Below are positions 1-64,000 of a stretch of DNA of 64,000 nucleotides, one piece after another. The DNA lies in contig NZ_CALEMI010000138.1 of the NCBI RefSeq assembly GCF_937910895.1, positions 5,280-69,279 on the forward strand, written 5' to 3'. The notes under the pieces were generated by a model, which worked only from the letters and a program-made list of their open reading frames with translations, made no database searches and was not told the DNA's origin. The number at the start of each line of letters is the position of its first letter. Positions within the stretch are counted from its first letter, which is position 1. The stretch comes from an uncultured Dokdonia sp. Its GTDB lineage: Bacteria; Bacteroidota; Bacteroidia; Flavobacteriales; Flavobacteriaceae. The translations under genes and the position numbers were made by a program.

Positions 1-2150
1 GCTATATGAGTAACATTGGCTGGAATTGTAATACTTGTTAATTGGTTATTACGAAAGCCTTGCCCACCTATAGACACCAAATTATTGGGTAATATAACAC
101 TCGTTAATTGGTTATTGCGAAAACTACTTGCTCCAATACTCACTATCGTATTAGGAAGGATCACACTTGTTAAATCGCTAGCATCAAACGCGCTACCTCC
201 TATTGCGGTGACTGTAAAATCTGAATCACCACTACTAACCATAGCATCAATAACAAGGTCCTGAGGAACAGCGATTCCTCCTGTAATCGTCACTTCATTA
301 GGGGATATTGATGAAACCGTGTAGTTCAAATTATTTTCAGTAAAGATGTCTCCCTCTTCAAAATTAATCACTCCATTTACCGAATTAAAATTTACCCAAC
401 CCACAGCTTCATAAGCTGCTTCTGTGCCTTCTGGGACTGTTAAGTCTATGTTATTTTCGTTACTAAAAGAATCGTTACTAGTTCCTAAAACAACACTAGG
501 TGGTGTTGGATTTAAAGAGTTAATACTATTTAAAGTCGAATTATTAAAAGCAAGTTGACCAATACTTACTACATTTTCTGGCAGTAGAAGACTTGCCAAT
601 TCATTATTTTCGAAAGACCTAAAACCTATTGTTTCCAAGCTACTTGGAAATGTAACACTCGTTAAATCATTGCTGGAAAAACACCTGTTAGGTACGTCTG
701 TAACCCCTTCTGGTATAACTACAGAAGTAAGTGCATTAAATCGAAATGCCTCAGTACCTATAGCGCGGATCGTAGTAGGAAAAGTTACACTTGTCAAACC
801 AGAAGATTCAAAAGCTCCATCGCCAATACCCACGACAGTAAAGCTAACATCTTGGATTAATACGGCTTCAGGAATTATTAAATTGGTTGGTATGGTAGTT
901 CCTCCCGCTGCTTCAACTTCTGTAGGATCTAAGGCTGTAACCGTGTAGGAAAATCCACCAACCTCTAATGTATTTCCTACTTCTAGTGGTAATTCTCCAT
1001 TGATCGTTGCAAATCCTGTCCATCCATTATTAAGATAGTCTAGTTGTGTGCCTGATGGTATGGTTAAATCGATATTACTTCGTACCCCAAAAGAATCGGT
1101 AGTTACGTCTGTCGTGATATTTGCAGGAGTGCTTCCCAAAGCAGTAACCGCAACGAGCGGATTACCTAGAAATGCTCGAAAAGCGACAAGGCTTACATTC
1201 TCTGGAATAGTAATACTCGTTAATTGATTATTACGAAATGCCTGCCCTTCTATCGTTGTGATTGTATTAGGCAACGAAACACTTGTTAAACCATTAGAAA
1301 TAAACGCACTACTTCCTACAGCAGTAACTACAAAATCTGATCCTCCGTTGCTCACAGTTTCATTGATTGTGAGATTTTGAGGAACTGAATTCCCCCCTGT
1401 AACGCTCACTTCATTAGGAGATAATGAGGTTACCGTGTAATTCAAATTATTTTCGATAAAGGTATCACCTACTTCAAAGTTAACCACTCCATTCACTGAA
1501 TTAAAACCTACCCAACCTGCTGCTTCATAAGCCGCTTCTGTGCTATCTGGTACAGTTAAATCTATATTTCCTTCATTAGCAAAAGAGTCATTGCTTCCTC
1601 CTATAGCAATACTTGGCGGCATAGGATTTAAAGAGTTAATAGCATTTAATGGAGAACTTTTAAAAGCTAATTGTGAAATGTTCGTAATATTTTCTGGTAA
1701 AACAAGATTTGTAAGGTCATTATTTTCAAAAGATCTAAAACCAATCGTTTCAAGGCTATTAGGTAAGGTAACACTTGTTAAATCATTATTAGAGAAACAA
1801 CGTTGTGGGATATCAGTTATTCCCTCTGGTATAACCACTGTCGTTAAAGCGTTAAAACGAAATGTTACTTGACCCAAATCCCGTAGTGTACTGGGAAAGC
1901 TCACACTCGTTAAGCCTACGCTTTCAAAGGCAGCATTTGCTATAGCTACTACCGTAAAAGTATCTACCCCATCTGATACGGTTGCAGGTATGATTAAACT
2001 GGAAATAGCAGTAGTACTTCCTGTGAGTGTTACCTCGTTAGGGTTGATAGCTATTACCTCGTAGTTTAACCCATCTGCTGTAAAGGTGGTTTGCGCAAAA
2101 CTCGTTGCAGCTACTAAAAAAAAAACGAAATTTAATAAGTGTTGTTTCAT
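1..2150 (-). CDS. BspA-type leucine-rich repeat (LRR_5) surface protein, 3' end outside window
   Basis: Absent from the ORF track because it has no stop in the window. Translated by hand at both ends and over the 5' part: MKQHLLNFVFFLVAATSFAQ signal peptide, repeats such as LTSVTLPNSLETIGFRSFENN; same frame at position 3 (FRNNQLTSITIPANVTHI). Confidence 0.9.
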   Translation of the reverse strand, partial: MKQHLLNFVFFLVAATSFAQTTFTADGLNYEVIAINPNEVTLTGSTTAISSLIIPATVSDGVDTFTVVAIANAAFESVGLTSVSFPSTLRDLGQVTFRFNALTTVVIPEGITDIPQRCFSNNDLTSVTLPNSLETIGFRSFENNDLTNLVLPENITNISQLAFKSSPLNAINSLNPMPPSIAIGGSNDSFANEGNIDLTVPDSTEAAYEAAGWVGFNSVNGVVNFEVGDTFIENNLNYTVTSLSPNEVSVTGGNSVPQNLTINETVSNGGSDFVVTAVGSSAFISNGLTSVSLPNTITTIEGQAFRNNQLTSITIPENVSLVAFRAFLGNPLVAVTALGSTPANITTDVTTDSFGVRSNIDLTIPSGTQLDYLNNGWTGFATINGELPLEVGNTLEVGGFSYTVTALDPTEVEAAGGTTIPTNLIIPEAVLIQDVSFTVVGIGDGAFESSGLTSVTFPTTIRAIGTEAFRFNALTSVVIPEGVTDVPNRCFSSNDLTSVTFPSSLETIGFRSFENNELASLLLPENVVSIGQLAFNNSTLNSINSLNPTPPSVVLGTSNDSFSNENNIDLTVPEGTEAAYEAVGWVNFNSVNGVINFEEGDIFTENNLNYTVSSISPNEVTITGGIAVPQDLVIDAMVSSGDSDFTVTAIGGSAFDASDLTSVILPNTIVSIGASSFRNNQLTSVILPNNLVSIGGQGFRNNQLTSITIPANVTHI
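2116..2125 (-). repeat. T10 homopolymer in the signal-peptide codons of the LRR gene
   Basis: A10 on + strand; reads GTT TTT TTT TTA in frame. Confidence 0.9.
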
Positions 2151-2440
2151 GTTATAATGCTTTGTTATGTATGTGATGCAATACTAAGGTCTAGGTGCTT
2201 TTATATAAAAAAAATATAACTGAAGATGAAAAAACGACCCTAAACAGGAATATTAGAACTTGGCAATTCTTCTTCTTGATTGTATCTATTTAATGTGTGT
2301 TAAAACAGGGGTAAAAATACTTTTAGCTACGATATAAGGCTGTCACAATACCGCACAATGCTAGTACAAAACCGACATATTACATACAGTTTTGCATTTT
2401 TAATACGTTTGTATCTGTGTGTACTTTTTAAGAATATGTA

Positions 2441-4102
2441 TTAGGAAATAGCGATGCCTGTTGGCGTAAAGCCAAACTCTTTTTTAAAGCATTTTGTGAA
2501 ATAGGAAGGGCTAGAAAATCCACATAAAAATGCGATTTCAGCTACTGTATACCTATGATGTGTCAATGCCTCTTTGGCTTTACTCAAACGTGTACACGTA
2601 ATCAGTTGTCCTGGTGATTTGCCTGTTGCTTCTTTTACCTTGCGCTGTAACTGGCGCTCACTCATCCCAAGACTTTTCGTGAGCATTTCTACACCAAAAG
2701 AAGAATTATCAATGTGCTGATGTATAATCGTGATGAGGTCTTCTAAGAACGAATCATATTTAGAAAAACTACTTGAGTGTGCTAACAATGATACATTCTC
2801 AACGCTATCTGTATTACTTACTTGGTAGAGCTTACACAAGGCTCCAAAAGTATAGTGTAATATAGACGTTTCTTCTGTAAAGTGAAATTTTGATCCCGAT
2901 AGCAAGTGCTTAATGGTTTGTGTTATGATGAGGTTATGAGATACAGAATGAGGAAGTATTGTGTTATACATATACACATCCCTCCTATCTATACTGTATC
3001 CATCTGCTAAACAGTCTTCTTTAGCATAGAGTCCTAAATTTAAGTAGTTATTTTCATGTTGAAAACTATCTAGTATATCGAGACCACTCTGTACGGCTTT
3101 TCCCGGAACCTTAAAACCTGCGATAAAACGTTCATCATCTATATCTAATAGGATCCCAGAATGTTTAGCAATACATTGTTTTATAGCTGTAGATTTTGTT
3201 CTTCCCAATGAGGTAGCGATCACTTTACCAAATAGTATCGTGATGAGTCCTTTTTTAGGTGTTGCACTGGGTGTTAGTCCTTTAATAAAATCTTTTAGTT
3301 CATCCAACACTTCTCGTGTATTTCCTGCCCAAAAAAGGTGGTCATTCCCATCAAACTCCACAAATTTTGCCCCTTTAATATGTTTTGCAATAAACCGACC
3401 TTCTTCAATTTTTACATCAATGTCATGGGTGCGTTGCATGAGAAGGGTAGGTACTTTTATATACTCTAAAATATCGATGATATTTACTTGTGTATTCATC
3501 TTGGTAAGCTGCATCGCTGCTTGAGGGCTTGCGCCAGATCTAAAATAACTCGCTAACCAACCCATAAATTGTGGGTCATTGGCTTTAGAAGGTGCTAGCG
3601 TTTCTAGATTCATTTGACCACTCCCCCAACTATTCTCAATCATGTCATATACTTTCTGACGCTCGGCATCTGTGGGTGCCCAAGGGTAGTCTGCAGAATA
3701 GCGTCGCTTCGCAAAAATTCCAAAAGCTGTCAATGCCAAGACCCGATTAGGATAGGTAGCACTAAATAAGGCAGACACACTCCCGCCTTCAGAGTGTCCA
3801 AATAGCACAGCTTTTTCAGATCTTGTAGCATCCATGACTGCCTTGATATCTTCCATGCGTTCTTCTAAGGTAGAGATCTCCACAACACGATCTGAAAGTC
3901 CCGTACCTCGCTTATCAAAAAGGATCACTCTGGCTACCTTCCCTAATTCTTGGAAAAAATTGACTAACTCAGGACACGCCCACATCCAATCAATATTAGA
4001 AACCCATCCTGGGATATACACCAAATCGATAGGTCCTGAACCAAAAACTTGGTAGGCAATATTAATGTTTCCGCTTTTTGTGTATTGTATAGAGGGTTTC
4101 AT
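2441..4102 (-). CDS. alpha/beta hydrolase + degenerate class III cyclase-like domain + AraC HTH
   Basis: GHSEGG nucleophile motif and GNDH His; middle segment resembles a cyclase fold lacking catalytic Asp; C-terminal AEIAFLCGFSSPSYFTKCFKKEFGFTP. Confidence 0.85.
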   Translation of the reverse strand: MKPSIQYTKSGNINIAYQVFGSGPIDLVYIPGWVSNIDWMWACPELVNFFQELGKVARVILFDKRGTGLSDRVVEISTLEERMEDIKAVMDATRSEKAVLFGHSEGGSVSALFSATYPNRVLALTAFGIFAKRRYSADYPWAPTDAERQKVYDMIENSWGSGQMNLETLAPSKANDPQFMGWLASYFRSGASPQAAMQLTKMNTQVNIIDILEYIKVPTLLMQRTHDIDVKIEEGRFIAKHIKGAKFVEFDGNDHLFWAGNTREVLDELKDFIKGLTPSATPKKGLITILFGKVIATSLGRTKSTAIKQCIAKHSGILLDIDDERFIAGFKVPGKAVQSGLDILDSFQHENNYLNLGLYAKEDCLADGYSIDRRDVYMYNTILPHSVSHNLIITQTIKHLLSGSKFHFTEETSILHYTFGALCKLYQVSNTDSVENVSLLAHSSSFSKYDSFLEDLITIIHQHIDNSSFGVEMLTKSLGMSERQLQRKVKEATGKSPGQLITCTRLSKAKEALTHHRYTVAEIAFLCGFSSPSYFTKCFKKEFGFTPTGIAIS

Positions 4103-4350
4103 AAAAGTGCCTTTTGCTCGTTTGTGCCCCTTATTTTATTCTTCTACATCCATTAAAAATAAATGTAAAATATAAGTGTTTCGGACTTTTTTAAGACAAT
4201 AACAAAGTAACTGTAGTTGAGCTTACAAGTCAAACAAACTAGGGTAGCAAAAAGGTAGCAACATCTTTAAATCGCTTATAACCAGCGGTATATAACTATT
4301 CAGTCCAATCGCAATATAAAAACCTTGCTATAGGTATTCAGGTTTGGTGC

Positions 4351-4364
4351 GCTTTCGCGAAAGC
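4351..4364. repeat. GCTTTCGCGAAAGC palindrome copy 1 (intergenic)
   Basis: Perfect 14-mer. Confidence 0.9.
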
Positions 4365-4497
4365 GTATAAAAACACTATTCTCTTAAGATCATTAAGAAG
4401 TAGCGTCTTGATGATCAGAAAATAATCCTCGAGGCAAGTCCATGAGGCATTCAATAGAATATTTTTTTTAGTTTCCGAAGCATGCTTCAAAGTATTA

Positions 4498-4540
4498 GAT
4501 CCCTCTATTTACTGAAACAAGTTCAGTAAATAGAGGGATC
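4498..4540 (-). terminator. 19-bp perfect hairpin, probable terminator
   Basis: GATCCCTCTATTTACTGAA-acaag-TTCAGTAAATAGAGGGATC, downstream of the LuxR-type pseudogene. Confidence 0.55.
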
Positions 4541-4580
4541 AGTTCAACGAGCCATTTTAAATTTGTTGCTTCACAACTTT

Positions 4581-5210
4581 TTAAAACGGCGTCTCACTAA
4601 TAAAAGCAATAATATCTTGCTTAGAATCTAACCCGATTTTTTTACGAATACGATATCTAGAAGACTTTATAGCGGCTATCGTATTATTTTGAAGTTTACT
4701 AATTTCTGTTGTATTCAGTCCCATTTTCATCAAACACAACAATTCTTTTTCATTCGCTTTTAACTGTGGAAAATGCGTATCTAATACTACTTTAAAGTCG
4801 ATACTTATCTCATCGAGATACGCTTGAAGTGTAGAGGATGTTTTTTGAGATACTTTCTCTGAAAGTAGTGAGGCAGACAGGGACCGTAATGTTGCCTGGC
4901 GTTCTTTCTCATTTTCTAACGAGATCACCTGTTTGATCTCATCCAATGTATTTTTTATAATTTCTTCGCGTACAGAATTTTCTACCACCACTTTTTTTAG
5001 CTCACGTTCCCGATTTACTAGGGCAAGATCTGCTTTTAATTTTTCGACTCCTGCCTCTTATGTCTCATTTGCGGCGGGATTCTAATAGAATCTGAACTAG
5101 CTTATTGTACTTGTAACTTAAATGCAATGGCGATACTATCGTTTTCCTGTGTAGATGCAGAAAAAGAAATGATAAAAAATACGATGATTATGATACGCTT
5201 TACTAGCTTT
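4581..5210 (-). pseudogene. internally deleted membrane-anchored LuxR-type (probably TPR-LuxR) regulator
   Basis: C-terminal HTH intact (EKELLCLMKMGLNTTEISKL..IKSSRYRIRKKIGL), frame open only to a stop at 5058-5060 with no ATG. A signal-peptide-like fragment (RIIIIVFFIISFSASTQENDS..VQ*ASSDSIRI) lies upstream in another frame. Confidence 0.65.
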
Positions 5211-5272
5211 TAAATACCTTATTCTTACTTTTTATAACCTATGTATAGCTATTCTTATTAGCTATAAAAGTA

Positions 5273-6337
5273 TTAAAGCCATTTTCTCTTTTTAAAATAA
5301 AATAACATGGCTAAGGTTAGGAAAAACATCACTCCCCACATGACAAAATAGCTGTATTTATATTTTAATTCTGGAACAAAATCAAAGTTGGTTCCATAAA
5401 TACCTGCAATAAAGGTTAATGGTATAAAAATTACAGAAAATACCGTCAATAATTTCATGACATCATTCAGCTTAGAGCTTATGGTTGTATGATAAATATT
5501 TAATTGATCCGAAAGAATTTCTCGGTAACTATCTGAAGATTCTATCGCTTGATCAATATTTCCTACAAGCTCTTTAAAATGTACTAAACTTGCTTCATTT
5601 ATAAAATCGGACTCTATCTTAGAAAGCGCTAATATCATTTCCTTAGCAGGATTAATATTCTTTCTTAAAAAGTTAAGTTCTTTTTTTAACGAATTAATAT
5701 TTTCTAATATATCTCGGCTAGGATTGTCTAATAACTCATCTTCTAAGTCTTCTATTTTCTCCCCAAGATTACTGATAATAAAGATGTAGTTGTCTATTAC
5801 TATATCTAATAAAGCATACATTAAATAATCTGTTCCAGATTTTCTAATACGTCTTTTTTCATTTCTAATGCGCTCTCTTACAGGATCAAATACATCTCCA
5901 TCACGCTCTTGAAATGATAATAATACTGATTTTGTAAGAATGATACTTAAGTTTTCTACTGTAATTTCATAGGATGTCTCATCTTGTCTGAGCATTTTTA
6001 TAGATAATGCTACGCAATTATCATAATTATGCACTTTGGGACGTGCTTGCGTATCCATTACATCTGCTAGAATTAAATTATCTAACTTGAAGGTCATCGC
6101 AATATTCTTTAGGGCATCTGCATTGTGTAACCCATCAATATTAAACCAAGTAACTGAATTACTATCTCTATATTTAATAACTTCTTTGGTTTTTGATAAT
6201 TTTACCTCTTCATAGTTACTAGCGTCAAAATCAATGATTTTTAATCTTACACTAGCTATTTTCTTTTCTCCACGAAAGAATAACTCATCAGGGGGTCTTC
6301 CTATTTCGTCTCTTTTCTTTTTTGTAAATCTTGCCAT
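5273..6337 (-). CDS. corA: magnesium/cobalt transporter CorA
   Basis: Two C-terminal TM helices with GIYGTNF (GMN-like) and PELKYKYSY; WFNIDGLH N-terminal motif. Confidence 0.92.
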   Translation of the reverse strand: MARFTKKKRDEIGRPPDELFFRGEKKIASVRLKIIDFDASNYEEVKLSKTKEVIKYRDSNSVTWFNIDGLHNADALKNIAMTFKLDNLILADVMDTQARPKVHNYDNCVALSIKMLRQDETSYEITVENLSIILTKSVLLSFQERDGDVFDPVRERIRNEKRRIRKSGTDYLMYALLDIVIDNYIFIISNLGEKIEDLEDELLDNPSRDILENINSLKKELNFLRKNINPAKEMILALSKIESDFINEASLVHFKELVGNIDQAIESSDSYREILSDQLNIYHTTISSKLNDVMKLLTVFSVIFIPLTFIAGIYGTNFDFVPELKYKYSYFVMWGVMFFLTLAMLFYFKKRKWL

Positions 6338-6529
6338 TAACTATTTATTATTTTGTTTCTGTTCTTCTACAAGATAATTTGTTTTATGAAACTATTCAAA
6401 ACTGTTGGTAGAAAAGTAATTAAAAGTAACTATGTAAAAGAAAAATTACACATTAAAAAAGCTGAACAATATGATCATTATTCAGCTTTAATATAAAGTT
6501 TGCTATTTAGAATTTACAACAAAAATAGG

Positions 6530-6892
6530 TTATAATTGTTTTAAAGATATAATCGTGTTTACACTTGTAAGGATGTCTTCATCATCTTCATCTGGTACGT
6601 TTTCTGTAGAAAAAGTAAGCTCAAATGTTTTACCTACCAAAGCTTTTGTTGTAAGATCATACATCTTTTTTACTTCATCAGTTATTTTATCAAAGGTCAT
6701 TTTATCTTCCACTCCGTCTTCATCCTTGTAGCTAAATGTATATACATCACCTACCATACCTAAATAAACGGCTTTTACAGTAGTAAGTGAGCTTTCTTCT
6801 TCAAATTCGTCATCGTCTTCTTGAGCTACAGCGCTGTAGTTACAAAATAAGAATGCAATTAAAAATAACGGTACTAATTTTAATGTTTTCAT
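6530..6892 (-). CDS. small acidic secreted hypothetical protein
   Basis: Signal peptide ending AVA-Q, Asp/Glu-rich; motif promoter upstream. Confidence 0.8.
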   Translation of the reverse strand: MKTLKLVPLFLIAFLFCNYSAVAQEDDDEFEEESSLTTVKAVYLGMVGDVYTFSYKDEDGVEDKMTFDKITDEVKKMYDLTTKALVGKTFELTFSTENVPDEDDEDILTSVNTIISLKQL

Positions 6893-6960
6893 GATGTATA
6901 GGTATTTATGTTATTTTATTTTTCTTCCCAAAATCGTCTATTGCTATTGGGCTACATTTT

Positions 6961-6988
6961 TAAGACACTAAAAGTAGTATAAGGTCAC
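6961..6988 (-). promoter_or_regulatory. putative ECF-sigma promoter, site 1
   Basis: GTGAC-N17-GTCTTA, about 70 bp before the 6892 start. Confidence 0.7.
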
Positions 6989-6999
6989 ATTTTTTTTTT

Positions 7000-7013
7000 G
7001 CTTTCGCGAAAGC
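7000..7013. repeat. palindrome copy 2 (intergenic)
   Basis: Perfect 14-mer next to promoter site 1. Confidence 0.9.
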
Positions 7014-7118
7014 GTACCCAGCATAAACCCCAAATCATCTAGTGATACTCGTAAACCTATTTTCATAGGATTACTTATAACAACCATACTCTAGGATGTT
7101 TTTGCTTTATACTTTTTG

Positions 7119-8339
7119 TTAGCTTTTTATTTTGAGCGCCTTTTTCTTGTTATTCAATTGAAGACACTTTTCTGTAATAACAATCCAGAAAGGACTAATG
7201 ACGAGTGTAAGCGATATCAAACTAATCGTAAACTTATAGCCATAATCAGCAATGATACCTAAACTTAACGCTGTAGAGCTTAATAAAAAACTAAGTTCTC
7301 CTATCTGAGCTAGTAAAGCACCTCCTAACAAGGCTTCTTCCCAAGTACAGGAAAAGAAGCGTAAAATGACAGAATTCAAAAAATGGTTTGTTACATACAC
7401 AACCACTAAGACGAGTAAAATTGTAGACAAATGCTCTTCTAGAAAAACAAGGTCAATTTGTAAGCCTACACTTATAAAAAAGAAGGATACAAATAATACT
7501 CTAAAGGAATGTAATGTATCATGAATCCAATCTGTTTCTTTTGCCGCATTGATAATCATACCTCCTACAAAAGCACCAAGCGCTCCAGACAAGCCAAAGA
7601 GTAACGTGAATAAAGCACCTCCAAAACAGAGAAAAATTGCCATAAACACCTGTAGCTCATAATCACTTTCAATATGCTTTGCAAATGGAATATGCAGGCG
7701 TCCTTTTACATATATATAAATAAGCGTTGCCACAACCATAGTTGCCCCAATAATCATCAAAACAAGACTTTGAGTAGACTGTTCTTTTCCTCCCAATTGA
7801 GAGATGATAATTAACAAGGGGACTAAAGCTACATCTTGAGCTAATAAAATGCTCAATACGTTTTTACCTACTTTAGTCGTAATAAGCTGTTTGTCTTGAA
7901 GCAGTTTTATAACTACAGCAGAGCTGCTTAAGGCGATTACAAAACCTAGCACTATAGAACGTGCATAGGTCCAATCTATAAAATAACCGATAGTTAAAAC
8001 GATAATGACACTAAAAGATATTTGTGCTAATGTGCCTAAGACAGCAACCCTCCATCGTTTTACAAAATCAATAATATTAATTTCCATCCCTATAAAAAAG
8101 AGAAGGAGTATAATACCTAGTTCGCCTAATAAGTAAATAGATTCTTTATCTTCTATAAAACCAGCTCCATGCTCACCTAAAAGTACTCCTGTAATTATAT
8201 ACCCTATAATGTAGGTTTGATTGAATTTACGCAACACCATACTTAAACCAATAACGACTAACGCAAGGATAGATACCAAAATGATAATCCCATCAATAGC
8301 AGTAGAAGAAGTTAAAAGTGTTAAGAAGTATAAATTCAT
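7119..8339 (-). CDS. cation:proton antiporter, CPA2/Kef family
   Basis: About 12 TM; GELGIILLLFFIGME, LSSSAVVIKLL, QDVA, QIGELSF motifs. Confidence 0.9.
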   Translation of the reverse strand: MNLYFLTLLTSSTAIDGIIILVSILALVVIGLSMVLRKFNQTYIIGYIITGVLLGEHGAGFIEDKESIYLLGELGIILLLFFIGMEINIIDFVKRWRVAVLGTLAQISFSVIIVLTIGYFIDWTYARSIVLGFVIALSSSAVVIKLLQDKQLITTKVGKNVLSILLAQDVALVPLLIIISQLGGKEQSTQSLVLMIIGATMVVATLIYIYVKGRLHIPFAKHIESDYELQVFMAIFLCFGGALFTLLFGLSGALGAFVGGMIINAAKETDWIHDTLHSFRVLFVSFFFISVGLQIDLVFLEEHLSTILLVLVVVYVTNHFLNSVILRFFSCTWEEALLGGALLAQIGELSFLLSSTALSLGIIADYGYKFTISLISLTLVISPFWIVITEKCLQLNNKKKALKIKS

Positions 8340-8407
8340 TGGTTTTTAAAATAGTATCTTTTTTGAGATTTGGCTATTAAAAAGCTATAGATCTAACTTA
8401 AATATAA

Positions 8408-9103
8408 TTAATCAATACTAATTTCATCTTTATGTGTTGTCGCCTCAAAAGATTCAATAAATTTTAAATCATGAAACCAGTATAAAGATGAAATGACTTC
8501 AAAAGTGATCGTATTGCCTTCTGATCCTATTTTTCTGATTTGCCAGATAATGTCTTTTGCCTCTGTAAATGTTTCTCCCTCTAACTCCTCTTTAAAAAGT
8601 CGATGAATAAGAGTGTTTACTGGCATCCCTTTAATAAGCAATCTTAAGATAGCCGCTTCATTTTCTCCTTCAAAAACAGCTAATTCATTGGCGTTTTTTG
8701 CTGTAATAGTTACTTGAAATTGTACAGCTTCTGGATGAGGAAATTTCCCATTATATGCTTGATATAGAAACTGTCCAACATTAAAGAATTCTTCATGCAT
8801 GGAAAGGTCTGCGTATTCTTCCCAGATTTTTTCTTCAATCATCTCGTGAGAGAGATTGTTCTTTTGCCCCTCATTTAATCGATCACCAAAAACATAGTCT
8901 AGCATTATTTTTGCAGCTTCATCTGGCTCATTATCTGTGAGCGCCATCATGCACATTTCTTTTAAATCTGATGGTGCAATTTCTGAAGTATCACCATATT
9001 CCATTTGATCTAGAAGAGCTATATACTTCTGGTCCGTCCAAGCATTTTGTAGTTCATGAATGGTTTTAAATTTAGTGATATCGACGTTAAATAGTGTTTT
9101 CAT
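8408..9103 (-). CDS. conserved hypothetical acidic protein
   Basis: 231-aa ORF in operon position upstream of the CPA2 gene. Confidence 0.8.
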   Translation of the reverse strand: MKTLFNVDITKFKTIHELQNAWTDQKYIALLDQMEYGDTSEIAPSDLKEMCMMALTDNEPDEAAKIMLDYVFGDRLNEGQKNNLSHEMIEEKIWEEYADLSMHEEFFNVGQFLYQAYNGKFPHPEAVQFQVTITAKNANELAVFEGENEAAILRLLIKGMPVNTLIHRLFKEELEGETFTEAKDIIWQIRKIGSEGNTITFEVISSLYWFHDLKFIESFEATTHKDEISID

Positions 9104-9136
9104 TTTCTATAATACTATAAATAGGTTACTGATTGT

Positions 9137-9164
9137 TATGACACATCACTTTTAGAAAAGTCAC
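9137..9164 (-). promoter_or_regulatory. putative ECF-sigma promoter, site 2
   Basis: GTGAC-N17-GTCATA, about 35 bp before the 9103 start. Confidence 0.65.
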
Positions 9165-9229
9165 AATGGGATAGTTTCTATAATTTTAAAATACAATTTA
9201 CTCTTGAAGTAGTGAAAGCTGTGTACGAT

Positions 9230-9249
9230 CCTACCTGCTGGCAGACAGG
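9230..9249. repeat. Bacteroidota REP-like imperfect palindrome
   Basis: CCTACCTGCTGGCAGACAGG; the minus strand folds with G:T pairs; resembles CCTGCCTGCCGGCAGGCAGG-type repeats as I recall them. Confidence 0.5.
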
Positions 9250-9474
9250 AGCGCGAAATCGAACTTGTGAGATTCACGACTATAGGGAGAACGAAGCGTT
9301 AAAGCGTATAAATAATTTTTGGAAAAAGCTGACTAGGTATTCAACCAAATATATGTTCTTAATCTCCAAAGCAAGTGATATAGGAGATGCTAATTTAAAA
9401 TCCTTAAAAACCTTCGCGCCCACTGAATCGCAAGATTCATTCAACTAGCTATATTGAATTTATTACTTCGTAAC

Positions 9475-9488
9475 GCTTTCGCGAAAGC
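9475..9488. repeat. palindrome copy 3 (intergenic)
   Basis: Perfect 14-mer. Confidence 0.9.
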
Positions 9489-9512
9489 GCACTATGAAAA
9501 ATACGCATACGA

Positions 9513-10484
9513 TTATGGGGTATCTTTTGATATATGTATGATCGCATCTCCTTGATTTACAATTGGATATTGATTAATACATATCACATAACCCGCATAA
9601 AGTGCTTTCACAGGTTTTTCAAAATCTCCAAAAGGGTCTGAAATACTACCTAGTTTATCGCCTTTATGAATGTGTGCACCTAGCTGCACGTGAGAATGAA
9701 ACATTCCAGAATATTTTGCTCTGATCCAAGAAGAATGATTAATTATGGTAGGCTTTATGGTTGGACTTTCCATTGTCTCTAACTCCTTTGTAAAATCTCT
9801 CATTCCGAGATGTTGCATCACTCTAAGTGCTCCAGAAACTCCTGATTTTGTAACGTCGTCATCTAAAAACAACGTTTTCCCTCCTTCAAATAACAATACT
9901 TTTTTACCTAATTTACGTAGAGTTTCTCTGAAGGATTTTTCTTTATTTTTTGATTGTAATATAAAAGGACATCCAAATACTTCTGCCAATTTCATACTCT
10001 CATCATCTCCTTGACTTACTCTTATTTGAGGAGCGTTAAAACGGCTATCTCCTCCAGTATGATAATCAATACAATACTCGGCTAATGGAGATATTTCTTT
10101 AATGATATGATAAGCAAACCTACTTGCTAGTGAACCACGCAGACTGCCTGGAAAGACTCTGTTTAAATCACGTCCATCTGGAAACTCACGTGTTTTATTG
10201 AGAAAACCAAAAATATTGACCACAGGAATACAGATAACCATGCCTCGCTGAGGTTTATTATATCCTTTGGACACCAGCTGCCTAACGATCTCGATACCAT
10301 TTACCTCATTGCCGTGAATCCCTCCTGTTATTAATAAGGTAGGCCCATCTTCCTTTGCCCTCTCTACAATAATGGGCACTTCGATCTTGGTGCGTGTGTG
10401 CAACTTTGCAATATCAAGATTTATTTGTACTCCCTTTCCATTAGATATGGCACGGCCTAATATTTCGATTTTTTTATTCTGCAT
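9513..10484 (-). CDS. succinylglutamate desuccinylase/aspartoacylase (M14-like) family protein
   Basis: [31 protein letters not shown] motifs. Start probably ATG at 10484 (or 10496), overlapping the rimK stop, not 10541. Confidence 0.9.
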
Positions 10485-11349
10485 TTCTTTCGACATATTT
10501 AATAATTTGCCCAGCGATATCTTTACCTGTAGCAGCTTCAATACCTTCTAATCCTGGTGATGAGTTCACCTCCAATATTAAAGGACCGCGCTCAGATTGT
10601 AACATATCTACCCCTGCGATACCCAGTCCCAATACTTTTGCTGCTTTTAATGCTGCATTCTCTTCTTCATCTGTAAGTGTTATAATATCGGCAGAACCTC
10701 CACGATGCAGGTTGGATCTAAACTCCCCTTCTTTTCCTTGTCGCTTCATAGCTCCTACTACAACCCCATCTACAACAAATACTCTTAAATCTGCTCCTTT
10801 TGCTTCTTTGATAAATTCTTGAACAATTACACGGGCTTGAAGACCATTAAAAGCTTCTAGCATAGACTCCGCAGAATTTTGATTATCGGCTAATACGACC
10901 CCAATCCCTTGGGTACCTTCCAACAGCTTTATGACTAGAGGCGCACCGCCTACTTTAGCGACAACACTGCCCACATCTTTTGAATAATTACTAAAGACTG
11001 TTTTGGGTAAATCCAAACCTGCTCTTGATAATATTTGCAAGCTTCTAAGTTTATCTCTAGATCTTACCAACGCTTGTGACTCGGTAGCACTAAAAACTTT
11101 CATCATCTCAAACTGTCTTACTACGGCGGTTCCAAAAAACGTAACAGAAGCACCTATTCTAGGAATTACTCCATCAATACCTGTAATTTCAGTTCCTCTA
11201 TAAATGATTCCTGGCTTCTTTTTTTCGATAACTAAATCACACTTTGTATGATCAATGACCAACATTTCATGACCTTTTTTTTCGCCAGCTTCCACCAACC
11301 TCTTAGTTGAATATAGATTTGGATTTGCAGACAGTATTACTAATTTCAT
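10474..11349 (-). CDS. rimK: alpha-L-glutamate ligase RimK
   Basis: ATP-grasp motifs: [50 protein letters not shown]. Confidence 0.93.
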
Positions 11350-11503
11350 ATTTTAAATTATTTAAACATTAAAAACGCTCTTGGAGATGTATGGTAAAAA
11401 CCACAAAAGACTTCCAAATAAAATCAATCCAGAACTATTAAAGTCGATGAAGTATATTCGATTTTGATAAACCTCTATATAGTAGCGCGTGTTTAGCACT
11501 ATT

Positions 11504-11531
11504 ACAGACACTCAGAAAATAGAAAAGTCAC
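11504..11531 (-). promoter_or_regulatory. putative ECF-sigma promoter, site 3 (rimK operon)
   Basis: GTGAC-N17-GTCTGT facing rimK. Confidence 0.6.
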
Positions 11532-11576
11532 TCATTTTAGATCGTATTACAAAATTACTGCTATTTAAAATAAAAT

Positions 11577-11603
11577 GTGACCTAATCATAATTTAGTGTC
11601 TCA
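11577..11603 (+). promoter_or_regulatory. putative ECF-sigma promoter, site 4
   Basis: GTGAC-N16-GTCTCA, 75 bp before the 11678 start; divergent from site 3. Confidence 0.65.
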
Positions 11604-11677
11604 ACTATTGAATAAAACGATAATACCAAACATATATACTCAAAAAGAGATTTTCTTAAACACCATAGTATAATCCC

Positions 11678-12943
11678 ATGATAAAAACATTAAAAATAGG
11701 AGTCCTCGCCTTTATTTGCATGGCTTTTACGCTTCCTGTAAATGATACGGTCTATCCAATAGACGGGTATCAATATTCAGGAATCAAACGTTTAAAGCAT
11801 TTACAGCTTAGTATTTCTGGCGATCTGCCTGATGCTAAATTGCCTGCTGGTGCTTATAAAAGCATTAATGATATCAAGCTAAATTTGCTTTCGCGAAAGC
11901 AAAATACAACAGAAAGTATTTTAGTAGAAGATGCCGCATTACAAAAGAAAATCGATGCACTTTTCCCTCGTTTAGACAATAGCTACTCGGTGACTGTATT
12001 GGATATTTCTAAGCCTGACAGTTTACGATATGCACAGCAAAATGAGAGCAGAGGATATCAGCCTGGGAGCGTTGGCAAATTAGTAGTAGTGACCGCTTTG
12101 TTTGATCAATTAGCAAAAATATATCCTACTGATTATGACAAACGTGTATCTCTTTTAAAAACGAAAATAGTAAAAGGTGGAAACTGGGTGTTAACAGATG
12201 AGCATACCATTCCAGTATTTAATATAGAAACCAATAAATTGGTAAAACGTCAAGCTGTAGCTAGTGACGTTTTTTCACTCTTTGAATGGGCAGATCACGC
12301 GCTATCTGTAAGTAATAATGGGGCAGCAAGTGTGGTATGGAGAGAGGCTTTATTAATGGCTGCTTTTGGAGATAAATATCCAACTATGACTCAAGAAGAT
12401 GCTGATGCATACTTTAAAGCAGGACCTAAAAATGAGATTACAGACCTAGCCGTTTCTATTGTAAACCAACCCTTAAGAGATTTGGGTATTACAGAAGAGG
12501 AGTGGCGTTTAGGAACTTTTTTTACAAGAGGCGTAAACCCGTACGTGGGTAGTAAAGGAGGAAGCATAGGCTCTCCATTAGGTCTCATGAAATGGATGCT
12601 GCAACTAGAACAAGGCAAGATTGTAGACGAAAAATCAAGTCTTGAAATAAAGCGTTTAATGTATATGACCGATAGAAGAATACGCTATGCACAAGCCCCA
12701 GAATTGCGTGATGCTGCTGTCTATTTTAAATCAGGGAGTTTGTATAAATGTGATAAAACTAAGGGCGAGGGGTGTGGTAAATACAAAGGAAATGTTTTTA
12801 ACTATATGAACTCTGTTGCCATTATAGAGCATACAGATGGTTCAAAATACATGGTCTGCTTAATGACTAACGTATTGCGTAAAAACTCAGCGGGAGATCA
12901 CTTAGCATTAGCGAGTAGAATAGATAAAGTTATACGAAATTAA
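11678..12943 (+). CDS. serine hydrolase, class A beta-lactamase-like fold
   Basis: Signal peptide; SVGK (SxxK), SNN (SxN), KSG. Confidence 0.85.
   Translation: MIKTLKIGVLAFICMAFTLPVNDTVYPIDGYQYSGIKRLKHLQLSISGDLPDAKLPAGAYKSINDIKLNLLSRKQNTTESILVEDAALQKKIDALFPRLDNSYSVTVLDISKPDSLRYAQQNESRGYQPGSVGKLVVVTALFDQLAKIYPTDYDKRVSLLKTKIVKGGNWVLTDEHTIPVFNIETNKLVKRQAVASDVFSLFEWADHALSVSNNGAASVVWREALLMAAFGDKYPTMTQEDADAYFKAGPKNEITDLAVSIVNQPLRDLGITEEEWRLGTFFTRGVNPYVGSKGGSIGSPLGLMKWMLQLEQGKIVDEKSSLEIKRLMYMTDRRIRYAQAPELRDAAVYFKSGSLYKCDKTKGEGCGKYKGNVFNYMNSVAIIEHTDGSKYMVCLMTNVLRKNSAGDHLALASRIDKVIRN
11887..11900. repeat. palindrome copy 4 (in CDS, LSRKQ)
   Basis: Perfect 14-mer, extends to TTTGCTTTCGCGAAAGCAAA. Confidence 0.9.
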
Positions 12944-12946
12944 AGC

Positions 12947-13891
12947 ATGGTAGTATGGATCATTTTTATTAGCATTATTCTAGTATTTCTGGCATTAGAT
13001 TTAGGAGTGTTTAATAAAGTTCCTCATGTAATTAGTACCAGAGAAGCTTCTATATGGACAGGTATTTGGGTAAGTATTGGATTACTTTTTTCATTTGTTA
13101 TCTTTTTTATCTTTAAAAATAATTGGGTAGCAAATCCTAATCACTTAGCACCATGGGATGCATCTGTTACGTACGTGACAGGATATTTAGTAGAGTTATC
13201 TCTAAGTTTGGACAATATTTTTGTAATCTCTGTCATTTTTAGCTCTTTTAAAATTCCGCTAAAATTTCAGCATAGAGTTCTTTTTTGGGGAATTTTGGGA
13301 GCGCTGTTTTTTAGAGCACTCATGATATTTTTTGGGGTATTACTTATTCAAAAAATTAGTTGGATTACTTATATTTTTGGAGCTTTCTTGATTTTTACAG
13401 CATTGAAAATGCTTTTTTCTAAAGAAGAAAAAGAATATGATCCACAGCAATCTTTTGTTTTTAAAATGGTACGTAAAGTATTCCCGATAACTTCCGAAAT
13501 TAAAGATGAACGCTTTTTTGTAAAGAAGAAATATCTGCGAGTGGCAACTCCTTTATTTTTAGTACTTATTATTGTTGAATTTACAGATGTGCTTTTTGCA
13601 TTAGATAGTATTCCAGCTATTTTAGCGATTACATCAGATTCCTTTTTAGTGTTTACATCCAATATATTAGCCATCATGGGATTACGATCTATGTACTTTT
13701 TTCTAAGCAATATGACAACAAAATTTCATTACTTAAAATATAGTCTTGTAGCCATTTTAGTATTTGTGGGAATCAAACTAATAATGACTCATCTTTTTCA
13801 TTTTCCTGAATGGGTATCTCTAAGTTTTATTATTTTATCCTTAAGTATAGGTGTTCTGGCATCTCTTAAATCAAAACAGGATATTTCTTAA
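12947..13891 (+). CDS. TerC/Alx family membrane protein
   Basis: ELSLSLDNIFV, QHRVLFWGILGA, TDVLFALDSIPA, GLRSMYF. Confidence 0.92.
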   Translation: MVVWIIFISIILVFLALDLGVFNKVPHVISTREASIWTGIWVSIGLLFSFVIFFIFKNNWVANPNHLAPWDASVTYVTGYLVELSLSLDNIFVISVIFSSFKIPLKFQHRVLFWGILGALFFRALMIFFGVLLIQKISWITYIFGAFLIFTALKMLFSKEEKEYDPQQSFVFKMVRKVFPITSEIKDERFFVKKKYLRVATPLFLVLIIVEFTDVLFALDSIPAILAITSDSFLVFTSNILAIMGLRSMYFFLSNMTTKFHYLKYSLVAILVFVGIKLIMTHLFHFPEWVSLSFIILSLSIGVLASLKSKQDIS

Positions 13892-13903
13892 GTAAGATAG
13901 AAA

Positions 13904-14263
13904 ATGGAAGAAAAATATATTTTAATTGTCAATCAGGATATTATTGTTTCTTCTATAATGCAAAGATACTTGGTAGCTGATACCTTAACTTTTAGTTTAG
14001 CACAACGCTTTTTTGAAGTAGAGGAATTACTTAAAAAACAGAACGTTGATTTGGTAATTACAGATCTTATTATAGACGGCTTATCTACAAACGAATACAT
14101 TGCTTTTTTAAATAAGAAGTTACCTAATGTGCCTATTATTGTGACATGTCACATGGATCATACATCTATAAAAGCAGAAATTGAATTATTAGGAGCAACC
14201 ACGTCTATACCATTCCCTTTAAAGTTAAGCAAATTGAAGGCTACACTAAAACATTATTTATGA
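13904..14263 (+). CDS. single-domain response regulator receiver, atypical
   Basis: DLVITDL phospho-Asp context present; acidic pocket is NQD and the conserved Lys is absent (SIPFP). Confidence 0.75.
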   Translation: MEEKYILIVNQDIIVSSIMQRYLVADTLTFSLAQRFFEVEELLKKQNVDLVITDLIIDGLSTNEYIAFLNKKLPNVPIIVTCHMDHTSIKAEIELLGATTSIPFPLKLSKLKATLKHYL

Positions 14264-15189
14264 TGCAGGAACAATTATTATACACTATAGCCTTAGGTTT
14301 AGTTATTTTCTTAGTTTTTTTATGGGTCGTAATTGGGTATTCTATTATTATCAGACAATCGAGATATGTAACTCGCTCCAAAATAGATGCATTCTTTATA
14401 CAAAAACTATCCATGGAATACGCAGAAAGCAATGCACTGAACGTGCCAACGCACTTACATAATGATCAAACTATTGCTATCAAACTAAATAATGGGAGAA
14501 AACTACAATATGCATCAAGTATACTTATAAGAGTTCAGGATACATTTTATTCTGAAAATGACAACATGATCGAACAAGTTTGTAAAGAAAGTGGTATTTA
14601 TAAAGAGATAAATAAAAAGATAAAAAAGCAGAATTGGTATCCAAAAGCGATGGCTATTTGGTTGTCTTATGAACTGGATTTGAAGAGCCATCTAACGTGT
14701 ATCAAACCACTAATAAGCCATAAGAATGTTCTGGTACGACGAGAAGCTCAAATAGGATTGGTTCGGTTTTGGGGCTGGAAAAGCCTCAAAATACTACCAC
14801 AATTAAAATATCCCATCTCTTTATGGCAACAAATACGCATTATTGAAAACCTAATGGATTATTTTCCTATTCCAGACCTAACGTATATGAATAAAGCGTT
14901 GGAAACTCAAAATCCGTTTGGTATTGAACTTTTAATACGTCTTATACGGCGATTTGAAATGCATGCATATAAAAATTATGTGATTGAACAATTAGCGCAC
15001 CCTAATAAAAATGTATCAGAAACAGCTATAGAAGTACTTGAAACGTTTGATTTAAATGCAGACCAACTCTATAAAATAGAAAATCTATTAACATTACTAC
15101 CAACAGCAAATCAACCCATAAGAATCTCACAATTGATAGCTTTGCAACAAGTACCTACAAATAAAGAAAAGCAGCATGGAAATAATTAA
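14260..15189 (+). CDS. membrane-anchored HEAT-repeat protein
   Basis: N-terminal TM helix; HEAT-like segments (ISHKNVLVRREAQIGLV, LAHPNKNVSETAIEVL). Confidence 0.75.
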   Translation: MMQEQLLYTIALGLVIFLVFLWVVIGYSIIIRQSRYVTRSKIDAFFIQKLSMEYAESNALNVPTHLHNDQTIAIKLNNGRKLQYASSILIRVQDTFYSENDNMIEQVCKESGIYKEINKKIKKQNWYPKAMAIWLSYELDLKSHLTCIKPLISHKNVLVRREAQIGLVRFWGWKSLKILPQLKYPISLWQQIRIIENLMDYFPIPDLTYMNKALETQNPFGIELLIRLIRRFEMHAYKNYVIEQLAHPNKNVSETAIEVLETFDLNADQLYKIENLLTLLPTANQPIRISQLIALQQVPTNKEKQHGNN

Positions 15190-16591
15190 AAACGGGATTG
15201 ACTATTTTTTTCTCGTATATGGAATCGCACTATTTATATGCTATTTCTTTTTAATTTTATTTGCAATAGCTGCCATTCATAAAAATAAGAAAAGAAGCTT
15301 ATTTTTAAATGAAAATGATATGAAAGGAGCTATTGACTTACCTAGTATAAGTCTCATTGCACCTGCCTATAATGAAGGGAAATCCATTATTATTAACGTA
15401 TACTCATTACTATCTATCCAATATCCCTATTATGAACTCATTATTGTAAATGATGGAAGTAAAGACGATTCATTACAACAACTTATCGCAGAGTTTAAAC
15501 TTGAAATAGCCCCTTTTTATCAAAGTGACCAACATATTCAACACGCTACTGTTATTGGTATTTATAAAAGTACTGATCCGAAATACAAGCATCTTACCAT
15601 TATAAATAAACAAAATGGGGGTCGAGCAGATGCTCTTAATTGTGGTATTGCTTACGCGAAAACGAACTTAGTCCTCTGTACAGATGCCGACTGTATTATT
15701 GAACAAGATGCCTTACTTAAAATGGTACGCCCTTATCTTGAAGAATTAGACAAAGAGATTATTGCCTGCGGAGGTGCCATAGGTATCGCTAATGATTCAA
15801 TTATAGAAAATGGAATATTGAAAGAATTAAAAATACCTAAGAGTATTCTTGCCAGAATTCAAGTTGTAGAATATATAAGAGCCTTTTTATTAGGAAGAAT
15901 GGCTTGGCATCACATAGATGGATTGATGCTGGTTTCTGGCGCTTTTGGATTATATCCTAGGTCAAGAGTTCTAGAAGTAGGTGGTTTCGATAAAAATACA
16001 GTAGGAGAAGATCTAGAACTATGCATCAGATTGCGTAGTCATATGGAACAATTACGTGAACCTTATGAAGTGGTTTACATTCCCGAAACACTATGTTGGA
16101 CAGAAGCTCCTTCTACACGTAAAGTGTATATCACTCAACGGGATCGTTGGGCCCGAGGTTTGTGGGAAACTATCAAAAAACATCGTCAGCTCTTTTTTAA
16201 TCCAAAATACCGTACTATGGGAATGCTTTTCTTTCCATATTGGGTCTTTTTTGAATTAGGTGCTCCCATTGTAGAGTTTTTGGGGCTTATTTGCTTGATT
16301 GTACTTACGGTATTCGGATTAATTAATTGGCCTGTTGCTATTGCGTTATTTGTAGTAGTATATTTAATAGGCTGTATATTTTCTACCGCAGCTATATTAT
16401 TATATACCGTTAATTTTAAACATTATGCAAAAGGCTCCATGGTTATAAAATTACTTCTAGCAGCATATCTAGAATCTTTTATATCTCACCCTATAATGCT
16501 CTATGCAGAAATAAAGGGCTATTTTAAAAAGATATTTGGTATTAAATCTACTTGGGGAACAATGACAAGAAAAGGGTTCACAACTAAGTGA
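15176..16591 (+). CDS. processive glycosyltransferase family 2 (PgaC/IcaA/YaiP-like synthase)
   Basis: APAYNE, NDGSKD, DADC, GED, QRDRW (QxxRW); flanking TM helices. Confidence 0.9.
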   Translation: MEIIKNGIDYFFLVYGIALFICYFFLILFAIAAIHKNKKRSLFLNENDMKGAIDLPSISLIAPAYNEGKSIIINVYSLLSIQYPYYELIIVNDGSKDDSLQQLIAEFKLEIAPFYQSDQHIQHATVIGIYKSTDPKYKHLTIINKQNGGRADALNCGIAYAKTNLVLCTDADCIIEQDALLKMVRPYLEELDKEIIACGGAIGIANDSIIENGILKELKIPKSILARIQVVEYIRAFLLGRMAWHHIDGLMLVSGAFGLYPRSRVLEVGGFDKNTVGEDLELCIRLRSHMEQLREPYEVVYIPETLCWTEAPSTRKVYITQRDRWARGLWETIKKHRQLFFNPKYRTMGMLFFPYWVFFELGAPIVEFLGLICLIVLTVFGLINWPVAIALFVVVYLIGCIFSTAAILLYTVNFKHYAKGSMVIKLLLAAYLESFISHPIMLYAEIKGYFKKIFGIKSTWGTMTRKGFTTK

Positions 16592-16627
16592 TATAATTTT
16601 TGTTTGAGATTTGTTTAGTATTATGCT

Positions 16628-17881
16628 TTAAAATCTATAATTAATCCCAAGATTAAAAGCGATTTGATTGCCATTACGATTGTTTGATAGATCTTCCGTA
16701 AGATAACTTACACTTGTCTGAAAACTATATTTTTTTATACTCTTCTGTATTCCTAAAGAAGCATATCTAGCGGTAAGATCAGGGTTTGCTGCAATTTGTG
16801 TGAATCTGGTTCTATCATCAGGAGAAATCCCTACTCCTAATCTTACAAAAAGATAGTCTTCTGGATTCTCTAAATAATAGCGTATATTAAATTGATAATT
16901 CTGTATAAAGGTATCTTCTTTTTTTGGTCCTAAAAAAGCCCTCCCATTAAGGTAGAATTTGCCTGTATATTTTGTGACACCAATAACCATTGAGAAAAAA
17001 TCATTTGTATCAAAATCAAAGTATCGAAATCCTCCTTCCCCCTCAAAACCCTTTCCTAATGCATGAAATGACGACATACTCACCCCGTAGTTTTGATAAA
17101 AATCAGTATTAGAAGCATTAAGATTTATAAAACCATACCATTTTTCAGAAAAAACAGGGTATGCTTCTAGTTCATAAAGCGCTCCTTCATTTGTAAATCT
17201 ATCACTATAATTTATACGAGCAATCACTGCATGGTGTCCAAAATAATGCTGGTATTGAACACTTGTAGTATTCCAAGATTTTTGAACAGGATTATCTTTT
17301 AGAAAAGACAAGACCTCATGATTAACTCCTAGTTGATTAGAGTATGTTTTTTTAATCAATAATTGTAATCTGTATTTTTGGTCACTTGTTAGATTCTTTA
17401 AGTTCAAAATCTCACTGATAGTTTCTTTAGCGAGCTGTGTACTTTTCAACGTAATTAGTTGCTCAGCTTTAACGATTAAAAACGTTACATCATTCACAAA
17501 AAAAGGCTGTGTTAAATAGCTAAAGCGCTCGAGTTCTTTAGCATCATTTATAAGTGTTAGCTGCTCAAGAACTCGATTTTTTGAGTCTTGTAAACTATCT
17601 GTTTTTAAAAGTATAAGAATGTCCTCTTCTGCTTTTTTCAAATACCTTAACTGCTGTAGCACGCGAATTCTAAGTTGTCTTATTTCTACATACTCAGGAG
17701 CTATTAATAAGCTTTGATTTAGTCTATCTAAAGCGATGGTAAATTCTTCTTGATTATATAAATCACGAGCCTGTTTATAAAGTGCATCTACATCTACAGT
17801 ACTAGTCTGAGCAGATATAGTAGCGCATCCTAAAGTAGCAATACTCAAAAAAACAATTACCTTTTTACGAATTCCTTTCAT
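16628..17881 (-). CDS. TPR + YaiO-family outer-membrane beta-barrel protein
   Basis: Signal peptide, helical TPR-like N half, beta-strand C half ending GINYRF. Confidence 0.8.
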   Translation of the reverse strand: MKGIRKKVIVFLSIATLGCATISAQTSTVDVDALYKQARDLYNQEEFTIALDRLNQSLLIAPEYVEIRQLRIRVLQQLRYLKKAEEDILILLKTDSLQDSKNRVLEQLTLINDAKELERFSYLTQPFFVNDVTFLIVKAEQLITLKSTQLAKETISEILNLKNLTSDQKYRLQLLIKKTYSNQLGVNHEVLSFLKDNPVQKSWNTTSVQYQHYFGHHAVIARINYSDRFTNEGALYELEAYPVFSEKWYGFINLNASNTDFYQNYGVSMSSFHALGKGFEGEGGFRYFDFDTNDFFSMVIGVTKYTGKFYLNGRAFLGPKKEDTFIQNYQFNIRYYLENPEDYLFVRLGVGISPDDRTRFTQIAANPDLTARYASLGIQKSIKKYSFQTSVSYLTEDLSNNRNGNQIAFNLGINYRF

Positions 17882-17891
17882 TACAAATGTA

Positions 17892-20711
17892 TTATGATAT
17901 TATCGCATGAAATGCGTTTTCAGCAAAACTTTTTATTTTTTCATTATCATCATCTAGTGATTTTTCTACAAGTAATAAGTAGGAGTTATCTGCCAATTGC
18001 TCAATTAAAAAAAGTACTGCTAGCTTAAGTTTTAAATCTCTACCTTTTAATATAGTTTCAAAACATTCAAATTCTGTATACCTATTTTTACTTATAGCTG
18101 CAATCACTTCCTCTGACGAGGTATCCAAGATGGTTAACTCTACGATAGGAATTAATCTATTTTTAAGATTAGGGTTTAGTATGATATCTAAAAACTCTAT
18201 AGCGTTGGTTCTCTTTTCTTGACTATCACTTAAAATCCCTTTATACGCTATCTGAATATCTTTTTCAGAATACTTGAGTTCCAAGAGTTTAAATATTCGT
18301 TCTAAACCAGCATCTACTCTACGTTCTAATAGCTCCATTAAACTTTCCCGTGCATTCAGTTCTTTATCAGATATGGATTGCTTACTCTTTTTACGCTTTA
18401 AATAATGCACAATAATCTGTGTATGCATAGAAACAAGAGTTTGATCATAAATCTTACATTCGTCAAGAATGAGTTGTGCTAATTTATTTTTATCAAAATA
18501 CAGTATGGGATTACTCGCTTTGAGTCTTAAAAGCCCCTGGATACATTTTAAACGGATGGTTAAATCGTCAGAAACCATAAAAACATCAAATAAGGTATCT
18601 ACTGCTTTTTGAGATTTAAAAGCTTCTATAACACTAGGGACGTTGCGTTTTATATCTATAGAAATATCTTTTTGATAGATTCTTTGATGAAGCACCGCAA
18701 TCATAGATGGACCGTAATTAACCAAAGCTTCTTGTACTGTTTCTCTGAGTATTTTGTTAGGAAGCAATTGTAATAAATGATTTGTAAAAAAATCATTTAA
18801 GGTATTCCCAGCCGCCTTTATAGCTGTTTTTTGGAGTATTAAATTTGATGAATCCATACCTCTTAGGATATATTCATATCTTTTTTTATAGTCTGCCCAT
18901 CCAATAATAGTAACCAATTCAATAAATTCTTTCTCTTGTTCTGTTTTAGGTAACGCTTCTATTTGGAAAGCTTTTTTTTCTATTCTTTTATAAAGTTCAT
19001 AGCGAGTTCTAAGAAGAGAGTTATCCCTAGATTCTTTGGCTAAGCAAATGAGAGCAGCACCAGATATGTATTCACTAGTGTCATCTAGATAGCTATCAAA
19101 GACAATAGACTCATCCCTATCTGCATGCAATAGTAAATATTCAAGGGCAGCCATGACAACATCATCATCTTTGGTTTTTAGCAAGGCTTGTACTTCAATA
19201 GCGATACTGCCTTCATTAAGATAAAATAAGTTTTGTAAAACTGCAGTTTTCACCACATTGGATGGGTGCTGTAATAAAGCACATATAGGTTCAATGAGTC
19301 TTTTATCATTTACTTCTCGAGCTTTTGTAAGCATAAAAAGAATTTCTTTCTCTTTGCCTTCGCGAAAAACACGTTCCATGCCTTTCAGAAAAGATTCCTT
19401 AGATATCGTTTTTTCTCTCTTTACAGGAATAGGATTGATTTGATCTAAATTTCTTCTGAAGGATAAAAAATACTCTTTCCGTACCTTTAAAATATAATAG
19501 CCCCAAATACAACTGAGCGCTATGATTAATAGCATAATGTAGTTTTCTGAAACATCTAATCCTTTGATTAGAAAAATAAGAATACAACCCGCTATTCCAG
19601 TCGCAATACTATCTACTACAACATCAATAAATGATTTTGTTTTTTTCTTAAGTTGAAAAGGTAATGGCAATGCGATCAGTTCCATTGCAGATTTATGTAC
19701 CGATTGTTTTAGGCTTCCATCTATAGCTTTCAATATAATAATGACCCATAATTCAGGAAAGGATAGAAACAAAAGTCCACCAAAAAAGATAAGAATAGGC
19801 AATAGTAAGAGGGAGAAACCAACACCCCAAATTCCAACAATTTTACGAGTTAAAAATAACTGTAGTGCTAATGAAATCACATTAAAAGTTGATAACCAAA
19901 ACCCAAAAAAAGCGGTTAAATCATCACTATCTGTAATTCTATTAGACGCAATAAAACTAAATTGATAATCTACTAGTTTCGCAATAACAACACCCACGGC
20001 AATAATAATCGCTAAATAGCTGAGGTGCTTTGATTTTCTTATAAGTCGTATTGGATTATCTGTGACGATATCTGTACGTTTTTTTCGTTTAAAACTGTTA
20101 AGTTGAGAAACGCGTACGTTCCAAAGTTTATTCAAAATTGGAAAGCATAATAAGAGTAAAAAAGCTGCTACAAAAATAAGGTTCTCATTTCCTATATATG
20201 GAGCCAGAAGTGATGTGAGATATCCTCCAAAAATACCTCCCATAATAGCACCAGCACCAATAAAACTAAATAATCGTTTTGCCTCTCTAATATTAAAAAC
20301 CAGATTTGCTAATACCCAAAATTGAGAAGTTGCTAGGACCGCATAGATCGCGACTCCTATATAAAATCCGTACAAAATCCATCCTTCAATGAGATTCAAA
20401 TGTAGTAACGTGCCTAATATAAGTAAGGCGATAAGTGAAAATATAAGTGTAAACTTAATAATGGGCAGAAGCGAAAAACGTTCCGTTATTCTTGCATAAA
20501 AATAAGAAGTAATCACTGCTGCAACAGCAACCATTAAATAACCAAACGGAAGATTTTCAACACCTAAGTCTGAAATAAAAAGTGCATTAACCGTAGGTTT
20601 AATAATGAGTAGTGTAGCAATAACCAAAAAAATATAGCCCTGCATTAAGAAAGCTACAGGAAGCTCACCTTCTCTAATGTCAAAAACCTTTTTAATTGTA
20701 TTTTTTAGCAT
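17892..20711 (-). CDS. Npt1/Npt2 (TLC ATP/ADP translocase-like) transporter with HEAT repeats
   Basis: About 12 TM N half with SQFWVLANLVFNIREAKRLF and KKKTKSFIDVVVD; helical-repeat C half. Confidence 0.85.
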   Translation of the reverse strand: MLKNTIKKVFDIREGELPVAFLMQGYIFLVIATLLIIKPTVNALFISDLGVENLPFGYLMVAVAAVITSYFYARITERFSLLPIIKFTLIFSLIALLILGTLLHLNLIEGWILYGFYIGVAIYAVLATSQFWVLANLVFNIREAKRLFSFIGAGAIMGGIFGGYLTSLLAPYIGNENLIFVAAFLLLLCFPILNKLWNVRVSQLNSFKRKKRTDIVTDNPIRLIRKSKHLSYLAIIIAVGVVIAKLVDYQFSFIASNRITDSDDLTAFFGFWLSTFNVISLALQLFLTRKIVGIWGVGFSLLLLPILIFFGGLLFLSFPELWVIIILKAIDGSLKQSVHKSAMELIALPLPFQLKKKTKSFIDVVVDSIATGIAGCILIFLIKGLDVSENYIMLLIIALSCIWGYYILKVRKEYFLSFRRNLDQINPIPVKREKTISKESFLKGMERVFREGKEKEILFMLTKAREVNDKRLIEPICALLQHPSNVVKTAVLQNLFYLNEGSIAIEVQALLKTKDDDVVMAALEYLLLHADRDESIVFDSYLDDTSEYISGAALICLAKESRDNSLLRTRYELYKRIEKKAFQIEALPKTEQEKEFIELVTIIGWADYKKRYEYILRGMDSSNLILQKTAIKAAGNTLNDFFTNHLLQLLPNKILRETVQEALVNYGPSMIAVLHQRIYQKDISIDIKRNVPSVIEAFKSQKAVDTLFDVFMVSDDLTIRLKCIQGLLRLKASNPILYFDKNKLAQLILDECKIYDQTLVSMHTQIIVHYLKRKKSKQSISDKELNARESLMELLERRVDAGLERIFKLLELKYSEKDIQIAYKGILSDSQEKRTNAIEFLDIILNPNLKNRLIPIVELTILDTSSEEVIAAISKNRYTEFECFETILKGRDLKLKLAVLFLIEQLADNSYLLLVEKSLDDDNEKIKSFAENAFHAIIS

Positions 20712-20715
20712 TTAT

Positions 20716-21726
20716 CTATTGGTCTAACAGATTCTTTATTGATTGTTCCATAGCTAGGTGCTGCATATCAGCTACAACATCAACCTCATCTATGATTTCA
20801 ACTTTTAATATTTCTTCTATAACATCTTCAAGAGTAACAATTCCAATAAATGTACTGTATAGATCATATACAAAAGCGATGTGTACTTTTTGGGTAATAA
20901 AATGATTCATTAAACCATCTAGTAACATGGTGTCTTTTATAGTAATAGGTTTAGATTTACTTAAAAAATCTTCTACTGTTTTATTTTTATCAACGATGCC
21001 TATGAGATCTTTAGAATAGAGTATTCCTATCAACTTGTCTTCAACACCGCTATACACCGGGATTCGTGTAAATCCTTTATCTCTGATCTCTAATAACTTC
21101 TCTTGGGTTAGGATGGTGCTTTTTTCTAAGGTGTATAAAACGGGTTTTGGAGTCATTACTTTTTTCACACTCACCTCAGAAAAAGAAAGTGCTCCTATGA
21201 GAATACGCTCTTCATCTTTATCAATATCTGAGTTTTCATTGTTCTCGTGGTGCTTAATGATTTCTTTGATTTCTCTTTTACTCCAGATGGTTTGTATTTC
21301 TTCTCCAAGTAACTTATCTAAAATCCAAGATAAGGGATATGCAATAGGATACATTAAAAAAATAAAAGTCTTCACCAGCCAAACTGATTTGGCTCCTAAA
21401 GTCAACGCATATCTTGAGAAAAAAGCTTGCGGTAAGATTTCTCCAAATATCACAATAAGTACTGTAGACACAATACCAGCGACTAATCCACTCGCTATTT
21501 CTCCAAGAAATATAGCAGCCGCAGCATTTACTGCTACATTTCCTATAAGTAGTGTACATAATAGTAAATTTCCACGTTTACGAATGGGATATACCTTTGC
21601 TGCTCTGGCATCACCCAATTTCATTTTTCGCTCTAAAGAAGTCACATTAAGGCTAAAAAAACCTAATGTGAGTCCACTAAAACAAGCTGATAAAATGATT
21701 AAACTGGTTACTATTATGTATTGCAT
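20716..21726 (-). CDS. CNNM/CorC-like DUF21 + CBS domain protein
   Basis: SACFSGL, LLCTLLIGN, FGEILPQA, TRIPVY, VTLEDVIEEI. Confidence 0.9.
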   Translation of the reverse strand: MQYIIVTSLIILSACFSGLTLGFFSLNVTSLERKMKLGDARAAKVYPIRKRGNLLLCTLLIGNVAVNAAAAIFLGEIASGLVAGIVSTVLIVIFGEILPQAFFSRYALTLGAKSVWLVKTFIFLMYPIAYPLSWILDKLLGEEIQTIWSKREIKEIIKHHENNENSDIDKDEERILIGALSFSEVSVKKVMTPKPVLYTLEKSTILTQEKLLEIRDKGFTRIPVYSGVEDKLIGILYSKDLIGIVDKNKTVEDFLSKSKPITIKDTMLLDGLMNHFITQKVHIAFVYDLYSTFIGIVTLEDVIEEILKVEIIDEVDVVADMQHLAMEQSIKNLLDQ

Positions 21727-21732
21727 ATTAAA

Positions 21733-22632
21733 TTAAATTATAACTCTTTTCTTGCTTAGAACTTCTTCTATAGGTTGTACAAGATTTCTAATAATCTGTT
21801 CTCCATTACCGTTATCTATCAAAGCAACTAAAATATATCTTCTTGAAGGATTTCCCCATACCAATACAGAATCTGAATGATAGGTACTCCAAGAACCTGA
21901 TTTTCTGAACAAACGTGCATTAGGCGCAATTTTATCCAATGTATTTACAAATTTATGATGTAATGCCGGATCTTCCATAATATCTAGCATTTGTTGTGAA
22001 CGATCTTCTGTTACTAGTTTCCCTTGTGCTAACAAATAGTAAAATCTACATACCTGCGTTACTGTTGCTGCATGGCTTAAATTTTTTAAAGGATCTCTAT
22101 TCACAGCTCCTCCAGAGCCATATCGTTTTCCTACCCATAAACCACCTCCTAACTCCTCATCATAGAGGCTATAGCGATCACTTGTTAAAACAGCTTCTAT
22201 TTTATCATACCCCAAACGATCAATCATTCTCGTTGTAGCTTGATTATTAGATTTACTGATCATTAACTTCATATCATTTTTTATTTCTGAAGTTTCTACA
22301 AGTTCCCCTTTTTCTATAGCATCCATCGCAGCGAGTAATACTGCAATTTTTGGTAAACTAGCCGCATACATCATGTGATTACCATTAACTCGGGCAAATC
22401 GAATATTATTTACATCCGATAAATCAACAACACCTATCGCCATCTTTTTTTGATCAACGAGCTTTTTCCATTTTGGATTGTTACGTACCATACGTGTTAA
22501 ATCCTTCTGAAGAGAAACATCTATAAGCTCTCTTAAAGGCGTGTTATCATTGGGAATAACCACTGGCAAATCTTGCGCATGATTAAGTTGATAAAAAAAG
22601 AATGCAAAAACAAAAACACAAATTTTTTTCAT
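21733..22632 (-). CDS. serine hydrolase, class A beta-lactamase-like fold
   Basis: Signal peptide; SLPK, SNN, KSG. Confidence 0.85.
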   Translation of the reverse strand: MKKICVFVFAFFFYQLNHAQDLPVVIPNDNTPLRELIDVSLQKDLTRMVRNNPKWKKLVDQKKMAIGVVDLSDVNNIRFARVNGNHMMYAASLPKIAVLLAAMDAIEKGELVETSEIKNDMKLMISKSNNQATTRMIDRLGYDKIEAVLTSDRYSLYDEELGGGLWVGKRYGSGGAVNRDPLKNLSHAATVTQVCRFYYLLAQGKLVTEDRSQQMLDIMEDPALHHKFVNTLDKIAPNARLFRKSGSWSTYHSDSVLVWGNPSRRYILVALIDNGNGEQIIRNLVQPIEEVLSKKRVII

Positions 22633-22659
22633 AAATTTTAGGATTAAATAGTATCATAT

Positions 22660-22687
22660 TAAGACCCATACAACAGAAATACGTCAC
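22660..22687 (-). promoter_or_regulatory. putative ECF-sigma promoter, site 5
   Basis: GTGAC-N17-GTCTTA, 28 bp before the 22632 start. Confidence 0.7.
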
Positions 22688-22801
22688 TATTATTATATAA
22701 TTATTTTAAAATATTTTATATAATTATGCTTTTGATTATCAGCATTTTAAATTGATTATTTTATAAATCTACACGAGTATGGTTCTTATGTTGCTACATA
22801 C

Positions 22802-22815
22802 GCTTTCGCGAAAGC
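22802..22815. repeat. palindrome copy 5 (intergenic)
   Basis: Perfect 14-mer. Confidence 0.9.
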
Positions 22816-22922
22816 GGAATTACCCCTACTAAAATTTGAAATATTAAAAAAATAACTCAAACAAATGAATTATTAAAATGAGCTAACATATCTCTAAAAA
22901 AGAAATGTATACTATGTTTATC

Positions 22923-23882
22923 TCACTCTTTTATAAACTGAATGATGTAGGCGATAAGAATACTTACAACGAGACCAATATTTACTTTTGCGAGATCTTT
23001 AATAATTACTTTATACGAATATTTGAGTTGGTCAGATTTTAAAAGATAATTAATCGCGAGTTCACGACCTGCTAAAATGCCTATAAACGTCCAAGTAGTA
23101 CTCATAGGAATTGAACTCAGTGTACCCAAAAAATATAATAAGATTCCATAGATAAAGTCAATAATGGTAGCCGATCGTATGTTGGTTGTATTGGATTTTT
23201 TGGTTACGATATCTTGAATTTTACCTCCTTTATTTTTGAAGATATACATCATAATAAGAAGTATAATCCCTAATGAAACAAGTAATTCTTGAAGTGATAA
23301 AGCTCTAGGTAAAAACACATAAATATTTGCAAAATCTTGGATCAACCACTGAGACCACAAAAAGCCTGTAGAGACCCATTGTGCTACTAACCAATACTTT
23401 TTTTGATCCTTTTTTTCATTTTCAAGACGTTCCAAGCTTCGTTTAGATTCAAATTTTCTAGCGATGATATAGTATATAATAATTGCTGATGTAAAAGCTA
23501 ATGCGTATCCCAATACTGATTTTAAAATCATTTTTTCAATAATAACACTTGAGGAGAATAAGCTCAATATCATAAATGTAGTACTTACAGGAATTCCTAA
23601 TCTCGTAATAATTAATAATGATAATGGCGCTAGTAAATACCACCATTGGAGGTTTTCTGGGAGCGGTATTTTACCGAGTCTTCCGTAGGAAACATCGCCC
23701 CCATTATGATACCAACCATAGAATAATGTTGCTGTAAGAATCGTAGCTGCAAACGCCCAGAGCACCCACCATTTCTTTTTACTATTTGAGGCTAGAAAAG
23801 TCCCTAAGGTTTGTATCACATCATTTGCAATAACAGCATAAGCAGTAATAATAAATCCTAGGTATATAATTATATTGCTCAT
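22923..23882 (-). CDS. membrane transporter with PiT/PHO4-like repeated motifs
   Basis: ANDVIQT..GIPVSTT in the N half, QDFAN..SIPMSTT in the C half; about 9 TM. Confidence 0.65.
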   Translation of the reverse strand: MSNIIIYLGFIITAYAVIANDVIQTLGTFLASNSKKKWWVLWAFAATILTATLFYGWYHNGGDVSYGRLGKIPLPENLQWWYLLAPLSLLIITRLGIPVSTTFMILSLFSSSVIIEKMILKSVLGYALAFTSAIIIYYIIARKFESKRSLERLENEKKDQKKYWLVAQWVSTGFLWSQWLIQDFANIYVFLPRALSLQELLVSLGIILLIMMYIFKNKGGKIQDIVTKKSNTTNIRSATIIDFIYGILLYFLGTLSSIPMSTTWTFIGILAGRELAINYLLKSDQLKYSYKVIIKDLAKVNIGLVVSILIAYIIQFIKE

Positions 23883-24949
23883 TATGATTCTGCTATGGCT
23901 CCTAAGCCAGCTGCTTCACTTGGATATAAAATACCTTTGTCTAATTTGAACAAGCCCTTAAAAGGATCTGCGATCATATCTAAATGACCATCTAGGTCTG
24001 CAAACTTGATGTTTTGTCTTGATAATGCAAAGTGTAAGCCTGCAGAAATTCCTAATCTACACTCATCTATACAGCCTACCATCACCTCTAGTCCCGCAGA
24101 TTGTGCCACAGAGTTAATGTGCATGGCTTCTCGAATACCGCCTACTTTCATAATTTTTATATTGATCATATCAATACGTTCATTTTGAGCCAAGCGGAAA
24201 GTATCTTTTAATGTTTTAATACTTTCGTCTGCCATTACAGGAATATCTGTTCCTTCGGTTACTTGCCCTAAAAGTTCATCCATTCCTTCTTTGGTAGGTT
24301 GTTCAAAAATCTCAATACCTACCTTTTTTGTTCGCTCAAAAAAAGAAATTGCTTCCTTTACGTTGTATCCTTGATTTCCGTCAAAACGTAATTGCGTGCT
24401 TGGGAACATTTCGCGTAAGCGTACCATCTTTTCTACATCTTCATCCAGAGACAGTCCGCCTTTTATTTTTAGAATAAAAAAGCCTTCTTTTACATAGCCT
24501 TGTGCGATACGTAATGTTTCTTCTATAGGCAAAATACCTATCGTAATACTGGTAGGAATGCTATGACGATAACCACCCAAGAACTTATACATAGGTGTTT
24601 CTAGCTTTCTAGCAACAAGATCTAGAAGCGCGATGTCTACCATTGCCAATGCAGAAGATTTCCTTTTTAACAACAACTTCAGGCCTTGCAATATTTCTGA
24701 ACTCATATAGGCATTTCTTCCTTTTAAAAAAGGAATGATAATATCTTTGATATCTTTTTCTACCTCATCTGGCAACTCTCCCGTAACTACTAGATCTGGT
24801 GCCGCACACCCATAGCCCACAAATCCTGTAGCTGTTTCAATTTTAAGAATAAAATTGACTGCCTTATCAATGGTTTCATAAGCAATAGTATACGGATCAG
24901 ATAGTTTTAAATCAAGACGTTCATAAGAGACGTTTGTAATATGCATCAT
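23882..24949 (-). CDS. enolase-superfamily dipeptide epimerase / DgcA-like racemase
   Basis: KIK, FDGNQG, FEQP, MADES, NIKIMKVGG, DLDG motifs. Confidence 0.88.
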   Translation of the reverse strand: MMHITNVSYERLDLKLSDPYTIAYETIDKAVNFILKIETATGFVGYGCAAPDLVVTGELPDEVEKDIKDIIIPFLKGRNAYMSSEILQGLKLLLKRKSSALAMVDIALLDLVARKLETPMYKFLGGYRHSIPTSITIGILPIEETLRIAQGYVKEGFFILKIKGGLSLDEDVEKMVRLREMFPSTQLRFDGNQGYNVKEAISFFERTKKVGIEIFEQPTKEGMDELLGQVTEGTDIPVMADESIKTLKDTFRLAQNERIDMINIKIMKVGGIREAMHINSVAQSAGLEVMVGCIDECRLGISAGLHFALSRQNIKFADLDGHLDMIADPFKGLFKLDKGILYPSEAAGLGAIAES

Positions 24950-26016
24950 AGTTTTGCATCTATTAATTTCACCAATTTATCTGCTCCGTGTGCTAGCACA
25001 TCAAAAGCAGGTAATCCTGTGAGCTCAGTAATAGCTTTACATGCAGGTAAAATCTCTTCTGTTTTCATCCCCTCGTGATTTATGGTAATCGCCATGACCT
25101 TCACTCCCGAAATAGTTTCAATCGCTTGAATTTGCTTTTTTAACGAGTGTAGTTTATAGCCAGGGAAACCATCATATTCTTTACGCATAGGTGCGTGTTG
25201 TAATATCACAAAGTCAGGACGACCCGCAGCAAGAATTTCAAAACCACCTGGATAGGCAGGATTCATTAAACTCCCCTGTCCCTCAATTACAATCACATCT
25301 GGTTCTTCATGTTTGTAGGCACTTACTACGGCATGCTCAATCTCTCCAGACACAAAATCATTAATACAACTATCCATAATCATACTGTATTTTGCACCTT
25401 GCATCCATGCCGTTTGTCCTGTGCCAATCATCTCTGCACGACGACTAATCTTTTCTAAACCTTGCACTATCAGCCAAGCTGTTGTACGTTTCCCAATAGC
25501 AGAATCTGTACCTAAGACAGCCAATTTTAAGCAGTCTACGCTTTCTATATCTCCAGAAAAAAAGTGTAAGGTGTCTCTATCTGGTGTTTTACGAACGTCA
25601 CGAATACGGCAACCATGCTTTTTGGCTAGATCGACTAATGCGTCATCATTTGTTAAAAAATCGTGCAAGCCACTATCTACATTCCATCCTAATGTGAGCG
25701 CTTTCTTTATAGAAACTTTTGCAGTATCAGGTAGTCTTCCACCATCTGGCGCTAAACCTATCACTAGAGATTTTGGCATACTTCCTATCTCTTTTAATTC
25801 TTTGACAGCAACTTCTATACTTTTAAATATGGGAATTCCATTATTTTTTCCATCAAGAACTTTTCCTGCATCTTTTCCTTCATAAGTAGCATCTATCACG
25901 CCTACAATATCGTAACGACCCGTAAAGCGTACAAGTCCGTGTGCTGTTTTTCCGTTAGGAGTATTAAAGGCACCGTCACAATATACTAATGCTTTCCCGT
26001 CTATCTTTTTTTTCAT
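24946..26016 (-). CDS. DUF1611 protein, DgcN-like D-glutamate N-acetyltransferase
   Basis: TPNGKTAHGL, VDSGLHDFL, GTDSAIGKRTT, GTGQT, IEGQGSL motifs. Confidence 0.85.
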   Translation of the reverse strand: MKKKIDGKALVYCDGAFNTPNGKTAHGLVRFTGRYDIVGVIDATYEGKDAGKVLDGKNNGIPIFKSIEVAVKELKEIGSMPKSLVIGLAPDGGRLPDTAKVSIKKALTLGWNVDSGLHDFLTNDDALVDLAKKHGCRIRDVRKTPDRDTLHFFSGDIESVDCLKLAVLGTDSAIGKRTTAWLIVQGLEKISRRAEMIGTGQTAWMQGAKYSMIMDSCINDFVSGEIEHAVVSAYKHEEPDVIVIEGQGSLMNPAYPGGFEILAAGRPDFVILQHAPMRKEYDGFPGYKLHSLKKQIQAIETISGVKVMAITINHEGMKTEEILPACKAITELTGLPAFDVLAHGADKLVKLIDAKL

Positions 26017-26021
26017 GTTGT

Positions 26022-27083
26022 TTAATTTTTTGCTGTTAGGATCGCTACAAAGCGATCTGCTTCAAAGTTGAGTTTTTCATCAAGCTCTAAGAGCCCGATA
26101 AGTCCTGCGGTGGAGGCAGGTAATATTTTAAGCCCCTCTTTTTTAAGGAGGAAGGCTGCCATTTCTTTTAATTTTTTATCACTTACGTGAAAGGCTTCTC
26201 CGTCAGATTCCCGAATGGCGTAAAGTGCGTCGTCCCCATCAAAGCTATGCCAGTTAATGAGTGGCTCATTGTATTTTGTCTCTTTGATATCTTCTGGGTT
26301 AAGGTCTTTACATTTTTTTAATCCTTCCTTAAAAGAGCTTATGATTGGGTTTTTACGTGTAGAAGATGCTGCAATCATTTTAGGAATACGTGAAGTCTTC
26401 CCTCGTTTGTAAAGAGATACAAAACCTCTGTAAACTCCTGCAAATAAAGTTCCATTAGAAACAGGGATGGCACAGTATTTAGGTGCATCTCCAAGATCTT
26501 CTACAATCTCATTTGCTATTTGAGAGTAGGCACTAATTTGCAAAGGCGTATTCGCACCTCCAGGATTGGCATCATACCAGTCATACTCAAAGGCATAGTC
26601 TGTACTTGACTTAACCACATCTTCATAACTTCCTTCTAATCGGATGATCTCTGCTTGAAGTGCTTCCATCTCCTTGATACGTTCTGTATGGTACGATTCA
26701 GGTATGAAAATTTTACACTGTAACCCTGCAAGATTTGCGGCAAGCGCTACAGCCACACCATAATTACCACACGTAGCAAGGGATACAGTATCATAATCTC
26801 TACGCAAGGCATCATATACTTGTGCAAAGGCAATACGGTCTTTTTGAGTTCCTGTTGGGTTATCTCCTTCATACTTAATATATAGTTGGCGGATATCAAA
26901 TTCACGCTCTATGGTTTTAGCACGTGTTAATCCTGTATCCCCCACTTCTATATTAATAATATCTTCAAAACTTTCTAAACGATCATTAAGCGACTTCGTT
27001 TTATCTTTTACAAAATCACTTAATATTCTTGTTTCTGATGATACTTTAATCTCAGCATTCTTTACTCCATCTCGTAATAACAT
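26022..27083 (-). CDS. PLP-dependent fold-type II enzyme, threonine-synthase-like
   Basis: EGDNPTGTQKDR (PLP lysine), TCGNYG, PVSNGT, STAG. Confidence 0.85.
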   Translation of the reverse strand: MLLRDGVKNAEIKVSSETRILSDFVKDKTKSLNDRLESFEDIINIEVGDTGLTRAKTIEREFDIRQLYIKYEGDNPTGTQKDRIAFAQVYDALRRDYDTVSLATCGNYGVAVALAANLAGLQCKIFIPESYHTERIKEMEALQAEIIRLEGSYEDVVKSSTDYAFEYDWYDANPGGANTPLQISAYSQIANEIVEDLGDAPKYCAIPVSNGTLFAGVYRGFVSLYKRGKTSRIPKMIAASSTRKNPIISSFKEGLKKCKDLNPEDIKETKYNEPLINWHSFDGDDALYAIRESDGEAFHVSDKKLKEMAAFLLKKEGLKILPASTAGLIGLLELDEKLNFEADRFVAILTAKN

Positions 27084-27119
27084 AGTGGCATATCGAGATT
27101 ATTAATTCTCTCTTAACAT

Positions 27120-27146
27120 TAAGACACATAAAAAAAAATAGGTCAC
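27120..27146 (-). promoter_or_regulatory. putative ECF-sigma promoter, site 6
   Basis: GTGAC-N16-GTCTTA, 37 bp before the 27083 start. Confidence 0.65.
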
Positions 27147-27460
27147 ATTCATTTTTCTATAAACTCTTTCTAAATTCAATAATGATCATCAGCATGTTTT
27201 ATCTATCTTCTGTCTGCCTTGTAAAAGATACAACGAGAACTTATATATTTTGTAAAACAAGGCTTTACTACTAGAATCCTTACTATCTCCTATGCCTCTT
27301 TTAAAAAGTGTAGACATTATATTGTATAACTTTTACGACTGTAAAAATATCTGTTGTGTATACTGAATTTAAATACCTTTGATATGATAAATCTTTATAT
27401 ATTATACAATGTTATACTTTGTGCAAAAAACTAGGGTACTAATTCTCAAAAACGTTACTG

Positions 27461-29788
27461 TTGATTCATTATATAGAAAAATTTAAAAATGGGTGGCTTT
27501 GGGTAAAGAAAAAACCACTTAGAGCACTTATATATAGCTTACTCACTTTTTTAGCATTGGTGTTGGTATTGTTGTTTAGTATTTATATAGGATTATTTGG
27601 AAAGTTACCCACAAAAGCAGCACTAAAAAAACTTAAGAACCCTGTAACGTCTACCCTATTCGATTCAAAAAATCAAGCCATAGGCTATTATTTCTTACAA
27701 AACCGATCTAATGTAAATAGCAATCAAATTACAGAATTCTTAAAAAATGCCCTTGTTTCTACCGAAGATGTACGTTTTTATGAGCACAAAGGAATTGACT
27801 ACAAAAGCTATGGACGTGTTTTTGTGAAATCTATTTTAATGGGAGAAAACGCTGGAGGTGGTAGTACCATTACACAGCAGGTAGCAAAAAATCTCTTTGG
27901 AAGAAAAAAACAATTTTTTTTAAGTACCCCCATTAATAAGTTTAGAGAAATGTTTATTGCAAGGCGACTTGAATCTGTTTATACCAAAGATGAAATCTTA
28001 CTACTGTATTTTAATACGGTTTCTTTTGGTGAAAATCTGTACGGTATAGAAAAAGCATCTCATCGATTTTTTAATAAGCTCCCAGAAAGTTTATCCTTGG
28101 CAGAAAGTGCTACACTTGTAGGGGTATTAAAAGCCCCTAGTTATTATAGTCCGCGTAACCATCCAGAAAGAGCAGAACGCAGGAGAAATGTTGTTCTATC
28201 ACAAATGGAAAAATATGGCGTTTTAACAGAAGAAGAAAAAAAGAAAGCAAAAATCCCTTTGGTCATCAACTATCAACCCCCTAAAAAAACATCTTCATTT
28301 TCTACCTACTACAAAGATTATGTAGAAACCGAATTTAATGAATGGGCCAAAAATAATCCTGCAGCAGATGGTCATACCTATAATCTTCATAGCGATGGCT
28401 TACAAGTCTACACCACACTCAATAAGTCTATTCAAAACAGTTCTGAGAAAGCATTACAAAGACAGGTAGAAAACTTACAAAAGCTTATGGATACCTATTG
28501 GGCAGCGACTACAACAGAAGGAGGAAAAGAAGCGCTCCTAGATAAACTCGTAGCTGATTTGCCCTCTGTAAAAGTATTAAAATCTAAAGGTACCAGTGAA
28601 GCTGATGTTACTACATTTACTACAACTCCAAAAGAAAGAAAGTTTTGGAAAATTGGTCAAGGGTATGAACCAAGAGTACAATCATTACGAGACTCTATTG
28701 CGACAAGCCTTACAAGATTACACGCTGCCATTATTGCCATAAATAGCAGGTCTGGTGCTATCATGGGTTATGTTGGAGGTATTGATTATGGTTTTAGTCA
28801 GATAGATAATATCACAAACCCAAAACAAGTAGGGTCTACATTTAAACCCATCACCTATTTGGCAGCATTAGAAACAGGAGAAGATCCATGTAAATATTAT
28901 GACAATACTTTACAAACCTACACAAAGTATGAAAATTGGAGACCAAAAAATTCAAATGGTCGCTATGGGGGAAGTTATAGCATGCACGGCGCATTGGCAA
29001 ATTCGGTAAATACCGTATCGGTACAATTACAGTTAAAAGTGGGTGTTGAACGTGTGAAAGTGCAGGCAAAAAAAATGGGGATAACCACCTCATTGCCAAA
29101 TGTCCCTAGTATGGTATTAGGAACTTCATATTTAACACCTCTTGAAATGGTGACGGCTTATGCTAGTATTTCTAATGGAGGGACACGCATAAACCCCTAT
29201 GCCATTGAACGTATAGAAGATGAAAATGGTACAATAATCTATCAACGTAAAACAAAAAATGAAGGCCGAGTAGCAAGTCTTAAAAATATCAAAAACCTTC
29301 AAAAAATGATGGAAGAGGTTATTACAGATGGGACTGCATCAGGAATAAAAGCGTATGACATCAACTTCAATATTATTGGAAAAACGGGTACTACACAAAA
29401 TAATGGTGACGGCTGGTTTATAGGAGCCTCTCCAGAAATTGTGATAGGTGCATGGGTGGGAACCCGAGATAAACGAGTACATTTTGAAAGAACGTATATG
29501 GGCTCTGGTGCAAATACAGCTATGCCTATGGTGGCATCTGTTTTTAAAGGACTTAGTTTATGGAAATCTCCAATACTGACGAATTTTGAATATGATTTTG
29601 ATTATTTTCCTTGTGCATCTTTTTTAGAAATGCCATCACAAGAAGCTACACTATTTACACAAACAGATACTACCTATGTATACCATTTAAAAAGAAAAGA
29701 TTCTATTTTAATAAATAATAAAGCTCCTGTAACAAAAGACTCTATAGTCGTTGATACTGTCTCAAAACCTATACAAATTAATAAGTAA
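27461..29788 (+). CDS. class A penicillin-binding protein (transglycosylase/transpeptidase, PBP1A family)
   Basis: EDVRFYEHKG, GGSTITQQVAKN, STFK, SVN, KTG. Confidence 0.93.
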   Translation: MIHYIEKFKNGWLWVKKKPLRALIYSLLTFLALVLVLLFSIYIGLFGKLPTKAALKKLKNPVTSTLFDSKNQAIGYYFLQNRSNVNSNQITEFLKNALVSTEDVRFYEHKGIDYKSYGRVFVKSILMGENAGGGSTITQQVAKNLFGRKKQFFLSTPINKFREMFIARRLESVYTKDEILLLYFNTVSFGENLYGIEKASHRFFNKLPESLSLAESATLVGVLKAPSYYSPRNHPERAERRRNVVLSQMEKYGVLTEEEKKKAKIPLVINYQPPKKTSSFSTYYKDYVETEFNEWAKNNPAADGHTYNLHSDGLQVYTTLNKSIQNSSEKALQRQVENLQKLMDTYWAATTTEGGKEALLDKLVADLPSVKVLKSKGTSEADVTTFTTTPKERKFWKIGQGYEPRVQSLRDSIATSLTRLHAAIIAINSRSGAIMGYVGGIDYGFSQIDNITNPKQVGSTFKPITYLAALETGEDPCKYYDNTLQTYTKYENWRPKNSNGRYGGSYSMHGALANSVNTVSVQLQLKVGVERVKVQAKKMGITTSLPNVPSMVLGTSYLTPLEMVTAYASISNGGTRINPYAIERIEDENGTIIYQRKTKNEGRVASLKNIKNLQKMMEEVITDGTASGIKAYDINFNIIGKTGTTQNNGDGWFIGASPEIVIGAWVGTRDKRVHFERTYMGSGANTAMPMVASVFKGLSLWKSPILTNFEYDFDYFPCASFLEMPSQEATLFTQTDTTYVYHLKRKDSILINNKAPVTKDSIVVDTVSKPIQINK

Positions 29789-29811
29789 TAAGCACTTTTT
29801 TTAAGGGTTTT

Positions 29812-30700
29812 CTACTTTTTATCAACTATTTTTTGATAAGCTTCGACTAGCTTGCTACGAGCTCTTTTCAATCGCATTTTTACAGTATTTTACTAATATT
29901 TGATAATCTTTTTAATTGTCCTTAGAGTAGTATCATCTTGATATTTTAATAGTTAAATAGCTTTTTCTTGAAGTGGTATTATATCTAATACCTTTTTAAG
30001 TAAGTCAATTCAAAGTTCAAAGAGATTTTTATCTGTAACATCTTCTATTCCAGATATACGATACATATGAAAATCTATTAAATAGGTTATTTTAGATTTT
30101 TTTCTTGTGATCTCTATTTAACGTGAGTTCGATATAAGCTTTTCTTCTTTTTCTCCAGTATACGACAGAATGTAAGTTCTGGGCGAGATGAGGCGGGGCA
30201 ATTTCCGTTAAAAAATTTTTGAAGCCTTGGAAACGACAAAGTGTTAGCTTTGGGCGAGGAGAAGCGATGGCAGAAACTTCTTGTGGTTTTTCGCTTCAAG
30301 CGAAAAAATACCTAAGAAATCGAAGATTCATAAGTTCCAAAATTTAAGATAGAAATCACACGCATAAAAAGCGTCTTTTCTTTTGGTTCGGTTTTCTTTG
30401 AACGAGCAAAGAAAATGAAAAAATAACCTGAATTTAAGCTGATTACATTAAATTTTAACGTAATCACTTTAAAAGACTTACTAATTTTTTAAGTCGAACT
30501 CACGTTATTCACATAGTTTACACAAAAGTTATACATAAAACCAAGTAGAAAATTTAGACTCTCCCTGAAAAGTAGATAGCTTAATTATTTTTTTTTAAAC
30601 ATCATGAATAAGGTCTTCTGCTTCTGATTGGTTTTTTGAAAAATAGTAGCATTGATTGTATATTTTTTTTGAATAGCGATCGTAAAGAATAGAAAAAGGA
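29812..30700 (-). pseudogene. ECF sigma factor pseudogene split by a MITE
   Basis: Region 2 remnant LYDRYSKKIYNQCYYFSKNQSEAEDLIHDV*..TFQGESKFSTWF..NFCVNYVN at 30510-30700; region 4 remnant EDVTDKNLFEL*IDLLKK..EKAI*LLKYQDD..VKMRLKRARSKL at 29812-30116. Colinear with the intact sigma at 37513. Confidence 0.9.
30119..30507. mobile_element. 389-bp non-autonomous MITE with 14-bp perfect TIRs
   Basis: TAACGTGAGTTCGA (30119-30132) and TCGAACTCACGTTA (30494-30507), flanked by TT on each side; removing it restores in-frame N-Y-V-N-R-D. Confidence 0.88.
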
Positions 30701-31200
30701 ATCTGTATTATTAGAACCTCTAAGACTAGCGTGAGATATCTTCATTTTTTTACATCAAGTGAGGCTGGGTCCTGTAAGTCAGATAATGTACTATCTGAAT
30801 TCCCTTCTAGAGATAGCTATGTAGAATCGGTGAGTATTACTGTTGTAGAAACCGCTATGACACTCCCTTAAAATCTGATCTACCACTCATAGAAATTACG
30901 GTGTTCTCCGTACGGGCTTTTAGTTTACCCCCTGAATTATCTTGCATAGTCACTGTCATCCTATCTGCTTTGACATCTAACTCAAACATATTAGATTAAT
31001 ATACTTGAATATCCAATTGTTCAGACTCGACGAGACTTTTACCTTCTACACGAGCATCATTATGAAGAGTACTGTACTCAAGATTTATAAAATCAAGAGT
31101 AATCGCTAATTTTCTTTCACTACTTGTAATTTTATAAGAACTATAAATTGTAAGAATGTTTGTTTTTATAACAACCGAATAATCCACAGGTTTTAAAGAA
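30701..31200 (-). pseudogene. GIN-domain (DUF2807) pseudogene
   Basis: RKLAITLDFINLE..NDARVEG..*SNMFELDVK..NSGGKLKAR..DST*LSLEGNSDS, colinear with 36434-37267; two in-frame stops, a frameshift, both ends lost. Confidence 0.88.
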
Positions 31201-31248
31201 GTGAACTTTTATATGTCTTATTTTAGAAAATACAAGTGCTATAAATGC

Positions 31249-32517
31249 CTAGCTATTATCTTGCTCTATCGCAGGTGCTTTCCATTTGATTGTTTTTACC
31301 TCATTTTGGTTTGCTATGTTCAACGCTTTAGAGCTTCGTTTTTTGTCAAAAATCATAGCGCCTGTCATAATCAAGCTAGTTCCTATAATCACAAATAATA
31401 AGATTCCAGGTTCAAAAGCGGCTATTTGTGCTTCTACAGGAATGGCATAAAAAAGTAATACGGTAATCAAACCTCTTGGTGCTATAAATAACTGTGGCAA
31501 AATATCCTTTCCTACAAATATTCTAAGTATAATAAAACGTATAGCATAAATAGAAGCAATAATTAACGTACTTATAATCGCAACATCAAAATTAAAAAGG
31601 GAAGATACCACGATCGTAATTCCAAAAACAACAAAGAAAAACGTACGCACAACAAAAGCGGTTTCTGCTGTGATTGTATGTAACTCGTGATAGATATAAT
31701 GTGCTTTTTCAAAATGTAAAAACTTCTTTAACTTTCCAGCAAAAAATAATTTCATATTAGCAATCACCAATCCAAAGATTAAAATGATAAGAAGTGATGA
31801 CAAGTGCATTTTTTTACCTAATGCATACAGTAAGAGTAGTACTGCAATTAGTAGGAATAATTTAACATGACTTTTTATTTTCTGAAAAATAAGAATCAAA
31901 GCATAGCTAGCTACTAAAGAAATCACAATAGTCAATATAATGTTACCTGTAAAACCAATCACCCCTGAGTCTTCTGCAGGGTTTAATTTGCCCGTCAGGA
32001 AGTAAAACATCATGATGCCAACGATATCTGAAAAGGTACTTTCATAGATATGAAATTCCTTTTTTGCTACTTTAAGACCACTCACACTTGGAATAATAAT
32101 CGCACTAGAAAGTATAGATAATGGGGTGGCATATAGCCAAGCTGACTCCATTGTCATTCCGGGAATAAAGTTATAGAGAATCAATGCTGCAATCCATGCA
32201 GAAACGATAAGTCCTATAATAGCAATAGCAAACGACTTTAGGATAGGCATTAACTTCTCTCGTTTAAGCTCTAATTCTAATGCAGCTTCTAACACAATCA
32301 TAATCAGACCTACAATACCAAGTACCTCTAGAATAGGTAAAAACTTTATTTCTCCAGCATTAAAATATTTTAATAAATATTGTAATCCTACCCCAAATAT
32401 AATAAGCATCAATACAGCAGGAATATTCGTTTTTTTAGAAATACTATTGAATAAAAATGAAACAATAATAATGACAGACACCTCAATGATGAGGTTATAG
32501 GATGATAATACTTCCAT
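31249..32517 (-). CDS. cation:proton antiporter, CPA1/NhaP-like
   Basis: About 12 TM; IVLEAALEL, YESTFSDIVG, APRGLITVLL. Confidence 0.85.
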   Translation of the reverse strand: MEVLSSYNLIIEVSVIIIVSFLFNSISKKTNIPAVLMLIIFGVGLQYLLKYFNAGEIKFLPILEVLGIVGLIMIVLEAALELELKREKLMPILKSFAIAIIGLIVSAWIAALILYNFIPGMTMESAWLYATPLSILSSAIIIPSVSGLKVAKKEFHIYESTFSDIVGIMMFYFLTGKLNPAEDSGVIGFTGNIILTIVISLVASYALILIFQKIKSHVKLFLLIAVLLLLYALGKKMHLSSLLIILIFGLVIANMKLFFAGKLKKFLHFEKAHYIYHELHTITAETAFVVRTFFFVVFGITIVVSSLFNFDVAIISTLIIASIYAIRFIILRIFVGKDILPQLFIAPRGLITVLLFYAIPVEAQIAAFEPGILLFVIIGTSLIMTGAMIFDKKRSSKALNIANQNEVKTIKWKAPAIEQDNS

Positions 32518-33233
32518 TAGTTGGTTGTGTTGAGTGTTTTGTTAGAAATAATATTTTTTTCTTCAAGGAAGGCGATGAGATCTTCTGAAGAGGCTCCTTT
32601 TTCTAATGAATACTGAAGCTTGTATACGTGATCTTGACCTGAAGATTTTATCGTAGGAAACTCTTCATTATTTAATATCGGGTTGTCAAATAAAATATCT
32701 AGAATCGTATCTTTAGGTAGCTGTGATTCTATATATAAGGTTTGCCTTAGAAGGCTATTTTCAATTGATTTTACTAAGAATCCTTTTTGCTCAATCTCTG
32801 AATAGTTCATGTAACGTTCACCACTTTCCGTATTCATGACAATACCAAAAGCAAGCATCCGTTTGATTTCTCCTTGAAATGTATTGGACTCTAATACAGC
32901 TCTTTCTTTAATTAAAGGATTGGTTTTTAAAACAATCCCATTTATATAGTTATTAATATGCTTAAAGCCAAAAACTCCGATGACCACCAGAAATATGGTA
33001 TGGTTTAAGGGATTAATAGAGATAAGGTCTAGTAATAATAAGAGTACGGCAAAAGGCTTAAAAAACAAAAGCGCTCTTTTCAATTGATCTGTAATTTTTC
33101 TATTGGTAGCGTTTTTCTTTGTAAAACGCTTCACAGCATACACAAACGCTTTTAGTAACCAATAGCAGAGTATCAGCAAGATAAGTAATGCAAAAAAGCC
33201 CTCCCAGGTATTTATGGTATCCATTGTTTCCAT
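32517..33233 (-). CDS. hypothetical membrane protein, possibly a divergent MscS-like subunit
   Basis: Three N-terminal TM helices followed by a beta-rich region (FQGEIKRMLAFGIVMNT). Confidence 0.7.
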   Translation of the reverse strand: METMDTINTWEGFFALLILLILCYWLLKAFVYAVKRFTKKNATNRKITDQLKRALLFFKPFAVLLLLLDLISINPLNHTIFLVVIGVFGFKHINNYINGIVLKTNPLIKERAVLESNTFQGEIKRMLAFGIVMNTESGERYMNYSEIEQKGFLVKSIENSLLRQTLYIESQLPKDTILDILFDNPILNNEEFPTIKSSGQDHVYKLQYSLEKGASSEDLIAFLEEKNIISNKTLNTTN

Positions 33234-35608
33234 TAGTTTAAGGTTCCTCTATAGATTAAAATATCTTTTACATCATTTATGATGACTGGATTAATATAGA
33301 GTTGTGATCTTTGATTTCTAAGAAGTACTTTGAGATTTGTCAATCGTTTTAAACTTGATTTGTAGTTACTCTCAAAGTGCGTTTCTACATAGGTTTTTAA
33401 CCGTAGTTCGTGCATCTCTTTATGAAGAAATACAAACTTTAAAACAATAACCTCTTCAAGTGTAAAGAAGTCATAAAAAGAGTATCCTTTAGGGTTGTAA
33501 ATAACTTGGTTGTCTTCTATCAGCGTAGTTCCGTAGGTCCATGATTGAAGTACTTCACCTATATTATAGTGACAGTCTCTAGCAAGTTTTAATACCTGCG
33601 ATTCTATTTGTTTTTTTGAAAGTATTTCTTTTTTTTCTGAAACAAGCACTTTATGTGAGGCACCATGTCGTATTAAAAATGCTTTATGAATTTCTTCAAA
33701 AGAAGCTTTTTCTAAGGTAATGTGTGTACTAAAACTATCTGTAAATGATAAACGCTGATCTAATAGTTTTCGCATTTGTCTGGAAATACTAACAATGATC
33801 AGTACCCTATCTGATTCAGATTCTACAAAACGTAATAACGCTCTCATATTTTCGAGCAATGAATGCGTGTCATCTTGCCAAAACTCTAAATCATCAATCA
33901 CTAATAATGGTCGGATACCTGACAGATTTTTTTTGATGTTTCGGAGTGCTTCCCTAATATTTTTTGTGGTCTGTATTTTTCTTCCTTCAAAAGGGATACT
34001 ACTGTCTACCTTTAAGAAAATGGTATGTCTTTTAAAGTGTTTCTGTGAGATATTTTCTAAGAATGTAGACTTCCCACTTAACGGACTTCCTTCTAACAAA
34101 ACCGCTTTATTAAAACCGTTGTCCCAATCTGTTTTAGCTTTCGCGAAAGCGGACTCTTGCGATTCTCTACTAACAATAAATTGGTCTCCTATAAAATTCT
34201 TATTTAAAAATAAGGTGTCATAGTGTGCATTTGCTTCTTTAAACATCCTGTAAGAAACACAACTGATGGATTGATCTATGAGACTCTGATTTGAAAATAA
34301 TGTACCGCTTTCATATTTAGAATTCAGTGCATTTATTCGTTTTGTGATACTATTTTTTACAGCTGTAAAAATAGATCCTTGACTACTTGCAAATTGCGAT
34401 AATGAAGATTGTATAGAAACATCTAAAAAATCTTCATCACTGTATATAAGTGTTGCTTGAAATTGCTCCTCAATCTTACCTGTGATTTCTTCAATAGTTT
34501 TATGTAACTCTTCATCCTGAATAGTAAGCGTTTGATGCACGTTTTTTAATGCTTGTAATTGAGAAGGCATCGCACCAAGTGTATCATGGCCTTTCTCTAC
34601 AAGAAGACTACTTTTAAGATTTAATAAGCTATGATTAAAAAGCGTCTCCATCGTATTTTTTTGTTCCCACAAATCCATAAATAAGGGAATGATCTCAAAA
34701 TCAAACCATTTTTTTACGGCTTTGTTAAAATCAATATGTCTCGTAAGTAACAGACCATTTTCTGTAGCGACGGGTAGCGTTATTGTGGTGAGTACTTTTA
34801 CCTTTTCTTCTAAGTTTTTTGTATACTCGGTTTGTACAAGGTCTTTTGGGTTTTCTATAATGGCATGAGTTATCCAAGTGATCCGTTTAGGAATATCACT
34901 TGTGGTCGTCATATCATTGATAGACCCAATGGTCTCTCCAAGCAATTTAATTACTTTTTTAGACGTATCACTAGTATACAAAGCAGTATCTATAGTATAT
35001 TGCCCAATTTTTTTAAATGAAGTAATCGTCCTCGTCATTGGACCATGACTTTGTATGATTTCTTTAATTTGCTGGGTAGTTTTTATAAACTGTTCGCTGT
35101 AGACAGGCCAAGCATTTTTTTGATGCCTAATGTTATCACGTAATTTTTCATTCGTTTTTTGAGAATCATATATGGCTGCTCGTTCTTCTTTGAGATGTTG
35201 TATTGCATATTGCGTTGCTTCTGTGATGATCTGTACAGAAGCGACTACATGATTGTTTACGCTAACGTTATCTATACCTCCTTCAAGTTCTTTAAGTTCA
35301 GCAATTTCTAACTGAAGCATCACATCTCTATGCAATAAGAATACGTCTTTATATATTTTGGAAAAAGCATAGTGTAGCAAGTACACTTCATTTGTAGGAA
35401 CATCATGAGATGCGTTTATACGATCAAATTCTTGATTTCCTATTGCTAAGTAATCACTAGAAAGTTGTAAAAAATCTTCTTTGATGTACTGTTGTAATGC
35501 TTCGCTGGAACCTATTGTAGATAAGGTGGCTACGTAGTGTTCCATTTTTTTGAGAAACATTTCTGAAGCAACTATATCATCTACTTCTAATGATTGATTT
35601 TCCTGCAT
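33233..35608 (-). CDS. P-loop ATP-binding protein with a long helical N-terminus
   Basis: Walker A GSPLSGKST, Walker B LLVIDDLE. Confidence 0.8.
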   Translation of the reverse strand: MQENQSLEVDDIVASEMFLKKMEHYVATLSTIGSSEALQQYIKEDFLQLSSDYLAIGNQEFDRINASHDVPTNEVYLLHYAFSKIYKDVFLLHRDVMLQLEIAELKELEGGIDNVSVNNHVVASVQIITEATQYAIQHLKEERAAIYDSQKTNEKLRDNIRHQKNAWPVYSEQFIKTTQQIKEIIQSHGPMTRTITSFKKIGQYTIDTALYTSDTSKKVIKLLGETIGSINDMTTTSDIPKRITWITHAIIENPKDLVQTEYTKNLEEKVKVLTTITLPVATENGLLLTRHIDFNKAVKKWFDFEIIPLFMDLWEQKNTMETLFNHSLLNLKSSLLVEKGHDTLGAMPSQLQALKNVHQTLTIQDEELHKTIEEITGKIEEQFQATLIYSDEDFLDVSIQSSLSQFASSQGSIFTAVKNSITKRINALNSKYESGTLFSNQSLIDQSISCVSYRMFKEANAHYDTLFLNKNFIGDQFIVSRESQESAFAKAKTDWDNGFNKAVLLEGSPLSGKSTFLENISQKHFKRHTIFLKVDSSIPFEGRKIQTTKNIREALRNIKKNLSGIRPLLVIDDLEFWQDDTHSLLENMRALLRFVESESDRVLIIVSISRQMRKLLDQRLSFTDSFSTHITLEKASFEEIHKAFLIRHGASHKVLVSEKKEILSKKQIESQVLKLARDCHYNIGEVLQSWTYGTTLIEDNQVIYNPKGYSFYDFFTLEEVIVLKFVFLHKEMHELRLKTYVETHFESNYKSSLKRLTNLKVLLRNQRSQLYINPVIINDVKDILIYRGTLN
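34137..34150. repeat. palindrome copy 6 (in CDS, AFAKA)
   Basis: Perfect 14-mer. Confidence 0.9.
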
Positions 35609-35663
35609 AGTGTGGGTTCCTATTTGTACAACATTTTCTTTAAAGATAAAACCTATATTTGAA

Positions 35664-35691
35664 TGAGACCCTTATTTTTTAAAAAAGTCAC
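35664..35691 (-). promoter_or_regulatory. putative ECF-sigma promoter, site 7
   Basis: GTGAC-N17-GTCTCA, 56 bp before the 35608 start. Confidence 0.7.
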
Positions 35692-35770
35692 TTCTCACTA
35701 AATTTTCAAAGAAAAACGTTTATATTATTGAATTAAGAAATAGCTTTGCATAAAATATGCATCAACTAAA

Positions 35771-36295
35771 ATGAGCCCTTATCAAGAGAAACTACTGTAC
35801 ACCTTTATACTTCTAATTGCAGTACTTGTGGTTATACTTATCACAAAAAAAGCAATTAGTAGGTTTGGTCTTGTTCGATCTATTGAAGTGAACCGAAGAA
35901 AGGTTATTTACTACCTAAGCTACATGATTATTTACCTTATTGCTGGTTCTGCTTTGGCATTTATTTGGGGGTTTGAATTTAGACAAATTGTCATTGCACT
36001 TTCTTCTGTGTTGGCCGTTTTGGGCGTTGGCTTTTTTGCACAATGGTCTATCCTATCTAATTTAACAGCAAGTGTTATTCTCTTTTTCAATCACCCTATT
36101 CGTATTGGAGATAGAATAACAATTATAGATAAGGACTATAACTATACTGGTATTATTATTGACATTACAGGATTTTTCTTATTTATGAGAACAGATACAG
36201 GAAAAAACATCACGATCCCCACTTCTATAGTCATGCAAAAAGGGATTGAGATTTTAGATAAACTGGAAACTGGCGATGAAGAAGATCACGATTAA
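35771..36295 (+). CDS. small MscS-family mechanosensitive channel protein
   Basis: LSNLTASVILFFNHPIRIGDRI..G.IIDITGFF; TAGCTTTG sigma-A-type -7 box at 35741. Confidence 0.88.
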   Translation: MSPYQEKLLYTFILLIAVLVVILITKKAISRFGLVRSIEVNRRKVIYYLSYMIIYLIAGSALAFIWGFEFRQIVIALSSVLAVLGVGFFAQWSILSNLTASVILFFNHPIRIGDRITIIDKDYNYTGIIIDITGFFLFMRTDTGKNITIPTSIVMQKGIEILDKLETGDEEDHD

Positions 36296-36370
36296 ATACT
36301 AATTTTCAACTAGTTATCTTTTTACAGAAAGTTCTAATACACAGTAATCCTATACTGTTTTATAAAAAAA

Positions 36371-36392
36371 GAGCCTTCAAATTTGAAGGCTC
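36371..36392 (-). terminator. intrinsic terminator of the GIN gene
   Basis: GAGCCTTCAA-AT-TTGAAGGCTC with an adjacent A7 (T7 on minus strand). Confidence 0.75.
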
Positions 36393-36433
36393 CCGAAGAG
36401 ATATACTTTTAGAATTACCAAAGATACCCGCTC

Positions 36434-37267
36434 CTATTTTTTTATGATTTTTGATTTATCTGTTAATCCTTTCACTTCAATTTTAGGATCTCCATACACA
36501 TAAATATTACTTTTCCCCTCTGCAAATAATTCTAGATCCTTTCCTGCATATACATACACATCTGCATTATTTGAAGCATATAAGTTTACAGATGAAACTT
36601 TCATTTTCTTAGCATCAAGTTCTGCTCCATCTTTCAAATTAAAAGCAGCACTGTCTGAATCTCCTTCTAACTTTAACTGTGCTGTATCTGTTAAATTAAC
36701 TGTTGTTTCTTCTCCAACAATCGCCGCCTTAAGATCAGTCCTATCATTCATTGTAATTATTGCATTTGTAGCTCTTGCCTTTAATTTACCACCAGCATTG
36801 CGTTGCATCATAATGATTAATTCTTCTACTTCAATATCTATTTCAAATACACTAGAATCAAAGGCATTAATATATAATACTTCAGATTCAATTCGTCCTT
36901 CCCCTTCAATCTTAGCATCATTTTTTAGGGTAATGTGTTCTATATTCATAAAATCTAAGCTTATTTCAAGTTTCCTACTGCTTGTAATTTCGTTAGATGT
37001 ATAAATTCTTAAAACACTATCTATTACTTTAAACTGAACAATATCTTGAAGATTTTTATCTGTCGTTAATGTATACCCATTTTGCTCACCTTGCACTAAG
37101 GTTACTTCAAGTGCATCATCAATTTCTAAAGAATTAAAACTAGCCATTATGGTGTTTGTCATAGTGACCACATCTTTATCACCTTTTATTTTAGGTTTCT
37201 TTTGTGCGTATATACTTGTTGATATGATAAGAAATACGATAAGTATTATTGATTTTTTCATGTTCAT
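36434..37267 (-). CDS. head GIN-domain (DUF2807) secreted protein
   Basis: Signal peptide; KPKIKGDKDVV, beta-helix-like repeats, GKSNIYVYGDP. Confidence 0.85.
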   Translation of the reverse strand: MNMKKSIILIVFLIISTSIYAQKKPKIKGDKDVVTMTNTIMASFNSLEIDDALEVTLVQGEQNGYTLTTDKNLQDIVQFKVIDSVLRIYTSNEITSSRKLEISLDFMNIEHITLKNDAKIEGEGRIESEVLYINAFDSSVFEIDIEVEELIIMMQRNAGGKLKARATNAIITMNDRTDLKAAIVGEETTVNLTDTAQLKLEGDSDSAAFNLKDGAELDAKKMKVSSVNLYASNNADVYVYAGKDLELFAEGKSNIYVYGDPKIEVKGLTDKSKIIKK

Positions 37268-37305
37268 TTTAATTATTAAAAACCATATTAGGGTCTATAC
37301 ACATC

Positions 37306-37333
37306 TAAGACACCATATATTTTAAAAAGTCAC
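37306..37333 (-). promoter_or_regulatory. putative ECF-sigma promoter, site 8
   Basis: GTGAC-N17-GTCTTA, 39 bp before the 37267 start. Confidence 0.7.
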
Positions 37334-37352
37334 TTTCTAGTTTGGTTTTTTT

Positions 37353-37366
37353 GCTTTCGCGAAAGC
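37353..37366. repeat. palindrome copy 7 (divergent intergenic)
   Basis: Perfect 14-mer, extends to 22 bp. Confidence 0.9.
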
Positions 37367-37512
37367 AAAACCCTTCTCTTTATAAGTAATCGCCTTAAAA
37401 TCGAATAATCAAGTGGTAATACACTATAAAAGAAATGAGGTGTTTTTGTTTGATACGGTCTATTATTTTTTACCTTTAGATCATTAAATAACACGACGCT
37501 CCAACCAATATC

Positions 37513-38136
37513 ATGGGTTTTTTAAACAAAAATTTTCTGGTTCTTTTCAGCACAACCACTAGTGTTTTAAAGAAGTCTAAAGAACTTTCTGATGCCGAGT
37601 TAGTCGCTCAAATTGTCGCTACAAACAACACGTTACTATTTAGTACGCTCTACGATCGCTATAGTAAGAAAGTGTATAATAAATGTTACAGTTTTGCTCG
37701 TAATGAAGACGAAGCAGAAGATTTAACGCAGGATGTTTTTCTAAAATTATTTACAAAGCTGAATACGTTTAAAGGAACTGCAAAATTTTCTACTTGGCTA
37801 TATGCATTTACCTATAATTTTTGTGCTAACTACGTAAATAGAGATAAGGAGCATAAACTGAGTAAGGAATCTGATACGATGGATGACCACGAGTATCACT
37901 TATCTCATATAGAAGACATTCAGGAAGAGGAACTTTTTGATTTAAAAGCATCTAAGCTAGAAAAAGCACTTAATCGTATTGATCCTGAAGACAAAGCGAT
38001 CTTATTACTAAAATATCAGGATGATAGTTCTGTAAAAGAAATTCAAGCAGTATTAAAAATTGGAGAAAGTGCTGTTAAAATGCGTCTTAAAAGAGCACGC
38101 ATACGTGTAGTAGAAGAACATAATAAAATAGAATAA
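37513..38136 (+). CDS. ECF RNA polymerase sigma-70 factor
   Basis: Region 2 AEDLTQDVFLKL..KFSTWLY; region 4 LLLKYQDDSSVKEI..AVKMRLKRAR. Confidence 0.93.
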   Translation: MGFLNKNFLVLFSTTTSVLKKSKELSDAELVAQIVATNNTLLFSTLYDRYSKKVYNKCYSFARNEDEAEDLTQDVFLKLFTKLNTFKGTAKFSTWLYAFTYNFCANYVNRDKEHKLSKESDTMDDHEYHLSHIEDIQEEELFDLKASKLEKALNRIDPEDKAILLLKYQDDSSVKEIQAVLKIGESAVKMRLKRARIRVVEEHNKIE

Positions 38137-38138
38137 AC

Positions 38139-38330
38139 TTGAAAAAAAATCCATTTAAAGAAATAGCTACTCACAAAGAGACACCTCCTGAACTTAAAAA
38201 AAAGGTGCTGGGAGAGATTGCGTCTATAGGTTTGCTAAGTGATATGGTAGATCTTTTTTCAATAAAATTTGCTGCTGTTATCGAAAGTGCCTTAAAACCA
38301 TCAAAAGAAGCTGTTACTAAGAAAAAATAA
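38139..38330 (+). CDS. small protein, KNPFKEI family copy 1
   Basis: 63 aa directly after sigma; paralog of the next gene. Confidence 0.75.
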   Translation: MKKNPFKEIATHKETPPELKKKVLGEIASIGLLSDMVDLFSIKFAAVIESALKPSKEAVTKKK

Positions 38331-38336
38331 ATATAA

Positions 38337-38364
38337 GTGACTTACATTATTTTTCTGTGTCTCA
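38337..38364 (+). promoter_or_regulatory. putative ECF-sigma promoter, site 9
   Basis: GTGAC-N17-GTCTCA, 26 bp before the ATG at 38391. Confidence 0.7.
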
Positions 38365-38390
38365 ATAGATATTCCAAATATCTATGCTGT

Positions 38391-38585
38391 ATGGGAAGAA
38401 AAAATCCTTTTAAAGAAATAGGCTATCCTAAAAAAGAAGTTCCAAAGGAACTCCGTAAGAAAGTCTTGAATGATGTGGCTGCGGTTAAACTGCTTATAGA
38501 TATGAACTCCTTATTTACTGCAAATTATAAAAACACATTCTCTAGTATCTTCTTCACTGAAAAGAGATCTAACCAAACCAATTAA
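38391..38585 (+). CDS. small protein, KNPFKEI family copy 2
   Basis: MGRKNPFKEIGYPKKEVPKELRKKVL aligns to copy 1; start moved from 38337 to 38391. Confidence 0.75.
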   Translation: MGRKNPFKEIGYPKKEVPKELRKKVLNDVAAVKLLIDMNSLFTANYKNTFSSIFFTEKRSNQTN

Positions 38586-38596
38586 AGCATATACTT

Positions 38597-39427
38597 ATGG
38601 ATAGAGTTGCCAAATTCTCAGACCTTACATTTCAATCATTAAAAGCAATGGGAGAAAAGATAGTAACTGCACTGCCTGATATTCTTGGAGCCATCATCAT
38701 CCTTTTTTTAGGATGGCTGATTACTAAATTTATAGTCTATCTGATTAAAAAAGTATTGAAGATTGCACGTGTAGACAAACTCACCCAAAAACTCAATGAC
38801 TTAAAAGTTTTTGGGAATTCAAAAATCAAGTTCAATATTACAAAAATAGTTACCGTCTTTGTAAAATGGATTATGATGTTAGTCTTCCTTATTATTGCTG
38901 CAGATATTATGAATTGGGAGATCGTCTCTTTGGAAATAGGGAATCTTCTTCGATATTTGCCAAGATTATTCAGTGCGATAGCCTTATTTATGGTAGGTAT
39001 CTATATCGCTAAATTTGTCAAGAAAGCCATACAAGGGTTTTATGAAACATTTGATCTAGCAGGATCAAAAATTATAAGCACACTTGTGTTTTATATTATA
39101 GCCATCATCATTACCATTACCTCCTTAAATCAAGCAGGAATTGATACCACTGTGATTACAAATAATGTGACGGTTATTCTAGGTGCTTTTTTACTTGCAA
39201 TAGCTATTGGATTTGGGTTAGGATCCAGAGAGATTATTAGTGACTTGTTACGTACATTTTATACAAGAAAAAATTTCGAAGTTGGTGACGTTATTAAAAT
39301 AGAGAACCTTAAAGGCACTGTCGTTTCTATAGACAATATATGTATGATATTAGCTACAAACACAGGTAATGTAGTGATTCCTATAAGAGATATTGTTGAA
39401 ACCAAAATAGAAATCATAAAAGAGTAA
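38597..39427 (+). CDS. mechanosensitive ion channel family protein with TM-helix repeats
   Basis: LPDILGAIIIL/LPRLFSAIAL repeats, AIGFGLGSREIISD, FEVGDVIKI. Confidence 0.85.
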   Translation: MDRVAKFSDLTFQSLKAMGEKIVTALPDILGAIIILFLGWLITKFIVYLIKKVLKIARVDKLTQKLNDLKVFGNSKIKFNITKIVTVFVKWIMMLVFLIIAADIMNWEIVSLEIGNLLRYLPRLFSAIALFMVGIYIAKFVKKAIQGFYETFDLAGSKIISTLVFYIIAIIITITSLNQAGIDTTVITNNVTVILGAFLLAIAIGFGLGSREIISDLLRTFYTRKNFEVGDVIKIENLKGTVVSIDNICMILATNTGNVVIPIRDIVETKIEIIKE

Positions 39428-39513
39428 ATTTAAACGTATATAGGCACCCGTTATTTATTACTTTTATATCTCATTTGAGTTTTACATACTATAAACAATT
39501 TAAATAAAGAAAA

Positions 39514-39942
39514 ATGTCAATTTCAGAATTATACGAATCTGGAGGTCAAAAGAATAATATAGCCCATTTTGCTGCTATTGCAAACGTTGCTATTGTAGAT
39601 GGTGAAGCTAATGAACAAGAAAAAGCATTACTGCTTAAATTTGCGCATAAGTTATCGATCCCTTCAGATACCTTTGATAAAGTAATAAAAAATCCAGGAA
39701 AATATCCTATAAATCCTCCTAGCGTAAAAGAAGAACGCTTAGAATACTTATATGATCTCTTTAAAATGATATTTGTAGATCATAATATTGATGAACACGA
39801 GATGAAGATCATACATAGATATGCTATTGGTTTAGGTTCTTCCTCAGAAGCTGCTGACGAATTAATCAAAAAATCTATTAAGATTTTTAGCGGTAATATT
39901 GATTTTGAAGATTATCAATATTTGATTACTAAGAAAAACTAA
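39514..39942 (+). CDS. TerB-family protein
   Basis: AIVDGEANEQEK and FVDHNIDEHE repeated motif. Confidence 0.8.
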   Translation: MSISELYESGGQKNNIAHFAAIANVAIVDGEANEQEKALLLKFAHKLSIPSDTFDKVIKNPGKYPINPPSVKEERLEYLYDLFKMIFVDHNIDEHEMKIIHRYAIGLGSSSEAADELIKKSIKIFSGNIDFEDYQYLITKKN

Positions 39943-39980
39943 ATATACTACCTCGACATAAGTATCTGGAAGATATACAT

Positions 39981-40020
39981 AGAAAAACCTGATTACATTT
40001 ATGTGTAATCAGGTTTTTCT
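39981..40020. terminator. bidirectional intrinsic terminator
   Basis: AGAAAAACCTGATTACA-tttatg-TGTAATCAGGTTTTTCT between convergent genes. Confidence 0.85.
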
Positions 40021-40079
40021 ATGTATACGATTTATTGGATTGAGAATCTCTTATTCCTTCAGAAATTAAAGTCTCAATA

Positions 40080-41450
40080 CTATTTCTTAAACTTAAGTTT
40101 TTTCTCAATGGCTTCTATCATAATATTTGCGATATCAAGTCCTGTTGCCGCTTCAATCCCTTCTAAGCCTGGAGATGAATTTACTTCCAATAATAAAGGT
40201 CCTTTATTAGAACGTATGATATCTACGCCTGCTACAGGAAGTCCTAAAATCTTTGCTGCTTTTACAGCAAGTTTGCGCTCTTCTAGTGTTACCTTAATTT
40301 TTGAAGCAGATCCGCCTTGGTGTATGTTTGCCCTAAACTCTCCTTTTGCAGCTTGTCGTTGCATAGAGGCTACAACCTTCCCGTTTACAACAAAACAACG
40401 TATGTCCTGACCGTTTGCTTCTTTAATGAACTCTTGTACCAAGATGTTTGTCTTTACGCTCTTAAAAGCGTTGATTACACTCTCTGCTGCCTTTGAGGTT
40501 TCGGCTAGAACAACTCCTTTCCCTTGGGTACTTTCTAATAATTTAACAATGAGTGGCGCCCCATTGACCATTTTTATAAGATCTTTTGTATCTAAAGGAG
40601 AATTTGCAAAACCTGTAATAGGGATATGAATATCGTTTTTGGCAAATAACTGTGTTGCTTGTAATTTATCTCTTGATTGTGTGATGGCATCGGCAGAGTT
40701 AAGACAATAGGTACCCATGGCATCAAACTGACGAATAAGAGCACAGGCATAAAACGTAACAGAGGGTTTAATACGAGGAATAATCGCATCAAATTCATCA
40801 ATCACGTTACCTCCTCGATATCGTATTTGAGGTTCTCTTGCATCAAACTTCATATATGCCTGCTCTACATTAAGAAATATCATCTCATGACCTCGCATAC
40901 GACCAGCCTCCATCAAACGTTTATTACTAAACAAATCTGGGTTACTTGCTAGTAAAGCAATTTTTAAACCTGTTTTCTCACTATGAATCATAGTGTACAT
41001 ATTTTCCAAATCTTCTTCTGAAATTTCAGAAACCAGATATGTAGCAGAGGGGTTTACCAAATAACGGTTTTGTAATGCCTCACGTCCTAGCAACATTCTA
41101 AATTCCATAGAGTCACGGTTTGCCAGGGTTAACTCTATCTCAAAGGTATCTTTTCCAAAGGTAATTGGAGCCTTAATCACAATTCGTTCTTCAGAAATTC
41201 CCATCGAACTTTTTACAGATCGCTTTGCGTGTACTTTTGCCTCACAGGTAATACTTATGCTTCTATTCACTTGTAAAGGATTCACCTCAAAGCTTACCCA
41301 TTCTTGATTCTCCTTAAAGAATGTTTTGATAGCATTCGCTTGTATAGACGAGGTTTTAGCACCTGAATCTACACGCGCTTTTATTGCTGGTATCCCAAAG
41401 GTTTCAAAAGAGCACCACTCTTCACTTCCTATTATTTTTAAGTTTTCCAA
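40080..41450 (-). CDS. rimK: RimK fused to an N-terminal retropepsin-like (RimB/DUF785-type) protease domain
   Basis: N-terminal [14 protein letters not shown]; C-terminal RimK motifs ([28 protein letters not shown]). Confidence 0.88.
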
Positions 41451-41524
41451 ACTAATATTTTATAAATGAATTTTAATATGATACAAATAAACATCCAAAT
41501 GGTTATTTATATATGTATTTGATT

Positions 41525-43051
41525 TTATTTTTTTCTAAGTTCAAACAAATCTTTTCGTCTATCTCTAAGGTTTTTTACAGCCCCAAACTGATTTAATTCT
41601 CTAAGCAAATCTATATCTACATCTGCGATAAGGATCATTTCTGTATTTGGGGTAGCTTCGGCTTTGATCCCATTTGTTGGAAATGAAAAATCACAAGGTG
41701 TAAAGACCATCGATTGCGCAAACTGAATGTCCATATTTTCTACATTAGGTAGATTACCTACACTTCCTGCAATGGCAACGTAGCATTCATTTTCTATAGC
41801 TCTTGCTTGAGAACAATGACGCACACGAGAATATCCGTTTTGAGTGTCGGTTAAGAAGGGAACAAATAAGATATCCATTCCTTCGTCTGCAAGTAATCTG
41901 CTTAGTTCTGGAAATTCAGAATCATAGCAAATAAGAACACCTATTTTACCACAGTCTGTGTCAAATGCTTTGATCTGACTTCCTCCCTGCATTCCCCATA
42001 CTTTTGCTTCATCTGGTGTTACATGTAGTTTTTCATATCGATCTACACTACCATCTCGACGACATAAATAGCCTACATTATATAAGCGACCATCTTTCAT
42101 TTCTGGCATACTCCCTGAAATAATATTGATGTTATAGGAGATTGAGAATTCTGAAAATTTCTGTACGATTGCTGCCGTATGTTTTGCTAGTTCTCTAATA
42201 GCGTCTGGTGTACTTAAATGGTTGTCTTTTGCCATTAAGGGTGCATTGAAGAACTCTGGAAACAAGACAAAGTCTGATCGATATCCAGCGACAGCATCTA
42301 TAAAGTACTCAGCTTGATTCAATAATTCATCTAAATCCTTATAGGGACGCATCTGCCATTGTATCAACCCAAGACGAACATTTTTTTTCTTTGTCGCTGC
42401 TTTTTTACTCGGCTTCTTGTAGTAGATATTATCCCATTCCATTAATATCGCAAAATCACCTGAGTCTCTATCACCTTCTAAGTAGCCATTCATCACTCTA
42501 GTAGGATGAAAATCATTAGATATTTGGAAGTTTAATACGGGATCATTAATTTCTTTACGCTTTACTTTTTCTATATATTCTTTAGGTGAAATATTTTCTG
42601 AATATTTGCTATAATTAGGCATTCTTCCTCCAAAAGCAATTCCCTTTAAGTTCAATTTTTCACATACTTCTTTGCGATAATCATAAAGTCTTCTTCCTAA
42701 ACGCAATCCTCTAAACTCAGGTTTGATAAATACATCAACGCCATATAGAACGTCACCATCATTTGTATGCGTGTTAAAAGAGTAGTTACCTGTAATGTCT
42801 ACATAGGTATGATTTTCTTTAAAATCATCATAATTTACAATAATAGACAACGCACAACCAGCTAGCTGTCCGTTAATTTTTATGACTACTTGTCCTTCTG
42901 GAAATTTATGAATAAGCGATTTTATGTGATGTTCTTTCCAATACGAATCTGGCATATTTGTATATGCAGAAATCATTGTAGTTTTAAGCTCTTGATAATC
43001 ATCTAAATCAAGAAATTTTAATTCGATATTTTCTATATCTTTTGTTTTCAT
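41525..43051 (-). CDS. bifunctional GNAT acetyltransferase / carbon-nitrogen hydrolase
   Basis: GNAT FRGLRLGRRLY; nitrilase triad FPEF, YEKLH, ICYD; TATCTTTG -7 box at 43065-43072. Confidence 0.9.
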   Translation of the reverse strand: MKTKDIENIELKFLDLDDYQELKTTMISAYTNMPDSYWKEHHIKSLIHKFPEGQVVIKINGQLAGCALSIIVNYDDFKENHTYVDITGNYSFNTHTNDGDVLYGVDVFIKPEFRGLRLGRRLYDYRKEVCEKLNLKGIAFGGRMPNYSKYSENISPKEYIEKVKRKEINDPVLNFQISNDFHPTRVMNGYLEGDRDSGDFAILMEWDNIYYKKPSKKAATKKKNVRLGLIQWQMRPYKDLDELLNQAEYFIDAVAGYRSDFVLFPEFFNAPLMAKDNHLSTPDAIRELAKHTAAIVQKFSEFSISYNINIISGSMPEMKDGRLYNVGYLCRRDGSVDRYEKLHVTPDEAKVWGMQGGSQIKAFDTDCGKIGVLICYDSEFPELSRLLADEGMDILFVPFLTDTQNGYSRVRHCSQARAIENECYVAIAGSVGNLPNVENMDIQFAQSMVFTPCDFSFPTNGIKAEATPNTEMILIADVDIDLLRELNQFGAVKNLRDRRKDLFELRKK

Positions 43052-43276
43052 ATATTTTAGTTGCCAAAGATACCTTTAGCTTTCTTTTAACTTGTTTTAT
43101 AGTATATACTCTTTGGAAGTATAGAAGCATATTGATTTCTATAGAGGTCTATATAGATTTGTAAATCAACACGTTTTACGTATTTCGCGTAAGCGTATTT
43201 ATATAGAACTTTAGTTACTTTCTAGATTCCTTAGGGTCAAACTGCTCAATAGGCGGCTGCTTTAATAAGACACCTA

Positions 43277-43696
43277 TTAATTTGCTTTTTTTCTAAATTG
43301 ATCACAATACAACGCAACAGCACTACGATCTTCTTTGTCTAAAAATTCTAAAGCGTCATACCACGATACCCAAATTGCGTTTTTGAACTTTTCAGGTTCT
43401 AATACTTCGATATTTACAATAGGTTTTGTTGTGATAAAGTAGTGCTTGTAGACGACTCTTTTTTCTTTCGTAATATTCCTTATAGAAATAAAATAAGTAA
43501 GCTCTTTCTTTTTTAGTTTGACACCTATTTCTTCACGGGTTTCTCTTATAAGCGATCTATAATCTGATTCCTGTTTCTTTTGAATTCCTCCTGCTAAGGT
43601 GTACTTTTTCTTGGCATCTATTTTTTCAAGCACCAAGATATTGTCCTCTTTAAAGGCTATAAGACGTGATTTATGAATTGCTTTAAAAGTTTTCAA
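43277..43696 (-). CDS. NUDIX hydrolase
   Basis: GG.QKKQESDYRSLIRETREEIG NUDIX box. Confidence 0.85.
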   Translation of the reverse strand: MKTFKAIHKSRLIAFKEDNILVLEKIDAKKKYTLAGGIQKKQESDYRSLIRETREEIGVKLKKKELTYFISIRNITKEKRVVYKHYFITTKPIVNIEVLEPEKFKNAIWVSWYDALEFLDKEDRSAVALYCDQFRKKAN

Positions 43697-43731
43697 GAAT
43701 GGTTTACGTTACATTGCGTAAAATCTAATCC

Positions 43732-44031
43732 TTATTCAAAAGGATCTTGAACTGCGTCTGGATCAGTTGCATCAAGGTCTTCATACTCTTCCTCATCATA
43801 ATCTTCCATTACTTTTTCAAGCTTAGCACTTACTTTTACCAAATATTTTGTGTCTTCTGTCACAATCTCAATAGCTTCTATTAAATCATAGTTTGCATTT
43901 CTAAACCTAATAACATCTGCATCATCATAGCCGTCAGGATATTTTTGCACTACAAGAGCTAAAATTTCTGGCGTTAGCTTTTTAAAATCTACGATAACTC
44001 TTTTAAGGTTAGGGTTTTGATTCTTTTTCAT
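43732..44031 (-). CDS. conserved small protein with acidic tail
   Basis: 99-aa ORF, RVIVDFKKLT..KYPDGY, acidic C-terminus. Confidence 0.8.
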   Translation of the reverse strand: MKKNQNPNLKRVIVDFKKLTPEILALVVQKYPDGYDDADVIRFRNANYDLIEAIEIVTEDTKYLVKVSAKLEKVMEDYDEEEYEDLDATDPDAVQDPFE

Positions 44032-44033
44032 AA

Positions 44034-45008
44034 TTACATATCTAATAGGTAAGCAAATATTAAGGGTGCTACGATAGTAGCATCAGATTCTATAATGAAT
44101 TTTGGTGTATTCATATCCAATTTTCCCCACGTGATTTTTTCATTAGGTACAGCACCACTATAAGACCCATAACTTGTTGTAGAGTCACTTATCTGACAAA
44201 AATAACTCCAGAAAGGGGTATCGGTACGTTCCATATCTTGATATAACATAGGTACTACGCAAATAGGAAAATCACCAGCTATCCCTCCTCCTATTTGAAA
44301 AAAGCCAATTCCATTAGTAGAATTATCTGTATACCAATCTGCCAGGTAAGTCATATATTCTATCCCTGACTTCATGGTACTTGCTTTAAGTTCTCCTTTC
44401 ATCACGTAGCTAGCAAAAATATTACCCATCGTACTATCTTCCCAACCAGGAACAATAATCGGTAGGTTTGCTTTTGCAGCGGCATACATCCAAGAGTCTT
44501 TTATATCTATCTCGTAATGTTTTTCTAATACTCCAGAAAGTAATAGCTTGTACATAAACTCATGAGGGAAATAACGCTCACCAGCAGCTTCAGCATCTTT
44601 CCATATTTTGACAATATGCTCTTGAATCCTTCTAAAGGCCTCTTCTTCAGGAATACAAGTATCTGTCACACGGTTTAAACCACGTTCTAACAAATCCCAT
44701 TCGTCTTGAGGAGTTAAATCGCGATAGTTAGGTACACGCTCATAGTGACTGTGTGCGACAAGATTCATAATATCTTCTTCTAGGTTTGCCCCAGTACAAG
44801 AGATAATATGTACTTTATCTTGACGAATAATTTCTGCAAATATCTTCCCTAACTCTGCTGTACTCATAGCGCCTGCTAGAGATACTAACATTTTAGAACC
44901 TTTTGCGAGTTGATCTTCATATCCTTTGGCAGCATCTACCAGAGAGGCTGCATTAAAATGCAAATAGTATGTAGACAAAAATTGAGAAATAGCTCCTTTA
45001 GTCTTCAT
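44034..45008 (-). CDS. deoxyhypusine synthase-like protein (probable homospermidine synthase)
   Basis: GAMSTAELG, TGANLEED, QIGGG, SGAVPNEKITWGK. Confidence 0.9.
   Translation of the reverse strand: MKTKGAISQFLSTYYLHFNAASLVDAAKGYEDQLAKGSKMLVSLAGAMSTAELGKIFAEIIRQDKVHIISCTGANLEEDIMNLVAHSHYERVPNYRDLTPQDEWDLLERGLNRVTDTCIPEEEAFRRIQEHIVKIWKDAEAAGERYFPHEFMYKLLLSGVLEKHYEIDIKDSWMYAAAKANLPIIVPGWEDSTMGNIFASYVMKGELKASTMKSGIEYMTYLADWYTDNSTNGIGFFQIGGGIAGDFPICVVPMLYQDMERTDTPFWSYFCQISDSTTSYGSYSGAVPNEKITWGKLDMNTPKFIIESDATIVAPLIFAYLLDM
44161..44188 (-). promoter_or_regulatory. possible intragenic ECF-motif site 10
   Basis: GTGAC-N17-GTCTTA inside the DHS-like gene, about 130 bp before the 44031 start; may be a codon coincidence. 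Confidence 0.35.
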
Positions 45009-45939
45009 CTTGATCGTATTTTAACTTATTGATATTATTTTCTTCTTGAAAACTATAAAGATTGTCATTTTCTTGATCCTGATCTTGCTCTTTGAATTTG
45101 TAGCTCAACATTTTGTAATAAAGTTTTGCGGCAAGAAAATCTGAAGACTTATCTACTTCATTAGGACATAGTTCTACAATATCAAATCCAACTACATTTT
45201 TTTGTTCGAATATACTTTTAAGGAATTCTAAGGTTTCGTACCAGAATAATCCTCCTGGCTCTGGTGTTCCTGTGCTTGGCATAATTGAAGGATCGAGTGC
45301 ATCCAAGTCAAAAGTGATATATACGTTGTCACCTAATGATTCTACAACCTTGTCCACCCAATAATCATCTACTGCCATCTCATGTGCAAAAAACACATTA
45401 TCTGGACGCATTACAGACTTTTCTGAGATATCCATACTACGAATCCCTACTTGTATTAGGTTTGTAGTTTCGTTTGCTTCGTGTAAAGCGCACGCATGGT
45501 TATAAGGTGAACCTTCGTATTCTTTTCTTAAATCTGCATGTGCATCTATGTGCAGTACTGTAAGATCTTGATAGCATTCATTAAAAGCACGTATAGCTCC
45601 TATAGACACAGAATGTTCTCCACCAAACATAGTGACAAACTTGTTGCGTTTTATATGATCCTTGATCATTTCATGTACTGTATTCACCATAGCCTCTGGA
45701 GAGCTACTTTCTGTGATAGCATCTGCTAGGTGGATTCCTTGTTTGTATACTTGAGTATCGGTTTCTATATCGTAAAGCTCCATATTTTCCGAAGCGTGTA
45801 AAAATGCTTCTGGACCTTTATCAGCTCCTTTACCCCAAGTACTTGTTCCATCATAAGGAACGGGAATTAATACTATTTTTGAAGCATCAAGGCTTGCATA
45901 TTTTTCTGGAATCCCTGCGTATGTATTAAACGTTTTCAT
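44998..45939 (-). CDS. speB: agmatinase
   Basis: GGEHSVS, DAHADL, FDLDALDP, TGTPEPGG. Confidence 0.92.
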   Translation of the reverse strand: MKTFNTYAGIPEKYASLDASKIVLIPVPYDGTSTWGKGADKGPEAFLHASENMELYDIETDTQVYKQGIHLADAITESSSPEAMVNTVHEMIKDHIKRNKFVTMFGGEHSVSIGAIRAFNECYQDLTVLHIDAHADLRKEYEGSPYNHACALHEANETTNLIQVGIRSMDISEKSVMRPDNVFFAHEMAVDDYWVDKVVESLGDNVYITFDLDALDPSIMPSTGTPEPGGLFWYETLEFLKSIFEQKNVVGFDIVELCPNEVDKSSDFLAAKLYYKMLSYKFKEQDQDQENDNLYSFQEENNINKLKYDQDED

Positions 45940-45977
45940 TGTATTTTGTTCTAATTTGTTTTGACTTAGTAAGAGGT

Positions 45978-47435
45978 TTAAATAGGCTCACTAACTTCAG
46001 GTATGGTTTTTTTTGCTTTCGCGAAAGCGTTATTAATATCATAATCATATCCAAGAATAGACAGTAATTGCTCCGAGGTTTGCTGGTTTGCAAACACCGA
46101 AGTTGTGATCTCTCCATCTTCATTGCGATCTATTAAAATATGTTTAGGTGTTGGGATCAAGCAATGCTGCAATCCACCAAAACCTCCGATGGTCTCTTGA
46201 TAAGCACCGGTATTGAAAAAGCCGATATAGAGTGGTTTTTCTTGAGTAAATTTAGGTAAATAGATTGCATTCATGTGTTGCTCACTGTTGTAATAATCAT
46301 CACTGTCACAGGTAAGACCTCCTAATAAAACGCGTTCATATTCTTTATCCCACCCAGAAATAGGCAACATCACAAACCGTTTATTAATTGCCCAAGTATC
46401 TGGCATTGTGGTGATAAATGAAGAATTAATCATATTCCACTTTTCTCGATCATTTTGTTTTTTCTGATAGAGCACTTCATAAATAGCGCCTCCTGCTTCA
46501 CCTACCGTAAAGCTACCAAATTCTGTAAAGATATTAGGTACATCAACGCCAGCCTCATCACAGGTTTGCTTAATCTGTCGGATGATCTCATCAATCATGT
46601 ACGCATAATCATACTCAAAAGCGAGCGAATTTTTTATAGGAAAACCACCGCCTATATTGAGACTATCAAGCTTTGGATTTTCTTTTTTAAGAGCTACGTA
46701 CACCTTCAAACACTTAGAAAGTTCATTCCAGTAATAAGCTGTATCACGTATCCCTGTATTAATAAAAAAATGTAGCATCTTAAGCGTTACCTTAGGATTG
46801 TCCTTAATCTCACTGTTGTAAAAAGGTACAATATTTCTATATCCTATCCCAAGTCTGGACGTATAAAATTCAAACTTAGGCTCTTCTTCTGATGCAATTC
46901 GGATTCCTATAGTATAGGTGCCGTCTATGACTTCGCTAAGTAAGTTAATTTCTTCATAGTTATCAATAATAGGTATGCAGTTTTTATGTCCGTTATTGAT
47001 AAGTCTTGCAATATTTTGTATGTATTGATCACGTTTAAAACCATTGCTTATAACATAAGTTTCATTCGTTATTTTTCCTTGTGCTTTCAGGTTTTCAACA
47101 ATATCCATATCAAAAGCAGATGAGGTTTCAATATGAATATCATTTTTAAGAGCCTCGTCTAACACGTGTTTAAAGTGTGAGCTCTTGGTGCAATAGCAGT
47201 AATTATATGAGCCTTTATAGTCATTTTCTTTAATTGCATTTGCAAACCATCCTTTTGCTCTGTTTATATTTTCAGATATTTTAGGGAGATATGTAAACTT
47301 TAATGGCGTACCATATTTTGCTGTAAGCGCCATGAGATCAATCCCATGAAAATTGAGTGTATTATTTTTAAGTGTGAACTCCTCTTGTGGGAAATCAAAA
47401 GTTTGATCTATAAGATCAATATATTTTGTTTTCAT
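45978..47435 (-). CDS. speA: arginine decarboxylase (fold type III PLP)
   Basis: YCTKSSHF, SRLG, LNIGGG, TCDSDDYY, GAYQE; directly upstream of speB. Confidence 0.88.
   Translation of the reverse strand: MKTKYIDLIDQTFDFPQEEFTLKNNTLNFHGIDLMALTAKYGTPLKFTYLPKISENINRAKGWFANAIKENDYKGSYNYCYCTKSSHFKHVLDEALKNDIHIETSSAFDMDIVENLKAQGKITNETYVISNGFKRDQYIQNIARLINNGHKNCIPIIDNYEEINLLSEVIDGTYTIGIRIASEEEPKFEFYTSRLGIGYRNIVPFYNSEIKDNPKVTLKMLHFFINTGIRDTAYYWNELSKCLKVYVALKKENPKLDSLNIGGGFPIKNSLAFEYDYAYMIDEIIRQIKQTCDEAGVDVPNIFTEFGSFTVGEAGGAIYEVLYQKKQNDREKWNMINSSFITTMPDTWAINKRFVMLPISGWDKEYERVLLGGLTCDSDDYYNSEQHMNAIYLPKFTQEKPLYIGFFNTGAYQETIGGFGGLQHCLIPTPKHILIDRNEDGEITTSVFANQQTSEQLLSILGYDYDINNAFAKAKKTIPEVSEPI
46015..46028. 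repeat. palindrome copy 8 (speA tail, AFAKA)
   Basis: Perfect 14-mer. Confidence 0.9.
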
Positions 47436-47509
47436 TATAGTGTATGTTTGAAAAATTAGAATGTGTTAGATGTTGCTTGTAAAGCAATTGAAGATATATT
47501 TCTAATAAC

Positions 47510-47680
47510 TCAAATACGAAAGATAAAAATAGTAGAAGGATCAAAGCTTTTTTGCTCCAACAGACGATACATCGTTTTAATTTCAGAAGTCAACCTGATA
47601 ATTCGGTTCCCTATCCCTAGGGTAGCTTTTGGAGTAGACTTCTTTATACTCCTGAGCCCAAATCTGAAAAAATCTTTCAT
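47510..47680 (-). CDS. candidate speA leader peptide (56-aa uORF)
   Basis: Hand translation MKDFFRFGLRSIKKSTPKATLGIGNRIIRLTSEIKTMYRLLEQKSFDPSTIFIFRI*, lying between the promoter box and speA. Confidence 0.55.
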   Translation of the reverse strand: MKDFFRFGLRSIKKSTPKATLGIGNRIIRLTSEIKTMYRLLEQKSFDPSTIFIFRI

Positions 47681-47725
47681 TTAATTAAAGGCAATTCGTT
47701 CTTTAATGTGAACTCATTATCATAA

Positions 47726-47733
47726 CAAACATA
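47726..47733 (-). promoter_or_regulatory. Bacteroidota sigma-A -7 element for the speA leader
   Basis: TATGTTTG matches TAnnTTTG. Confidence 0.55.
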
Positions 47734-47985
47734 CTAAAAAAATGTATTGATTATTTTTTTTTGAAATTTATTTTAATAAAGTAATGATTTATTAACGATA
47801 AAAATACAACTATCTAATTAGCAACGCTTAGAGACTTTTTAGAGTAAAAAATACATATTCTTCACGAATCATTATTTATGGCTATACCCGAAGAGTATGT
47901 TTTATAATTTTCTTATCAAGATATTTGGAGTAATTTATAGGCTCATATTAAAATTGCATATAAGTACATCTTCAAAATTAATAGG

Positions 47986-48171
47986 TTAACAACCATTTGC
48001 TTGATCGGTCTGAGGACAAATTGGACGATCATACGTTTTGGCTGGAGGACAACCCATAGGCCGATCACTTATATCACATATTCCCGATCCTCCCATAATA
48101 GCTTCTGAATCTGTGAGCTTAGAAATTGTCAACTTGTCTAAGGATAATTTTTTTAAAGATTCTTTTCTCAT
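47986..48171 (-). CDS. double-glycine-leader RiPP (class I lanthipeptide-like) precursor
   Basis: Leader KKLSLDKLTISKL..MGG; core has 4 Ser/Thr and 4 Cys. Confidence 0.8.
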   Translation of the reverse strand: MRKESLKKLSLDKLTISKLTDSEAIMGGSGICDISDRPMGCPPAKTYDRPICPQTDQANGC

Positions 48172-48287
48172 CTTTTATTTTTTAGGGTTTAAGATACAAA
48201 AAATACATAGCAAACCAAGTTAAAATGAATCTTAAGCGATGTATGAATCAACTATTACGCACTAAAACATGTAAGGTTTTTATTATT

Positions 48288-49994
48288 TTATGCAGATTTT
48301 TTTAAATTTTTTATATAGTATGAAGGAGTGATGCCTGTTTTTTTCTTGAAAGCTGCTGTAAACGACTCGGCAGAGTTAAAACTTGCTTCTTTGGCAACTC
48401 CTAAAATCGTATAACGATGTAGTGTTGGATTCACTTTTAACTCATTAAGAATATACTCAATACGTAAATCATTAATGTAGTGAATAAATGTCTTTCCCTT
48501 ATACGTATTAATGATTTTAGAAAGGTATTTCGTATTTGTTGACAGCTTCCTTGCCAAAGAACTAATAGTTATAGTACTCTTTAAAAATCCATTCTTAGAT
48601 TCAAAAACAAGCAATTTATCTAAGATCACAGCGACTACGTCTGGATCAATATTAAGGCTTTGAGAAGATGTTTTTAATGACGCCGATTCTTTGCTACTTT
48701 TCGTGGGTTTTTCATTTAACGCAGCAATAATAGTATCAAATCGCTCTCTGTATATTTTATGTTTCCTGATTTGAAGAAAAAACAAGAATGTTATAATAAC
48801 AAACAGAATAAGCAGGGAGAGTACTTTTGTGCTAAGACTTTGATTTTTATTCTTTAATTTTTGAATTAAAAGCTCTTTACTTTTAACTAATTCAGGAGTA
48901 TCAAACTCTGAATTTAATGTATTTGTTGTATGAATTTTCCTAGCGTTCGTAATACTATCAAATCTTATTAATTTATTAATTGTACTTAAGTGTTCTTTGT
49001 AATTATTACTTGCTTTATAATCCTTAATGAGAGAAACATACGCATCTCTTACTTCTGGAAGTATCAAATCCGTTTTTGTAAGCAAAGAGTCAACTTTTAA
49101 AAAATAACCTGTATCGTCTTTTTCATTAGAAATTAGAGATATTTTACCTAAATAAAATTGAGCAATGATATAATATTTCAAATCGTACTGAGAAGTAAGA
49201 TTTGCTAAAGATGCCCCCTTCTGTAAAAAAGAATATGCTTTATCTATGTTTTTTTTATAGAACAAATTAACCCCTTCATTAATCATAGCAACGCTTAATG
49301 CATAGGTATGATCTTTATAAATCTTATCAATTACCAAATCGTAGTAATAAGAAGCCGAGTCATATTTTTTTTCATTCCTATATGATTCTGATAAGTTTAA
49401 AGAGATTTGAACTATCACACTAGAATTTGGAAATTTCCTTTTTTGTTCAAGGTCAAGACACGTTTTATATAATATCAATGCCTCTTTATAATTTCCAATA
49501 TCCTTTTTAATATCTGCTATATTATTAAGACCAATAATTTCATAATCTTTATCATTCTTCTTTTTTGAAAGTCTCAACACCTTAAGATATTGCTGTAGCG
49601 CATTTTCATAATCATACGCATTTTGATAATACAACCCCAACCTATTATATGCGGCTATAGAGTATAAAGAATCGACACTATTACTCTCTGTTAATGACTG
49701 ATTGACAAGATCAAACTGTCTTTCTCTATCGTCTGTATAATAAGAAAGATAATTCAACGCAATAGATCGTTTTATTCTATCATTGGCCGCAGTCGCTTTA
49801 TGTAGATATGCATTAAGATATTGTATAGAAGAGGTCGTATCCTCTGCGTGTTGCGCATATTTTTTGTATAGATACTCATAACTTTCGTTTGCCAATGAAT
49901 CTGGTATTATAGAAGCGCTCTTCTGCCCTAACAAAAGAGAATTGAAACTAAAAATTAACCAAAATAAGAAATAGAACTTTGTATTTGAACGCAT
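48288..49994 (-). CDS. membrane-spanning TPR-sensor AraC-family regulator
   Basis: Signal peptide, TPRs (AYNRLGLYYQNAYDYENALQQY), TM VLSLLILFVIITFLFFL, AraC HTH (LSTNTKYLS..FNSAESFTAAFKKKTGITPSYY). Confidence 0.92.
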   Translation of the reverse strand: MRSNTKFYFLFWLIFSFNSLLLGQKSASIIPDSLANESYEYLYKKYAQHAEDTTSSIQYLNAYLHKATAANDRIKRSIALNYLSYYTDDRERQFDLVNQSLTESNSVDSLYSIAAYNRLGLYYQNAYDYENALQQYLKVLRLSKKKNDKDYEIIGLNNIADIKKDIGNYKEALILYKTCLDLEQKRKFPNSSVIVQISLNLSESYRNEKKYDSASYYYDLVIDKIYKDHTYALSVAMINEGVNLFYKKNIDKAYSFLQKGASLANLTSQYDLKYYIIAQFYLGKISLISNEKDDTGYFLKVDSLLTKTDLILPEVRDAYVSLIKDYKASNNYKEHLSTINKLIRFDSITNARKIHTTNTLNSEFDTPELVKSKELLIQKLKNKNQSLSTKVLSLLILFVIITFLFFLQIRKHKIYRERFDTIIAALNEKPTKSSKESASLKTSSQSLNIDPDVVAVILDKLLVFESKNGFLKSTITISSLARKLSTNTKYLSKIINTYKGKTFIHYINDLRIEYILNELKVNPTLHRYTILGVAKEASFNSAESFTAAFKKKTGITPSYYIKNLKKSA

Positions 49995-50119
49995 ATTTAA
50001 TTTTGAGACTTAGGGGTGCAAACAATTTTGCATCTAAAATAGTTAAATCAAAAGTATCTATTTGCTATGACGCCTGAATAGTCACATTTCACATCACTTA
50101 ATGATGGTTTTAATAGTAC

Positions 50120-50133
50120 GCTTTTGCGAAAGC
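50120..50133. repeat. palindrome variant (one mismatch)
   Basis: TACGCTTTTGCGAAAGCGTA. Confidence 0.8.
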
Positions 50134-50511
50134 GTACACAACATAGACTCCTTCAATTCGATAGTTAAGATTTAAAAACCAATTCGTATAAGACAAAAAA
50201 TAAAAATTCCTACTAGAAAATCTGTAACATAGTATCGTACCGACACGAACTTACCACAGTTATTACATTCTAATCAAAAACACTTCAAATTACTAAATTT
50301 CAAATATTTGTATTTAAAATTAAGTACTTGAATTCGCCGAATTCCTGTAAATTTTTATTGTATCTCCCTAAAAAAAAAGTGAAGTTTGAATATATGAGAT
50401 CGTACAAAAATAATAGCATTTTAGTTTAAAGATATACACACAGTAAACAGACAGACCCCTTGAATGTCTCTAAACGATCAAGGTATTTTAGTAATCATAA
50501 ATAATTAAATT

Positions 50512-50751
50512 ATGAGAGATTTATTAAAAATTGGAAGAAGTTTAAACAGTGTTGAATTAAAAGGAATTACCGCAGGTAGAAATCCTTTTATTTCTGACGG
50601 CTCAGATCAGTGTCAAGTAGGACAGTGCCCTAATGGATTGGTTTGTAACATTGTAAATGGAGAATGCATCATGCCCGGCGGTGGCGGCGGTGGTGGCGGT
50701 GGTGGAATCTGCCCAGAGAATGTTGGACAAAACTGCGATTCTCCAGTTTAA
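50512..50751 (+). CDS. Cys-rich, Gly10-containing peptide with a double-glycine-type leader
   Basis: MRDLLKIGRSLNSVELKGITAG leader, Cx4Cx5Cx6C, Gly10, Cx7C. Confidence 0.8.
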   Translation: MRDLLKIGRSLNSVELKGITAGRNPFISDGSDQCQVGQCPNGLVCNIVNGECIMPGGGGGGGGGGICPENVGQNCDSPV

Positions 50752-50847
50752 AAATATAATATTAAACTTTATAGTTGGGTTGGCTTTTAAAAGCTACCTG
50801 CTACTTTATAAGTAAGTAAATTATAGAGGGTTTAGTGAAATAAGAAC

Positions 50848-50887
50848 ATCATTCAGATATGTGCAAGTTACTACATATCTGGATGAT
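50848..50887 (+). terminator. hairpin downstream of the peptide gene
   Basis: ATCATTCAGATATGT..ACATATCTGGATGAT followed by a T tract; a second weaker hairpin near 50778-50798. Confidence 0.6.
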
Positions 50888-51290
50888 TTTTTTAGCCTCA
50901 TCTCCGTCTGTCATAGCTAAACCATAAGATCCAAACAACTCTTTTGTGAATCTTCTAAAAACTTCATATGTCGTTCTTTAGTACCTTATCTCGTTACTCT
51001 TTATCTCTATGTGTTTAACAAGGCTTGATTTTGAAATATTGTTAATAATATGTCTTCATAAAGCGCTTCTTATTTGTTTCTTGCACACTACAGCAAAACC
51101 TATAAATTTCGGAATCTAAATTTTAGATATGATTAAGGATTTGTAAAATTTCAAGTTAAGATTCTGTAAAATCAGTAACATAAAATCAACCTTTTTATAA
51201 ACTAGAATATATACTAACGTAACAAGCTTTCAAGACTTTGAAATTAATTTTATGAGCATTAATAATCAACTTTATTAAATCAAAAAACTC

Positions 51291-52853
51291 ATGAAAACTT
51301 TCAAATTACTTTTTTTTAAAATACTACTGTTAGTAGTTGTAGGAACCCACATAACGAGCTGTGAAGACGGTGAAGATGGACTTAATGGTATAAACGGTCA
51401 AGATGGCGTAGATGGACAGGATGGTGTCGATGGACAAGACGGACAGGATGGCGACGACTTTGTTATGGAAGAAACTATTTTTGCTGACAAATCCCCTACT
51501 CCTCCGTTGGTAGCAATTACACCTCAATTTAATTATGTGCAAGCGTATTCTTTAATTTCTACTCCAGATGTAATTGGGGAGAATTTCCAACTTGCAGGAT
51601 CTGCCGATGGTGCTGGTTTTTTAGTAGATGGAGATGAATATATATACGTTACAAACTGTGAGGATAGTTATGCTGTGGCTCGTATCCGTTTAGATCAAAA
51701 CCTTATTCCTATTTCTGGCGACTATTTATTAGACTCTGGTGTTGCCGATTTTGCAAGACAATGTTCTGCAACAATGTGGGAAGCTGATATCCATGGAGGC
51801 TCTGAAGATATTTTTTTATCTGCTTCAGAAAGCATTAGTCACGACGTAAAAGCAATTAATCCCCGTGTAACAACACCTACACCACAAGCTGACTTTGGTT
51901 TAGATGCTTTAGGAGAATTTTCTTGGGAAAATGCAGTCCCACTTCCTCAAAATGCATATCCTAATGCCACTGTAATTATAGGAGGAGACGATGATTCTAG
52001 TGGTTCAGAAGGTCAAATAACGATGTATTACTCTACAAATGGAGATGCTGATTTTAATAACGGTAGTATCTATGTATTACGTTACAAACAAATATCTGAT
52101 GGCGCTGGAGGCGTAGAAGATGTTGTAGCAAATACGCAATACAATGAGTCGTCATTAGATTTTGGGAGCTCATACGATGTTGAGTTTGTAGAAATTCCAA
52201 ACGGTGCTTCTCTTACTAAAAATGAAATGGAAACTGCCTGTAATGATGTATTTGCTTCACAATTTATGCGTGTAGAAGATATTGATTATCAAAAAGGAAG
52301 TGACTCAAATGCAAGAAATCTATTTGTAGCTGTTACCGGTAGGGGACCTGGACAAGGAACATACAACGATTGGGGAACCGTTTATAAATTGACATTAGAT
52401 CCTTCAAATCCTTTAGAAGGAACCCTTACACAAATTGTAAGTGGGAATACAGATACTAACAATGCAGATGGTAATCTTCCTGAGCTTCAAAGCCCAGACA
52501 ACATTACAGTAACAGAAAACTTTGTATATATTCAAGAAGATCCTAACTCTTTCAGTAGAGGGCATGCCGCTTACATTTATCAAACAGATATTAATGGAAA
52601 TAATCCCGTAGTCGTTCTTGAACTAGTTGTACGTATGGATCTTGCTGAAAATAATAGCACTGGATTAAACGGAGAATTTGGAGCACTTATCGATATTTCT
52701 GATAAAATAGGAGAACCTAATACCTTCTTATTAAACATACAGCCTCATTATTGGACAAGTGACGAATTTGCAGGATTAGATGGACACATCAACGCTACAA
52801 ATGAAGATCGCCAAGCATCTCAAGTGGTTATCTTAAGGGGGCTTCCAAGATAA
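51291..52853 (+). CDS. PhoX-like (DUF839) lipoprotein with a collagen-like linker
   Basis: Lipobox ITSC, G-X-Y repeats, TNCED, RQCSAT, WENAV, RVEDIDY, SPDNI, IQED. Confidence 0.82.
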   Translation: MKTFKLLFFKILLLVVVGTHITSCEDGEDGLNGINGQDGVDGQDGVDGQDGQDGDDFVMEETIFADKSPTPPLVAITPQFNYVQAYSLISTPDVIGENFQLAGSADGAGFLVDGDEYIYVTNCEDSYAVARIRLDQNLIPISGDYLLDSGVADFARQCSATMWEADIHGGSEDIFLSASESISHDVKAINPRVTTPTPQADFGLDALGEFSWENAVPLPQNAYPNATVIIGGDDDSSGSEGQITMYYSTNGDADFNNGSIYVLRYKQISDGAGGVEDVVANTQYNESSLDFGSSYDVEFVEIPNGASLTKNEMETACNDVFASQFMRVEDIDYQKGSDSNARNLFVAVTGRGPGQGTYNDWGTVYKLTLDPSNPLEGTLTQIVSGNTDTNNADGNLPELQSPDNITVTENFVYIQEDPNSFSRGHAAYIYQTDINGNNPVVVLELVVRMDLAENNSTGLNGEFGALIDISDKIGEPNTFLLNIQPHYWTSDEFAGLDGHINATNEDRQASQVVILRGLPR

Positions 52854-52900
52854 CAAGATCTAGTATTAGCCAATTATATTTCATTCTCGTTTTAGTATCA

Positions 52901-52923
52901 AGCAACCCTTTATAAGGGTTGCT
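52901..52923 (+). terminator. intrinsic terminator hairpin
   Basis: AGCAACCCTT-tat-AAGGGTTGCT followed by TTCTT. Confidence 0.7.
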
Positions 52924-52948
52924 TTCTTAACATATATGTCTATTTCTT

Positions 52949-54790
52949 ATGAGCACTATAAACTACTCTTCACAAATCAAATTTTCTCTTTTAAACATTT
53001 TTATTTTTGGATTTTTCTTTTCTTGTAACGAAAACTCAAAAGATACTTCTTACATACAAACCTTAGAACCTGATTGGAAAAGCACACAAGTATTATATCT
53101 ACAAGAAATCAATAAAACGATTGTCTTATTAGATAGCCTAAAAGACATATCTCCTAACGCACCAGAAGCCAAAGAAATATTTAAAAAGATACGTATTGCA
53201 TTTAAAAAAGCAGAACCTTATGCTTCGTATCTTAATCCTGAAGTAGGACATCGCATTAACAGTCCCGCCCTACCTATTTATAAAGAAGACAATGGTAAAA
53301 CTTTATATCCCATAGGATTACAAAAAATAGAGGAAAGTATTTATGAAGGAGAAAGCTCTAAAAAACAGTATAAAAACGAGTTAAAAACAACTATTGGATT
53401 ATTGAATAGTCTTAAAAAAAGTATTGAAAAAAGAGAGCTTACAGCGCAACGTTATTTCATTGCAACACACCAACAATTATTTCGTGTATTAAGTTTTTCT
53501 ATCTCAGGATTTGACACTCCTGTAAGCCAATTAGGAATTCAAGAAAGTAGGATCTCACTACAAAACCTATATGATAGCTATGTTATAAGCATTCAGAAGA
53601 TTATTCAATCTAAGAATAAAGATTTAGATATGACGTTCAAAAAACAGATAGAAGCGGCGACATACTATACCGCATCAAATCCAGACTTTGACAGCTTTGA
53701 TCGCTATACATTTATCAAAGAATATCTAAACCCTATCACACGCTCTTGGGTCGCTATTAGAAAAACATCTAAATTATGGGAGGGTACAAACTCCCAACCA
53801 TTTAATTTTGATGCACCTACTTTCTTTGAAAATGATAGTTATAATGTCTCTTTCTTTATTTCAGGAACTAATAAAAAACCTACTGATGCACAAATAAAAT
53901 TAGGTAAAAAACTATTCTTTGATAAAAAATTATCTGCAAACAATCAAATGGCATGTGCTACGTGTCACATTCCTTCCAAAGCATACACGGATGGTCTTAT
54001 GCTAAATAAGGGAAATAAAGGAAATAATTTAAAACGCAACACCCCAACTTTAATAAATACCATATTTCAAAAGAATTTCTTTTGGGATGGACGCTCACAT
54101 ACATTGATGGATCAAGTGTCATCTGTTTTTACAAATACAGACGAATTTAACTCTAATGTTCATACGTTTTCAAAAGATATTTTACAGGATTCTACATATA
54201 AAAATCTTTTTCAAGAAGCCTACCGCGGAGTGTCAAATCGAAATATTGATGTTATAAAAGCGATTGCTGCGTATGTAGCAACTCTTAATGGGTTTAATTC
54301 AAAATTCGATCGCAATATGAGAGGAGAGGAAGACACATTTACGCAAAGTGAAAAAGAAGGTATGAACTTGTTTATGGGAAAAGCACTTTGTGCTACATGT
54401 CACTTTATACCACTTACCAATGGTACAGTACCTCCGTTTTTTCAAGAGACAGAACGCGAAGTAATAGGCGTTCCTAATACCTCTGAAAATAGAGCTCTTG
54501 ATGATGACTTAGGGTATTACTGGAAGTTTAATGAGTCCCTACACAAAGGTATGTTTAAAACCCCTACCGTACGTAATGCATCATTAACCGCACCGTATAT
54601 GCACAATGGCGTATATAATACTTTAGAAGAAGTGATAGACTTCTATAACAAAGGCGGCGGTGGTGGATTAGGTTTTGATCTAGAACACCAAACTTTACCT
54701 TTTGACAATTTGAAATTAACAGATAAAGAGCAACGAGCACTTGTTGATTTTGTAAAGACCTTAACCGATACACAAGTAGATTCTTATTAA
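52949..54790 (+). CDS. di-heme cytochrome c peroxidase (MauG-like) lipoprotein
   Basis: Two CATCH motifs, RNTPTL, FWDGR, FKTPTVRN..PYMHNG. Confidence 0.9.
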   Translation: MSTINYSSQIKFSLLNIFIFGFFFSCNENSKDTSYIQTLEPDWKSTQVLYLQEINKTIVLLDSLKDISPNAPEAKEIFKKIRIAFKKAEPYASYLNPEVGHRINSPALPIYKEDNGKTLYPIGLQKIEESIYEGESSKKQYKNELKTTIGLLNSLKKSIEKRELTAQRYFIATHQQLFRVLSFSISGFDTPVSQLGIQESRISLQNLYDSYVISIQKIIQSKNKDLDMTFKKQIEAATYYTASNPDFDSFDRYTFIKEYLNPITRSWVAIRKTSKLWEGTNSQPFNFDAPTFFENDSYNVSFFISGTNKKPTDAQIKLGKKLFFDKKLSANNQMACATCHIPSKAYTDGLMLNKGNKGNNLKRNTPTLINTIFQKNFFWDGRSHTLMDQVSSVFTNTDEFNSNVHTFSKDILQDSTYKNLFQEAYRGVSNRNIDVIKAIAAYVATLNGFNSKFDRNMRGEEDTFTQSEKEGMNLFMGKALCATCHFIPLTNGTVPPFFQETEREVIGVPNTSENRALDDDLGYYWKFNESLHKGMFKTPTVRNASLTAPYMHNGVYNTLEEVIDFYNKGGGGGLGFDLEHQTLPFDNLKLTDKEQRALVDFVKTLTDTQVDSY

Positions 54791-54859
54791 CACAAATACA
54801 CAAATATTTTTTTGACTAGTAGTAGCTTAGAGTTATAAAGATTCTGTCGTGTATAAGAT

Positions 54860-55125
54860 AGTACTAAAATGAGTAGCCTATTGGTTTTGAGTAGCATCCT
54901 TTATTTCATGTTTCTTATGAGGGAGACTATGCAATCACGGAAAGACAATCTATTATTAAAATCCCAACAAAAGATAACCGCTACATCGCTTCCTTAAAAA
55001 AGGATATCAAGTCTTCTTACAACCCTACTGTGATAGAAAATGACATTGATTTATGGGATACGGTGCCTTTAGGAGAAGCCCTTAAAAAATACATCAACAC
55101 TTATAGAGAGTATTACAAAAATTAA
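54860..55125 (+). pseudogene. gene remnant (C-terminal fragment)
   Basis: E*PIGFE*HPLFHVSYEGDYAITERQ..LKKYINTYREYYKN*: about 75 open codons after two in-frame stops, no start. Confidence 0.5.
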
Positions 55126-55577
55126 AATACCAATTCATACACAGGAGTTTCATCCTCCTTGAACTCAAACAATCTTGAATAATCCATCACATTAGTAACA
55201 CCGTCAAGTGTGCATAAAAAAGCAATAGTTTCAGAAAGTCCTTGAAACAGCATATCTTTATCTGTTGGATTGGATGGTTTTACCCCTTTATGATGAAGTG
55301 GCAGCGTATAACCACAAGCTTTTAAAAACACAGCTTCTATTTGTAACAATTCTTGAGGTGAATATCCATTAAATTTCCTTCCTAATCCTTGATGTACTTT
55401 CCCTACATAGTTGAGCACAATAGAACCATGACCATCAGAAAGATGCTTCCAAGCCTCTGTATGATCAAGAATATTTCCAACTGCACAAGACTTACAACAT
55501 TCTGGATGTAAGGTATTTTTATGAAAAGCGGTGTATAATTTTGTAATTGCTTGTTCTAATCTTTTAGGCGTATACAT
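55122..55577 (-). CDS. conserved hypothetical Cys-cluster protein
   Basis: ECCKSCAVGNILD; 151 aa. Confidence 0.8.
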   Translation of the reverse strand: MYTPKRLEQAITKLYTAFHKNTLHPECCKSCAVGNILDHTEAWKHLSDGHGSIVLNYVGKVHQGLGRKFNGYSPQELLQIEAVFLKACGYTLPLHHKGVKPSNPTDKDMLFQGLSETIAFLCTLDGVTNVMDYSRLFEFKEDETPVYELVF

Positions 55578-55664
55578 AGCATTCTTTTTACGGATTAAAA
55601 TACTACAAATTCATAGAATAACCATAAAAATTAACACTATCTGAAGGATCCTTTTTCTGAGTAC

Positions 55665-55678
55665 GCTTTCGCGAAAGC
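55665..55678. repeat. palindrome copy 9 (divergent intergenic)
   Basis: Perfect, extends to TACGCTTTCGCGAAAGCGTA. Confidence 0.9.
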
Positions 55679-55996
55679 GTATAAATAGACAAAATACTCC
55701 TGCATCATCTGTAGAACAAGAATTATTAATATTTAAAATAAGAACAAAAAATCAAAGTTAATTTTCATAACCGTAGGTAGGGATTTTTAGCATTAAGTTG
55801 TTACTTTAGTAAGCTATCACAGATTGATACATTTTTAACACTTTGACAATATAATATTTAAAACAATAACACTTTCTACGCTATGTCTCTCGCATCACCG
55901 ACTACATGCTAGAAATAATACTATTCCTATATTTGTTACTAGTTCTTTAACCAATTATAAACTAAAAACCCATATTTCTCAAAATTACACACACTT

Positions 55997-57121
55997 ATGA
56001 GTAAATATTATTTAACACTTACTACATTCCTTTTTACACTATTACTATCCTGTGGAAATGATGACAATTACATCCCAATAAGTGAAACCGATGATGATCC
56101 TATAATGACTGATGATGAAGGAGGCACAGATAATATGGGCGTCACTATTGACCTTACCGCGGTTCCATTTACAACCTTATCTGAATATGGTTTTTTTGAT
56201 GGGGAATTAAAAAACCTAATCCCTAATGATGGCGTTCTTGAATACTCACTTATAAATACCCTGTTTTCTGACTACTCTAAAAAAAAGCGCTTTATATGGA
56301 TGCCAGAAGGGGTTACAGCTACTTATGATGCAGATGATACATTATTAGTTTTTCCTGTTGGCACAATTATTATAAAAAATTTCTTCTATGATAATGTACT
56401 TCCCCAAAATGCAAGACGTATTCTTGAAACACGTCTTCTTATAAACACGATAAACGGATGGGAATTTGCAGATTATATTTGGAATGAATCACAAACAGAA
56501 GCTATCTACAATCTTGACGGAAGTAATGTGGATATCATGTGGGAATTAAATGGCGAAACAAGATCTGTTAATTATAGAATACCAAGCGAAGCCGAATGTC
56601 AAACCTGCCATAAGACAGGTGACACCTCTGTTCCCATTGGACCAAGACCTCAAAACCTTAATAGACAATTTACATACACAGACGGCACCACAGCAAATCA
56701 GTTAGACAAATGGATAGAAGAAGGGTATTTACAATCTGCTCCAACAGATATAAATGCTTTGGTAGATTGGCAAGATACAAGTGCTCCATTAAAAGAGAGA
56801 GTGCGTAGTTATTTTGAGATTAATTGTGCACATTGCCATATAGACGAGGGGCATTGCTCATACAGACCCATACGTTTAGACTATACATCATCTATTCTTG
56901 ATGAGAATATTGGAATATGTGTAGAACCTGAAGAAGATTTAGGAAATGGAATTTCACACATTATTAGGCCTAACAACATAGGGCGATCTGCTATGTATTT
57001 TAGATTGAATACGACTGCCGAAGAAGTGCGCATGCCACTTTTAGGAAGAACACTTATACACGATGAAGCAATAGTACTTCTCGAAGAATTTATAAACAAC
57101 TTAGACATAGAATGTGAATAA
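55997..57121 (+). CDS. SO2930-like di-heme c-type cytochrome lipoprotein
   Basis: Lipobox LLSC, LFSDYSKKKR, FPVGTIIIKNF, CQTCH, CAHCH, MPLLGR. Confidence 0.8.
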   Translation: MSKYYLTLTTFLFTLLLSCGNDDNYIPISETDDDPIMTDDEGGTDNMGVTIDLTAVPFTTLSEYGFFDGELKNLIPNDGVLEYSLINTLFSDYSKKKRFIWMPEGVTATYDADDTLLVFPVGTIIIKNFFYDNVLPQNARRILETRLLINTINGWEFADYIWNESQTEAIYNLDGSNVDIMWELNGETRSVNYRIPSEAECQTCHKTGDTSVPIGPRPQNLNRQFTYTDGTTANQLDKWIEEGYLQSAPTDINALVDWQDTSAPLKERVRSYFEINCAHCHIDEGHCSYRPIRLDYTSSILDENIGICVEPEEDLGNGISHIIRPNNIGRSAMYFRLNTTAEEVRMPLLGRTLIHDEAIVLLEEFINNLDIECE

Positions 57122-57137
57122 CTAAACTACACCAATC

Positions 57138-59186
57138 ATGAAAAAATTACTTTACACCTTTTTGCTATGTATACCTATGGTATTAGTAGCGCAATCAGGT
57201 CAAAATTGCGAAGAAGCAATCCCTGTAAGCACTGGAATACATACCGTAGACGTTATAGACGGAGAAGCACCAATTCCCGTATGTAGCACAGAAACCACAA
57301 ATCCTGCTAATAATGGAGAATGGTATCTCTATACCGCTCCTGCTGGAGAAGATGTATACGTTACCGTAACATCAGACCTAGAAGTAAACTCAGGAGGTGA
57401 TACACGTGTTCAAATATATGGAGGTAGCTGTAGTGATTTAAATTGTATCGTGGGAGATGATGACGGAGGAGATGTAGGAAATGGTTTTTTATCTATTGCA
57501 TCATTTCAAGCAGTGGCTGGAGAGTCTTACTACATTGCTTGGGATAACAGATGGTCTTCTAATGGCTTTGACTTTGAAATAAGTGAAGCAGATGCACCAC
57601 CTCCAAGTCAACTTACATTTACCGCTCAAGGGGTTTCTACGTCAGGATCTAGATTAGCCGTAGTAGATATGAATGGAGATTATCTTGATGATCTCGTATC
57701 TATTTCTGCTACTAACATCAATATCAATTATCAATTAGAAGGAGGTGGTTTTAACACTGTAAATATTAATACAACTGCAGCAGACAACACTCCATCATGG
57801 AGTCTTGCGGCTGGGGATATAGATGGTAATGGCTATAATGATCTTTTATATGGAGGCGGTAGTGGCGTTACTTTTATGATTGCTAATGATAATGGCACTG
57901 CATTTACAGAAATATCAGGCCCAGAATATGTTTTCTCTCAACGATCTAATTTTGTAGACCTTAATAATGATGGAAACTTAGATGCATTTGTATGTCACGA
58001 TGTACAACCTAATGTATATTATATTAATGATGGGGATGGCAACCTTACTTTCTATCAAGGAGCAGATCCTGACGGAATTCCTTCTGGACTAGGACTTGTG
58101 TCTAACGGAGGTAATTATGGTACGGTGTGGATTGATTATGATAATGATCGCGACATGGATCTCTTTATAGCAAAATGTAGAGGTGGTGATACGCAAGCAA
58201 AAATCAATGAACTACATAGAAATAATGGAGATGGAACCTATACAAACGTAGCTGGAGATACGGGTGTTAATCTTGCTGACCCTGTACAGACATGGTCTTC
58301 TGCTTGGGGTGATTATGATAATGATGGAGACATGGATGGATATATAGGAGCAAGCTCTACATCTGACGGACCTACAAAATATATGCGTAATAACGGAGAT
58401 GGTACATTTACAGATATTTCTGGTTCTGTAGATTTATCTGGAACACCCTTAGGGATAGAAAACGCACCTGCCGATTTTAATAACGATGGACATATTGATA
58501 TATTCTCAAATGGTCAGATTCTTCTTAATGGTGGCGATGGATTATCTTTTAATGTCATCTCACAGACTGTTCCCCAAAGTGGTGCTATAGGCGATGTAAA
58601 CAATGATGGATTCCTTGATATTTTCAGTAATGGCCTTTTTCTCAACAACGGAAACGATAATAACTGGATTAAAATTGTAACAATAGGAGATCAAAGTAAT
58701 AGAAATGGTATTGGAGCACGTGTAGAAATAACATCTCCAGGATTAGGAACACAAATAAGAGATGTTAGGAGCGGAGAAGGTTTCAGATATATGAGTACAC
58801 TTAATACACATTTTGGCTTGGGACAAGATGAGTCTATAGAGACTGTAACTGTGTATTGGCCTTCTGGAGTGATTACAGTTATAGAAGAACCAAATATTAA
58901 TGAAACGTTGATCATAAATGAGAATGAAGCTCTAAGTGTTGATGATATCACAGGGAACAATCTTCGTATATATCCAAATCCAGCTAGTGACGTTATCAAC
59001 TTAGAAACTACATTTCAATTAAAAAACGCCATATATTCTGTATTTACAGTAGATGGAAAACGTGTATTAAATGCTAGACTGAGTGAAACAAACACGATAG
59101 ATGTAAGCAATCTTGCTACTGGAAATTATTTTATACGCATCTTACAAGAAAATAGTACATACGTACAACAGTTTCTTAAAAAGTAA
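57138..59186 (+). CDS. FG-GAP/ASPIC-UnbV (CRTAC1-like) protein with T9SS C-terminal sorting domain
   Basis: DxNxDGxxD repeats, NRNGIGARV, HFGLG, IYPNPAS..GNYFIRI. Confidence 0.9.
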   Translation: MKKLLYTFLLCIPMVLVAQSGQNCEEAIPVSTGIHTVDVIDGEAPIPVCSTETTNPANNGEWYLYTAPAGEDVYVTVTSDLEVNSGGDTRVQIYGGSCSDLNCIVGDDDGGDVGNGFLSIASFQAVAGESYYIAWDNRWSSNGFDFEISEADAPPPSQLTFTAQGVSTSGSRLAVVDMNGDYLDDLVSISATNININYQLEGGGFNTVNINTTAADNTPSWSLAAGDIDGNGYNDLLYGGGSGVTFMIANDNGTAFTEISGPEYVFSQRSNFVDLNNDGNLDAFVCHDVQPNVYYINDGDGNLTFYQGADPDGIPSGLGLVSNGGNYGTVWIDYDNDRDMDLFIAKCRGGDTQAKINELHRNNGDGTYTNVAGDTGVNLADPVQTWSSAWGDYDNDGDMDGYIGASSTSDGPTKYMRNNGDGTFTDISGSVDLSGTPLGIENAPADFNNDGHIDIFSNGQILLNGGDGLSFNVISQTVPQSGAIGDVNNDGFLDIFSNGLFLNNGNDNNWIKIVTIGDQSNRNGIGARVEITSPGLGTQIRDVRSGEGFRYMSTLNTHFGLGQDESIETVTVYWPSGVITVIEEPNINETLIINENEALSVDDITGNNLRIYPNPASDVINLETTFQLKNAIYSVFTVDGKRVLNARLSETNTIDVSNLATGNYFIRILQENSTYVQQFLKK

Positions 59187-59245
59187 TTTTCACGCTATAA
59201 AAAGAGCATTAAAGCAGTTTTAAAATTTATCTAAAATAGATTAAT

Positions 59246-59269
59246 CCCAAAGAAGTTAACTTCTTTGGG
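59246..59269 (+). terminator. intrinsic terminator
   Basis: CCCAAAGAAG-ttaa-CTTCTTTGGG followed by GTTTTTT. Confidence 0.85.
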
Positions 59270-59625
59270 GTTTTTTATCTCTAAGATCAGGTGCCGTAGA
59301 GATACTAGTTAAGCATACTTTTTATGTCTATAATTTTTCATAAACACCACTATCACAAATTGTTAACAAAAAGTTAATATGCAACAAATATGATTATTTA
59401 TAGGCTATTGTTAAAGAATTAGGAATTCTTATTCATTACAATACGTACTTTTATAAAGGCCAGTTTGCAGATCAAAGTATACTGTATAGCTGGAACTCTA
59501 ATTTTAAATACGTCTCATACAATATTCAGATATATTTAAAAATTCTAAAATTTAGGAGTAAATAGTTGTGTAATTAACTTTTTATTGTGATTTTTGACAT
59601 TGGCTAATTCAAATAATTTATAAAA

Positions 59626-62600
59626 ATGAAAACAAAGTTTAGTGGAATTTTAACGCTCTTGTTAGCGTTTGTCGTGCAAGTTTCATTTGCACAAACAACA
59701 GTTTCCGGAACTGTTTCTGAAGAAAACGGACCATTGCCTGGGGCAAGTGTCTTAATCAAAGGAACTCAGACTGGAGCTCAAACAGATTTTGATGGTAACT
59801 ATACTATTCAAGCAAGCCCAAATGATGTGCTTGTTTTTAGTTATGTAGGCTATTCAAATCAAGAAGTTACTGTAGGTAATAAAACTACAATTAATGTTAC
59901 TCTTGCTTCAGACAATCAACTTGAAGAAGTAATCGTAACTGCTCAGGGTATTAAGCGTGAGAAAAAAGCGTTAGGATATGCTGTAAGTGAAGTTTCTTCA
60001 GAAGAAATCGAAAATCGTACAGAAGGTGATGTAGGACGTATACTTTCAGGTAAAGCATCTGGGGTAGCTATTACTTCTCAGAGTGGTGCATCAGGATCTG
60101 CAACAAATGTTGTTATTCGTGGGTACAACTCTATTAATGGTGACAACCAAGCACTTTTTATCGTAGATGGTGTTCCTTTTAGTAGTGACACAAACGCTGA
60201 TGGAAACTTTGCAAACGGTAACAACGGATCTTCTCGTTTCTTAGATCTTGACCCAAACAATATTGAAAGCGTAAACGTACTTAAAGGATTAGCAGCAGCT
60301 ACTCTATATGGTACTCAAGGACGTAATGGGGTTATCGTAATTACTACAAAATCTGCTTCTGCTCAAGGACAAGGTCCTAAGAAAACAGAAATCACAGTTA
60401 ACCAGTCTTATTTTGCAAATGAAATCGCTTCTTTACCTGATTACCAAAATACATACGGTGGAGGTTTTGATCAATCATTTGGATGGTTCTTCTCAAACTG
60501 GGGACCTTCTTTTACTGCTGGTGGGGTTGATGGATACTTAAATGATCCTGCTCAATTAATTGATGCTGATGGTACTGTAGAGCACCCTTACTCTTCTTCT
60601 TCTTTCTTACAAGGATTTTTGAATGGTAACAACATCTTATTTCAAGAATTCCAAGGTCAACGATACGATTGGAGACCTTATGATAACGTATCTGCATTCT
60701 TTAGAACTGGTGCTGTTTCTAATACTTCTATAAATATAAATGGAAGTTCAGAAAACGGAAAAGTATCTTACAATGTAAATTACGGACACTTAGATGATCA
60801 AGGATTTATCCCTGGAAACACAATAAGAAGAAATAACTTATCTATTGGTGGTAGAGCTCAATTATCTAACAAGTTTACAATCTCAGGATCTTTAAACTTT
60901 GCTAGAACTGACTTTTCAATCCCTCCAGTAGCAGCTTCTTTAGGAAACGGTACTACAGGATTCTCTGTATTTGCAAATGTATTCTTTACACCTCGTAACG
61001 TAGATTTAGCAAATCTTCCTTTTCAGATTCCTGAAACAGGTGGAAGCATCTACTATCGTGATGGTAATGACATTAACAACCCTAACTGGATTGTGGCTAA
61101 TGCAAAAGATTCTCAATTAACACATCGTGTATTTGGAACTGCAACGCTAGATTATTCTATATCTGATAACTTAAATGTTCAGTATAGAGCGGGTGTTGAT
61201 TTCTTTAACCAAAGAAACGAAAGCTATATTAATAAAGGAGGAGTATTAGGTGCTGCACGTGATGATATCCGTGGTGAGTATAATACTGGTGATATTAATA
61301 CTAGAATCTGGGATCATTATGTCGCTTTAAGCGGTGATTATGAGCTTAGTGACAAAATTGGACTTACTTTTATAGCTGGTGCTACGTCTAGATCTAGACA
61401 AAGAGAACGTTTCAGTATCAATAGTACAGATCAAATCGTATTTGGAGTTCAATTACATCAAAACTTCAGACAAGTAGTGGCTACACAAAATTTAGATTTT
61501 CAAAATATTGTTGGGGTACTAGCTCAAGCAGATTTTGATTATGATAATTTTGCGTTCATAACACTTTCTGGGCGTAATGACTGGGTTTCTAACTTACCTA
61601 CTGAGAACAACTCTCAGTTCTACCCAAGTGCTAGTATTTCTTTCTTACCAACAGCAGCGTTTGATGGTTTAAAAAGTGATGCGTTCAACTACTTGAAATT
61701 AAGAGCTGGTATCGGAACATCTGCTGGATTCCCTGGAGGATTCCCTACAACTCAAAATGTTATACAAACATTGAATATACAACAACAAGGTTTAGTAACT
61801 AACTCTATAGATAACTTTAGAGCAAATCTAGATTTAAAGCCTGAGCTTATTAGTGAATTTGAAGTAGGATTTGATGCTCGTTTATGGAAAAATAGAATCA
61901 GTCTTGATGTATCTTATTTTGATCGTGCAACTGAAGACTTAATTGTATTCCAAAACTTAGCACCATCAACAGGTTTTACTCAAACACAATCTAACATTGG
62001 TAAAGTAGAAGGTGATGGATGGGAAGTTGATTTAGGTGTTGACATTTTTCAAAGTGAAAACAATGGTTTCAACTGGAATTCAAGAGTTAACTTTACACAG
62101 TCTGAGCAAATCGTAACTGAGCAAGCTGATGACATTATTGTATATGCTGGATTTGGAAATTTAGGAAATGCAGCTATCCAAGGTGAGCAATTAGGTGTAA
62201 TCGTTGGAGATCGTATCTTAAGAGATGATAATGGTAATTTTGTTGTAAATGCAGCGGGTAATTATGTAAGCCAAACTGACATTACTTTAGACGACGGACG
62301 TAATATCCAACCAATCATCGGAAATCCACAACCTGATTATGTAATGAACTTTATCAATACATTATCATACAAGAATTTTAATTTAGGATTCCAAGTTAAT
62401 CATACAAAAGGAGGAGACATATATGCATCAACTATATCTGTACTTCTAGGACGTGGATTGATTGTTGAAACTGAAGATAGAGAAAATACATTTATCCTTC
62501 CTGGTGTAAATGTTGATGCTGCTGGAAATTCAACTCCAAACCAAACTCAGATTAACAACTCACAATATTACTTCTCAAACATATTGTTCGGCCCATCTGA

Positions 62601-62871
62601 ATTACAAGTATATGATGGATCTGTCGTTAGACTTCAAGAAGTTTCTTTCGGTTATAATGTACCTAAGAAATATTTAGAGAAAACACCATTTGGTTCATTC
62701 AGCATTACGGCTAGTGGATTTAACCTTTGGTATGACGCATACAATACACCAGATGGAGCAAACTTTGATCCAAACGTAGCAGGTGTAGGTGTAGGTAACG
62801 GACGTGGATTTGACTTCCTTAACGGACCATCATCTAAGCGTTACGGTGTAAGTGTTAAAGCATCATTTTAA
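59626..62871 (+). CDS. susC: SusC/RagA TonB-linked outer-membrane protein
   Basis: QTDFDGNYTI, LEEVIVTAQGIKREKKALGY, VLKGLAAATLYG..GVIVITTK, C-terminal F. Confidence 0.95.
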   Translation: MKTKFSGILTLLLAFVVQVSFAQTTVSGTVSEENGPLPGASVLIKGTQTGAQTDFDGNYTIQASPNDVLVFSYVGYSNQEVTVGNKTTINVTLASDNQLEEVIVTAQGIKREKKALGYAVSEVSSEEIENRTEGDVGRILSGKASGVAITSQSGASGSATNVVIRGYNSINGDNQALFIVDGVPFSSDTNADGNFANGNNGSSRFLDLDPNNIESVNVLKGLAAATLYGTQGRNGVIVITTKSASAQGQGPKKTEITVNQSYFANEIASLPDYQNTYGGGFDQSFGWFFSNWGPSFTAGGVDGYLNDPAQLIDADGTVEHPYSSSSFLQGFLNGNNILFQEFQGQRYDWRPYDNVSAFFRTGAVSNTSININGSSENGKVSYNVNYGHLDDQGFIPGNTIRRNNLSIGGRAQLSNKFTISGSLNFARTDFSIPPVAASLGNGTTGFSVFANVFFTPRNVDLANLPFQIPETGGSIYYRDGNDINNPNWIVANAKDSQLTHRVFGTATLDYSISDNLNVQYRAGVDFFNQRNESYINKGGVLGAARDDIRGEYNTGDINTRIWDHYVALSGDYELSDKIGLTFIAGATSRSRQRERFSINSTDQIVFGVQLHQNFRQVVATQNLDFQNIVGVLAQADFDYDNFAFITLSGRNDWVSNLPTENNSQFYPSASISFLPTAAFDGLKSDAFNYLKLRAGIGTSAGFPGGFPTTQNVIQTLNIQQQGLVTNSIDNFRANLDLKPELISEFEVGFDARLWKNRISLDVSYFDRATEDLIVFQNLAPSTGFTQTQSNIGKVEGDGWEVDLGVDIFQSENNGFNWNSRVNFTQSEQIVTEQADDIIVYAGFGNLGNAAIQGEQLGVIVGDRILRDDNGNFVVNAAGNYVSQTDITLDDGRNIQPIIGNPQPDYVMNFINTLSYKNFNLGFQVNHTKGGDIYASTISVLLGRGLIVETEDRENTFILPGVNVDAAGNSTPNQTQINNSQYYFSNILFGPSELQVYDGSVVRLQEVSFGYNVPKKYLEKTPFGSFSITASGFNLWYDAYNTPDGANFDPNVAGVGVGNGRGFDFLNGPSSKRYGVSVKASF

Positions 62872-62894
62872 TTGAAAAAATTTAAATTATAATT

Positions 62895-64000
62895 ATGAAA
62901 AAAATAATTAAATATATAATGGCAATTGCAGTTGCAAGTTCTGCTATGTTTTACTCGTGTGAGACTATAGAGCTTGAACTGGTAGAAAATCCTAATGGAT
63001 TGAGCGAAGACCAAGCTGATCCTGATTTACTATTAAATGCAGTACAACTTGGATATTTATCTAATATGGGCTATTTTAATGGTCAAGCATCTTCATTAAC
63101 GAGGCTTAATGTGTTTTTCTCTAGAGATTATTTCAATGGAATTACACCTGTGTCTGTAAACGCTGTCTGGACTAGAACATATTCTACGACAGGTACTAGA
63201 GGAATGATTCCTAATACGTTTGCAATAGAAGCTCTCAATGCTGCTGCTGGCGACGGTTCTTTAGATTATCAAGAAGCGGTTGCAAAAACACTTTTAGCTC
63301 ATAATATGATGCTTTTAGTTGACTTTATTGGAGACGTTCCTTTTTCTGAAGCTAACAATCCAGAAGAATTCCCTGCACCTAATGTAGATCCAGGAGCTTC
63401 TGTTTATGAGGCAGCTTTAGAACTTTTAACTGAAGCACAATCTTTATTTGCAGGAGGTGCTGTCGGTACGGATTTATTTTATAATACAGGCGCTGCTGCT
63501 AATGGTGATCAATATATAAAACTTATCAGAACGCTAAGAATGAAGGCTGCATTGACAACTGGAGATTTAGCTACTTTTACATCTATTGAGTCTACAGGAA
63601 ATTTCATATCGTCTAACGATGATGATTTTCAGTATAACTACGTTACGAATGATGTAAATCCTGATGGTCGTCATCCTGATTATGCTGCTGATTATACTCC
63701 TTCTGGAGCTGCGTTATACCAATCAAATTGGTTAATGAATCAAATGATAGAAAGTGATGACCCAAGAATCCGTTATTACTTCTACAGACAAAACGATTGT
63801 ACACCAGGTGCTTCTTGTGACCCTGATGGAGACGGACAAACATTATCTTGTTCTTTAATAGCACCTCCTGTACATTATGTAAATAATCCAAATGGTAATT
63901 TTGGTGATATCTTTTGTTTCTTAGAAGATGGGTATTGGGGTCGTCCACATGGAGATGATCAAGGAACTCCTCCTGATAGCTTCTTTAGAACTGCTGTAGG
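62895..64000 (+). CDS. susD: SusD/RagB lipoprotein, 3' end outside window
   Basis: Not in the ORF track. MKKIIKYIMAIAVASSAMFYSC lipobox, LVENPN, LLVDFIGDVPFSEA; follows susC. Confidence 0.9.
   Translation, partial: MKKIIKYIMAIAVASSAMFYSCETIELELVENPNGLSEDQADPDLLLNAVQLGYLSNMGYFNGQASSLTRLNVFFSRDYFNGITPVSVNAVWTRTYSTTGTRGMIPNTFAIEALNAAAGDGSLDYQEAVAKTLLAHNMMLLVDFIGDVPFSEANNPEEFPAPNVDPGASVYEAALELLTEAQSLFAGGAVGTDLFYNTGAAANGDQYIKLIRTLRMKAALTTGDLATFTSIESTGNFISSNDDDFQYNYVTNDVNPDGRHPDYAADYTPSGAALYQSNWLMNQMIESDDPRIRYYFYRQNDCTPGASCDPDGDGQTLSCSLIAPPVHYVNNPNGNFGDIFCFLEDGYWGRPHGDDQGTPPDSFFRTAV

Follow-up and report, generated by a model that had tools for sequence, protein, structure and literature searches.

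A 14-bp palindrome iterated throughout Dokdonia and Nonlabens genomes: a candidate self-DNA word

The window analysed here, a 64-kb stretch of DNA, carries nine perfect copies of the palindrome GCTTTCGCGAAAGC, all of them where the initial annotation had placed them (Table 1). The one-mismatch copy that it listed is also present, as is the shared variant ATTTCGCGTAAGCGTA at both of its positions; this variant belongs to a recurrent two-mismatch form, TTTCGCGTAAGCG, which has 39 occurrences in the genome (both strands counted). The two-mismatch copy at 15650 is an addition to the earlier list. Translation proved the proposed coding contexts correct (LLSRKQ once and AFAKA twice), and the ORF map agrees with the divergent spacers assigned to the copies at 37353 and 55665. 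Dinucleotide-preserving shuffles gave an expectation of 0.14 matches with at most two mismatches in the window, and 0 of 100 shuffles reached 11; for perfect copies, base composition gives ~7e-5, in agreement with the earlier estimate of 5e-5 copies per 64 kb.

Table 1. Copies of the palindrome and its variants in the 64-kb window
Feature	Position	Context
Perfect copy	4351..4364	Tandem spacer, ORFs 2441-4102(-) / 4581-4991(-)
Perfect copy	7000..7013	Tandem spacer, ORFs 6530-6892(-) / 7119-8339(-); 5′ side with T-run
Perfect copy	9475..9488	25 nt past stop of ORF 9513-10541(-), downstream
Perfect copy	11887..11900	Within ORF 11678-12943(+), LLSRKQ; outgroup ortholog LLSVNE, gap-free
Two-mismatch copy GCTTACGCGAAAAC	15650..15663	Within ORF 15176-16591(+)
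Perfect copy, 20-mer form TACGC...GCGGA	22802..22815	Tandem spacer, ORFs 21733-22632(-) / 22923-23882(-)
Variant ATTTCGCGTAAGCGTA, two-mismatch form TTTCGCGTAAGCG	24408..24423	Within ORF 23882-24949(-)
Perfect copy	34137..34150	Within ORF 33233-35608(-), AFAKA
Perfect copy	37353..37366	Divergent spacer, ORFs 36434-37267(-) / 37513-38136(+); T-run 5′, A-run 3′
Variant ATTTCGCGTAAGCGTA	43182..43197	Spacer, ORFs 41525-43051(-) / 43277-43696(-)
Perfect copy	46015..46028	3′ tail of speA-like ORF 45978-47435(-), AFAKA
One-mismatch copy GCTTTTGCGAAAGC	50120..50133	Spacer, upstream of ORF 48288-49994(-)
Perfect 20-mer copy TACGCTTTCGCGAAAGCGTA	55665..55678	Divergent spacer, ORFs 55122-55577(-) / 55997-57121(+)

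The source genome is a 4.81-Mb Dokdonia-clade assembly from marine metagenomes. Perfect copies number 879 in it (~1 per 5.5 kb) vs ~0.005 expected, and GCTTTCGCGAAAGC tops all 10- to 16-mers of the genome by count. The copies are thus genome-wide rather than restricted to the window; this k-mer count, together with presence across the clade, bears out the genome-wide signal that had been suggested. More than half of the copies are in ORFs (471, or 54%) and 383 are in spacers; those in ORFs fall evenly along genes and in all three codon phases. Copy density is 0.12 per kb in ORFs vs 0.53–0.68 per kb in spacers, a 4- to 5-fold enrichment, and it is similar for tandem, divergent and convergent spacers; the placement is independent of transcription units and of reading frame. 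Spacing is more even than chance (coefficient of variation, CV, 0.69 vs 0.96 under random placement), and the copies are isolated rather than paired, as had been noted for the window: neighbour gaps shorter than 1 kb number 26 in the genome vs 98 expected. Two contigs (C87 and C113) are almost palindrome-free. Besides the perfect copies, the genome contains 101 copies with one mismatch and 196 with two; one-mismatch copies are thus rarer than two-mismatch ones.

The core GCTTTCGCGAAAGC extends to a full consensus, TACGCTTTCGCGAAAGCGTA, and further to a degenerate flank of ~21 nt on each side, ~56 bp in total. The flanks are mirror-symmetric and C-poor, with a position-specific profile (C is tolerated at d=8, 9, 12, 17 and 20) that forms no smooth composition gradient; they are also strand-polar, G+T-rich on the 5′ side and A+C-rich on the 3′ side. 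All three codon phases show this same profile, and so do spacers lying 35 nt or more from the nearest ORF, which is what a reader with two-fold symmetry would lead one to expect. At all distances the flanks pair just as often as their composition predicts; individual copies do not form a longer stem, and the flanks contain no discrete sub-motif.

All 24 sampled genomes of the genus Dokdonia carry the palindrome (70–906 copies), and one sister genus, Nonlabens, the nearest to Dokdonia by SpeA identity (88%), has as many copies. The remaining 149 sampled genera of the family have 0–12 copies and the 16 other families sampled from the order have none; no comparable word, or dialect, was seen in other genera of the outgroup sample. 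A heavy-metal island with copies inside its genes is found in other genera, where the copies have spread no further. No copy is present in the lytic Nonlabens phage P12024S when up to two mismatches are allowed, and cultured phages showed no match of at least 16 nt beyond chance; some IMG/VR contigs contain 3–6 copies, prophage and host DNA being indistinguishable for these contigs. The genome is represented only in metagenomic DNA runs; the contigs covering it had loose ends at each palindrome, coming from other word-bearing loci, and yielded no usable polymorphism.

Alignment of orthologs, proposed earlier as a way to tell insertion from substitution, indicated that copies in genes come mostly from substitution: 37 of 55 gene sites align with the outgroup gap-free within two residues, so these copies arose by substitution. 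The outgroup DNA at gene sites matches 5.4 of the 14 letters vs 3.4 at random places. Once present, the palindrome stays in place; between species, orthologous sites are exact in 37 of 41 cases with flank identity of ~82%, the neutral expectation being ~6%. At the speA site (46015), 18 aligned loci from the genus retain it whether the site is coding or not, one of them with one mismatch; several species have it immediately past the stop codon or 40–50 nt beyond. Substitutions in the flanks, compared between two genomes (G000 and G006), leave the flanks 86% identical vs 82% for the background, with composition kept; this spectrum fits selection and mutation bias alike and does not decide between them.

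Enrichment of the palindrome in spacers could suggest a REP/MITE-like mobile element spread by a RAYT transposase, or else a transcription terminator or RNA hairpin. A few between-species alignments break at the palindrome, and two tandem duplications have it at their bounds; both observations could be read in the same way. In addition, we observed a 45-nt mini-insert, not noted before, that sits exactly at the palindrome centre, between the two half-sites; the same mini-insert also interrupts the loop in hairpins of an unrelated family, and Rfam gave no match on this element or in the window. REP/BIME sequences too are short abundant palindromes enriched between genes and are targets for other small elements (IS1397 and IS621 insert into REPs). 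The mobile or RNA reading is, however, already contradicted by the copies in genes: half of all copies are there, and most of the outgroup-aligned ones are indel-free. REPs are found only in spacers, commonly in pairs, as imperfect palindromes with a GTAG head, and have a RAYT gene that is itself flanked by REPs; the palindrome has none of these features. No transposase or RAYT is linked to it, and the copies do not mark the termini of any known IS or REP, a possibility that the initial annotation had left for checking. The genome has just one Y1 transposase, in a single copy; the GTAG hairpins on either side of it are unrelated to the palindrome and found nowhere else. As for a terminator or RNA family, individual copies lack the extended stem, on both strands the hairpin has a T-run before it and an A-run after it (opposite to an intrinsic terminator, in which a U-run comes after the hairpin, at gene ends), divergent and convergent spacers are equal in density, and the palindrome has no Rfam match. 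We consider a mobile or RNA element extremely improbable. Composite elements were also rejected, as the sequences between closely paired copies are unrelated.

Substitution origin, the depletion of one-mismatch sites and the CpG-rich core (TCGCGA/CGCG) would agree with the model that Elhai proposed for HIP1, in which the word is a by-product of a sequence-specific methyltransferase and biased short-patch mismatch repair turning near-matches into the full word; in cyanobacteria, HIPs track cognate orphan methyltransferases (PMC4390886). In the source genome a search for a Vsr homologue found none. The single C5 methyltransferase is part of a restriction cassette that also encodes a controller protein, and 150 other genera, Nonlabens among them, lack an ortholog of it; the sister genus likewise lacks D12-class enzymes, and a search for N4/N6 (PF01555) enzymes gave none. 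The three families searched (C5, D12 and N4/N6) thus offer no co-occurring cognate orphan methyltransferase of the HIP1 type. Nor did the suggested methylase-linked TCGCGA site gain support: the C5 and D12 enzymes are either strain-specific or missing from Nonlabens. A repair enzyme is also not expected to read 14–20 bp plus 21-nt flanks, nor to space sites evenly. A methylation and repair origin therefore appears very unlikely.

In other respects the likeness to HIP1 (GCGATCGC) and the alternate HIPs of cyanobacteria (Elhai 2015, PMC4390886; Xu et al. 2018, PMC5861425) is close. Both words are G+C-rich perfect palindromes, the most over-represented in their genomes and present genome-wide and clade-wide; both lie within genes as well as between them, are kept at orthologous positions better than their flanks, have non-random spacing and are clade-specific. 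The palindrome differs in its length (14–20 bp vs 8 bp), its host phylum (Bacteroidota), its density (~1 per 5 kb vs up to one per gene), its 21-nt strand-polar flank signature and its lack of a cognate orphan methyltransferase in the families searched. The role of both words was long obscure; HIP1 has now been tied to transformation, as it raises natural transformation and was proposed to be an uptake or Chi-like signal (bioRxiv 10.1101/2024.09.10.611283; PMC13756078). Xu et al. concluded, on the other hand, that HIP1 is a chromosome-organising site under ordinary selection (PMC5861425).

The latter conclusion could be extended to the palindrome, which would then be the binding site of a chromosome-organising or nucleoid-associated protein, kept in regular spacing by ordinary purifying selection, according to a logic like that of ParB/Noc sites or of the REP elements that bind gyrase and IHF. 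The symmetric, footprint-like signature of ~56 bp speaks for such a site, as do even spacing and conservation in place, the features from which Xu et al. so interpreted periodic conserved HIP1 (PMC5861425). Selection at each of 879 letter-perfect sites would impose a large mutational load, however, and no candidate protein was found. One regex hit for a ParB-like reader turned out to be a sulfite reductase; the sole extra ParB-like protein (595 aa) is on a mobile island, is 88–92% identical in unrelated genera, has a patchy distribution across genera and is absent from Nonlabens, and was rejected as the reader. In form, the 16-bp perfect palindrome of the TTTC..GAAA type resembles parS and the Noc site, dimer-bound palindromes of 14–16 bp and the same type; these have few to ~100 sites, and by inspection their half-sites are out of register with that of the palindrome. 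Overall we rate a chromosome-organising role as unlikely, though it is a serious rival.

One could also think of a Chi-like signal for a helicase-nuclease (AddAB or RecBCD), working from either side, with the 5′ G+T-rich strand becoming the RecA-loaded 3′ tail. The density of one copy per 5.5 kb is about that of E. coli Chi, which likewise marks self DNA for recombination, and the lytic phage lacks copies. On both sides, the strand with its 3′ end toward the centre is G+T-rich and C-poor, a polarity that matches the Chi-generated tail and the preference of RecA for GT-rich DNA. Known Chi sites, in contrast, are 5–8 nt long, non-palindromic, oriented with a strand bias relative to replication, only few-fold over-represented and read on a single strand, whereas a palindrome of 14–20 nt has no orientation and would fold on unwinding. 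The flank signature, being position-specific in its tolerance of C, is a further difficulty; the flank polarity fits the 3′-tail model, while length and exactness do not fit Chi. Although a Chi-like component was proposed for HIP1 (bioRxiv 10.1101/2024.09.10.611283), we find it quite unlikely that the palindrome acts chiefly in this way.

The reading that we tentatively favour, while giving it somewhat less than even chances, is that the palindrome is a clade-specific self-DNA tag for a dimeric protein during DNA uptake or recombination. Being written every ~5,000 bases and letter-perfect across species, the word behaves like the self-DNA words HIP1 and the DNA-uptake sequences. The earlier suggestion of a HIP1- or uptake-like signal spreading into coding sequence is supported by its distribution, its use of three phases, its substitution origin and its conservation in place. 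The uptake sequences of Pasteurellaceae (USS) and Neisseriaceae (DUS) are likewise clade-specific words in hundreds to thousands of copies, with gene copies made by substitution at tolerant places and frames and with a weaker extended motif in the flanks; like the palindrome, they are evenly spaced, are missing from foreign DNA and persist on DNA that has been exported to other genera. For the palindrome, we count phage P12024S and the almost palindrome-free contigs C87 and C113 as such foreign DNA. Near-misses of the palindrome are actively purged, which we count in favour of the self-DNA word; in USS and DUS, one-mismatch copies are common.

With a self-DNA tag, a symmetric protein (a dimer or larger) would recognise the palindrome as DNA. 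New copies would emerge in place by point substitution wherever local sequence and encoded protein allow, and copies would be kept, and one-mismatch variants removed, via a process linked to homologous exchange within the clade. The likeliest step would be natural transformation, with tagged DNA being taken up or processed in preference to other DNA; a Chi-like stimulation of recombination may come in addition. Three things are inferred here: a protein as the reader, uptake or recombination as the stage at which it reads, and a drive, in place of ordinary selection, as what maintains the word.

Several observations count against the self-DNA word. The word is much longer and more exact than known uptake sequences; USS and DUS are 9–12 nt, non-palindromic and form inverted pairs when acting as terminators, and uptake bias and competence have been shown for them. 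Its strand-polar flank composition is not explained by a self-word and has no counterpart in USS or DUS, and its even spacing and in-place conservation would be expected equally for a chromosome-organising site under ordinary selection. We know of no report of natural competence in Dokdonia or Nonlabens, and no reader protein was found among the candidates searched. In favour of the tag, parts for uptake are encoded (ComEC, ComEA-like proteins and a T2SS/T4P-type ATPase with secretin). As a correlate of the palindrome, competence genes were rejected for being too widespread in palindrome-free genera: ComEA-like proteins are in 143 of 151 genera, thus not clade-specific, and the T2SS-type ATPase is in 34 of 151, of which 32 lack the palindrome. 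The gene for this ATPase in the source genome is on a contig nearly free of palindromes.

An unlikely variant, which takes in the flanks and the mini-insert, is that an undescribed clade-specific enzyme does more than bind the palindrome and opens or cuts its centre as a hairpin or cruciform. In that case a single-strand process running outward, such as recombinase loading or 3′ tail protection, would have left the strand-polar, C-poor 21-nt flanks as its footprint, and the mini-insert would be a parasite of the opened state. If true, the palindrome would be a two-way hybrid of an uptake sequence and Chi, a type of self-DNA processing site without a described counterpart.

The palindrome appears to be undescribed: we found neither the 14-mer nor the 12-mer in the literature, and the papers on Dokdonia or Nonlabens that we found do not describe it. 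To our knowledge, few lineages (Pasteurellaceae, Neisseriaceae and cyanobacteria) have self words written across the whole genome; the origin and readers of these words have been debated for 30 years. As a self-DNA word, the palindrome would be an independent case in another phylum, and an unusually sharp one, with an exact core of 14–20 bp and a symmetric signature of 56 bp. Its origin is confined to two sister genera, with close palindrome-free relatives available for comparison; given this narrow origin, phyletic profiling should be able to find the reader gene. Because Dokdonia strains can be cultured and serve as models for marine bacteria, tests by uptake assay, pull-down and methylome are within practical reach. 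The palindrome is also a clean marker for DNA once resident in the clade, as shown by the heavy-metal island exported elsewhere, and it could prove useful in manipulating marine flavobacteria genetically.

A search of the window for GCTTTCGCGAAAGC returned all nine perfect copies and the one-mismatch copy listed by the initial annotation, together with a further copy carrying two mismatches; shuffling gave 0.14 matches when two mismatches or fewer were allowed. The shared variant ATTTCGCGTAAGCGTA was present at both places named for it. The ORF map and translation confirmed three perfect copies inside ORFs; six others were located in spacers, and two of these spacers were indeed divergent, as had been claimed. 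The word was not restricted to the window: a k-mer count over the genome that holds it (G000: 4.81 Mb in 169 contigs, with the window on contig C138; 35.6% G+C; among the read runs searched, present only in marine and macroalgal metagenome runs) gave 879 perfect, 101 one-mismatch and 196 two-mismatch copies, and the nested palindromes were the most frequent 10-, 12-, 14- and 16-mers of this genome. Inner positions T3, T4 and G7 of the word were nearly invariant. An asymmetric variant, TTTCGCGTAAGCG, occurred 39 times genome-wide; as its other strand reads GCT-TAC-GCG-AAA, encoding AYAK in place of AFAK, for some of its copies this form may be a concession to constraint on the protein.

Coordinates and copy numbers of the word and of associated features (G000, genome of the window; G006, another species; G141, a genome of another genus; C, contig; L, extracted locus)
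Feature	Location	Detail
TTTCGCGAAA	G000	1094 copies
GCTTTCGCGAAAGC (14-mer)	G000	879 copies
CGCTTTCGCGAAAGCG	G000	549 copies
TACGCTTTCGCGAAAGCGTA	G000	156 copies
GCTTTCGCGAAAGC, perfect, in the window	4351, 7000, 9475, 11887, 22802, 34137, 37353, 46015, 55665	in ORFs: 11887 (LLSRKQ), 34137 and 46015 (AFAKA); in divergent spacers: 37353, 55665
GCTTTCGCGAAAGC, one mismatch	window 50120	
GCTTTCGCGAAAGC, two mismatches	window 15650	
ATTTCGCGTAAGCGTA	window 24408, 43182	
TTTCGCGTAAGCG	window 24408-24423, 43182-43197	
speA-like gene end	window 45978-46050	
Mini-insert examples	G006 L039:16528-16606, L041:13570-13665; G000 C27:26637, C146:2058, C168:8091-8180	
ATTCCCG-loop-CGGGAAT hairpin examples	G000 C37:7037, C112:9791, C77:17199	
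CRISPR-like array	G000:C91:22541-28200	
Tandem duplications	G000:C117:11500-11660, C135:6638-6900	135 and 234 bp
Heavy-metal resistance island	L070:3640-16605 (G141:C1:2822001-2842000)	
IS200-like Y1 transposase	L225:1400-1960 (G000:C161:104860-105420)	156 aa
ParB_N + HTH_ParB protein	L234:1543-3330 (G000:C154:10542-12329)	595 aa

A mirror-symmetric signal continued past the 20-mer form of the palindrome, reaching ∼21 nt into the flanks. On the strand running 5′ to 3′ towards the centre, T and G were enriched and C was scarce (2–8% at most positions), being tolerated at d = 8, 9, 12, 17 and 20. The profile was identical in spacer copies no closer than 35 nt to any ORF and in gene copies of each of the three codon phases; it therefore belongs to the element and does not derive from coding. 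Since left and right flanks of single copies were not complementary above the prediction from composition, the palindrome is not part of a longer stem; no discrete sub-motif emerged from the flanks either. A two-fold symmetric putative protein recognising the word would account for both the palindrome and its mirrored flanks.

When ORFs were called crudely, from ATG starts with a minimum of 70 aa (83% coding), 471 copies fell inside ORFs (0.12 per kb), evenly distributed along gene length; 275 were in phase 0 (AFAKA), 89 and 107 in the remaining two phases. By the same calls, the 383 spacer copies had densities of 0.60, 0.53 and 0.68 per kb in tandem, divergent and convergent spacers, respectively. 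That promoter-type and terminator-type spacers had equal densities disfavours a role in transcription; so does the arrangement of runs around the hairpin, a T-run on its 5′ side and an A-run on its 3′ side whichever strand is read. Readings of the word as an RNA element or as a mobile element are contradicted.

Ortholog alignments, proposed as a means of distinguishing insertion from substitution, were gapless within two residues against a word-free outgroup at 37 of 55 gene sites, with outgroup counterparts of AFAKA such as EFNRA, EFTRA and AFISA. Outgroup DNA at these sites matched 5.4 of the 14 letters of the word (3.4 at random places). Gapless alignment and partial match together indicate that most copies were written by several substitutions at partly word-like places; at 18 of the 55 sites, each with nearby indels, a small insertion is possible. 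Once present, copies persisted. In comparison with the closest species sampled (flank identity ∼82%), 37 of 41 orthologous sites were exact against a neutral expectation of ∼6%. Flank identity was 86% versus a background of 82%; thus flanks diverge almost as fast as the background, with composition retained.

The copy at 46015 was in an unchanged position across 18 aligned loci of the genus, 17 of them exact and one with a single mismatch. In G000 and near relatives a speA-like ORF runs through the palindrome into a tail of 20–30 codons; other congeneric species have a gene that ends just ahead of it, so that the word sits on a shifting gene end. As the palindrome was kept whether inside the C-terminal tail of speA or past the stop codon (directly or by 40–50 nt), the conserved entity at this site is the DNA word and not a peptide.

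Each of the 24 genomes sampled from the genus carried 70–906 copies, and 16 genomes, one from each of 16 other families of the order, carried none. In 150 further genera of the family, a single one, taken to be Nonlabens, had 592 copies of the 16-mer and the remainder 0–12. Exact 20-mer matches came from Dokdonia, Nonlabens, uncultured Flavobacteriaceae and one Muricauda record. Nonlabens was also the nearest genus by SpeA identity (88%), and the next two genera had 0 and 1 copies of the 16-mer, a pattern that fits a single origin of the word in the common ancestor of Dokdonia and Nonlabens. No comparable word of its own was found in the outgroup sample.

The lytic Nonlabens phage P12024S (35.7 kb) had no copy even allowing two mismatches, and none of the cultured phages searched had a long match. 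Some IMG/VR contigs had 3–6 copies, with prophage and host DNA not separable there. A genome of a genus otherwise without the word (G141) contained a heavy-metal resistance island (RND pump, outer-membrane factor, multicopper oxidase, two P-type ATPases) with four palindromes within coding sequences. Two palindrome spacings of this island recurred in genomes of other genera: G155 and G178 had the one of 933 bp, G155 and G056 that of ∼2480 bp; a further genome, G139, had 12 copies in 75 kb. The island looks like DNA exported after residing in the Dokdonia/Nonlabens clade. A ParB-like protein of G000 was rejected as the protein reading the word, being a mobile-island gene: it recurred at 88–92% identity in several unrelated genera, and in a number of these it lay on the contig of, and ∼10–100 kb from, clustered palindrome copies. 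It probably belongs to the same mobile island as these clusters.

The initial annotation had considered that copies could be ends of a transposable element with a linked transposase; no transposase was linked to the palindrome. The only Y1 transposase of G000 is single-copy and flanked on both sides by private CCCGAGGC-TCT-GCCTCGGG hairpins, then GTAG, the hairpins being absent elsewhere in the genome. A separate observation is that ∼40 places in G000, none in the window, had a 27–55-nt insert exactly between the half-sites GCTTTCG and CGAAAGC. This mini-insert (consensus TACTTCGRC-N4-5-CTCAGYATAAACTTC...) was mostly in spacers, at times in tandem, with no Rfam match and no inner fold. Eleven further copies occupied the loop of an unrelated, REP-like hairpin family, ATTCCCG...CGGGAAT, found mainly in spacers; therefore the insert targets hairpin centres, not one sequence. 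At three orthologous sites, a 44–45-nt insert was present in only one of G000 and G006; the difference ran in both directions and involved no target duplication. The mini-insert, a new side finding, is a small mobile element homing to hairpin centres, which suggests that the palindrome is at times extruded or single-stranded in the cell. G000 also had a CRISPR-like array, whose repeat, present at least 75 times with a period of 75–76 bp, contains ...GCTTTCAGTTCTCTATTTTTATAGATGA....

Copies were isolated, as claimed (26 gaps <1 kb versus 98 expected), and spaced more evenly than chance (CV 0.69 versus 0.96 at random; lowest of 500 trials, 0.85). Two long contigs of G000 were nearly palindrome-free, C87 (47 kb, no copies) and C113 (79 kb, two copies); either recent arrival as islands or contamination of the assembly (3%) may account for them. 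C113 is the site of a type I-like methyltransferase. Two tandem duplications were built of units that each opened with the palindrome and then an identical flank, and several breaks of homology between G000 and G006 adjoined a palindrome; rearrangements may end preferentially at the word. HIP1, the highly iterated palindrome of cyanobacteria, was earlier interpreted as a chromosome-structure signal (PMC5861425), and a chromosome-organising site is the reading of our word that we rank second.

HIP1 was also interpreted as a product of methylation-linked repair (PMC4390886). Such an origin ranks, for our word, after a chromosome-organising site. The sole C5 methyltransferase of G000 was rejected as the cause, as it sits beside a controller protein in a restriction cassette and has no ortholog in 150 genera; D12 methyltransferases were rejected as patchily distributed and missing from Nonlabens. 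Neither a Vsr homologue nor a PF01555 enzyme was found in G000.

The word itself did not appear in the literature searched for its sequence; its behaviour is like that of HIP1 and of uptake sequences. Recent work connects HIP1 with natural transformation, in which it would serve as a signal of the uptake or Chi-like kind (bioRxiv 10.1101/2024.09.10.611283; PMC13756078). Of uptake machinery, G000 had ComEC, ComEA-like proteins and, on C113, its only T2SS/T4P-type ATPase and secretin; none of these was clade-specific. A Chi-like signal also ranks after a chromosome-organising site; we place uptake- or recombination-linked self-recognition first, as a tentative choice that falls somewhat short of an even chance. 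Taken together, the observations fit a word that marks the resident DNA of the clade, arising by mutation and maintained by a process that works on the DNA itself.

Follow-up and report, generated by a model that had tools for sequence, protein, structure and literature searches.

What reads a bipartite DNA element that recurs before operon after operon in a single stretch of a flavobacterial genome? The window that raises this question, the whole 64,000-nt stretch analysed here (contig NZ_CALEMI010000138.1 of an uncultured Dokdonia sp.), holds ten matches to GTGAC-N16/17-GTCW, against 0.67 ± 0.84 expected (maximum 3) in 100 dinucleotide-preserving shuffles. We consider it probable that the ten elements are promoters for the ECF sigma factor encoded among them at 37513, a flavobacterial relative of SigX, and that an ancestral one-operon regulon has grown into a clustered island.

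The predicted promoters and their operons

A sequence-only reading of this DNA had listed nine sites, and all nine (P1 to P9) are present with the positions, orientations and distances to start codons that it reported (for rimK 155 bp there, 154 nt in our count). The matched stretches are 6963-6988(-), 9139-9164(-), 11506-11531(-), 11577-11601(+), 22662-22687(-), 27122-27146(-), 35666-35691(-), 37308-37333(-) and 38337-38362(+). Its statement that intergenic DNA outside 6.9-38.4 kb has no further site is literally true; however, a tenth site, P10, is intragenic, and the block reaches ~44.2 kb. Distances for P1 to P9 are those between the -10 hexamer and the first start codon.

P1, 6961..6988, minus strand: GTGAC-N17-GTCTTA (29.4 bits), 68 nt before a 120-aa ORF without assigned function (6530-6892), whose ortholog in locus L016 bears the motif
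CorA, 5273-6337, minus strand: follows the 120-aa ORF on the same strand and reaches the TIGR00383 equivalog cut-off
P2, 9137..9164, minus strand: GTGAC-N17-GTCATA (25.8 bits), 33 nt before a 231-aa gene without assigned function (8408-9103)
CPA2-type cation/H+ antiporter, 7119-8339: follows the 231-aa gene
P3, 11504..11531, minus strand: GTGAC-N17-GTCTGT (23.9 bits), 154 nt before a RimK-like ATP-grasp gene (10474-11349), with motif-bearing orthologs in L082 and L083/L084
AstE/AspA-like deacylase, 9513-10541: follows the RimK-like gene
P4, 11577..11603, plus strand: GTGAC-N16-GTCTCA (29.2 bits), 74 nt before a five-gene operon (11678-16591; intergenic gaps of at most 12 nt) for a class A beta-lactamase-fold protein, TerC/Alx, a receiver domain, a HEAT protein and a GT2 synthase
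P5, 22660..22687, minus strand: GTGAC-N17-GTCTTA (27.6 bits), 27 nt before a four-gene operon (16628-22632) for a beta-lactamase-like protein (ortholog with motif in L012), CNNM/CBS (L082), a TLC/MFS-HEAT transporter and a YaiO barrel
P6, 27120..27146, minus strand: GTGAC-N16-GTCTTA (30.1 bits), 36 nt before a four-gene operon (22923-27083) for a PLP fold-II enzyme (orthologs with motif in L007, L008, L009 and L016), DUF1611, an enolase-family epimerase and a PiT-like transporter
P7, 35664..35691, minus strand: GTGAC-N17-GTCTCA (26.8 bits), 55 nt before a three-gene operon (31249-35608) for a 791-aa AAA/STAND-like protein, a 238-aa product without assigned function and a Na_H_Exchanger-family protein, with motif-bearing orthologs in L003, L004 and L081
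P8, 37306..37333, minus strand: GTGAC-N17-GTCTTA (27.7 bits), 38 nt before the DUF2807 (GIN-domain) gene at 36434-37267; P8 and the sigma gene at 37513 are divergent
P9, 38337..38364, plus strand: GTGAC-N17-GTCTCA (27.3 bits), 26 nt before small protein copy 2 (38391-38585); arrangement and motif repeated in L002, L009, L010, L014, L016, L081 and L083/84
MscS-like channel, 276 aa (38597-39427), then TerB-like protein (39514-39942): follow small protein copy 2
P10, 44161..44188, minus strand: GTGAC-N17-GTCTTA (21.6 bits, untrained), 129 nt before a 99-aa acidic ORF (43732-44031) and within the 3´-terminal 155 nt of a gene for a deoxyhypusine-synthase-like protein (44034-45008)
NUDIX (43277-43696), GNAT-CN_hydrolase (41525-43051) and Zn-protease-RimK (40080-41450): follow the 99-aa ORF; the CN_hydrolase ortholog in L083/L084 is preceded by its own motif

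Profile searches of the island ORFs returned the gene functions that the sequence-only reading had assigned to this ion, osmotic and membrane block. Between 6.5 and 44 kb, where operons are tightly packed, nearly every operon boundary has a site, and all intergenic sites are oriented toward an operon start 26-154 nt away. The ten-element consensus is GTGAC-N16/17-GTCT(T/C)A, with GGGTCT as the -10 box in three sites. Geometry, position and conservation fit what is expected of ECF promoters, in which 16-17 nt separate a conserved -35 from a -10 of GTC/TCT type that lies near the transcription start. The promoter call is less certain for P10, which is intragenic and lowest-scoring, than for P1 to P9.

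Across the 4.81 Mb genome (169 contigs) the loose pattern matches 49 times, ten times in the window and 39 times elsewhere at the chance rate. A two-block weight matrix trained on P1 to P9, which themselves score 23.9-30.1 bits, finds only two further matches of at least 20 bits. These are the untrained P10 and a site of 24.4 bits on contig C68, which is the only comparable match beyond the window. The best remaining score is 18.8 bits, and 10 of the 11 genome-wide matches of at least 21 bits fall within 37.2 kb. Beyond the boxes and an A-rich upstream stretch, comparison of the window sites found no similarity among them, which rules out an origin as copies of one repeat element.

The genome also contains a very abundant palindrome, GCTTTCGCGAAAGC, in 879 copies that are distributed genome-wide, independently of the motif.

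The sigma factor, its small neighbours and its decayed paralog

The sigma gene and the features that bear on its role are these:

37513..38136, plus strand: ECF sigma factor, 207 aa, with regions 2 and 4 only (Pfam Sigma70_r2, 1.6e-14; Sigma70_r4_2, 1.7e-10)
38139..38330, plus strand: small 63-aa protein copy 1, pattern NPF...KVL/M...AxxKL, beginning 2 nt past the sigma stop codon
about 29827-30702, minus strand: decayed second sigma copy (tblastn, 45-67% identity, three frame-shifted pieces)
about 30855-31187, minus strand: decayed second DUF2807 copy, seen as a DUF2807-like fragment in the ORF list

The 37513 sigma lies above the cut-off of the sigma70-ECF model TIGR02937 (94.7 bits against 42.9). 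Its top NCBIfam model is SigX PRK09640, with a score of 101.4 bits that is below the cut-off of 194 and so falls short of equivalog-level SigX (ECF102) membership. The closest solved chains are SigW, SigH and sigma-E, the last with E about 1e-12. In a tblastn search of the genome it is the sole intact member of its family, the decayed stretch at 29827..31187 being without a long ORF.

Upstream of 37513 no motif reaches 10 bits. The gene thus lacks a copy of its own and is not positively autoregulated via GTGAC-N16/17-GTCW, and the link between sigma and motif in this genome is one of adjacency, family-level conservation and the lack of another candidate. Sigma regions 2.3-2.4 and 4.2, which read the DNA, are nearly invariant in every branch of the family, so one shared promoter specificity is expected across it.

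An ECF promoter could nevertheless be read by a different sigma, either the paralog that decayed at 29.8-30.7 kb, which would make the sites a fading relic, or one of the ~17 other ECFs. The paralog remnant inside the island and the missing motif upstream of 37513 speak for this, as does Aquimarina, where a second, shorter sigma paralog is preceded by a non-coding motif copy 25-29 nt before its start. But all ten sites are still near consensus, and the two paralog types are near-identical in their DNA-reading regions, so that both should read the motif. Moreover, L083/L084 keep the orthologous sites with only one family sigma in the 20-kb neighbourhood, and none of the 17 other ECF-like genes in the genome (0/17) has the motif within 600 nt upstream. 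We regard a different sigma as improbable.

Two proteins of 63-64 aa are encoded downstream of the sigma, the second preceded by P9; neither matches a model in Pfam or NCBIfam. Among 84 related loci, a homolog lies directly 3´ of the sigma in most, an MscS homolog adjoins the sigma in 76, and the triad of sigma, small protein and MscS is kept in at least 76. Copy 1 is a candidate regulator of the sigma.

Conservation in related and distant loci

The same boxes recur in Kordia, Aquimarina, Croceitalea, Arenibacter and Sungkyunkwania, where they precede orthologs of the island genes next to the orthologous sigma; the intergenic DNA around them has diverged. When the regions upstream of DUF2807 from nine loci are aligned (mean column identity 52%), nearly all invariant columns fall in AA-GTGAC, in G-GTCT-A and in the start-codon region. 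Gene-motif pairs kept across genera involve DUF2807, TerB-like, small protein plus MscS, the PLP enzyme, AAA-791, RimK, CNNM, beta-lactamase-like and CN_hydrolase genes. Matches of at least 20 bits number 60 in 1.57 Mb of related loci, against 1 in the 4.77 Mb that this genome has beyond the island; sites in related loci are partly inherited and so do not count as independent events. An ATG-ORF starts 22-60 nt downstream in 35 of 58 matches, and 3 of 60 lie inside long ORFs.

In more distant loci the pattern is simpler. In about 64 of 66, a relaxed form of the motif marks the sigma operon itself at its 5´ end, and elsewhere in those loci it occurs at chance level; in at least 60 distant genomes the operon of sigma, small protein and MscS has the boxes at its 5´ end. 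This looks like autoregulation, to judge from the position of the site. In these genomes the site overlaps a conserved ORF, and coding could explain part of its conservation. The motif copy before the second Aquimarina paralog likewise ties the element to this sigma family. The distant branch appears to have nested in-frame GTG and TTG starts, which would give a long and a short sigma, one promoter being sigma-dependent; the 37513 sigma would have the long form only.

The sequence-only reading had assigned the ECF-type promoters of the block to the adjacent sigma, and three comparative lines argue for that assignment. In several genera the boxes alone stand out as conserved columns upstream of orthologs, they cluster around orthologous sigma genes, and they mark the sigma operon 5´ end in the distant loci.

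Could the element instead be a transcription-factor site, for example a direct repeat of GTGAC and GTGTC, spaced ~21 bp, that a response regulator of the LytTR or OmpR type would recognise? The two halves are similar in sequence and about two helical turns apart, the Kordia antarctica sigma is flanked by genes for LytTR regulators and His_kinase proteins, and a Crp-like gene lies within the L081 island. Against this, the GGGTCT of three -10 boxes breaks the repeat. The sites are strictly oriented toward genes and many are only 22-38 nt from the start codon, some of them 22-30 nt, too close for a separate core promoter to fit downstream. The scanned island genes of the window include no LytTR or Crp gene, and the invariant partner over the 84 loci is the sigma and no regulator. 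A transcription-factor site is thus very unlikely. Chance matches or copies of a dispersed repeat (MITE/REP), to which an AT-rich genome and the abundant GCTTTCGCGAAAGC, a copy of which lies beside two of the sites, might lend some credit, are refuted by the shuffles, none of which gave even 4 matches, by the lack of likeness outside the boxes together with the independence of palindrome and motif, and by the orthologous positions kept across genera.

Likeness to SigX and a possible stress circuit

The nearest described counterpart is the Pseudomonas aeruginosa SigX locus, cmaX-cfrX-cmpX(-oprF), of group ECF102, where, as in the island, the sigma lies beside an MscS-type channel, CmpX (PMC7641640, PMC7826278, PMC4362757). 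There cfrX, for a small protein, and cmpX are SigX targets, and cmaX, for a CorA-like protein, is in the same operon (PMC7641640). There the small gene and the channel gene are transcribed from a sigma-dependent promoter, and in the island P9 is predicted to serve both in the same way. CfrX (84 aa, without assigned function) has been proposed as a SigX regulator, and the 63-64-aa proteins may be its putative counterparts. A CorA-like channel is also common to both, that of the island being encoded downstream of P1, 31 kb from the sigma. The gene orders differ (sigma-small-channel in the island, cmaX-cfrX-cmpX-sigX-oprF in P. aeruginosa), and no OmpA/OprF gene was found among the scanned island ORFs, a YaiO barrel being present instead. 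In Pseudomonas a large and dispersed regulon includes many fatty-acid genes, whereas the roughly ten promoters of the island share one block with many genes for cation transport. SigX has been studied under low osmolarity and membrane perturbation (PMC7641640, PMC7826278, PMC4362757).

The sequence-only reading knew of no regulon of this kind in Flavobacteria. This holds for the expanded regulon but not for the sigma, since Todor et al. (2020; PMC7776599) predicted computationally that a flavobacterial SigX homolog controls cmpX and oprF homologs in its vicinity. The 37513 sigma very likely belongs to the same family as that homolog. In the available part of that paper the prediction names only nearby cmpX/oprF homologs, and the ten-promoter, ~33-gene island is absent from that text; by this measure the sigma family is already predicted in Flavobacteria and the expanded clustered regulon is the new part.

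The -35 of E. coli sigma-E promoters is GGAACTT. The AlgU promoter is GAACTT-N16/17-TCTNN (PMC7641640). Like these, the island sites are bipartite and A-rich upstream, with a 16-17 nt spacer, a -10 centred on (G)TCT and a demand for near-consensus sequence; they differ in having GTGAC in place of GGAAC/GAAC, the sigma is only distantly related and the regulon content is different. The predicted long and short sigma of the distant branch resemble the two-isoform control of sigma-R/sigma-R' and SigH in Actinobacteria (PMC7826278). The direction would differ, however: in the distant branch a sigma-dependent promoter within the long ORF would yield the short form, whereas in Actinobacteria a sigma-dependent transcript yields the long, unstable form.

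We propose that RNA polymerase carrying the 37513 sigma would read the ten GTGAC-N16/17-GTCT(T/C)A promoters. Family-wide, the sigma travels with a ~60-aa NPF-motif protein and an MscS-like channel, with the motif in most genera only at the 5´ end of that operon. In a clade comprising the window genome, Kordia, Aquimarina and some Croceitalea, the promoter would have been recruited before about ten neighbouring operons, ~33 genes in all, and the contiguous 6.5-44.2 kb island would hold essentially the whole regulon. Its predicted products include cation/H+ antiporters, CorA, CNNM, TerC/Alx and MscS channels, together with RimK-type ligases and other glutamate-modifying enzymes, a GT2/YaiO polysaccharide system and a DUF2807 surface protein. 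Read from gene content, the theme points plainly to cation, osmotic and membrane-tension homeostasis. By analogy with SigX and from the same gene content, the small protein, and perhaps the channel, may hold the sigma in an inactive state from which membrane tension, or a disturbance of ionic or osmotic balance, would release it. Copy 1 would be made together with the sigma, and copy 2 and the channel from a sigma-dependent promoter, giving negative feedback; the sigma gene itself would be read from another promoter, presumably a housekeeping one.

A bolder version, which we hold only tentatively, is that the island is a self-contained mechanosensing circuit in which the MscS-like channel and the ~60-aa NPF protein act as a gate on the sigma, the output regulon is gathered around its sensor, and SigX's ancestral function is thereby represented. 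Such gating would be a non-canonical anti-sigma mechanism. The outputs would be cation efflux and uptake, channels, glutamate-derived solutes and exopolysaccharide, and the island would have been reshuffled as a cassette among marine Flavobacteriaceae. The sister branch would have an autoregulatory promoter within the first sigma codons, with two isoforms from the nested GTG/TTG starts.

ECF sigma regulons usually consist of one adjacent operon or of a dispersed gene set. In the island, one predicted ECF promoter stands before each of about ten operons that together make up a contiguous block of ~37 kb, and the sharp consensus makes the regulon directly testable. The promoter and sigma may also offer an orthogonal pair for Bacteroidota genetics. 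To our knowledge, two decades of work have left the signal and the regulator of Pseudomonas SigX unclear. Since SigX has been proposed to originate from Flavobacteria, the island would give a cleaner view of the purpose of the sigma–small-protein–MscS module.

A clustered set of oriented sites

The sequence-only reading had listed nine oriented GTGAC-N16/17-GTC(T/A)NN sites between 6.9 and 38.4 kb and ascribed them to the ECF sigma gene at 37513. A pattern search of the window recovered all nine, at the same positions and on the same strands, and GTGAC-N16/17-GTCW has 10 matches in the window, against 0.67 +/- 0.84 expected and a maximum of 3 in 100 dinucleotide-preserving shuffles. Across the whole assembly (4.81 Mb, 35.6% G+C), this loose pattern has 49 matches, with the 39 outside the window corresponding to the chance rate. 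On a two-block weight matrix trained on the nine listed sites, these score 23.9-30.1 bits and the tenth, absent from training, scores 21.6 bits; the genome outside the island holds one further match above 20 bits, and the next best anywhere scores 18.8. The clustering claimed earlier extends to the genome scale, since 10 of the 11 strong sites fall within 37.2 kb of 4.8 Mb. When the sites are aligned on their boxes, an A-rich stretch lies 5´ of GTGAC, C/T and then T are preferred 3´ of it, and GTCT is preceded by (T/G)G(T/G) and followed by (T/C)AA. Because there is no other likeness outside the boxes and these flanking preferences, the sites are not repeat copies.

The single strong match beyond the island (contig C68, 15821-15848(-), 24.4 bits) overlaps the stop codon of an ABC-ATPase-like gene and has no obvious gene downstream; a REP-like palindrome comes next, and then about 400 nt with no clear ORF. 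This match could be due to chance or could be a small-RNA promoter. A palindrome beside two of the motif sites, GCTTTCGCGAAAGC, was considered and set aside as a genome-wide element not related to the motif. With 879 copies in the 4.8-Mb genome, this REP-like hairpin is very abundant, and its copies in the window (14 nt each, at 4351, 7000, 9475, 11887, 22802, 34137, 37353, 46015 and 55665) include those just upstream of P1 and P8.

Between 6.5 and 44.2 kb, genes are packed in dense runs where most gaps do not exceed 12 nt, and each larger gap that opens a run carries an inward-pointing site, 26-154 nt ahead of the run's first start codon.

Predicted promoters (P1-P10) and the operons behind them
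P1: 120-aa gene (no assigned function), then CorA
P2: 231-aa gene (8408-9103(-), no assigned function), then CPA2 antiporter
P3: RimK, then AstE-like deacylase
P4: beta-lactamase-fold protein, TerC/Alx, receiver, HEAT protein, GT2 synthase
P5: beta-lactamase-fold protein, CNNM/CBS, TLC/MFS-HEAT transporter, YaiO barrel
P6: PLP enzyme, DUF1611, enolase-type epimerase, PiT-like transporter
P7: AAA/STAND-like protein, 238-aa gene (32517-33233(-), no assigned function), Na_H_Exchanger protein
P8: DUF2807
P9: small protein (copy 2, 38391-38585(+)), MscS-like channel, TerB-like protein
P10 (44161-44188(-)): 99-aa ORF (43732-44031(-)), NUDIX, GNAT-CN_hydrolase, Zn-protease-RimK

P10 is intragenic and the lowest-scoring of the ten, lying within the final 155 nt of a deoxyhypusine-synthase-like gene, 129 nt upstream of the 99-codon acidic ORF. 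This highly acidic ORF, the first downstream of P10, directly follows the deoxyhypusine-synthase-like gene, and a Pfam search with it gave no match. The PBP1a gene (27461), a 174-aa MscS-like gene (35771) and the sigma gene itself have no upstream motif in a scan down to 10 bits. An Rfam search of the window returned no known RNA family, and thus the leaders of 154 nt (rimK) and 129 nt (99-aa ORF) hold no known riboswitch.

Several further features of the island were observed. The 231-aa and 238-aa genes each precede a cation/H+ exchanger under a motif promoter, and the pairing of such a gene with an exchanger recurs in four related loci (L081-L084); their products may regulate the exchangers or serve them as accessory subunits. 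The P7 operon is followed by 1.46 kb that lack long ORFs and contain the frame-shifted remains of a DUF2807 gene and of a second sigma from the family of the 37513 sigma (29827-31187(-)); L081 has such a pair intact. Island GC (0.31-0.38) is not distinct from that of the flanks, so composition shows no sign of recent transfer. The island of L081, a close relative, borders on a fragment of an IS66-family transposase, a gene for a Cap4-nuclease-like protein and one for a TraG/TrwB coupling protein (13445-19784); these neighbours hint at mobility.

Conservation of the motif and of the sigma locus

The comparison set comprised 84 related sigma loci with up to 10-kb flanks. Loci whose sigma is nearest to that of the window (Kordia, Aquimarina, Croceitalea sp. 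MTPC5, Arenibacter, Sungkyunkwania and several metagenome bins) carry 1-5 strong sites per 20 kb by the window-trained matrix, and the sites stand before orthologs of genes in the proposed regulon. These include DUF2807, TerB-like, small protein + MscS, PLP enzyme and AAA-791 orthologs, as well as those of RimK, CNNM, the beta-lactamase-like gene, the 120-aa gene and CN_hydrolase, with the proviso that orthologous sites are not independent events. In 1.57 Mb of related loci, 60 matches reach 20 bits or more, compared with 1 in the 4.77 Mb of the window's genome outside the island. Only 3 of the 60 are inside long ORFs, and an ATG-ORF starts 22-60 nt downstream in 35 of the 58 that have a downstream ORF. 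In an unbiased alignment of nine DUF2807-ortholog upstream regions (52% mean column identity), nearly all invariant columns fall in AA-GTGAC, G-GTCT-A and the start-codon region, which is a clean phylogenetic footprint.

The sigma locus is itself conserved.

37513-38136(+): ECF sigma gene
38139-38330(+): small protein copy 1, just after the sigma gene

The sigma factor has 207 aa and consists of regions 2 and 4 only. It passes the generic ECF model only; of the specific NCBIfam models SigX scores best, with 101 bits where its cut-off demands 194. Among solved structures, chains of SigW, SigH and sigma-E come closest. Marine Flavobacteriaceae have many close homologs (55-83% identity). In most related loci the sigma gene is followed within a few nt by a gene for a 56-66-aa protein with the signature NPF...EVP...KVMxDIAxAKL, and then by one for an MscS-like channel of roughly 275 aa; homologs of small-protein copy 2 and of the channel are found in 82 and 76 of the 84 loci, respectively. 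No Pfam or NCBIfam model matched either small protein, and a canonical anti-sigma domain is absent. In a Flagellimonas locus (L046, 11752-12300), a ClpP protease gene follows the triad.

Probable assignment of the motif to the sigma factor

By standard practice, ECF sigmas are matched with their promoters through a motif found at the sigma factor's own operon (PMC7776599). In about 64 of 66 more distant loci (Flagellimonas, Croceivirga, Maribacter, Saonia and others), the sigma–small–MscS operon carries a relaxed GTGAC-N17/18-TCTNA at its 5´ end, and elsewhere in the 20-kb neighbourhoods this form occurs at chance level. A second, shorter family member in Aquimarina has a non-coding copy of the motif 25-29 nt before its start. 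Regions 2.3-2.4 (KFSTWLYxFTYNxCxNYVNRDK) and 4.2 (ESAVKMRLKRA) are near-invariant across all branches, and therefore the whole family should read one promoter. The window's genome has 17 other ECF-like genes, and the 600 nt upstream of each are free of the motif; the sole other family member there is a pseudogene. This leaves the 37513 sigma as the only plausible reader, despite the absence of the motif at its own gene.

The motif might instead be the binding site of an activator, given that GTGAC/GTGTC looks like a direct repeat, but three -10 boxes are GGGTCT, which disrupts the repeat, and the sites point strictly toward the gene. Many also end 22-38 nt before the start codon, leaving no space for a separate core promoter, and their geometry fits ECF promoters such as AlgU GAACTT-N16/17-TCTNN (PMC7641640). 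We consider it quite probable that the ten sites are promoters of a regulon of the 37513 sigma.

In the distant branch (loci L011-L080, about 9995-10085(+)), the predicted promoter coincides with the opening codons of the sigma ORF as annotated. Its -35 box supplies the annotated GTG start (GTGAC in 50 of the 60 N-termini recognised), and the N-terminal peptide over the promoter is VTFLKRLFLILIN. All 54 loci examined have an in-frame start after the -10 box and before the sigma core; in about 48 this start is TTG, at codon 18/19. The Leu at this codon is conserved and always TTG, while other linker Leu codons vary, which suggests nested long and short sigma isoforms in this branch. The window's clade (37513-37590 in the window) has an ATG start, has lost the boxes and retains the long form only.

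Relation to SigX and a possible feedback loop

The Pseudomonas aeruginosa SigX locus comprises cmaX (CorA-like), cfrX, cmpX (MscS-type), sigX and oprF; CfrX is an 84-aa protein of no assigned function and a suspected regulator, a SigX-dependent promoter drives cfrX and cmpX, and the SigX promoter consensus is not precisely defined (PMC7641640). The ECF reclassification found a mechanosensitive channel conserved in several ECF102 subgroups (PMC7826278). Todor et al. (2020) described a SigX homolog in Flavobacteria as the predicted regulator of nearby cmpX and oprF homologs, and proposed that Pseudomonas SigX was acquired from a flavobacterium (PMC7776599). The ECF motif of Flavobacterium psychrophilum, with a CGT-type -10 upstream of T9SS genes, is a different system (PMC9723704).

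Like P. aeruginosa, the window has a sigma factor, a small protein and an MscS channel, with a small gene and channel under predicted sigma control and CorA in the predicted regulon. Its sigma misses equivalog-level membership in SigX, and no OprF-like gene was seen among the island genes scanned. The system fits a SigX-type picture in which the small proteins are only candidate counterparts of CfrX. The literature searched contained no description of an expanded clustered island, and the clade's arrangement of about 10 promoters and 33 genes as one contiguous, cation-transport-dominated island, together with lost autoregulation, appears to be new.

The predicted promoters, the operons, their conservation and the sigma–small–channel triad are read directly from the DNA; how they work together is modelled as follows. 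The small NPF protein, perhaps with the channel, would hold the sigma factor back until membrane tension or an ionic or osmotic disturbance frees it, and we regard it as an even call whether the signal is of this osmotic, ionic or membrane-tension kind. The freed sigma would switch on the island, and sigma-dependent production of small-protein copy 2 and the channel would close a negative feedback loop.

Follow-up and report, generated by a model that had tools for sequence, protein, structure and literature searches.

In the sea, D-amino acids constitute a large reservoir of organic nitrogen that resists degradation. The DgcN-DgcA pathway for D-glutamate was described by Yu et al. (2023, ISME J 17:537), here as far as it is summarized in PMC13759103 and PMC12363236, and DUF1611 ("dgcN") is in use as a marker of D-Glu turnover for ocean metagenomes (PMC12363236). 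The window analyzed here, a stretch of 64,000 nucleotides from an uncultured Dokdonia sp., carries a four-gene cluster that a first-pass annotation had read as a Bacteroidota variant of this module, extended by a PLP enzyme and a PiT-fold transporter. Does this locus act on D-glutamate, and which of its genes form the functional unit? The gene content, conservation, co-occurrence and residue patterns that we observed, together with the PiT fold, incline us toward a self-contained module of three enzymes (ThrC-like PLP enzyme, DUF1611 protein, enolase-type epimerase) whose substrate would not be glutamate. This trio probably flips the handedness of some other amino acid.

Layout of the locus and its conserved core

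The four genes are present as first described, as tightly packed, co-directional open reading frames on the minus strand. The first, encoding the fold-type-II PLP enzyme (353 aa, 26022-27083), is separated by a 5-nt gap from the gene of the DUF1611 protein (356 aa, 24946-26016), which shares a 4-nt ATGA overlap with that of an enolase-superfamily (MLE subgroup), dipeptide-epimerase-like enzyme (355 aa, 23882-24949). A 1-nt TAATG overlap, in which the next start codon overlaps the epimerase stop codon, leads to the fourth gene, encoding a compact PiT-superfamily membrane protein (319 aa, 22923-23882). Pfam searches confirmed the families proposed for the three enzymes: PALP (PF00291, 188.7 bits), DUF1611_N + DUF1611 (PF17396, 84 bits; PF07755, 207 bits) and MR_MLE_N + MR_MLE_C, respectively.

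The cluster is indeed divergent from a PBP1A gene (27461-29788), across a 377-bp spacer (27084-27460) that is presumed to be the promoter region. The promoter previously proposed was not borne out: a scan returned a sigma-70-like match at 27345-27316, such matches are no commoner than in shuffled sequences, and the minus strand of the spacer contains no TAnnTTTG of the Bacteroidota type. Beyond the PiT-like gene, a 290-bp AT-rich spacer (22633-22922) likely marks the operon end. Direct inspection of this spacer shows a perfect CGCTTTCG/CGAAAGCG palindrome, which the terminator scan did not call since no T-run follows it. A class-A beta-lactamase/DD-peptidase-like gene also lies near the locus. 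PBP1A itself was rejected as a functional partner, as it adjoins the cassette only here and, distantly, in loci L066 and L083. The cassette flanks vary between genera, and even in a genome of the same genus.

The conserved unit consists of the three enzymes only. Orthologs of the PLP enzyme and of the DUF1611 protein share one and the same set of 14 genomes (genera) out of the 151 sampled, and the order PLP enzyme, DUF1611 protein, epimerase is identical in 12/12 loci of the family. In a sample of 401 genomes, a PLP ortholog was found in 31, about 8% of the Flavobacteriaceae genomes sampled. At least five other Bacteroidota families have one as well, with the trio in nearly all loci inspected there. 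The trio is a widely conserved but uncharacterized enzyme cassette. Genes for a PP-loop ATPase and a creatininase lie between those of the DUF1611 protein and the epimerase in 11 of 31 loci (the PP-loop enzyme is fused to the creatininase in L106-L108), and both are missing from the present genome. Because these 11 loci add two further enzymes, the three-gene form may be incomplete, or different in function from the five-gene form.

The PiT-like gene is not part of this unit. Among the 30 other cassette genomes of the 401-genome sample, it is missing from 27 and adjacent to the cassette in none (0/30). Of 45 PiT-like loci, 38 are without the cassette and 7, all from one subclade of marine flavobacteria, are beside it. 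The 151-genome sample had suggested an adjacency unique to this genome, which was overturned by a contig scan showing 7 adjacent loci. The gene is a lineage-restricted passenger or accessory, co-transcribed here, and not a core component. Of the two partners that the first-pass annotation had added to the DUF1611/epimerase pair, the PLP enzyme proved to be a genuine and obligate third member, whereas the PiT-like gene is a lineage-restricted neighbor; conservation as one unit holds for the three enzymes but not for the membrane protein.

The DUF1611/epimerase pair and D-glutamate

The DUF1611 protein, single-copy in the genome, combines a Rossmann-like N domain with a P-loop C domain carrying the loop GTDSAIGKRTT. 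It has the DgcN-type architecture (DUF1611_N followed by a DUF1611 P-loop with GTDxxxGK), and this loop is invariant in 19 orthologs and aligned with that of 7XRJ (101 bits); the top PDB matches are 2G0T and 2OBN. Against the DgcN model NF041892 the protein scores 150.7 bits, compared to a cut-off of 480, and the epimerase scores 140.8 bits against the DgcA model NF042940 (N-acetyl-D-Glu racemase), compared to a cut-off of 400. The likeness to DgcN/DgcA claimed earlier stands as to the general kind of pair, since both systems join a DUF1611 protein of two domains, with its GTDxxxGK loop, to an MLE-subgroup enolase racemase/epimerase. However, neither protein is an equivalog, both falling far under the cut-offs. 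The trio also differs by its obligatory ThrC-like PLP enzyme, by the PP-loop and creatininase pair that is optional in about one third of its loci, and by its Bacteroidota host, DgcN-DgcA being found in Proteobacteria or haloarchaea.

The top PDB match of the epimerase is B. subtilis YkfB (1JPM/1TKK, 219 bits), with 3RIT at 199 bits. Compared with the YkfB/YcjG Ala-Glu epimerases and with 3RIT, 3JVA, 2ZAD and 3Q45, it keeps all catalytic residues of dipeptide epimerases, namely the KxK motif, the D/E/D metal ligands, the second Lys and the DxD ammonium-binding motif. Its K161/K163, D190, E216, D241, K265 and D318/D320 correspond to YkfB K160/K162, D191, E219, D244, K268 and D321/D323. K161, K163, D190, D241, K265, D318 and D320 are invariant in 19/19 orthologs, and E216, which is not itself in this count, lies within an invariant fEQP motif. 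We rejected DxD as proof of a dipeptide substrate: DgcA-like epimerases carry the motif too, and it therefore does not discriminate between dipeptide and N-acetyl substrates.

In YkfB, the Glu side-chain carboxylate is bound by Arg24 (residue roles from the preprint 10.1101/2022.05.01.490185). The trio epimerases have an invariant capping loop (PYTIAYET) with Glu instead of Arg: Glu25 occupies the Arg24 position in 19/19 orthologs. Because an invariant Glu replaces the Glu-binding residue, D-Glu appears unlikely as the epimerase substrate, and the D-glutamate role first assigned to the locus is unlikely as well. Rather, Glu25 in the specificity pocket, with Asp295 (common to 3RIT only), suggests a substrate whose side chain is basic or at least not acidic. 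The idea of a basic substrate is based on this one loop residue and on the specificity of 3RIT, a cationic-dipeptide enzyme. We know of no characterized dipeptide-epimerase context with DUF1611 and PLP partners.

The same residue bears on peptidoglycan-peptide recycling, in which an ordinary L-Ala-D/L-Glu epimerase would serve the murein dipeptide, its neighbors being accessory or unrelated. The YkfB match, an L-Ala-D/L-Glu epimerase model as the top NCBIfam match, and the PBP1A and class-A beta-lactamase/DD-peptidase-like genes near the locus agree with this explanation. We nevertheless consider it very improbable, given the replacement of Arg24, the scores under the Ala-Glu equivalog cut-offs (NF041118, 236.5 bits, cut-off 500; NF011708, 82.5 bits, cut-off 343), a PBP1A adjacency that is not conserved, and a cassette with no murein peptide amidase or dipeptidase.

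The Flavobacteriaceae sampled contain three DUF1611 subfamilies, none at the DgcN cut-off, although one of the others reaches 237 bits. Each adjoins a C-alpha-inverting enzyme: the epimerase here, an Orr-like racemase (5/5 loci) or a DgcA-like epimerase (4/4 loci). Because each subfamily has a different stereo-inverting enzyme and none attains the cut-off, marker counts of "dgcN" may merge several different pathways. A separate DUF1611/epimerase pair in the same family is closer to DgcN/DgcA by score and has Arg in its capping loop. This argues against the locus being a Bacteroidota D-glutamate catabolic module of the DgcN/DgcA type, with the PLP enzyme and an amino-acid-importing PiT-like carrier as added partners, as do the low equivalog scores, the capping-loop Glu of every ortholog and the separate distributions of the PiT-like gene and the cassette. 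Such a module would account for the presence of both components, each matching its NCBIfam model below threshold, for the overlap of the PiT-like gene with the epimerase stop codon and its adjacency in several genera, and for the Bacteroidia counted among dgcN carriers in a metagenomic survey (PMC12363236). Overall, it seems to us improbable.

The PLP enzyme and a possible reaction sequence

The non-standard motifs TQKDR, TCGNYG and PVSNG, previously noted in the PLP enzyme, are present and invariant in 18 orthologs. The enzyme is a member of NF004996 (PRK06381), with 422 bits for a cut-off of 266. This family carries the name "threonine synthase", for the present enzyme a label by family name only. 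Its score against the thrC model TIGR00260 is 95.4 bits, under the cut-off of 167.1, and ThrC structures match the enzyme at about 90 bits. It has the type II PLP fold and the PLP lysine in common with ThrC, Lys81 being aligned with ThrC K61, but Tyr108 occupies the position of ThrC Thr88, no basic residue lies opposite ThrC Arg160, and the substrate loop has Cys105 in place of Thr85. We take Thr88 and Arg160 to be the phosphate-site residues for O-phosphohomoserine (T. thermophilus ThrC). Because these two are missing and a separate canonical thrC is found elsewhere in the genome (contig C37, 281 bits), the PLP enzyme is not the housekeeping ThrC. A CapA-type cysteate synthase was also rejected (40 bits, cut-off 600), and a search of the ESM Atlas gave nothing past "threonine synthase family". 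No PRK06381 member over cut-off was found in 14 model organisms. Frequent, compact and absent from model organisms, the trio lends itself well to working out the functions of two orphan enzyme families at once.

In the sequence of reactions that we propose, the DUF1611 protein would acylate or aminoacylate an amino acid at its alpha-amino group. Its relative DgcN is described as a D-Glu N-acetyltransferase, with N-acyl substitution on the amino acid alpha-amino group as its chemistry (via PMC13759103 and PMC12363236), and the DUF1611 family comprises N-acyltransferases that differ in their substrates (NCBIfam name; GapMind 2026, PMC13759103). A literature search on DUF1611 gave incidental mentions only. 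The epimerase would then invert C-alpha of the N-substituted, dipeptide-like intermediate via two lysines and Mg2+; the logic, N-substitution enabling C-alpha inversion, is likely the same as in DgcN-DgcA. The PLP enzyme would take the free amino acid, either ahead of the other two steps or following them, and catalyze beta/gamma elimination, replacement or racemase-type chemistry, its substrate carrying no phosphate ester. We infer these steps, as well as the substrate and the catabolic or biosynthetic direction of the pathway.

Neighboring membrane proteins and the PiT-like protein

Co-directional, non-orthologous membrane proteins are found beside the cassette elsewhere, EamA in L032 and MscS in L040 and L041. 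With the PiT-like protein here and in 6 other loci, they would suit a biosynthetic module: the PLP enzyme would form a non-proteinogenic amino acid through beta/gamma replacement, the DUF1611 protein would turn it by coupling into a product of dipeptide-like or N-acyl type, the epimerase would introduce a D-centre, and the product (osmolyte, signal or siderophore precursor) would exit through the adjoining protein. The ATP-using PP-loop enzyme of the five-gene forms, including its creatininase fusions, is typical of building over degrading. The DUF1611 P-loop, which presumably resembles that of dethiobiotin synthetase, also agrees with biosynthesis and could support ATP-dependent ligation instead of acyl-CoA transfer. 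However, most cassette loci are without an adjoining transporter and the characterized relative DgcN/DgcA is catabolic; we therefore regard biosynthesis as a minor possibility.

Returning to stereo-inversion, we tentatively see in the trio an amino-acid stereo-inversion/tailoring pathway whose substrate would be an amino acid or dipeptide, basic or in some other way not acidic, and for which one flavobacterial sub-lineage perhaps recruited a compact PiT-fold carrier of the substrate or a co-product. If true, this would provide the first functions for the PRK06381 PLP family and for a new DUF1611 subfamily, and many of the "dgcN" genes reported from Bacteroidota metagenomes would be wrongly assigned.

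The PiT fold itself, as the first-pass annotation had it, is supported by an AlphaFold model (pLDDT 82.4) whose one significant PDB match in Foldseek is the Thermotoga Na/phosphate transporter 6L85 (prob 1.00, TMq 0.58); the score against PHO4 (PF01384) is 22.3 bits, below the gathering cut-off of 33.7. Like the PiT (PHO4) Na+/H+-phosphate transporters, the protein has a duplicated Asp-containing signature, each copy followed by PxSTT (ND...PVSTT and QD..N...PMSTT), with N20, D21, P98, S100 and T101 invariant in the first and D183, N186, P259, S261 and T262 in the second. It differs from them in being about 100 residues shorter and in its signature, altered to ANDVIQT and QDFANI.

Gene order and distribution of the trio

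Four tightly packed genes on the minus strand of the window encode a ThrC-like PLP enzyme (26022-27083; Pfam PALP), a DUF1611 protein (24946-26016; Pfam DUF1611_N and DUF1611), an enolase-type epimerase (23882-24949; Pfam MR_MLE_N and MR_MLE_C) and a PiT-like protein (22923-23882) with a sub-threshold PHO4 match (22.3 bits vs a cut-off of 33.7). Open reading frames, Pfam assignments and junctions thus bear out the tight run divergent from a PBP1A gene that the first-pass annotation had described. The first two genes are 5 nt apart, the second and third overlap in ATGA and the third and fourth in TAATG, which makes co-transcription of the four genes in the window genome very likely. However, the promoter previously placed upstream of this operon was not confirmed: sigma-70-like matches at the locus were no more frequent than in shuffled sequence, and no Bacteroidota TAnnTTTG element was found on the correct strand of the 377-bp spacer between the PLP and PBP1A genes. 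The PiT-like stop codon is followed about 110 nt further on by a perfect 8+8 palindrome, CGCTTTCG/CGAAAGCG (22800-22815), which lacks a T-run and escaped the terminator scan.

In a family sample of 151 Flavobacteriaceae genomes (one per genus), DUF1611 orthologues at high identity were present in 14, and PLP orthologues in precisely the same 14. The order PLP-DUF1611-epimerase was found in 12/12 loci (the window and 11 retrieved), the flanks of which have almost nothing in common, and in a genome of the same genus the trio sits in a wholly different neighbourhood from that of the window. This constant order in changing surroundings indicates that the trio is independent of its neighbours and moves as one self-contained piece. 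PLP orthologues were carried by 31 genomes of a 401-genome sample and by 18 of the 351 genomes of a phylum-level sample, where they are spread over five further families. Among 12 loci retrieved from this last sample, 11 hold the complete trio (with the PLP gene in opposite orientation in two), and the epimerase was not found within the retrieved stretch of the remaining one. The three genes form an obligate unit. Zobellia galactanivorans carries an orthologue too.

Substrate-binding residues and relatives of the three enzymes

The closest matches of the epimerase are dipeptide epimerases, namely Bacillus subtilis YkfB (219 bits), 3RIT (199 bits) and 3JVA (198 bits). In YkfB, K160/K162 and K268 act as acid/base residues, the metal is bound by D191, E219 and D244 and the alpha-ammonium group by D321 and D323, and Arg24 in the capping loop holds the Glu side-chain carboxylate (preprint 10.1101/2022.05.01.490185). 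Residue-by-residue alignment showed that the window enzyme retains the catalytic and binding set, and the counterparts counted are invariant in 19/19 orthologues, that of E219 being E216 within an invariant fEQP motif. In contrast, the position of Arg24 is occupied by Glu25, inside an invariant PYTIAYET loop; three aligned loci of other Bacteroidota families have PYTIAYET or PYSIAYEK. The alignment shows a catalytic apparatus that is complete and a specificity loop that is altered, and this invariant Arg-to-Glu switch is new from the window. Plain murein dipeptide recycling, with the dipeptide-epimerase matches on its side and the changed capping loop against it, is highly improbable. The DxD motif was discarded as a marker, since DgcA-like enzymes keep it too and it cannot separate dipeptide from N-acetyl substrates.

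The first-pass annotation had likened the DUF1611 protein and the epimerase to DgcN and DgcA, the acetyltransferase and racemase of the D-glutamate pathway. They score 150.7 against a cut-off of 480 and 140.8 against a cut-off of 400, respectively, and this identity is rejected by the family's own criteria. We found three DUF1611 subfamilies within one bacterial family, a picture that is new from the window. The second (L042:6998-9811, also L043-L046), 42-44% identical to the window protein, is followed in 5/5 loci by an ornithine-racemase-like (Orr) PLP enzyme of the alanine-racemase fold (388 bits vs a cut-off of 480) and in 3/5 by a VanX-like D-Ala-D-Ala dipeptidase homologue, and would represent another putative D-amino-acid module. 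The third, from small-genome Flavobacteriaceae (L047:5897-8032, also L048-L050), is preceded in 4/4 loci by a DgcA-like epimerase with an Arg in the capping loop; this pair reaches 237 and 179 bits against DgcN and DgcA, above the window pair but still under the cut-offs. As all three subfamilies adjoin C-alpha-inverting enzymes, DUF1611 proteins are consistently wired to such partners, but the window pair belongs to a different branch from the D-Glu pair. The earlier likeness thus holds for the kind of pair but not for the D-Glu branch, and a D-Glu pathway is improbable. By NCBIfam name, DUF1611 relatives are N-acyltransferases; in GapMind 2026 (PMC13759103), DgcN is cited as a D-glutamate acetyltransferase and a distant homologue is given the predicted role of an N-succinyl-L-glutamate synthase.

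The PLP enzyme belongs to family NF004996/PRK06381 (422 bits), of which no member above the cut-off was found in 14 model organisms. A housekeeping threonine synthase was rejected because the window genome has a separate canonical thrC on another contig (281 bits) and the PLP enzyme scores 95.4 against the thrC cut-off of 167. The unusual motifs pointed out in the first reading are indeed present, and are invariant across 18 orthologues. Alignment to Thermus thermophilus ThrC revealed a common PLP lysine, whereas Thr88 is replaced by Tyr108, Thr85 by an invariant Cys105, and Arg160 has no aligned basic residue. Thr88 and Arg160 of ThrC bind the substrate phosphate. The simplest reading of these replacements is that the PLP enzyme would use a substrate without phosphate.

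We lean towards a generic stereo-inversion module as the function of the trio. The DUF1611 protein would N-substitute an amino acid, the epimerase would invert the alpha-carbon of the product, and the PLP enzyme would feed or drain the pathway; the substrate would be non-acidic, possibly basic. Such a module could run either way, towards D-amino acid salvage or detoxification or towards the making of a D-containing small molecule, but a biosynthetic module seems rather unlikely.

The PiT-like neighbour

The AlphaFold model of the PiT-like protein (pLDDT 82.4) had a sole match, the Thermotoga Na/phosphate transporter 6L85 (prob 1.00, TMq 0.58), and its alignment contains an invariant duplicated [N/Q]D signature with PxSTT about 77 residues after each copy. 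Model and alignment show a real, compact member of the PiT superfamily. The gene is present in 29 genomes of the 401-genome sample, only three of them other cassette carriers, and is adjacent to the cassette in none of these. Co-occurrence, proposed earlier as a check on the module, therefore holds for the trio but not for the fourth gene.

The window newly puts this link to the test. Scanning species-representative genomes, we found 45 PiT-like loci. In seven of them a co-oriented cassette precedes the PiT-like gene, immediately in five and at a distance of 1.5-3 kb in L066 and L083; these seven are from Kordia, a Maribacter MAG, two Aquimarina, Flagellimonas nanhaiensis, Patiriisocius and an uncultured flavobacterium. 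The Patiriisocius copy (L081:8088-8949) looks broken, with short ORFs and a late-starting tblastn match. A tree groups the window copy with all six copies that are both intact and cassette-adjacent, in one subclade of 10 members (support 84/91), which fits a single origin of the juxtaposition followed by losses. The other 38 loci, among them Algoriphagus, Saprospiraceae, Competibacteraceae and Chlorobiales, lack the cassette, and in L061, of the same lineage, the PiT-like, beta-lactamase-like and HEAT-MFS genes form a syntenic block without it. The PiT fold suggested by the first-pass annotation is upheld, but membership in the module is not. We regard the gene as a lineage-restricted neighbour of the trio; that it serves the cassette within its own lineage is doubtful.

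In the window, a secreted class-A beta-lactamase/DD-peptidase-like protein (21733-22632, minus strand; SLPK, SNN and KSG motifs, signal peptide) and a 939-aa MFS/TLC-like transporter with HEAT repeats (17892-20711, minus strand) are encoded nearby. The two genes keep synteny with the cassette as a block in 7 to 8/31 loci, whether or not the PiT-like gene is there.

Cassette variants and recurring neighbours

The 31 cassette loci were gathered by three overlapping sampling routes, from related genomes, so their counts are descriptive, not statistical. Eleven of them have a PP-loop protein (an ATPase) and a creatininase-family hydrolase inserted between DUF1611 and epimerase. The PP-loop protein (507 aa, SSGGKDS motif) has no Pfam hit. 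In three loci of other Bacteroidota families (L106:4450-6801, L107:10157-12511 and L108:4653-7061), both are fused into a protein of about 783 aa, the PP-loop part of which matches nothing in Pfam or NCBIfam. Neither gene was found in the whole window genome. The window locus is the minimal three-gene form, and such a cassette in a genome lacking both genes is new.

The window also encodes a 508-aa GNAT::carbon-nitrogen-hydrolase fusion (41528-43051, minus strand). Orthologues lie a few kb from the cassette in 4/31 loci (three families) and about 7 kb off in a fifth; in the 151-genome sample, the fusion is found in 13/14 cassette genomes vs 58/137 others. It may be an accessory deacylase/acyltransferase of the cassette, or the co-occurrence may just reflect shared ancestry. 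A secreted Met-zincin (DUF5117, DUF5118, DUF4953; 854 aa) adjoins the cassette in 6/31 loci (L033:9137-11701, also L035, L037 and L111-L113), its gene being convergent with the epimerase gene in both loci where it is intact (L033 and L035). This probably represents synteny among Zobellia-like genera.

Follow-up and report, generated by a model that had tools for sequence, protein, structure and literature searches.

The twin small genes that follow the ECF sigma factor gene in the window (the whole stretch of 64,000 nucleotides analysed here) appear on balance to be the duplicated small component of an envelope-stress module of the SigX/CmpX type, and their products most likely bind the sigma factor and hold it inactive, a reading to which we give somewhat better than even weight; it is the sigma binding, the inhibition and the part played by the neighbouring channel that we infer. 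The module is a variant of the SigX-CfrX-CmpX type, and the twins are less isolated than the original prediction, which put them forward as candidate new anti-sigma or feedback factors, had supposed: the layout of sigma factor, small protein and channel has already been described as ECF102, CfrX is already a candidate anti-sigma, and the gene for an MscS-like channel immediately downstream had been missed. The word 'new' stands for the protein family in the slot and for the split regulation of the twins. The novelty is an unrecognised small-protein family in the CfrX slot across a phylum, the conservation of a promoter between phyla and the split twin arrangement. The features concerned are collected in Table 1.

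Table 1. Features of the module and related sites in the window (positions are those of the window)
Feature	Position	Strand	Description
ECF sigma, SigX-like	37513-38136	+	207 aa; Pfam Sigma70_r2 and r4_2
Copy 1	38139-38330	+	63 aa; TTG start; divergent paralog
Putative ECF-type promoter before copy 2	38334-38368	+	-35 GTGACTT at 38337-38343; -10 GTCT at 38359-38362
Copy 2	38391-38585	+	64 aa; ATG start; canonical copy, orthologous to the single-copy gene found in other genera
CmpX-like MscS-family channel	38597-39427	+	276 aa; Pfam PF05552 (two stretches) and PF00924 beta-domain
TerB-like protein	39514-39942	+	142 aa; Pfam TerB
Palindromic hairpin, terminator-like	39978-40023		20-bp stem; sole such site downstream of the sigma gene
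Divergent motif site	37302-37336	-	27.8 bits; faces DUF2807 (GIN-domain) gene 36434-37267
Motif sites, minus strand	6957-6991, 9133-9167, 11500-11534, 22656-22690, 27116-27149, 35660-35694, 37302-37336, 44157-44191	-	
Motif sites, plus strand	11574-11607, 38334-38368	+	
Degenerate second DUF2807 and sigma pair	29827-31157	-	sigma pieces interrupted near 30119-30507
791-aa protein	33233-35608	-	weak STAND/AAA NTPase matches; behind motif site 35660-35694
174-aa mini-protein	35771-36295	+	MscS beta-domain only

The original prediction described two tandem small paralogs, the first of them beginning 2 bp after the sigma stop, and the sequence agrees on both points: the stop codon TAA occupies 38134-38136, a gap of 2 nt separates it from the TTG of copy 1 at 38139, a spacer of 60 nt lies between the copies, and BLASTP aligns their products with 24 of 50 residues identical (48%, E=1e-14). 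On the strength of this alignment the two genes are judged to be real paralogs. Neither product has a Pfam or NCBIfam match at E up to 1 or carries a Cys or His pair, and no membrane helix or signal peptide is visible on inspection of the sequences. The prediction that no canonical anti-sigma adjoins the sigma gene was likewise borne out, with no ZAS, FecR or RskA domain in any neighbour and no anti-sigma domain in either copy (Pfam and NCBIfam); besides the channel, the neighbours of the module are genes for DUF2807, TerB, RimK-like and CN-hydrolase proteins. A listed longer reading frame for copy 2, opening with GTG at 38337, was rejected: with that start the promoter motif would fall within the coding sequence, and the extension has no counterpart in the orthologs.

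Word searches with the single sequences recovered only 4 and 1 relatives, and six-frame and profile searches brought out a large family. In six-frame genome searches, in which single sequence and profile agree, 67 of 200 sampled Flavobacteriaceae genera have the small protein, which is also found in several other Bacteroidota families and in another class of the phylum. A profile search of a protein collection returned 186 relatives, all the named ones being 'hypothetical protein', from hosts that include Tenacibaculum, Zhouia, Sinomicrobium, Runella and Empedobacter; an exhaustive profile search returned 418 representative clusters at 50% identity, the best 150 of which span 48-115 aa and include no domain fusions. 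The family is unannotated and has neither a Pfam nor an NCBIfam model. Its signature, KNPFKEI...P.EL.KKVL...LL.DM..LF, opens with N-P-F, usually followed by K, at residues 3-8 (invariant in 123 aligned members), with a near-invariant Pro some 12 residues beyond it, and continues as a hydrophobic stripe (L21, V25, V29, V32, L34, I36, L41 and F42 in copy 2 numbering) that ends in a D-L-F motif; in about half of the members D-L-F is followed by a Pro, a shorter amphipathic segment and a tail of basic residues. AlphaFold2, given the 123 aligned sequences, models copy 2 at a pLDDT of 79, with residues 1-18 extended and a single helix from 19 to 62 (pLDDT above 95 at 21-40), and a search of solved structures found none related to the small protein. 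The best explanation is that the protein is cytoplasmic, an extended N-terminus bearing N-P-F-K followed by a long amphipathic helix, and a lone helix of this kind implies a partner.

The gene neighbourhood is highly conserved. An ECF sigma gene followed by the small gene and then by the gene for an MscS-like channel recurs in 19 of 19 Flavobacteriaceae loci, in 80 of 80 named Flavobacteriaceae loci (Algibacter, Mariniflexile, Winogradskyella and Flavivirga among them) and in nine of ten loci from distant Bacteroidota, the tenth showing the channel in part at its end. In most of the 80 named loci the start of the small gene overlaps the sigma stop, as TAATG or by 8, 11 or 17 nt, an arrangement that is, as sequence signatures go, that of translational coupling; copy 1, 2 nt beyond the stop, is on sequence grounds coupled to the window sigma as well; the gap between the small gene and the channel gene in these loci is usually 7-48 nt. 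Co-occurrence with this ECF clade, a check that the original prediction had proposed, proved close to perfect: in a sample of 200 genera, which is small and contains related genomes that are not independent, the channel is found in 65, every one of which has the small protein adjacent to it, no genus has the channel without the small protein, and 133 lack both. This pattern indicates that sigma factor, small protein and channel come and go together. Sigma factor and small protein have been kept in two genera (G019 and G108) that show no CmpX-like channel, either nearby (loci L211 and L212 respectively) or, at E up to 1e-25, anywhere else in their genomes. A broken module leaves the small protein in the company of the sigma factor, which ties it to the sigma factor first.

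Such an arrangement has a counterpart in Pseudomonas. ECF102 has one studied member, P. aeruginosa SigX, encoded beside cfrX and cmpX (PMC7641640, PMC7826278, PMC8999054, PMC10965496). CfrX (PA1774) is a soluble protein of 84 aa and the putative anti-sigma of ECF102 (PMC7826278, PMC8999054), CmpX (PA1775) is an MscS homolog, and cfrX-cmpX forms a co-transcribed, SigX-dependent unit (PMC7641640); conservation of the channel extends to ECF102 subgroups 1, 2 and 5, and CfrX is named for subgroup 1 only (PMC7826278). In the literature we found neither a demonstration of CfrX as an anti-sigma nor any account of modules of sigma factor, small protein and channel in Flavobacteria. The sigma factor and channel of the window are homologous to SigX and CmpX. 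The former gives the genome's best match to Pseudomonas SigX (31% identity over 183 aa, E=2e-28), and among NCBIfam models SigX PRK09640 fits it best, with a score of 101 bits that falls short of the cut-off (194) and exceeds those of generic ECF models by only about 7 bits; the N-terminal extension of the window sigma, some 22 residues, is common to few genera only. The latter is the sole CmpX match in this genome (27% identity over 201 aa, E=8e-20) and equals CmpX in Pfam architecture and length.

The promoters of the two systems can also be compared. A weight matrix was built from the sigma promoters of 55 orthologs, all from other genera, where GTGACTT-N15-GTCTTAA stands 31-45 nt before the sigma start (usually TTG) in about 55 of 80 orthologs; this is the usual picture of what would be an autoregulated ECF promoter. 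As the original prediction held, copy 2 has a motif promoter of its own, which scores 21.8 bits; the entire 4.8-Mb genome has only 10 sites that exceed 14 bits, this one included, and 8 of them lie on the window's contig; the transcript for copy 2 would be expected to start near 38369-38371. The core pattern TGACTT-N15-18-GTCT occurs at 4 sites in the window against 0.56 expected, and when the spacer is allowed to vary by one base there are ten motif sites. These ten fall within one 40-kb stretch. The regulon that the motif would define seems to be a compact local gene island in this genome. Upstream of the sigma gene itself, the plus strand offers nothing better than -13 bits, with no ECF-type promoter, and no Bacteroidota housekeeping promoter was clearly found there. 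The window and its nearest relative, G187, have in common a block TTTTACCTTTA some 40 nt ahead of the sigma start, which might be a housekeeping-type promoter element and is a weak lead; a perfect 16-nt palindrome, TGCTTTCGCGAAAGCA, at 37352-37367 in the spacer upstream of the sigma gene is absent from G187. Many orthologs (among L051-L130) have a short, conserved hairpin, TAGC-N4-5-GCTA, directly before the sigma start codon (e.g. L092 3405-3424), which may control translation of the sigma factor, whose start is TTG in most loci.

Pseudomonas loci for comparison were fetched from metagenomes with a 60-residue stretch of the OprF porin, matched at 100%, as the query. Locus L132 reads cmaX, cfrX (4077-4331), cmpX (4328-5158, 276 aa), sigX, oprF, with an overlap of 4 nt between cfrX and cmpX. 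Upstream of cfrX, at a fixed distance, 33 of 34 distinct Pseudomonas-type loci carry TGTGACyy-N16-CGTC(T/A), with exactly 18 nt between GTGAC and GTC and the site ending 30-32 nt before the D-P-F codons (among L131-L210; in L132 at about 4028-4056, some 50 nt upstream of cfrX). This placement agrees with the 13-nt cfrX leader cited from transcript-start mapping (PMC7641640), and the motif is probably the proximal SigX promoter, the consensus of which has been called 'not precisely defined' in the literature. GTGAC and GTCT are 17 nt apart in Bacteroidota and 18 nt apart in Pseudomonas, and the elements TGTGACyy and (C/G)GTCT are nearly identical, which is good comparative evidence for placing the window sigma and SigX in one promoter-specificity class. 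A small protein and a channel behind the predicted promoter of their own sigma factor is a feature common to both phyla.

With the sigma factor and channel as best SigX and CmpX matches and a near-equal promoter, the twins occupy the CfrX slot, and the small protein is likely to be the Bacteroidota counterpart of CfrX; in both systems a small soluble protein without a known domain is encoded beside sigma factor and channel. Common descent of the small proteins themselves found no support: sequence-profile and profile-profile comparison, hhalign in relaxed and in global mode and a search of the genome with a CfrX profile all came back without a significant match (hhalign profile-profile probability 0.5%, E=0.12, 9 columns aligned; no match of the CfrX profile to this genome at E up to 10). 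Both proteins begin M-x-[DN]-P-F-[KE] and have D-L-F 37-40 residues later, a resemblance that was noticed post hoc and is suggestive. The systems differ in gene order, cfrX-cmpX-sigX-oprF in Pseudomonas and sigma-small-channel here, and in coupling, the small gene going with the channel in Pseudomonas and with the sigma gene in Bacteroidota. Unlike in Pseudomonas and in ECF102 subgroup 1, no OprF-type porin gene is found among the neighbours of the window sigma, and the small gene of the window lineage exists in two copies under split control.

In the window the module runs from the divergent DUF2807 gene through the sigma gene, copy 1 at its stop and copy 2 to the channel gene. G187 has this layout too, and so have two independent contigs from metagenomes; G019 and G182 are further genera with tandem twins. 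Copy 2 is closer than copy 1 to the single-copy genes of other genera. In a tree whose resolution is weak because it rests on 65 columns only, the four copy 2 sequences (window, G187, G019 and G182) group together (86/82) among single-copy orthologs, and the copy 1 sequences sit on long branches beyond a clade (92/92) to which copy 2 and the majority of single-copy orthologs belong. Tree and similarity together mark copy 2 as the canonical gene and copy 1 as a divergent duplicate. The motif between the twin genes recurs in G187, G019 and L214, and the divergent DUF2807 gene has a motif in G187, L214 and L216 as well as here. As the window has a motif before copy 2 and none before the sigma gene, the latter appears to have lost its ECF-type promoter, and copy 2, the channel gene and the TerB-like gene have one. 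The TerB-like gene, probably the last of the unit, adjoins the module in G187, G019 and G182 too and is absent from the 4-kb flanks of 80 single-copy loci. No terminator-like site was found between copy 1 and copy 2, so that read-through from the sigma gene into copy 2 is also possible.

In the mechanism that we favour, the small protein would sequester the sigma factor, as has been proposed for Pseudomonas CfrX, and the channel would act as the sensing partner, setting the free amount of small protein according to the state of the membrane. Most genera would place sigma factor, small protein and channel together under one sigma-dependent promoter. In the lineage of the window the small gene would have been duplicated and its control split: copy 1 would be made with the sigma factor through translational coupling, from a sigma gene without an ECF-type promoter, and copy 2, the channel and the TerB-like protein would be expressed from a sigma-dependent promoter. 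Since copy 2 lies behind such a promoter, active sigma factor would raise the level of its own presumed inhibitor, a negative feedback without positive autoregulation.

Several other explanations must be weighed against this. Both reading frames are short, copy 1 starts with TTG and no database family covers either, as would be expected of chance open frames in a non-coding spacer; the hundreds of relatives and clusters recovered for the small protein, the invariant N-P-F of its aligned members and a gene position kept across a phylum are not, and conservation on this scale refutes the idea, to which we attach practically no credence. A more substantial case can be made that copy 2 alone is functional and that copy 1 is a redundant duplicate heading for decay. 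Its long branches outside the canonical clade would fit such a fate, and so would the state of two relatives, for copy 1 of G019 has lost its C-terminal half, D-L-F motif included, and in copy 1 of G187 the N-P-F motif has become N-T-F. Against decay, the window, G187 and the two metagenome contigs have all kept an intact frame, the key positions of the family, the TTG start and the place at the sigma stop, and the copy 1 genes of the other three are 61-73% identical to that of the window; we regard decay of copy 1 as rather improbable.

The more serious competitor supposes that the small protein is a subunit or adaptor of the CmpX-like channel, concerned with its gating, assembly or localisation, and that any effect on the sigma factor is indirect or even positive. 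The presence of an adjacent small protein in every channel-bearing genome of the sample speaks for it, as does Pseudomonas, where cfrX overlaps cmpX by 4 nt and is co-transcribed with it, sigX standing separate (PMC7641640). In the window, too, it is the channel that copy 2, the canonical gene, accompanies and not the sigma factor, and the cytoplasmic domain of the channel could offer a docking place for a single long amphipathic helix. Structure prediction gave no confident contact with the sigma factor to set against this: in the orthologous locus L096, where sigma and small gene share one frame and could serve as a single-chain stand-in for complex prediction, AlphaFold2 was run on the natural read-through fusion (TAA as Gly), and the small part, at a pLDDT of 35-62, showed no confident packing on the sigma factor, a result that, from an alignment only 6 sequences deep, is uninformative and does not count as a negative. 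It is the way in which the module falls apart that weighs on the other side, because two genera keep sigma factor and small protein after loss of the channel and none keep the channel without them; moreover, in most Bacteroidota loci it is the sigma stop that the start of the small gene overlaps, a gap usually remaining before the channel gene. A role confined to the channel is accordingly an unlikely alternative, albeit one with a real share of the probability.

Sequestration of the sigma factor and contact with the channel might also be combined. One may speculate that the NPFK proteins and CfrX belong, much diverged, to a single ancient class of minimal anti-sigma adaptors, each a lone helix of about 60 residues, which would physically bridge a SigX-type sigma factor and the cytoplasmic side of a CmpX-type MscS channel, the conformation of the channel, as set by membrane tension or fluidity, directly deciding the release of the sigma factor; copy 1 would then be produced along with the sigma factor as its stoichiometric partner, and copy 2 would be the channel-associated, sigma-induced feedback arm. 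We hold this extended proposal only tentatively and think it doubtful as it stands; were it true, a mechanical-to-transcriptional switch would be common to Bacteroidota and Proteobacteria.

Inhibition of a sigma factor by so small a protein is not without parallel. NepR, a soluble protein of about 60 residues, is the anti-sigma of EcfG (ECF15) in Alphaproteobacteria, and the sigma factor is freed from it by the anti-anti-sigma PhyR. The likeness to the small protein extends to size, solubility, one or two helices with disordered ends and a gene beside the sigma gene (general background and PMC8999054), whereas there is no sequence relation (no Pfam match), a PhyR-like gene is absent here and, unlike that of NepR, the constant partner of the window's small protein is a membrane channel. 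In Acinetobacter baumannii, sigAb-aabA-aabB comprises two small genes after an autoregulated ECF sigma gene, with overlapping frames and anti-sigma activity for both products (PMC12153292). Together with the short anti-sigmas of the CnrY type this system provides a precedent for very short non-canonical anti-sigmas; unlike the twins, AabA is a membrane protein and AabB periplasmic, and the two are not mutual paralogs.

These findings bear on the activation of SigX in Pseudomonas envelope-stress biology, for which CfrX and CmpX are the suspected regulators. The occurrence of the three-part module across Bacteroidota, with a near-equal promoter and a different-looking protein of 60 residues in the CfrX slot, places hundreds of natural variants at the disposal of comparison, in which [DN]-P-F-[KE] and D-L-F are candidate contact points and which include genera without the channel and twin copies with split control. 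A family annotated only as 'hypothetical protein' thereby gains a name and a testable role, and the promoter behind a compact local regulon of this genome has been identified.

A few further observations concern the surroundings of the module. The TerB-like gene accompanies it only in the genera with twin genes (G000, G187, G019 and G182); it is seen also in L211 at 1504-1929 and in L213 at 812-1614, and in G019 it has a motif copy of its own. The window holds a degenerate second pair of DUF2807 and sigma genes, the sigma pieces of which are 45-67% identical to the intact sigma factor; a third small gene after this degenerate copy was ruled out, for the remnant reaches only to about 29827, which leaves no more than some 40 nt to the stop of a convergent gene (29788). 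Finally, one of the minus-strand motif sites stands before the gene for the 791-aa protein with weak STAND/AAA NTPase matches, which is adjoined by that for the mini-protein consisting of an MscS beta-domain only.
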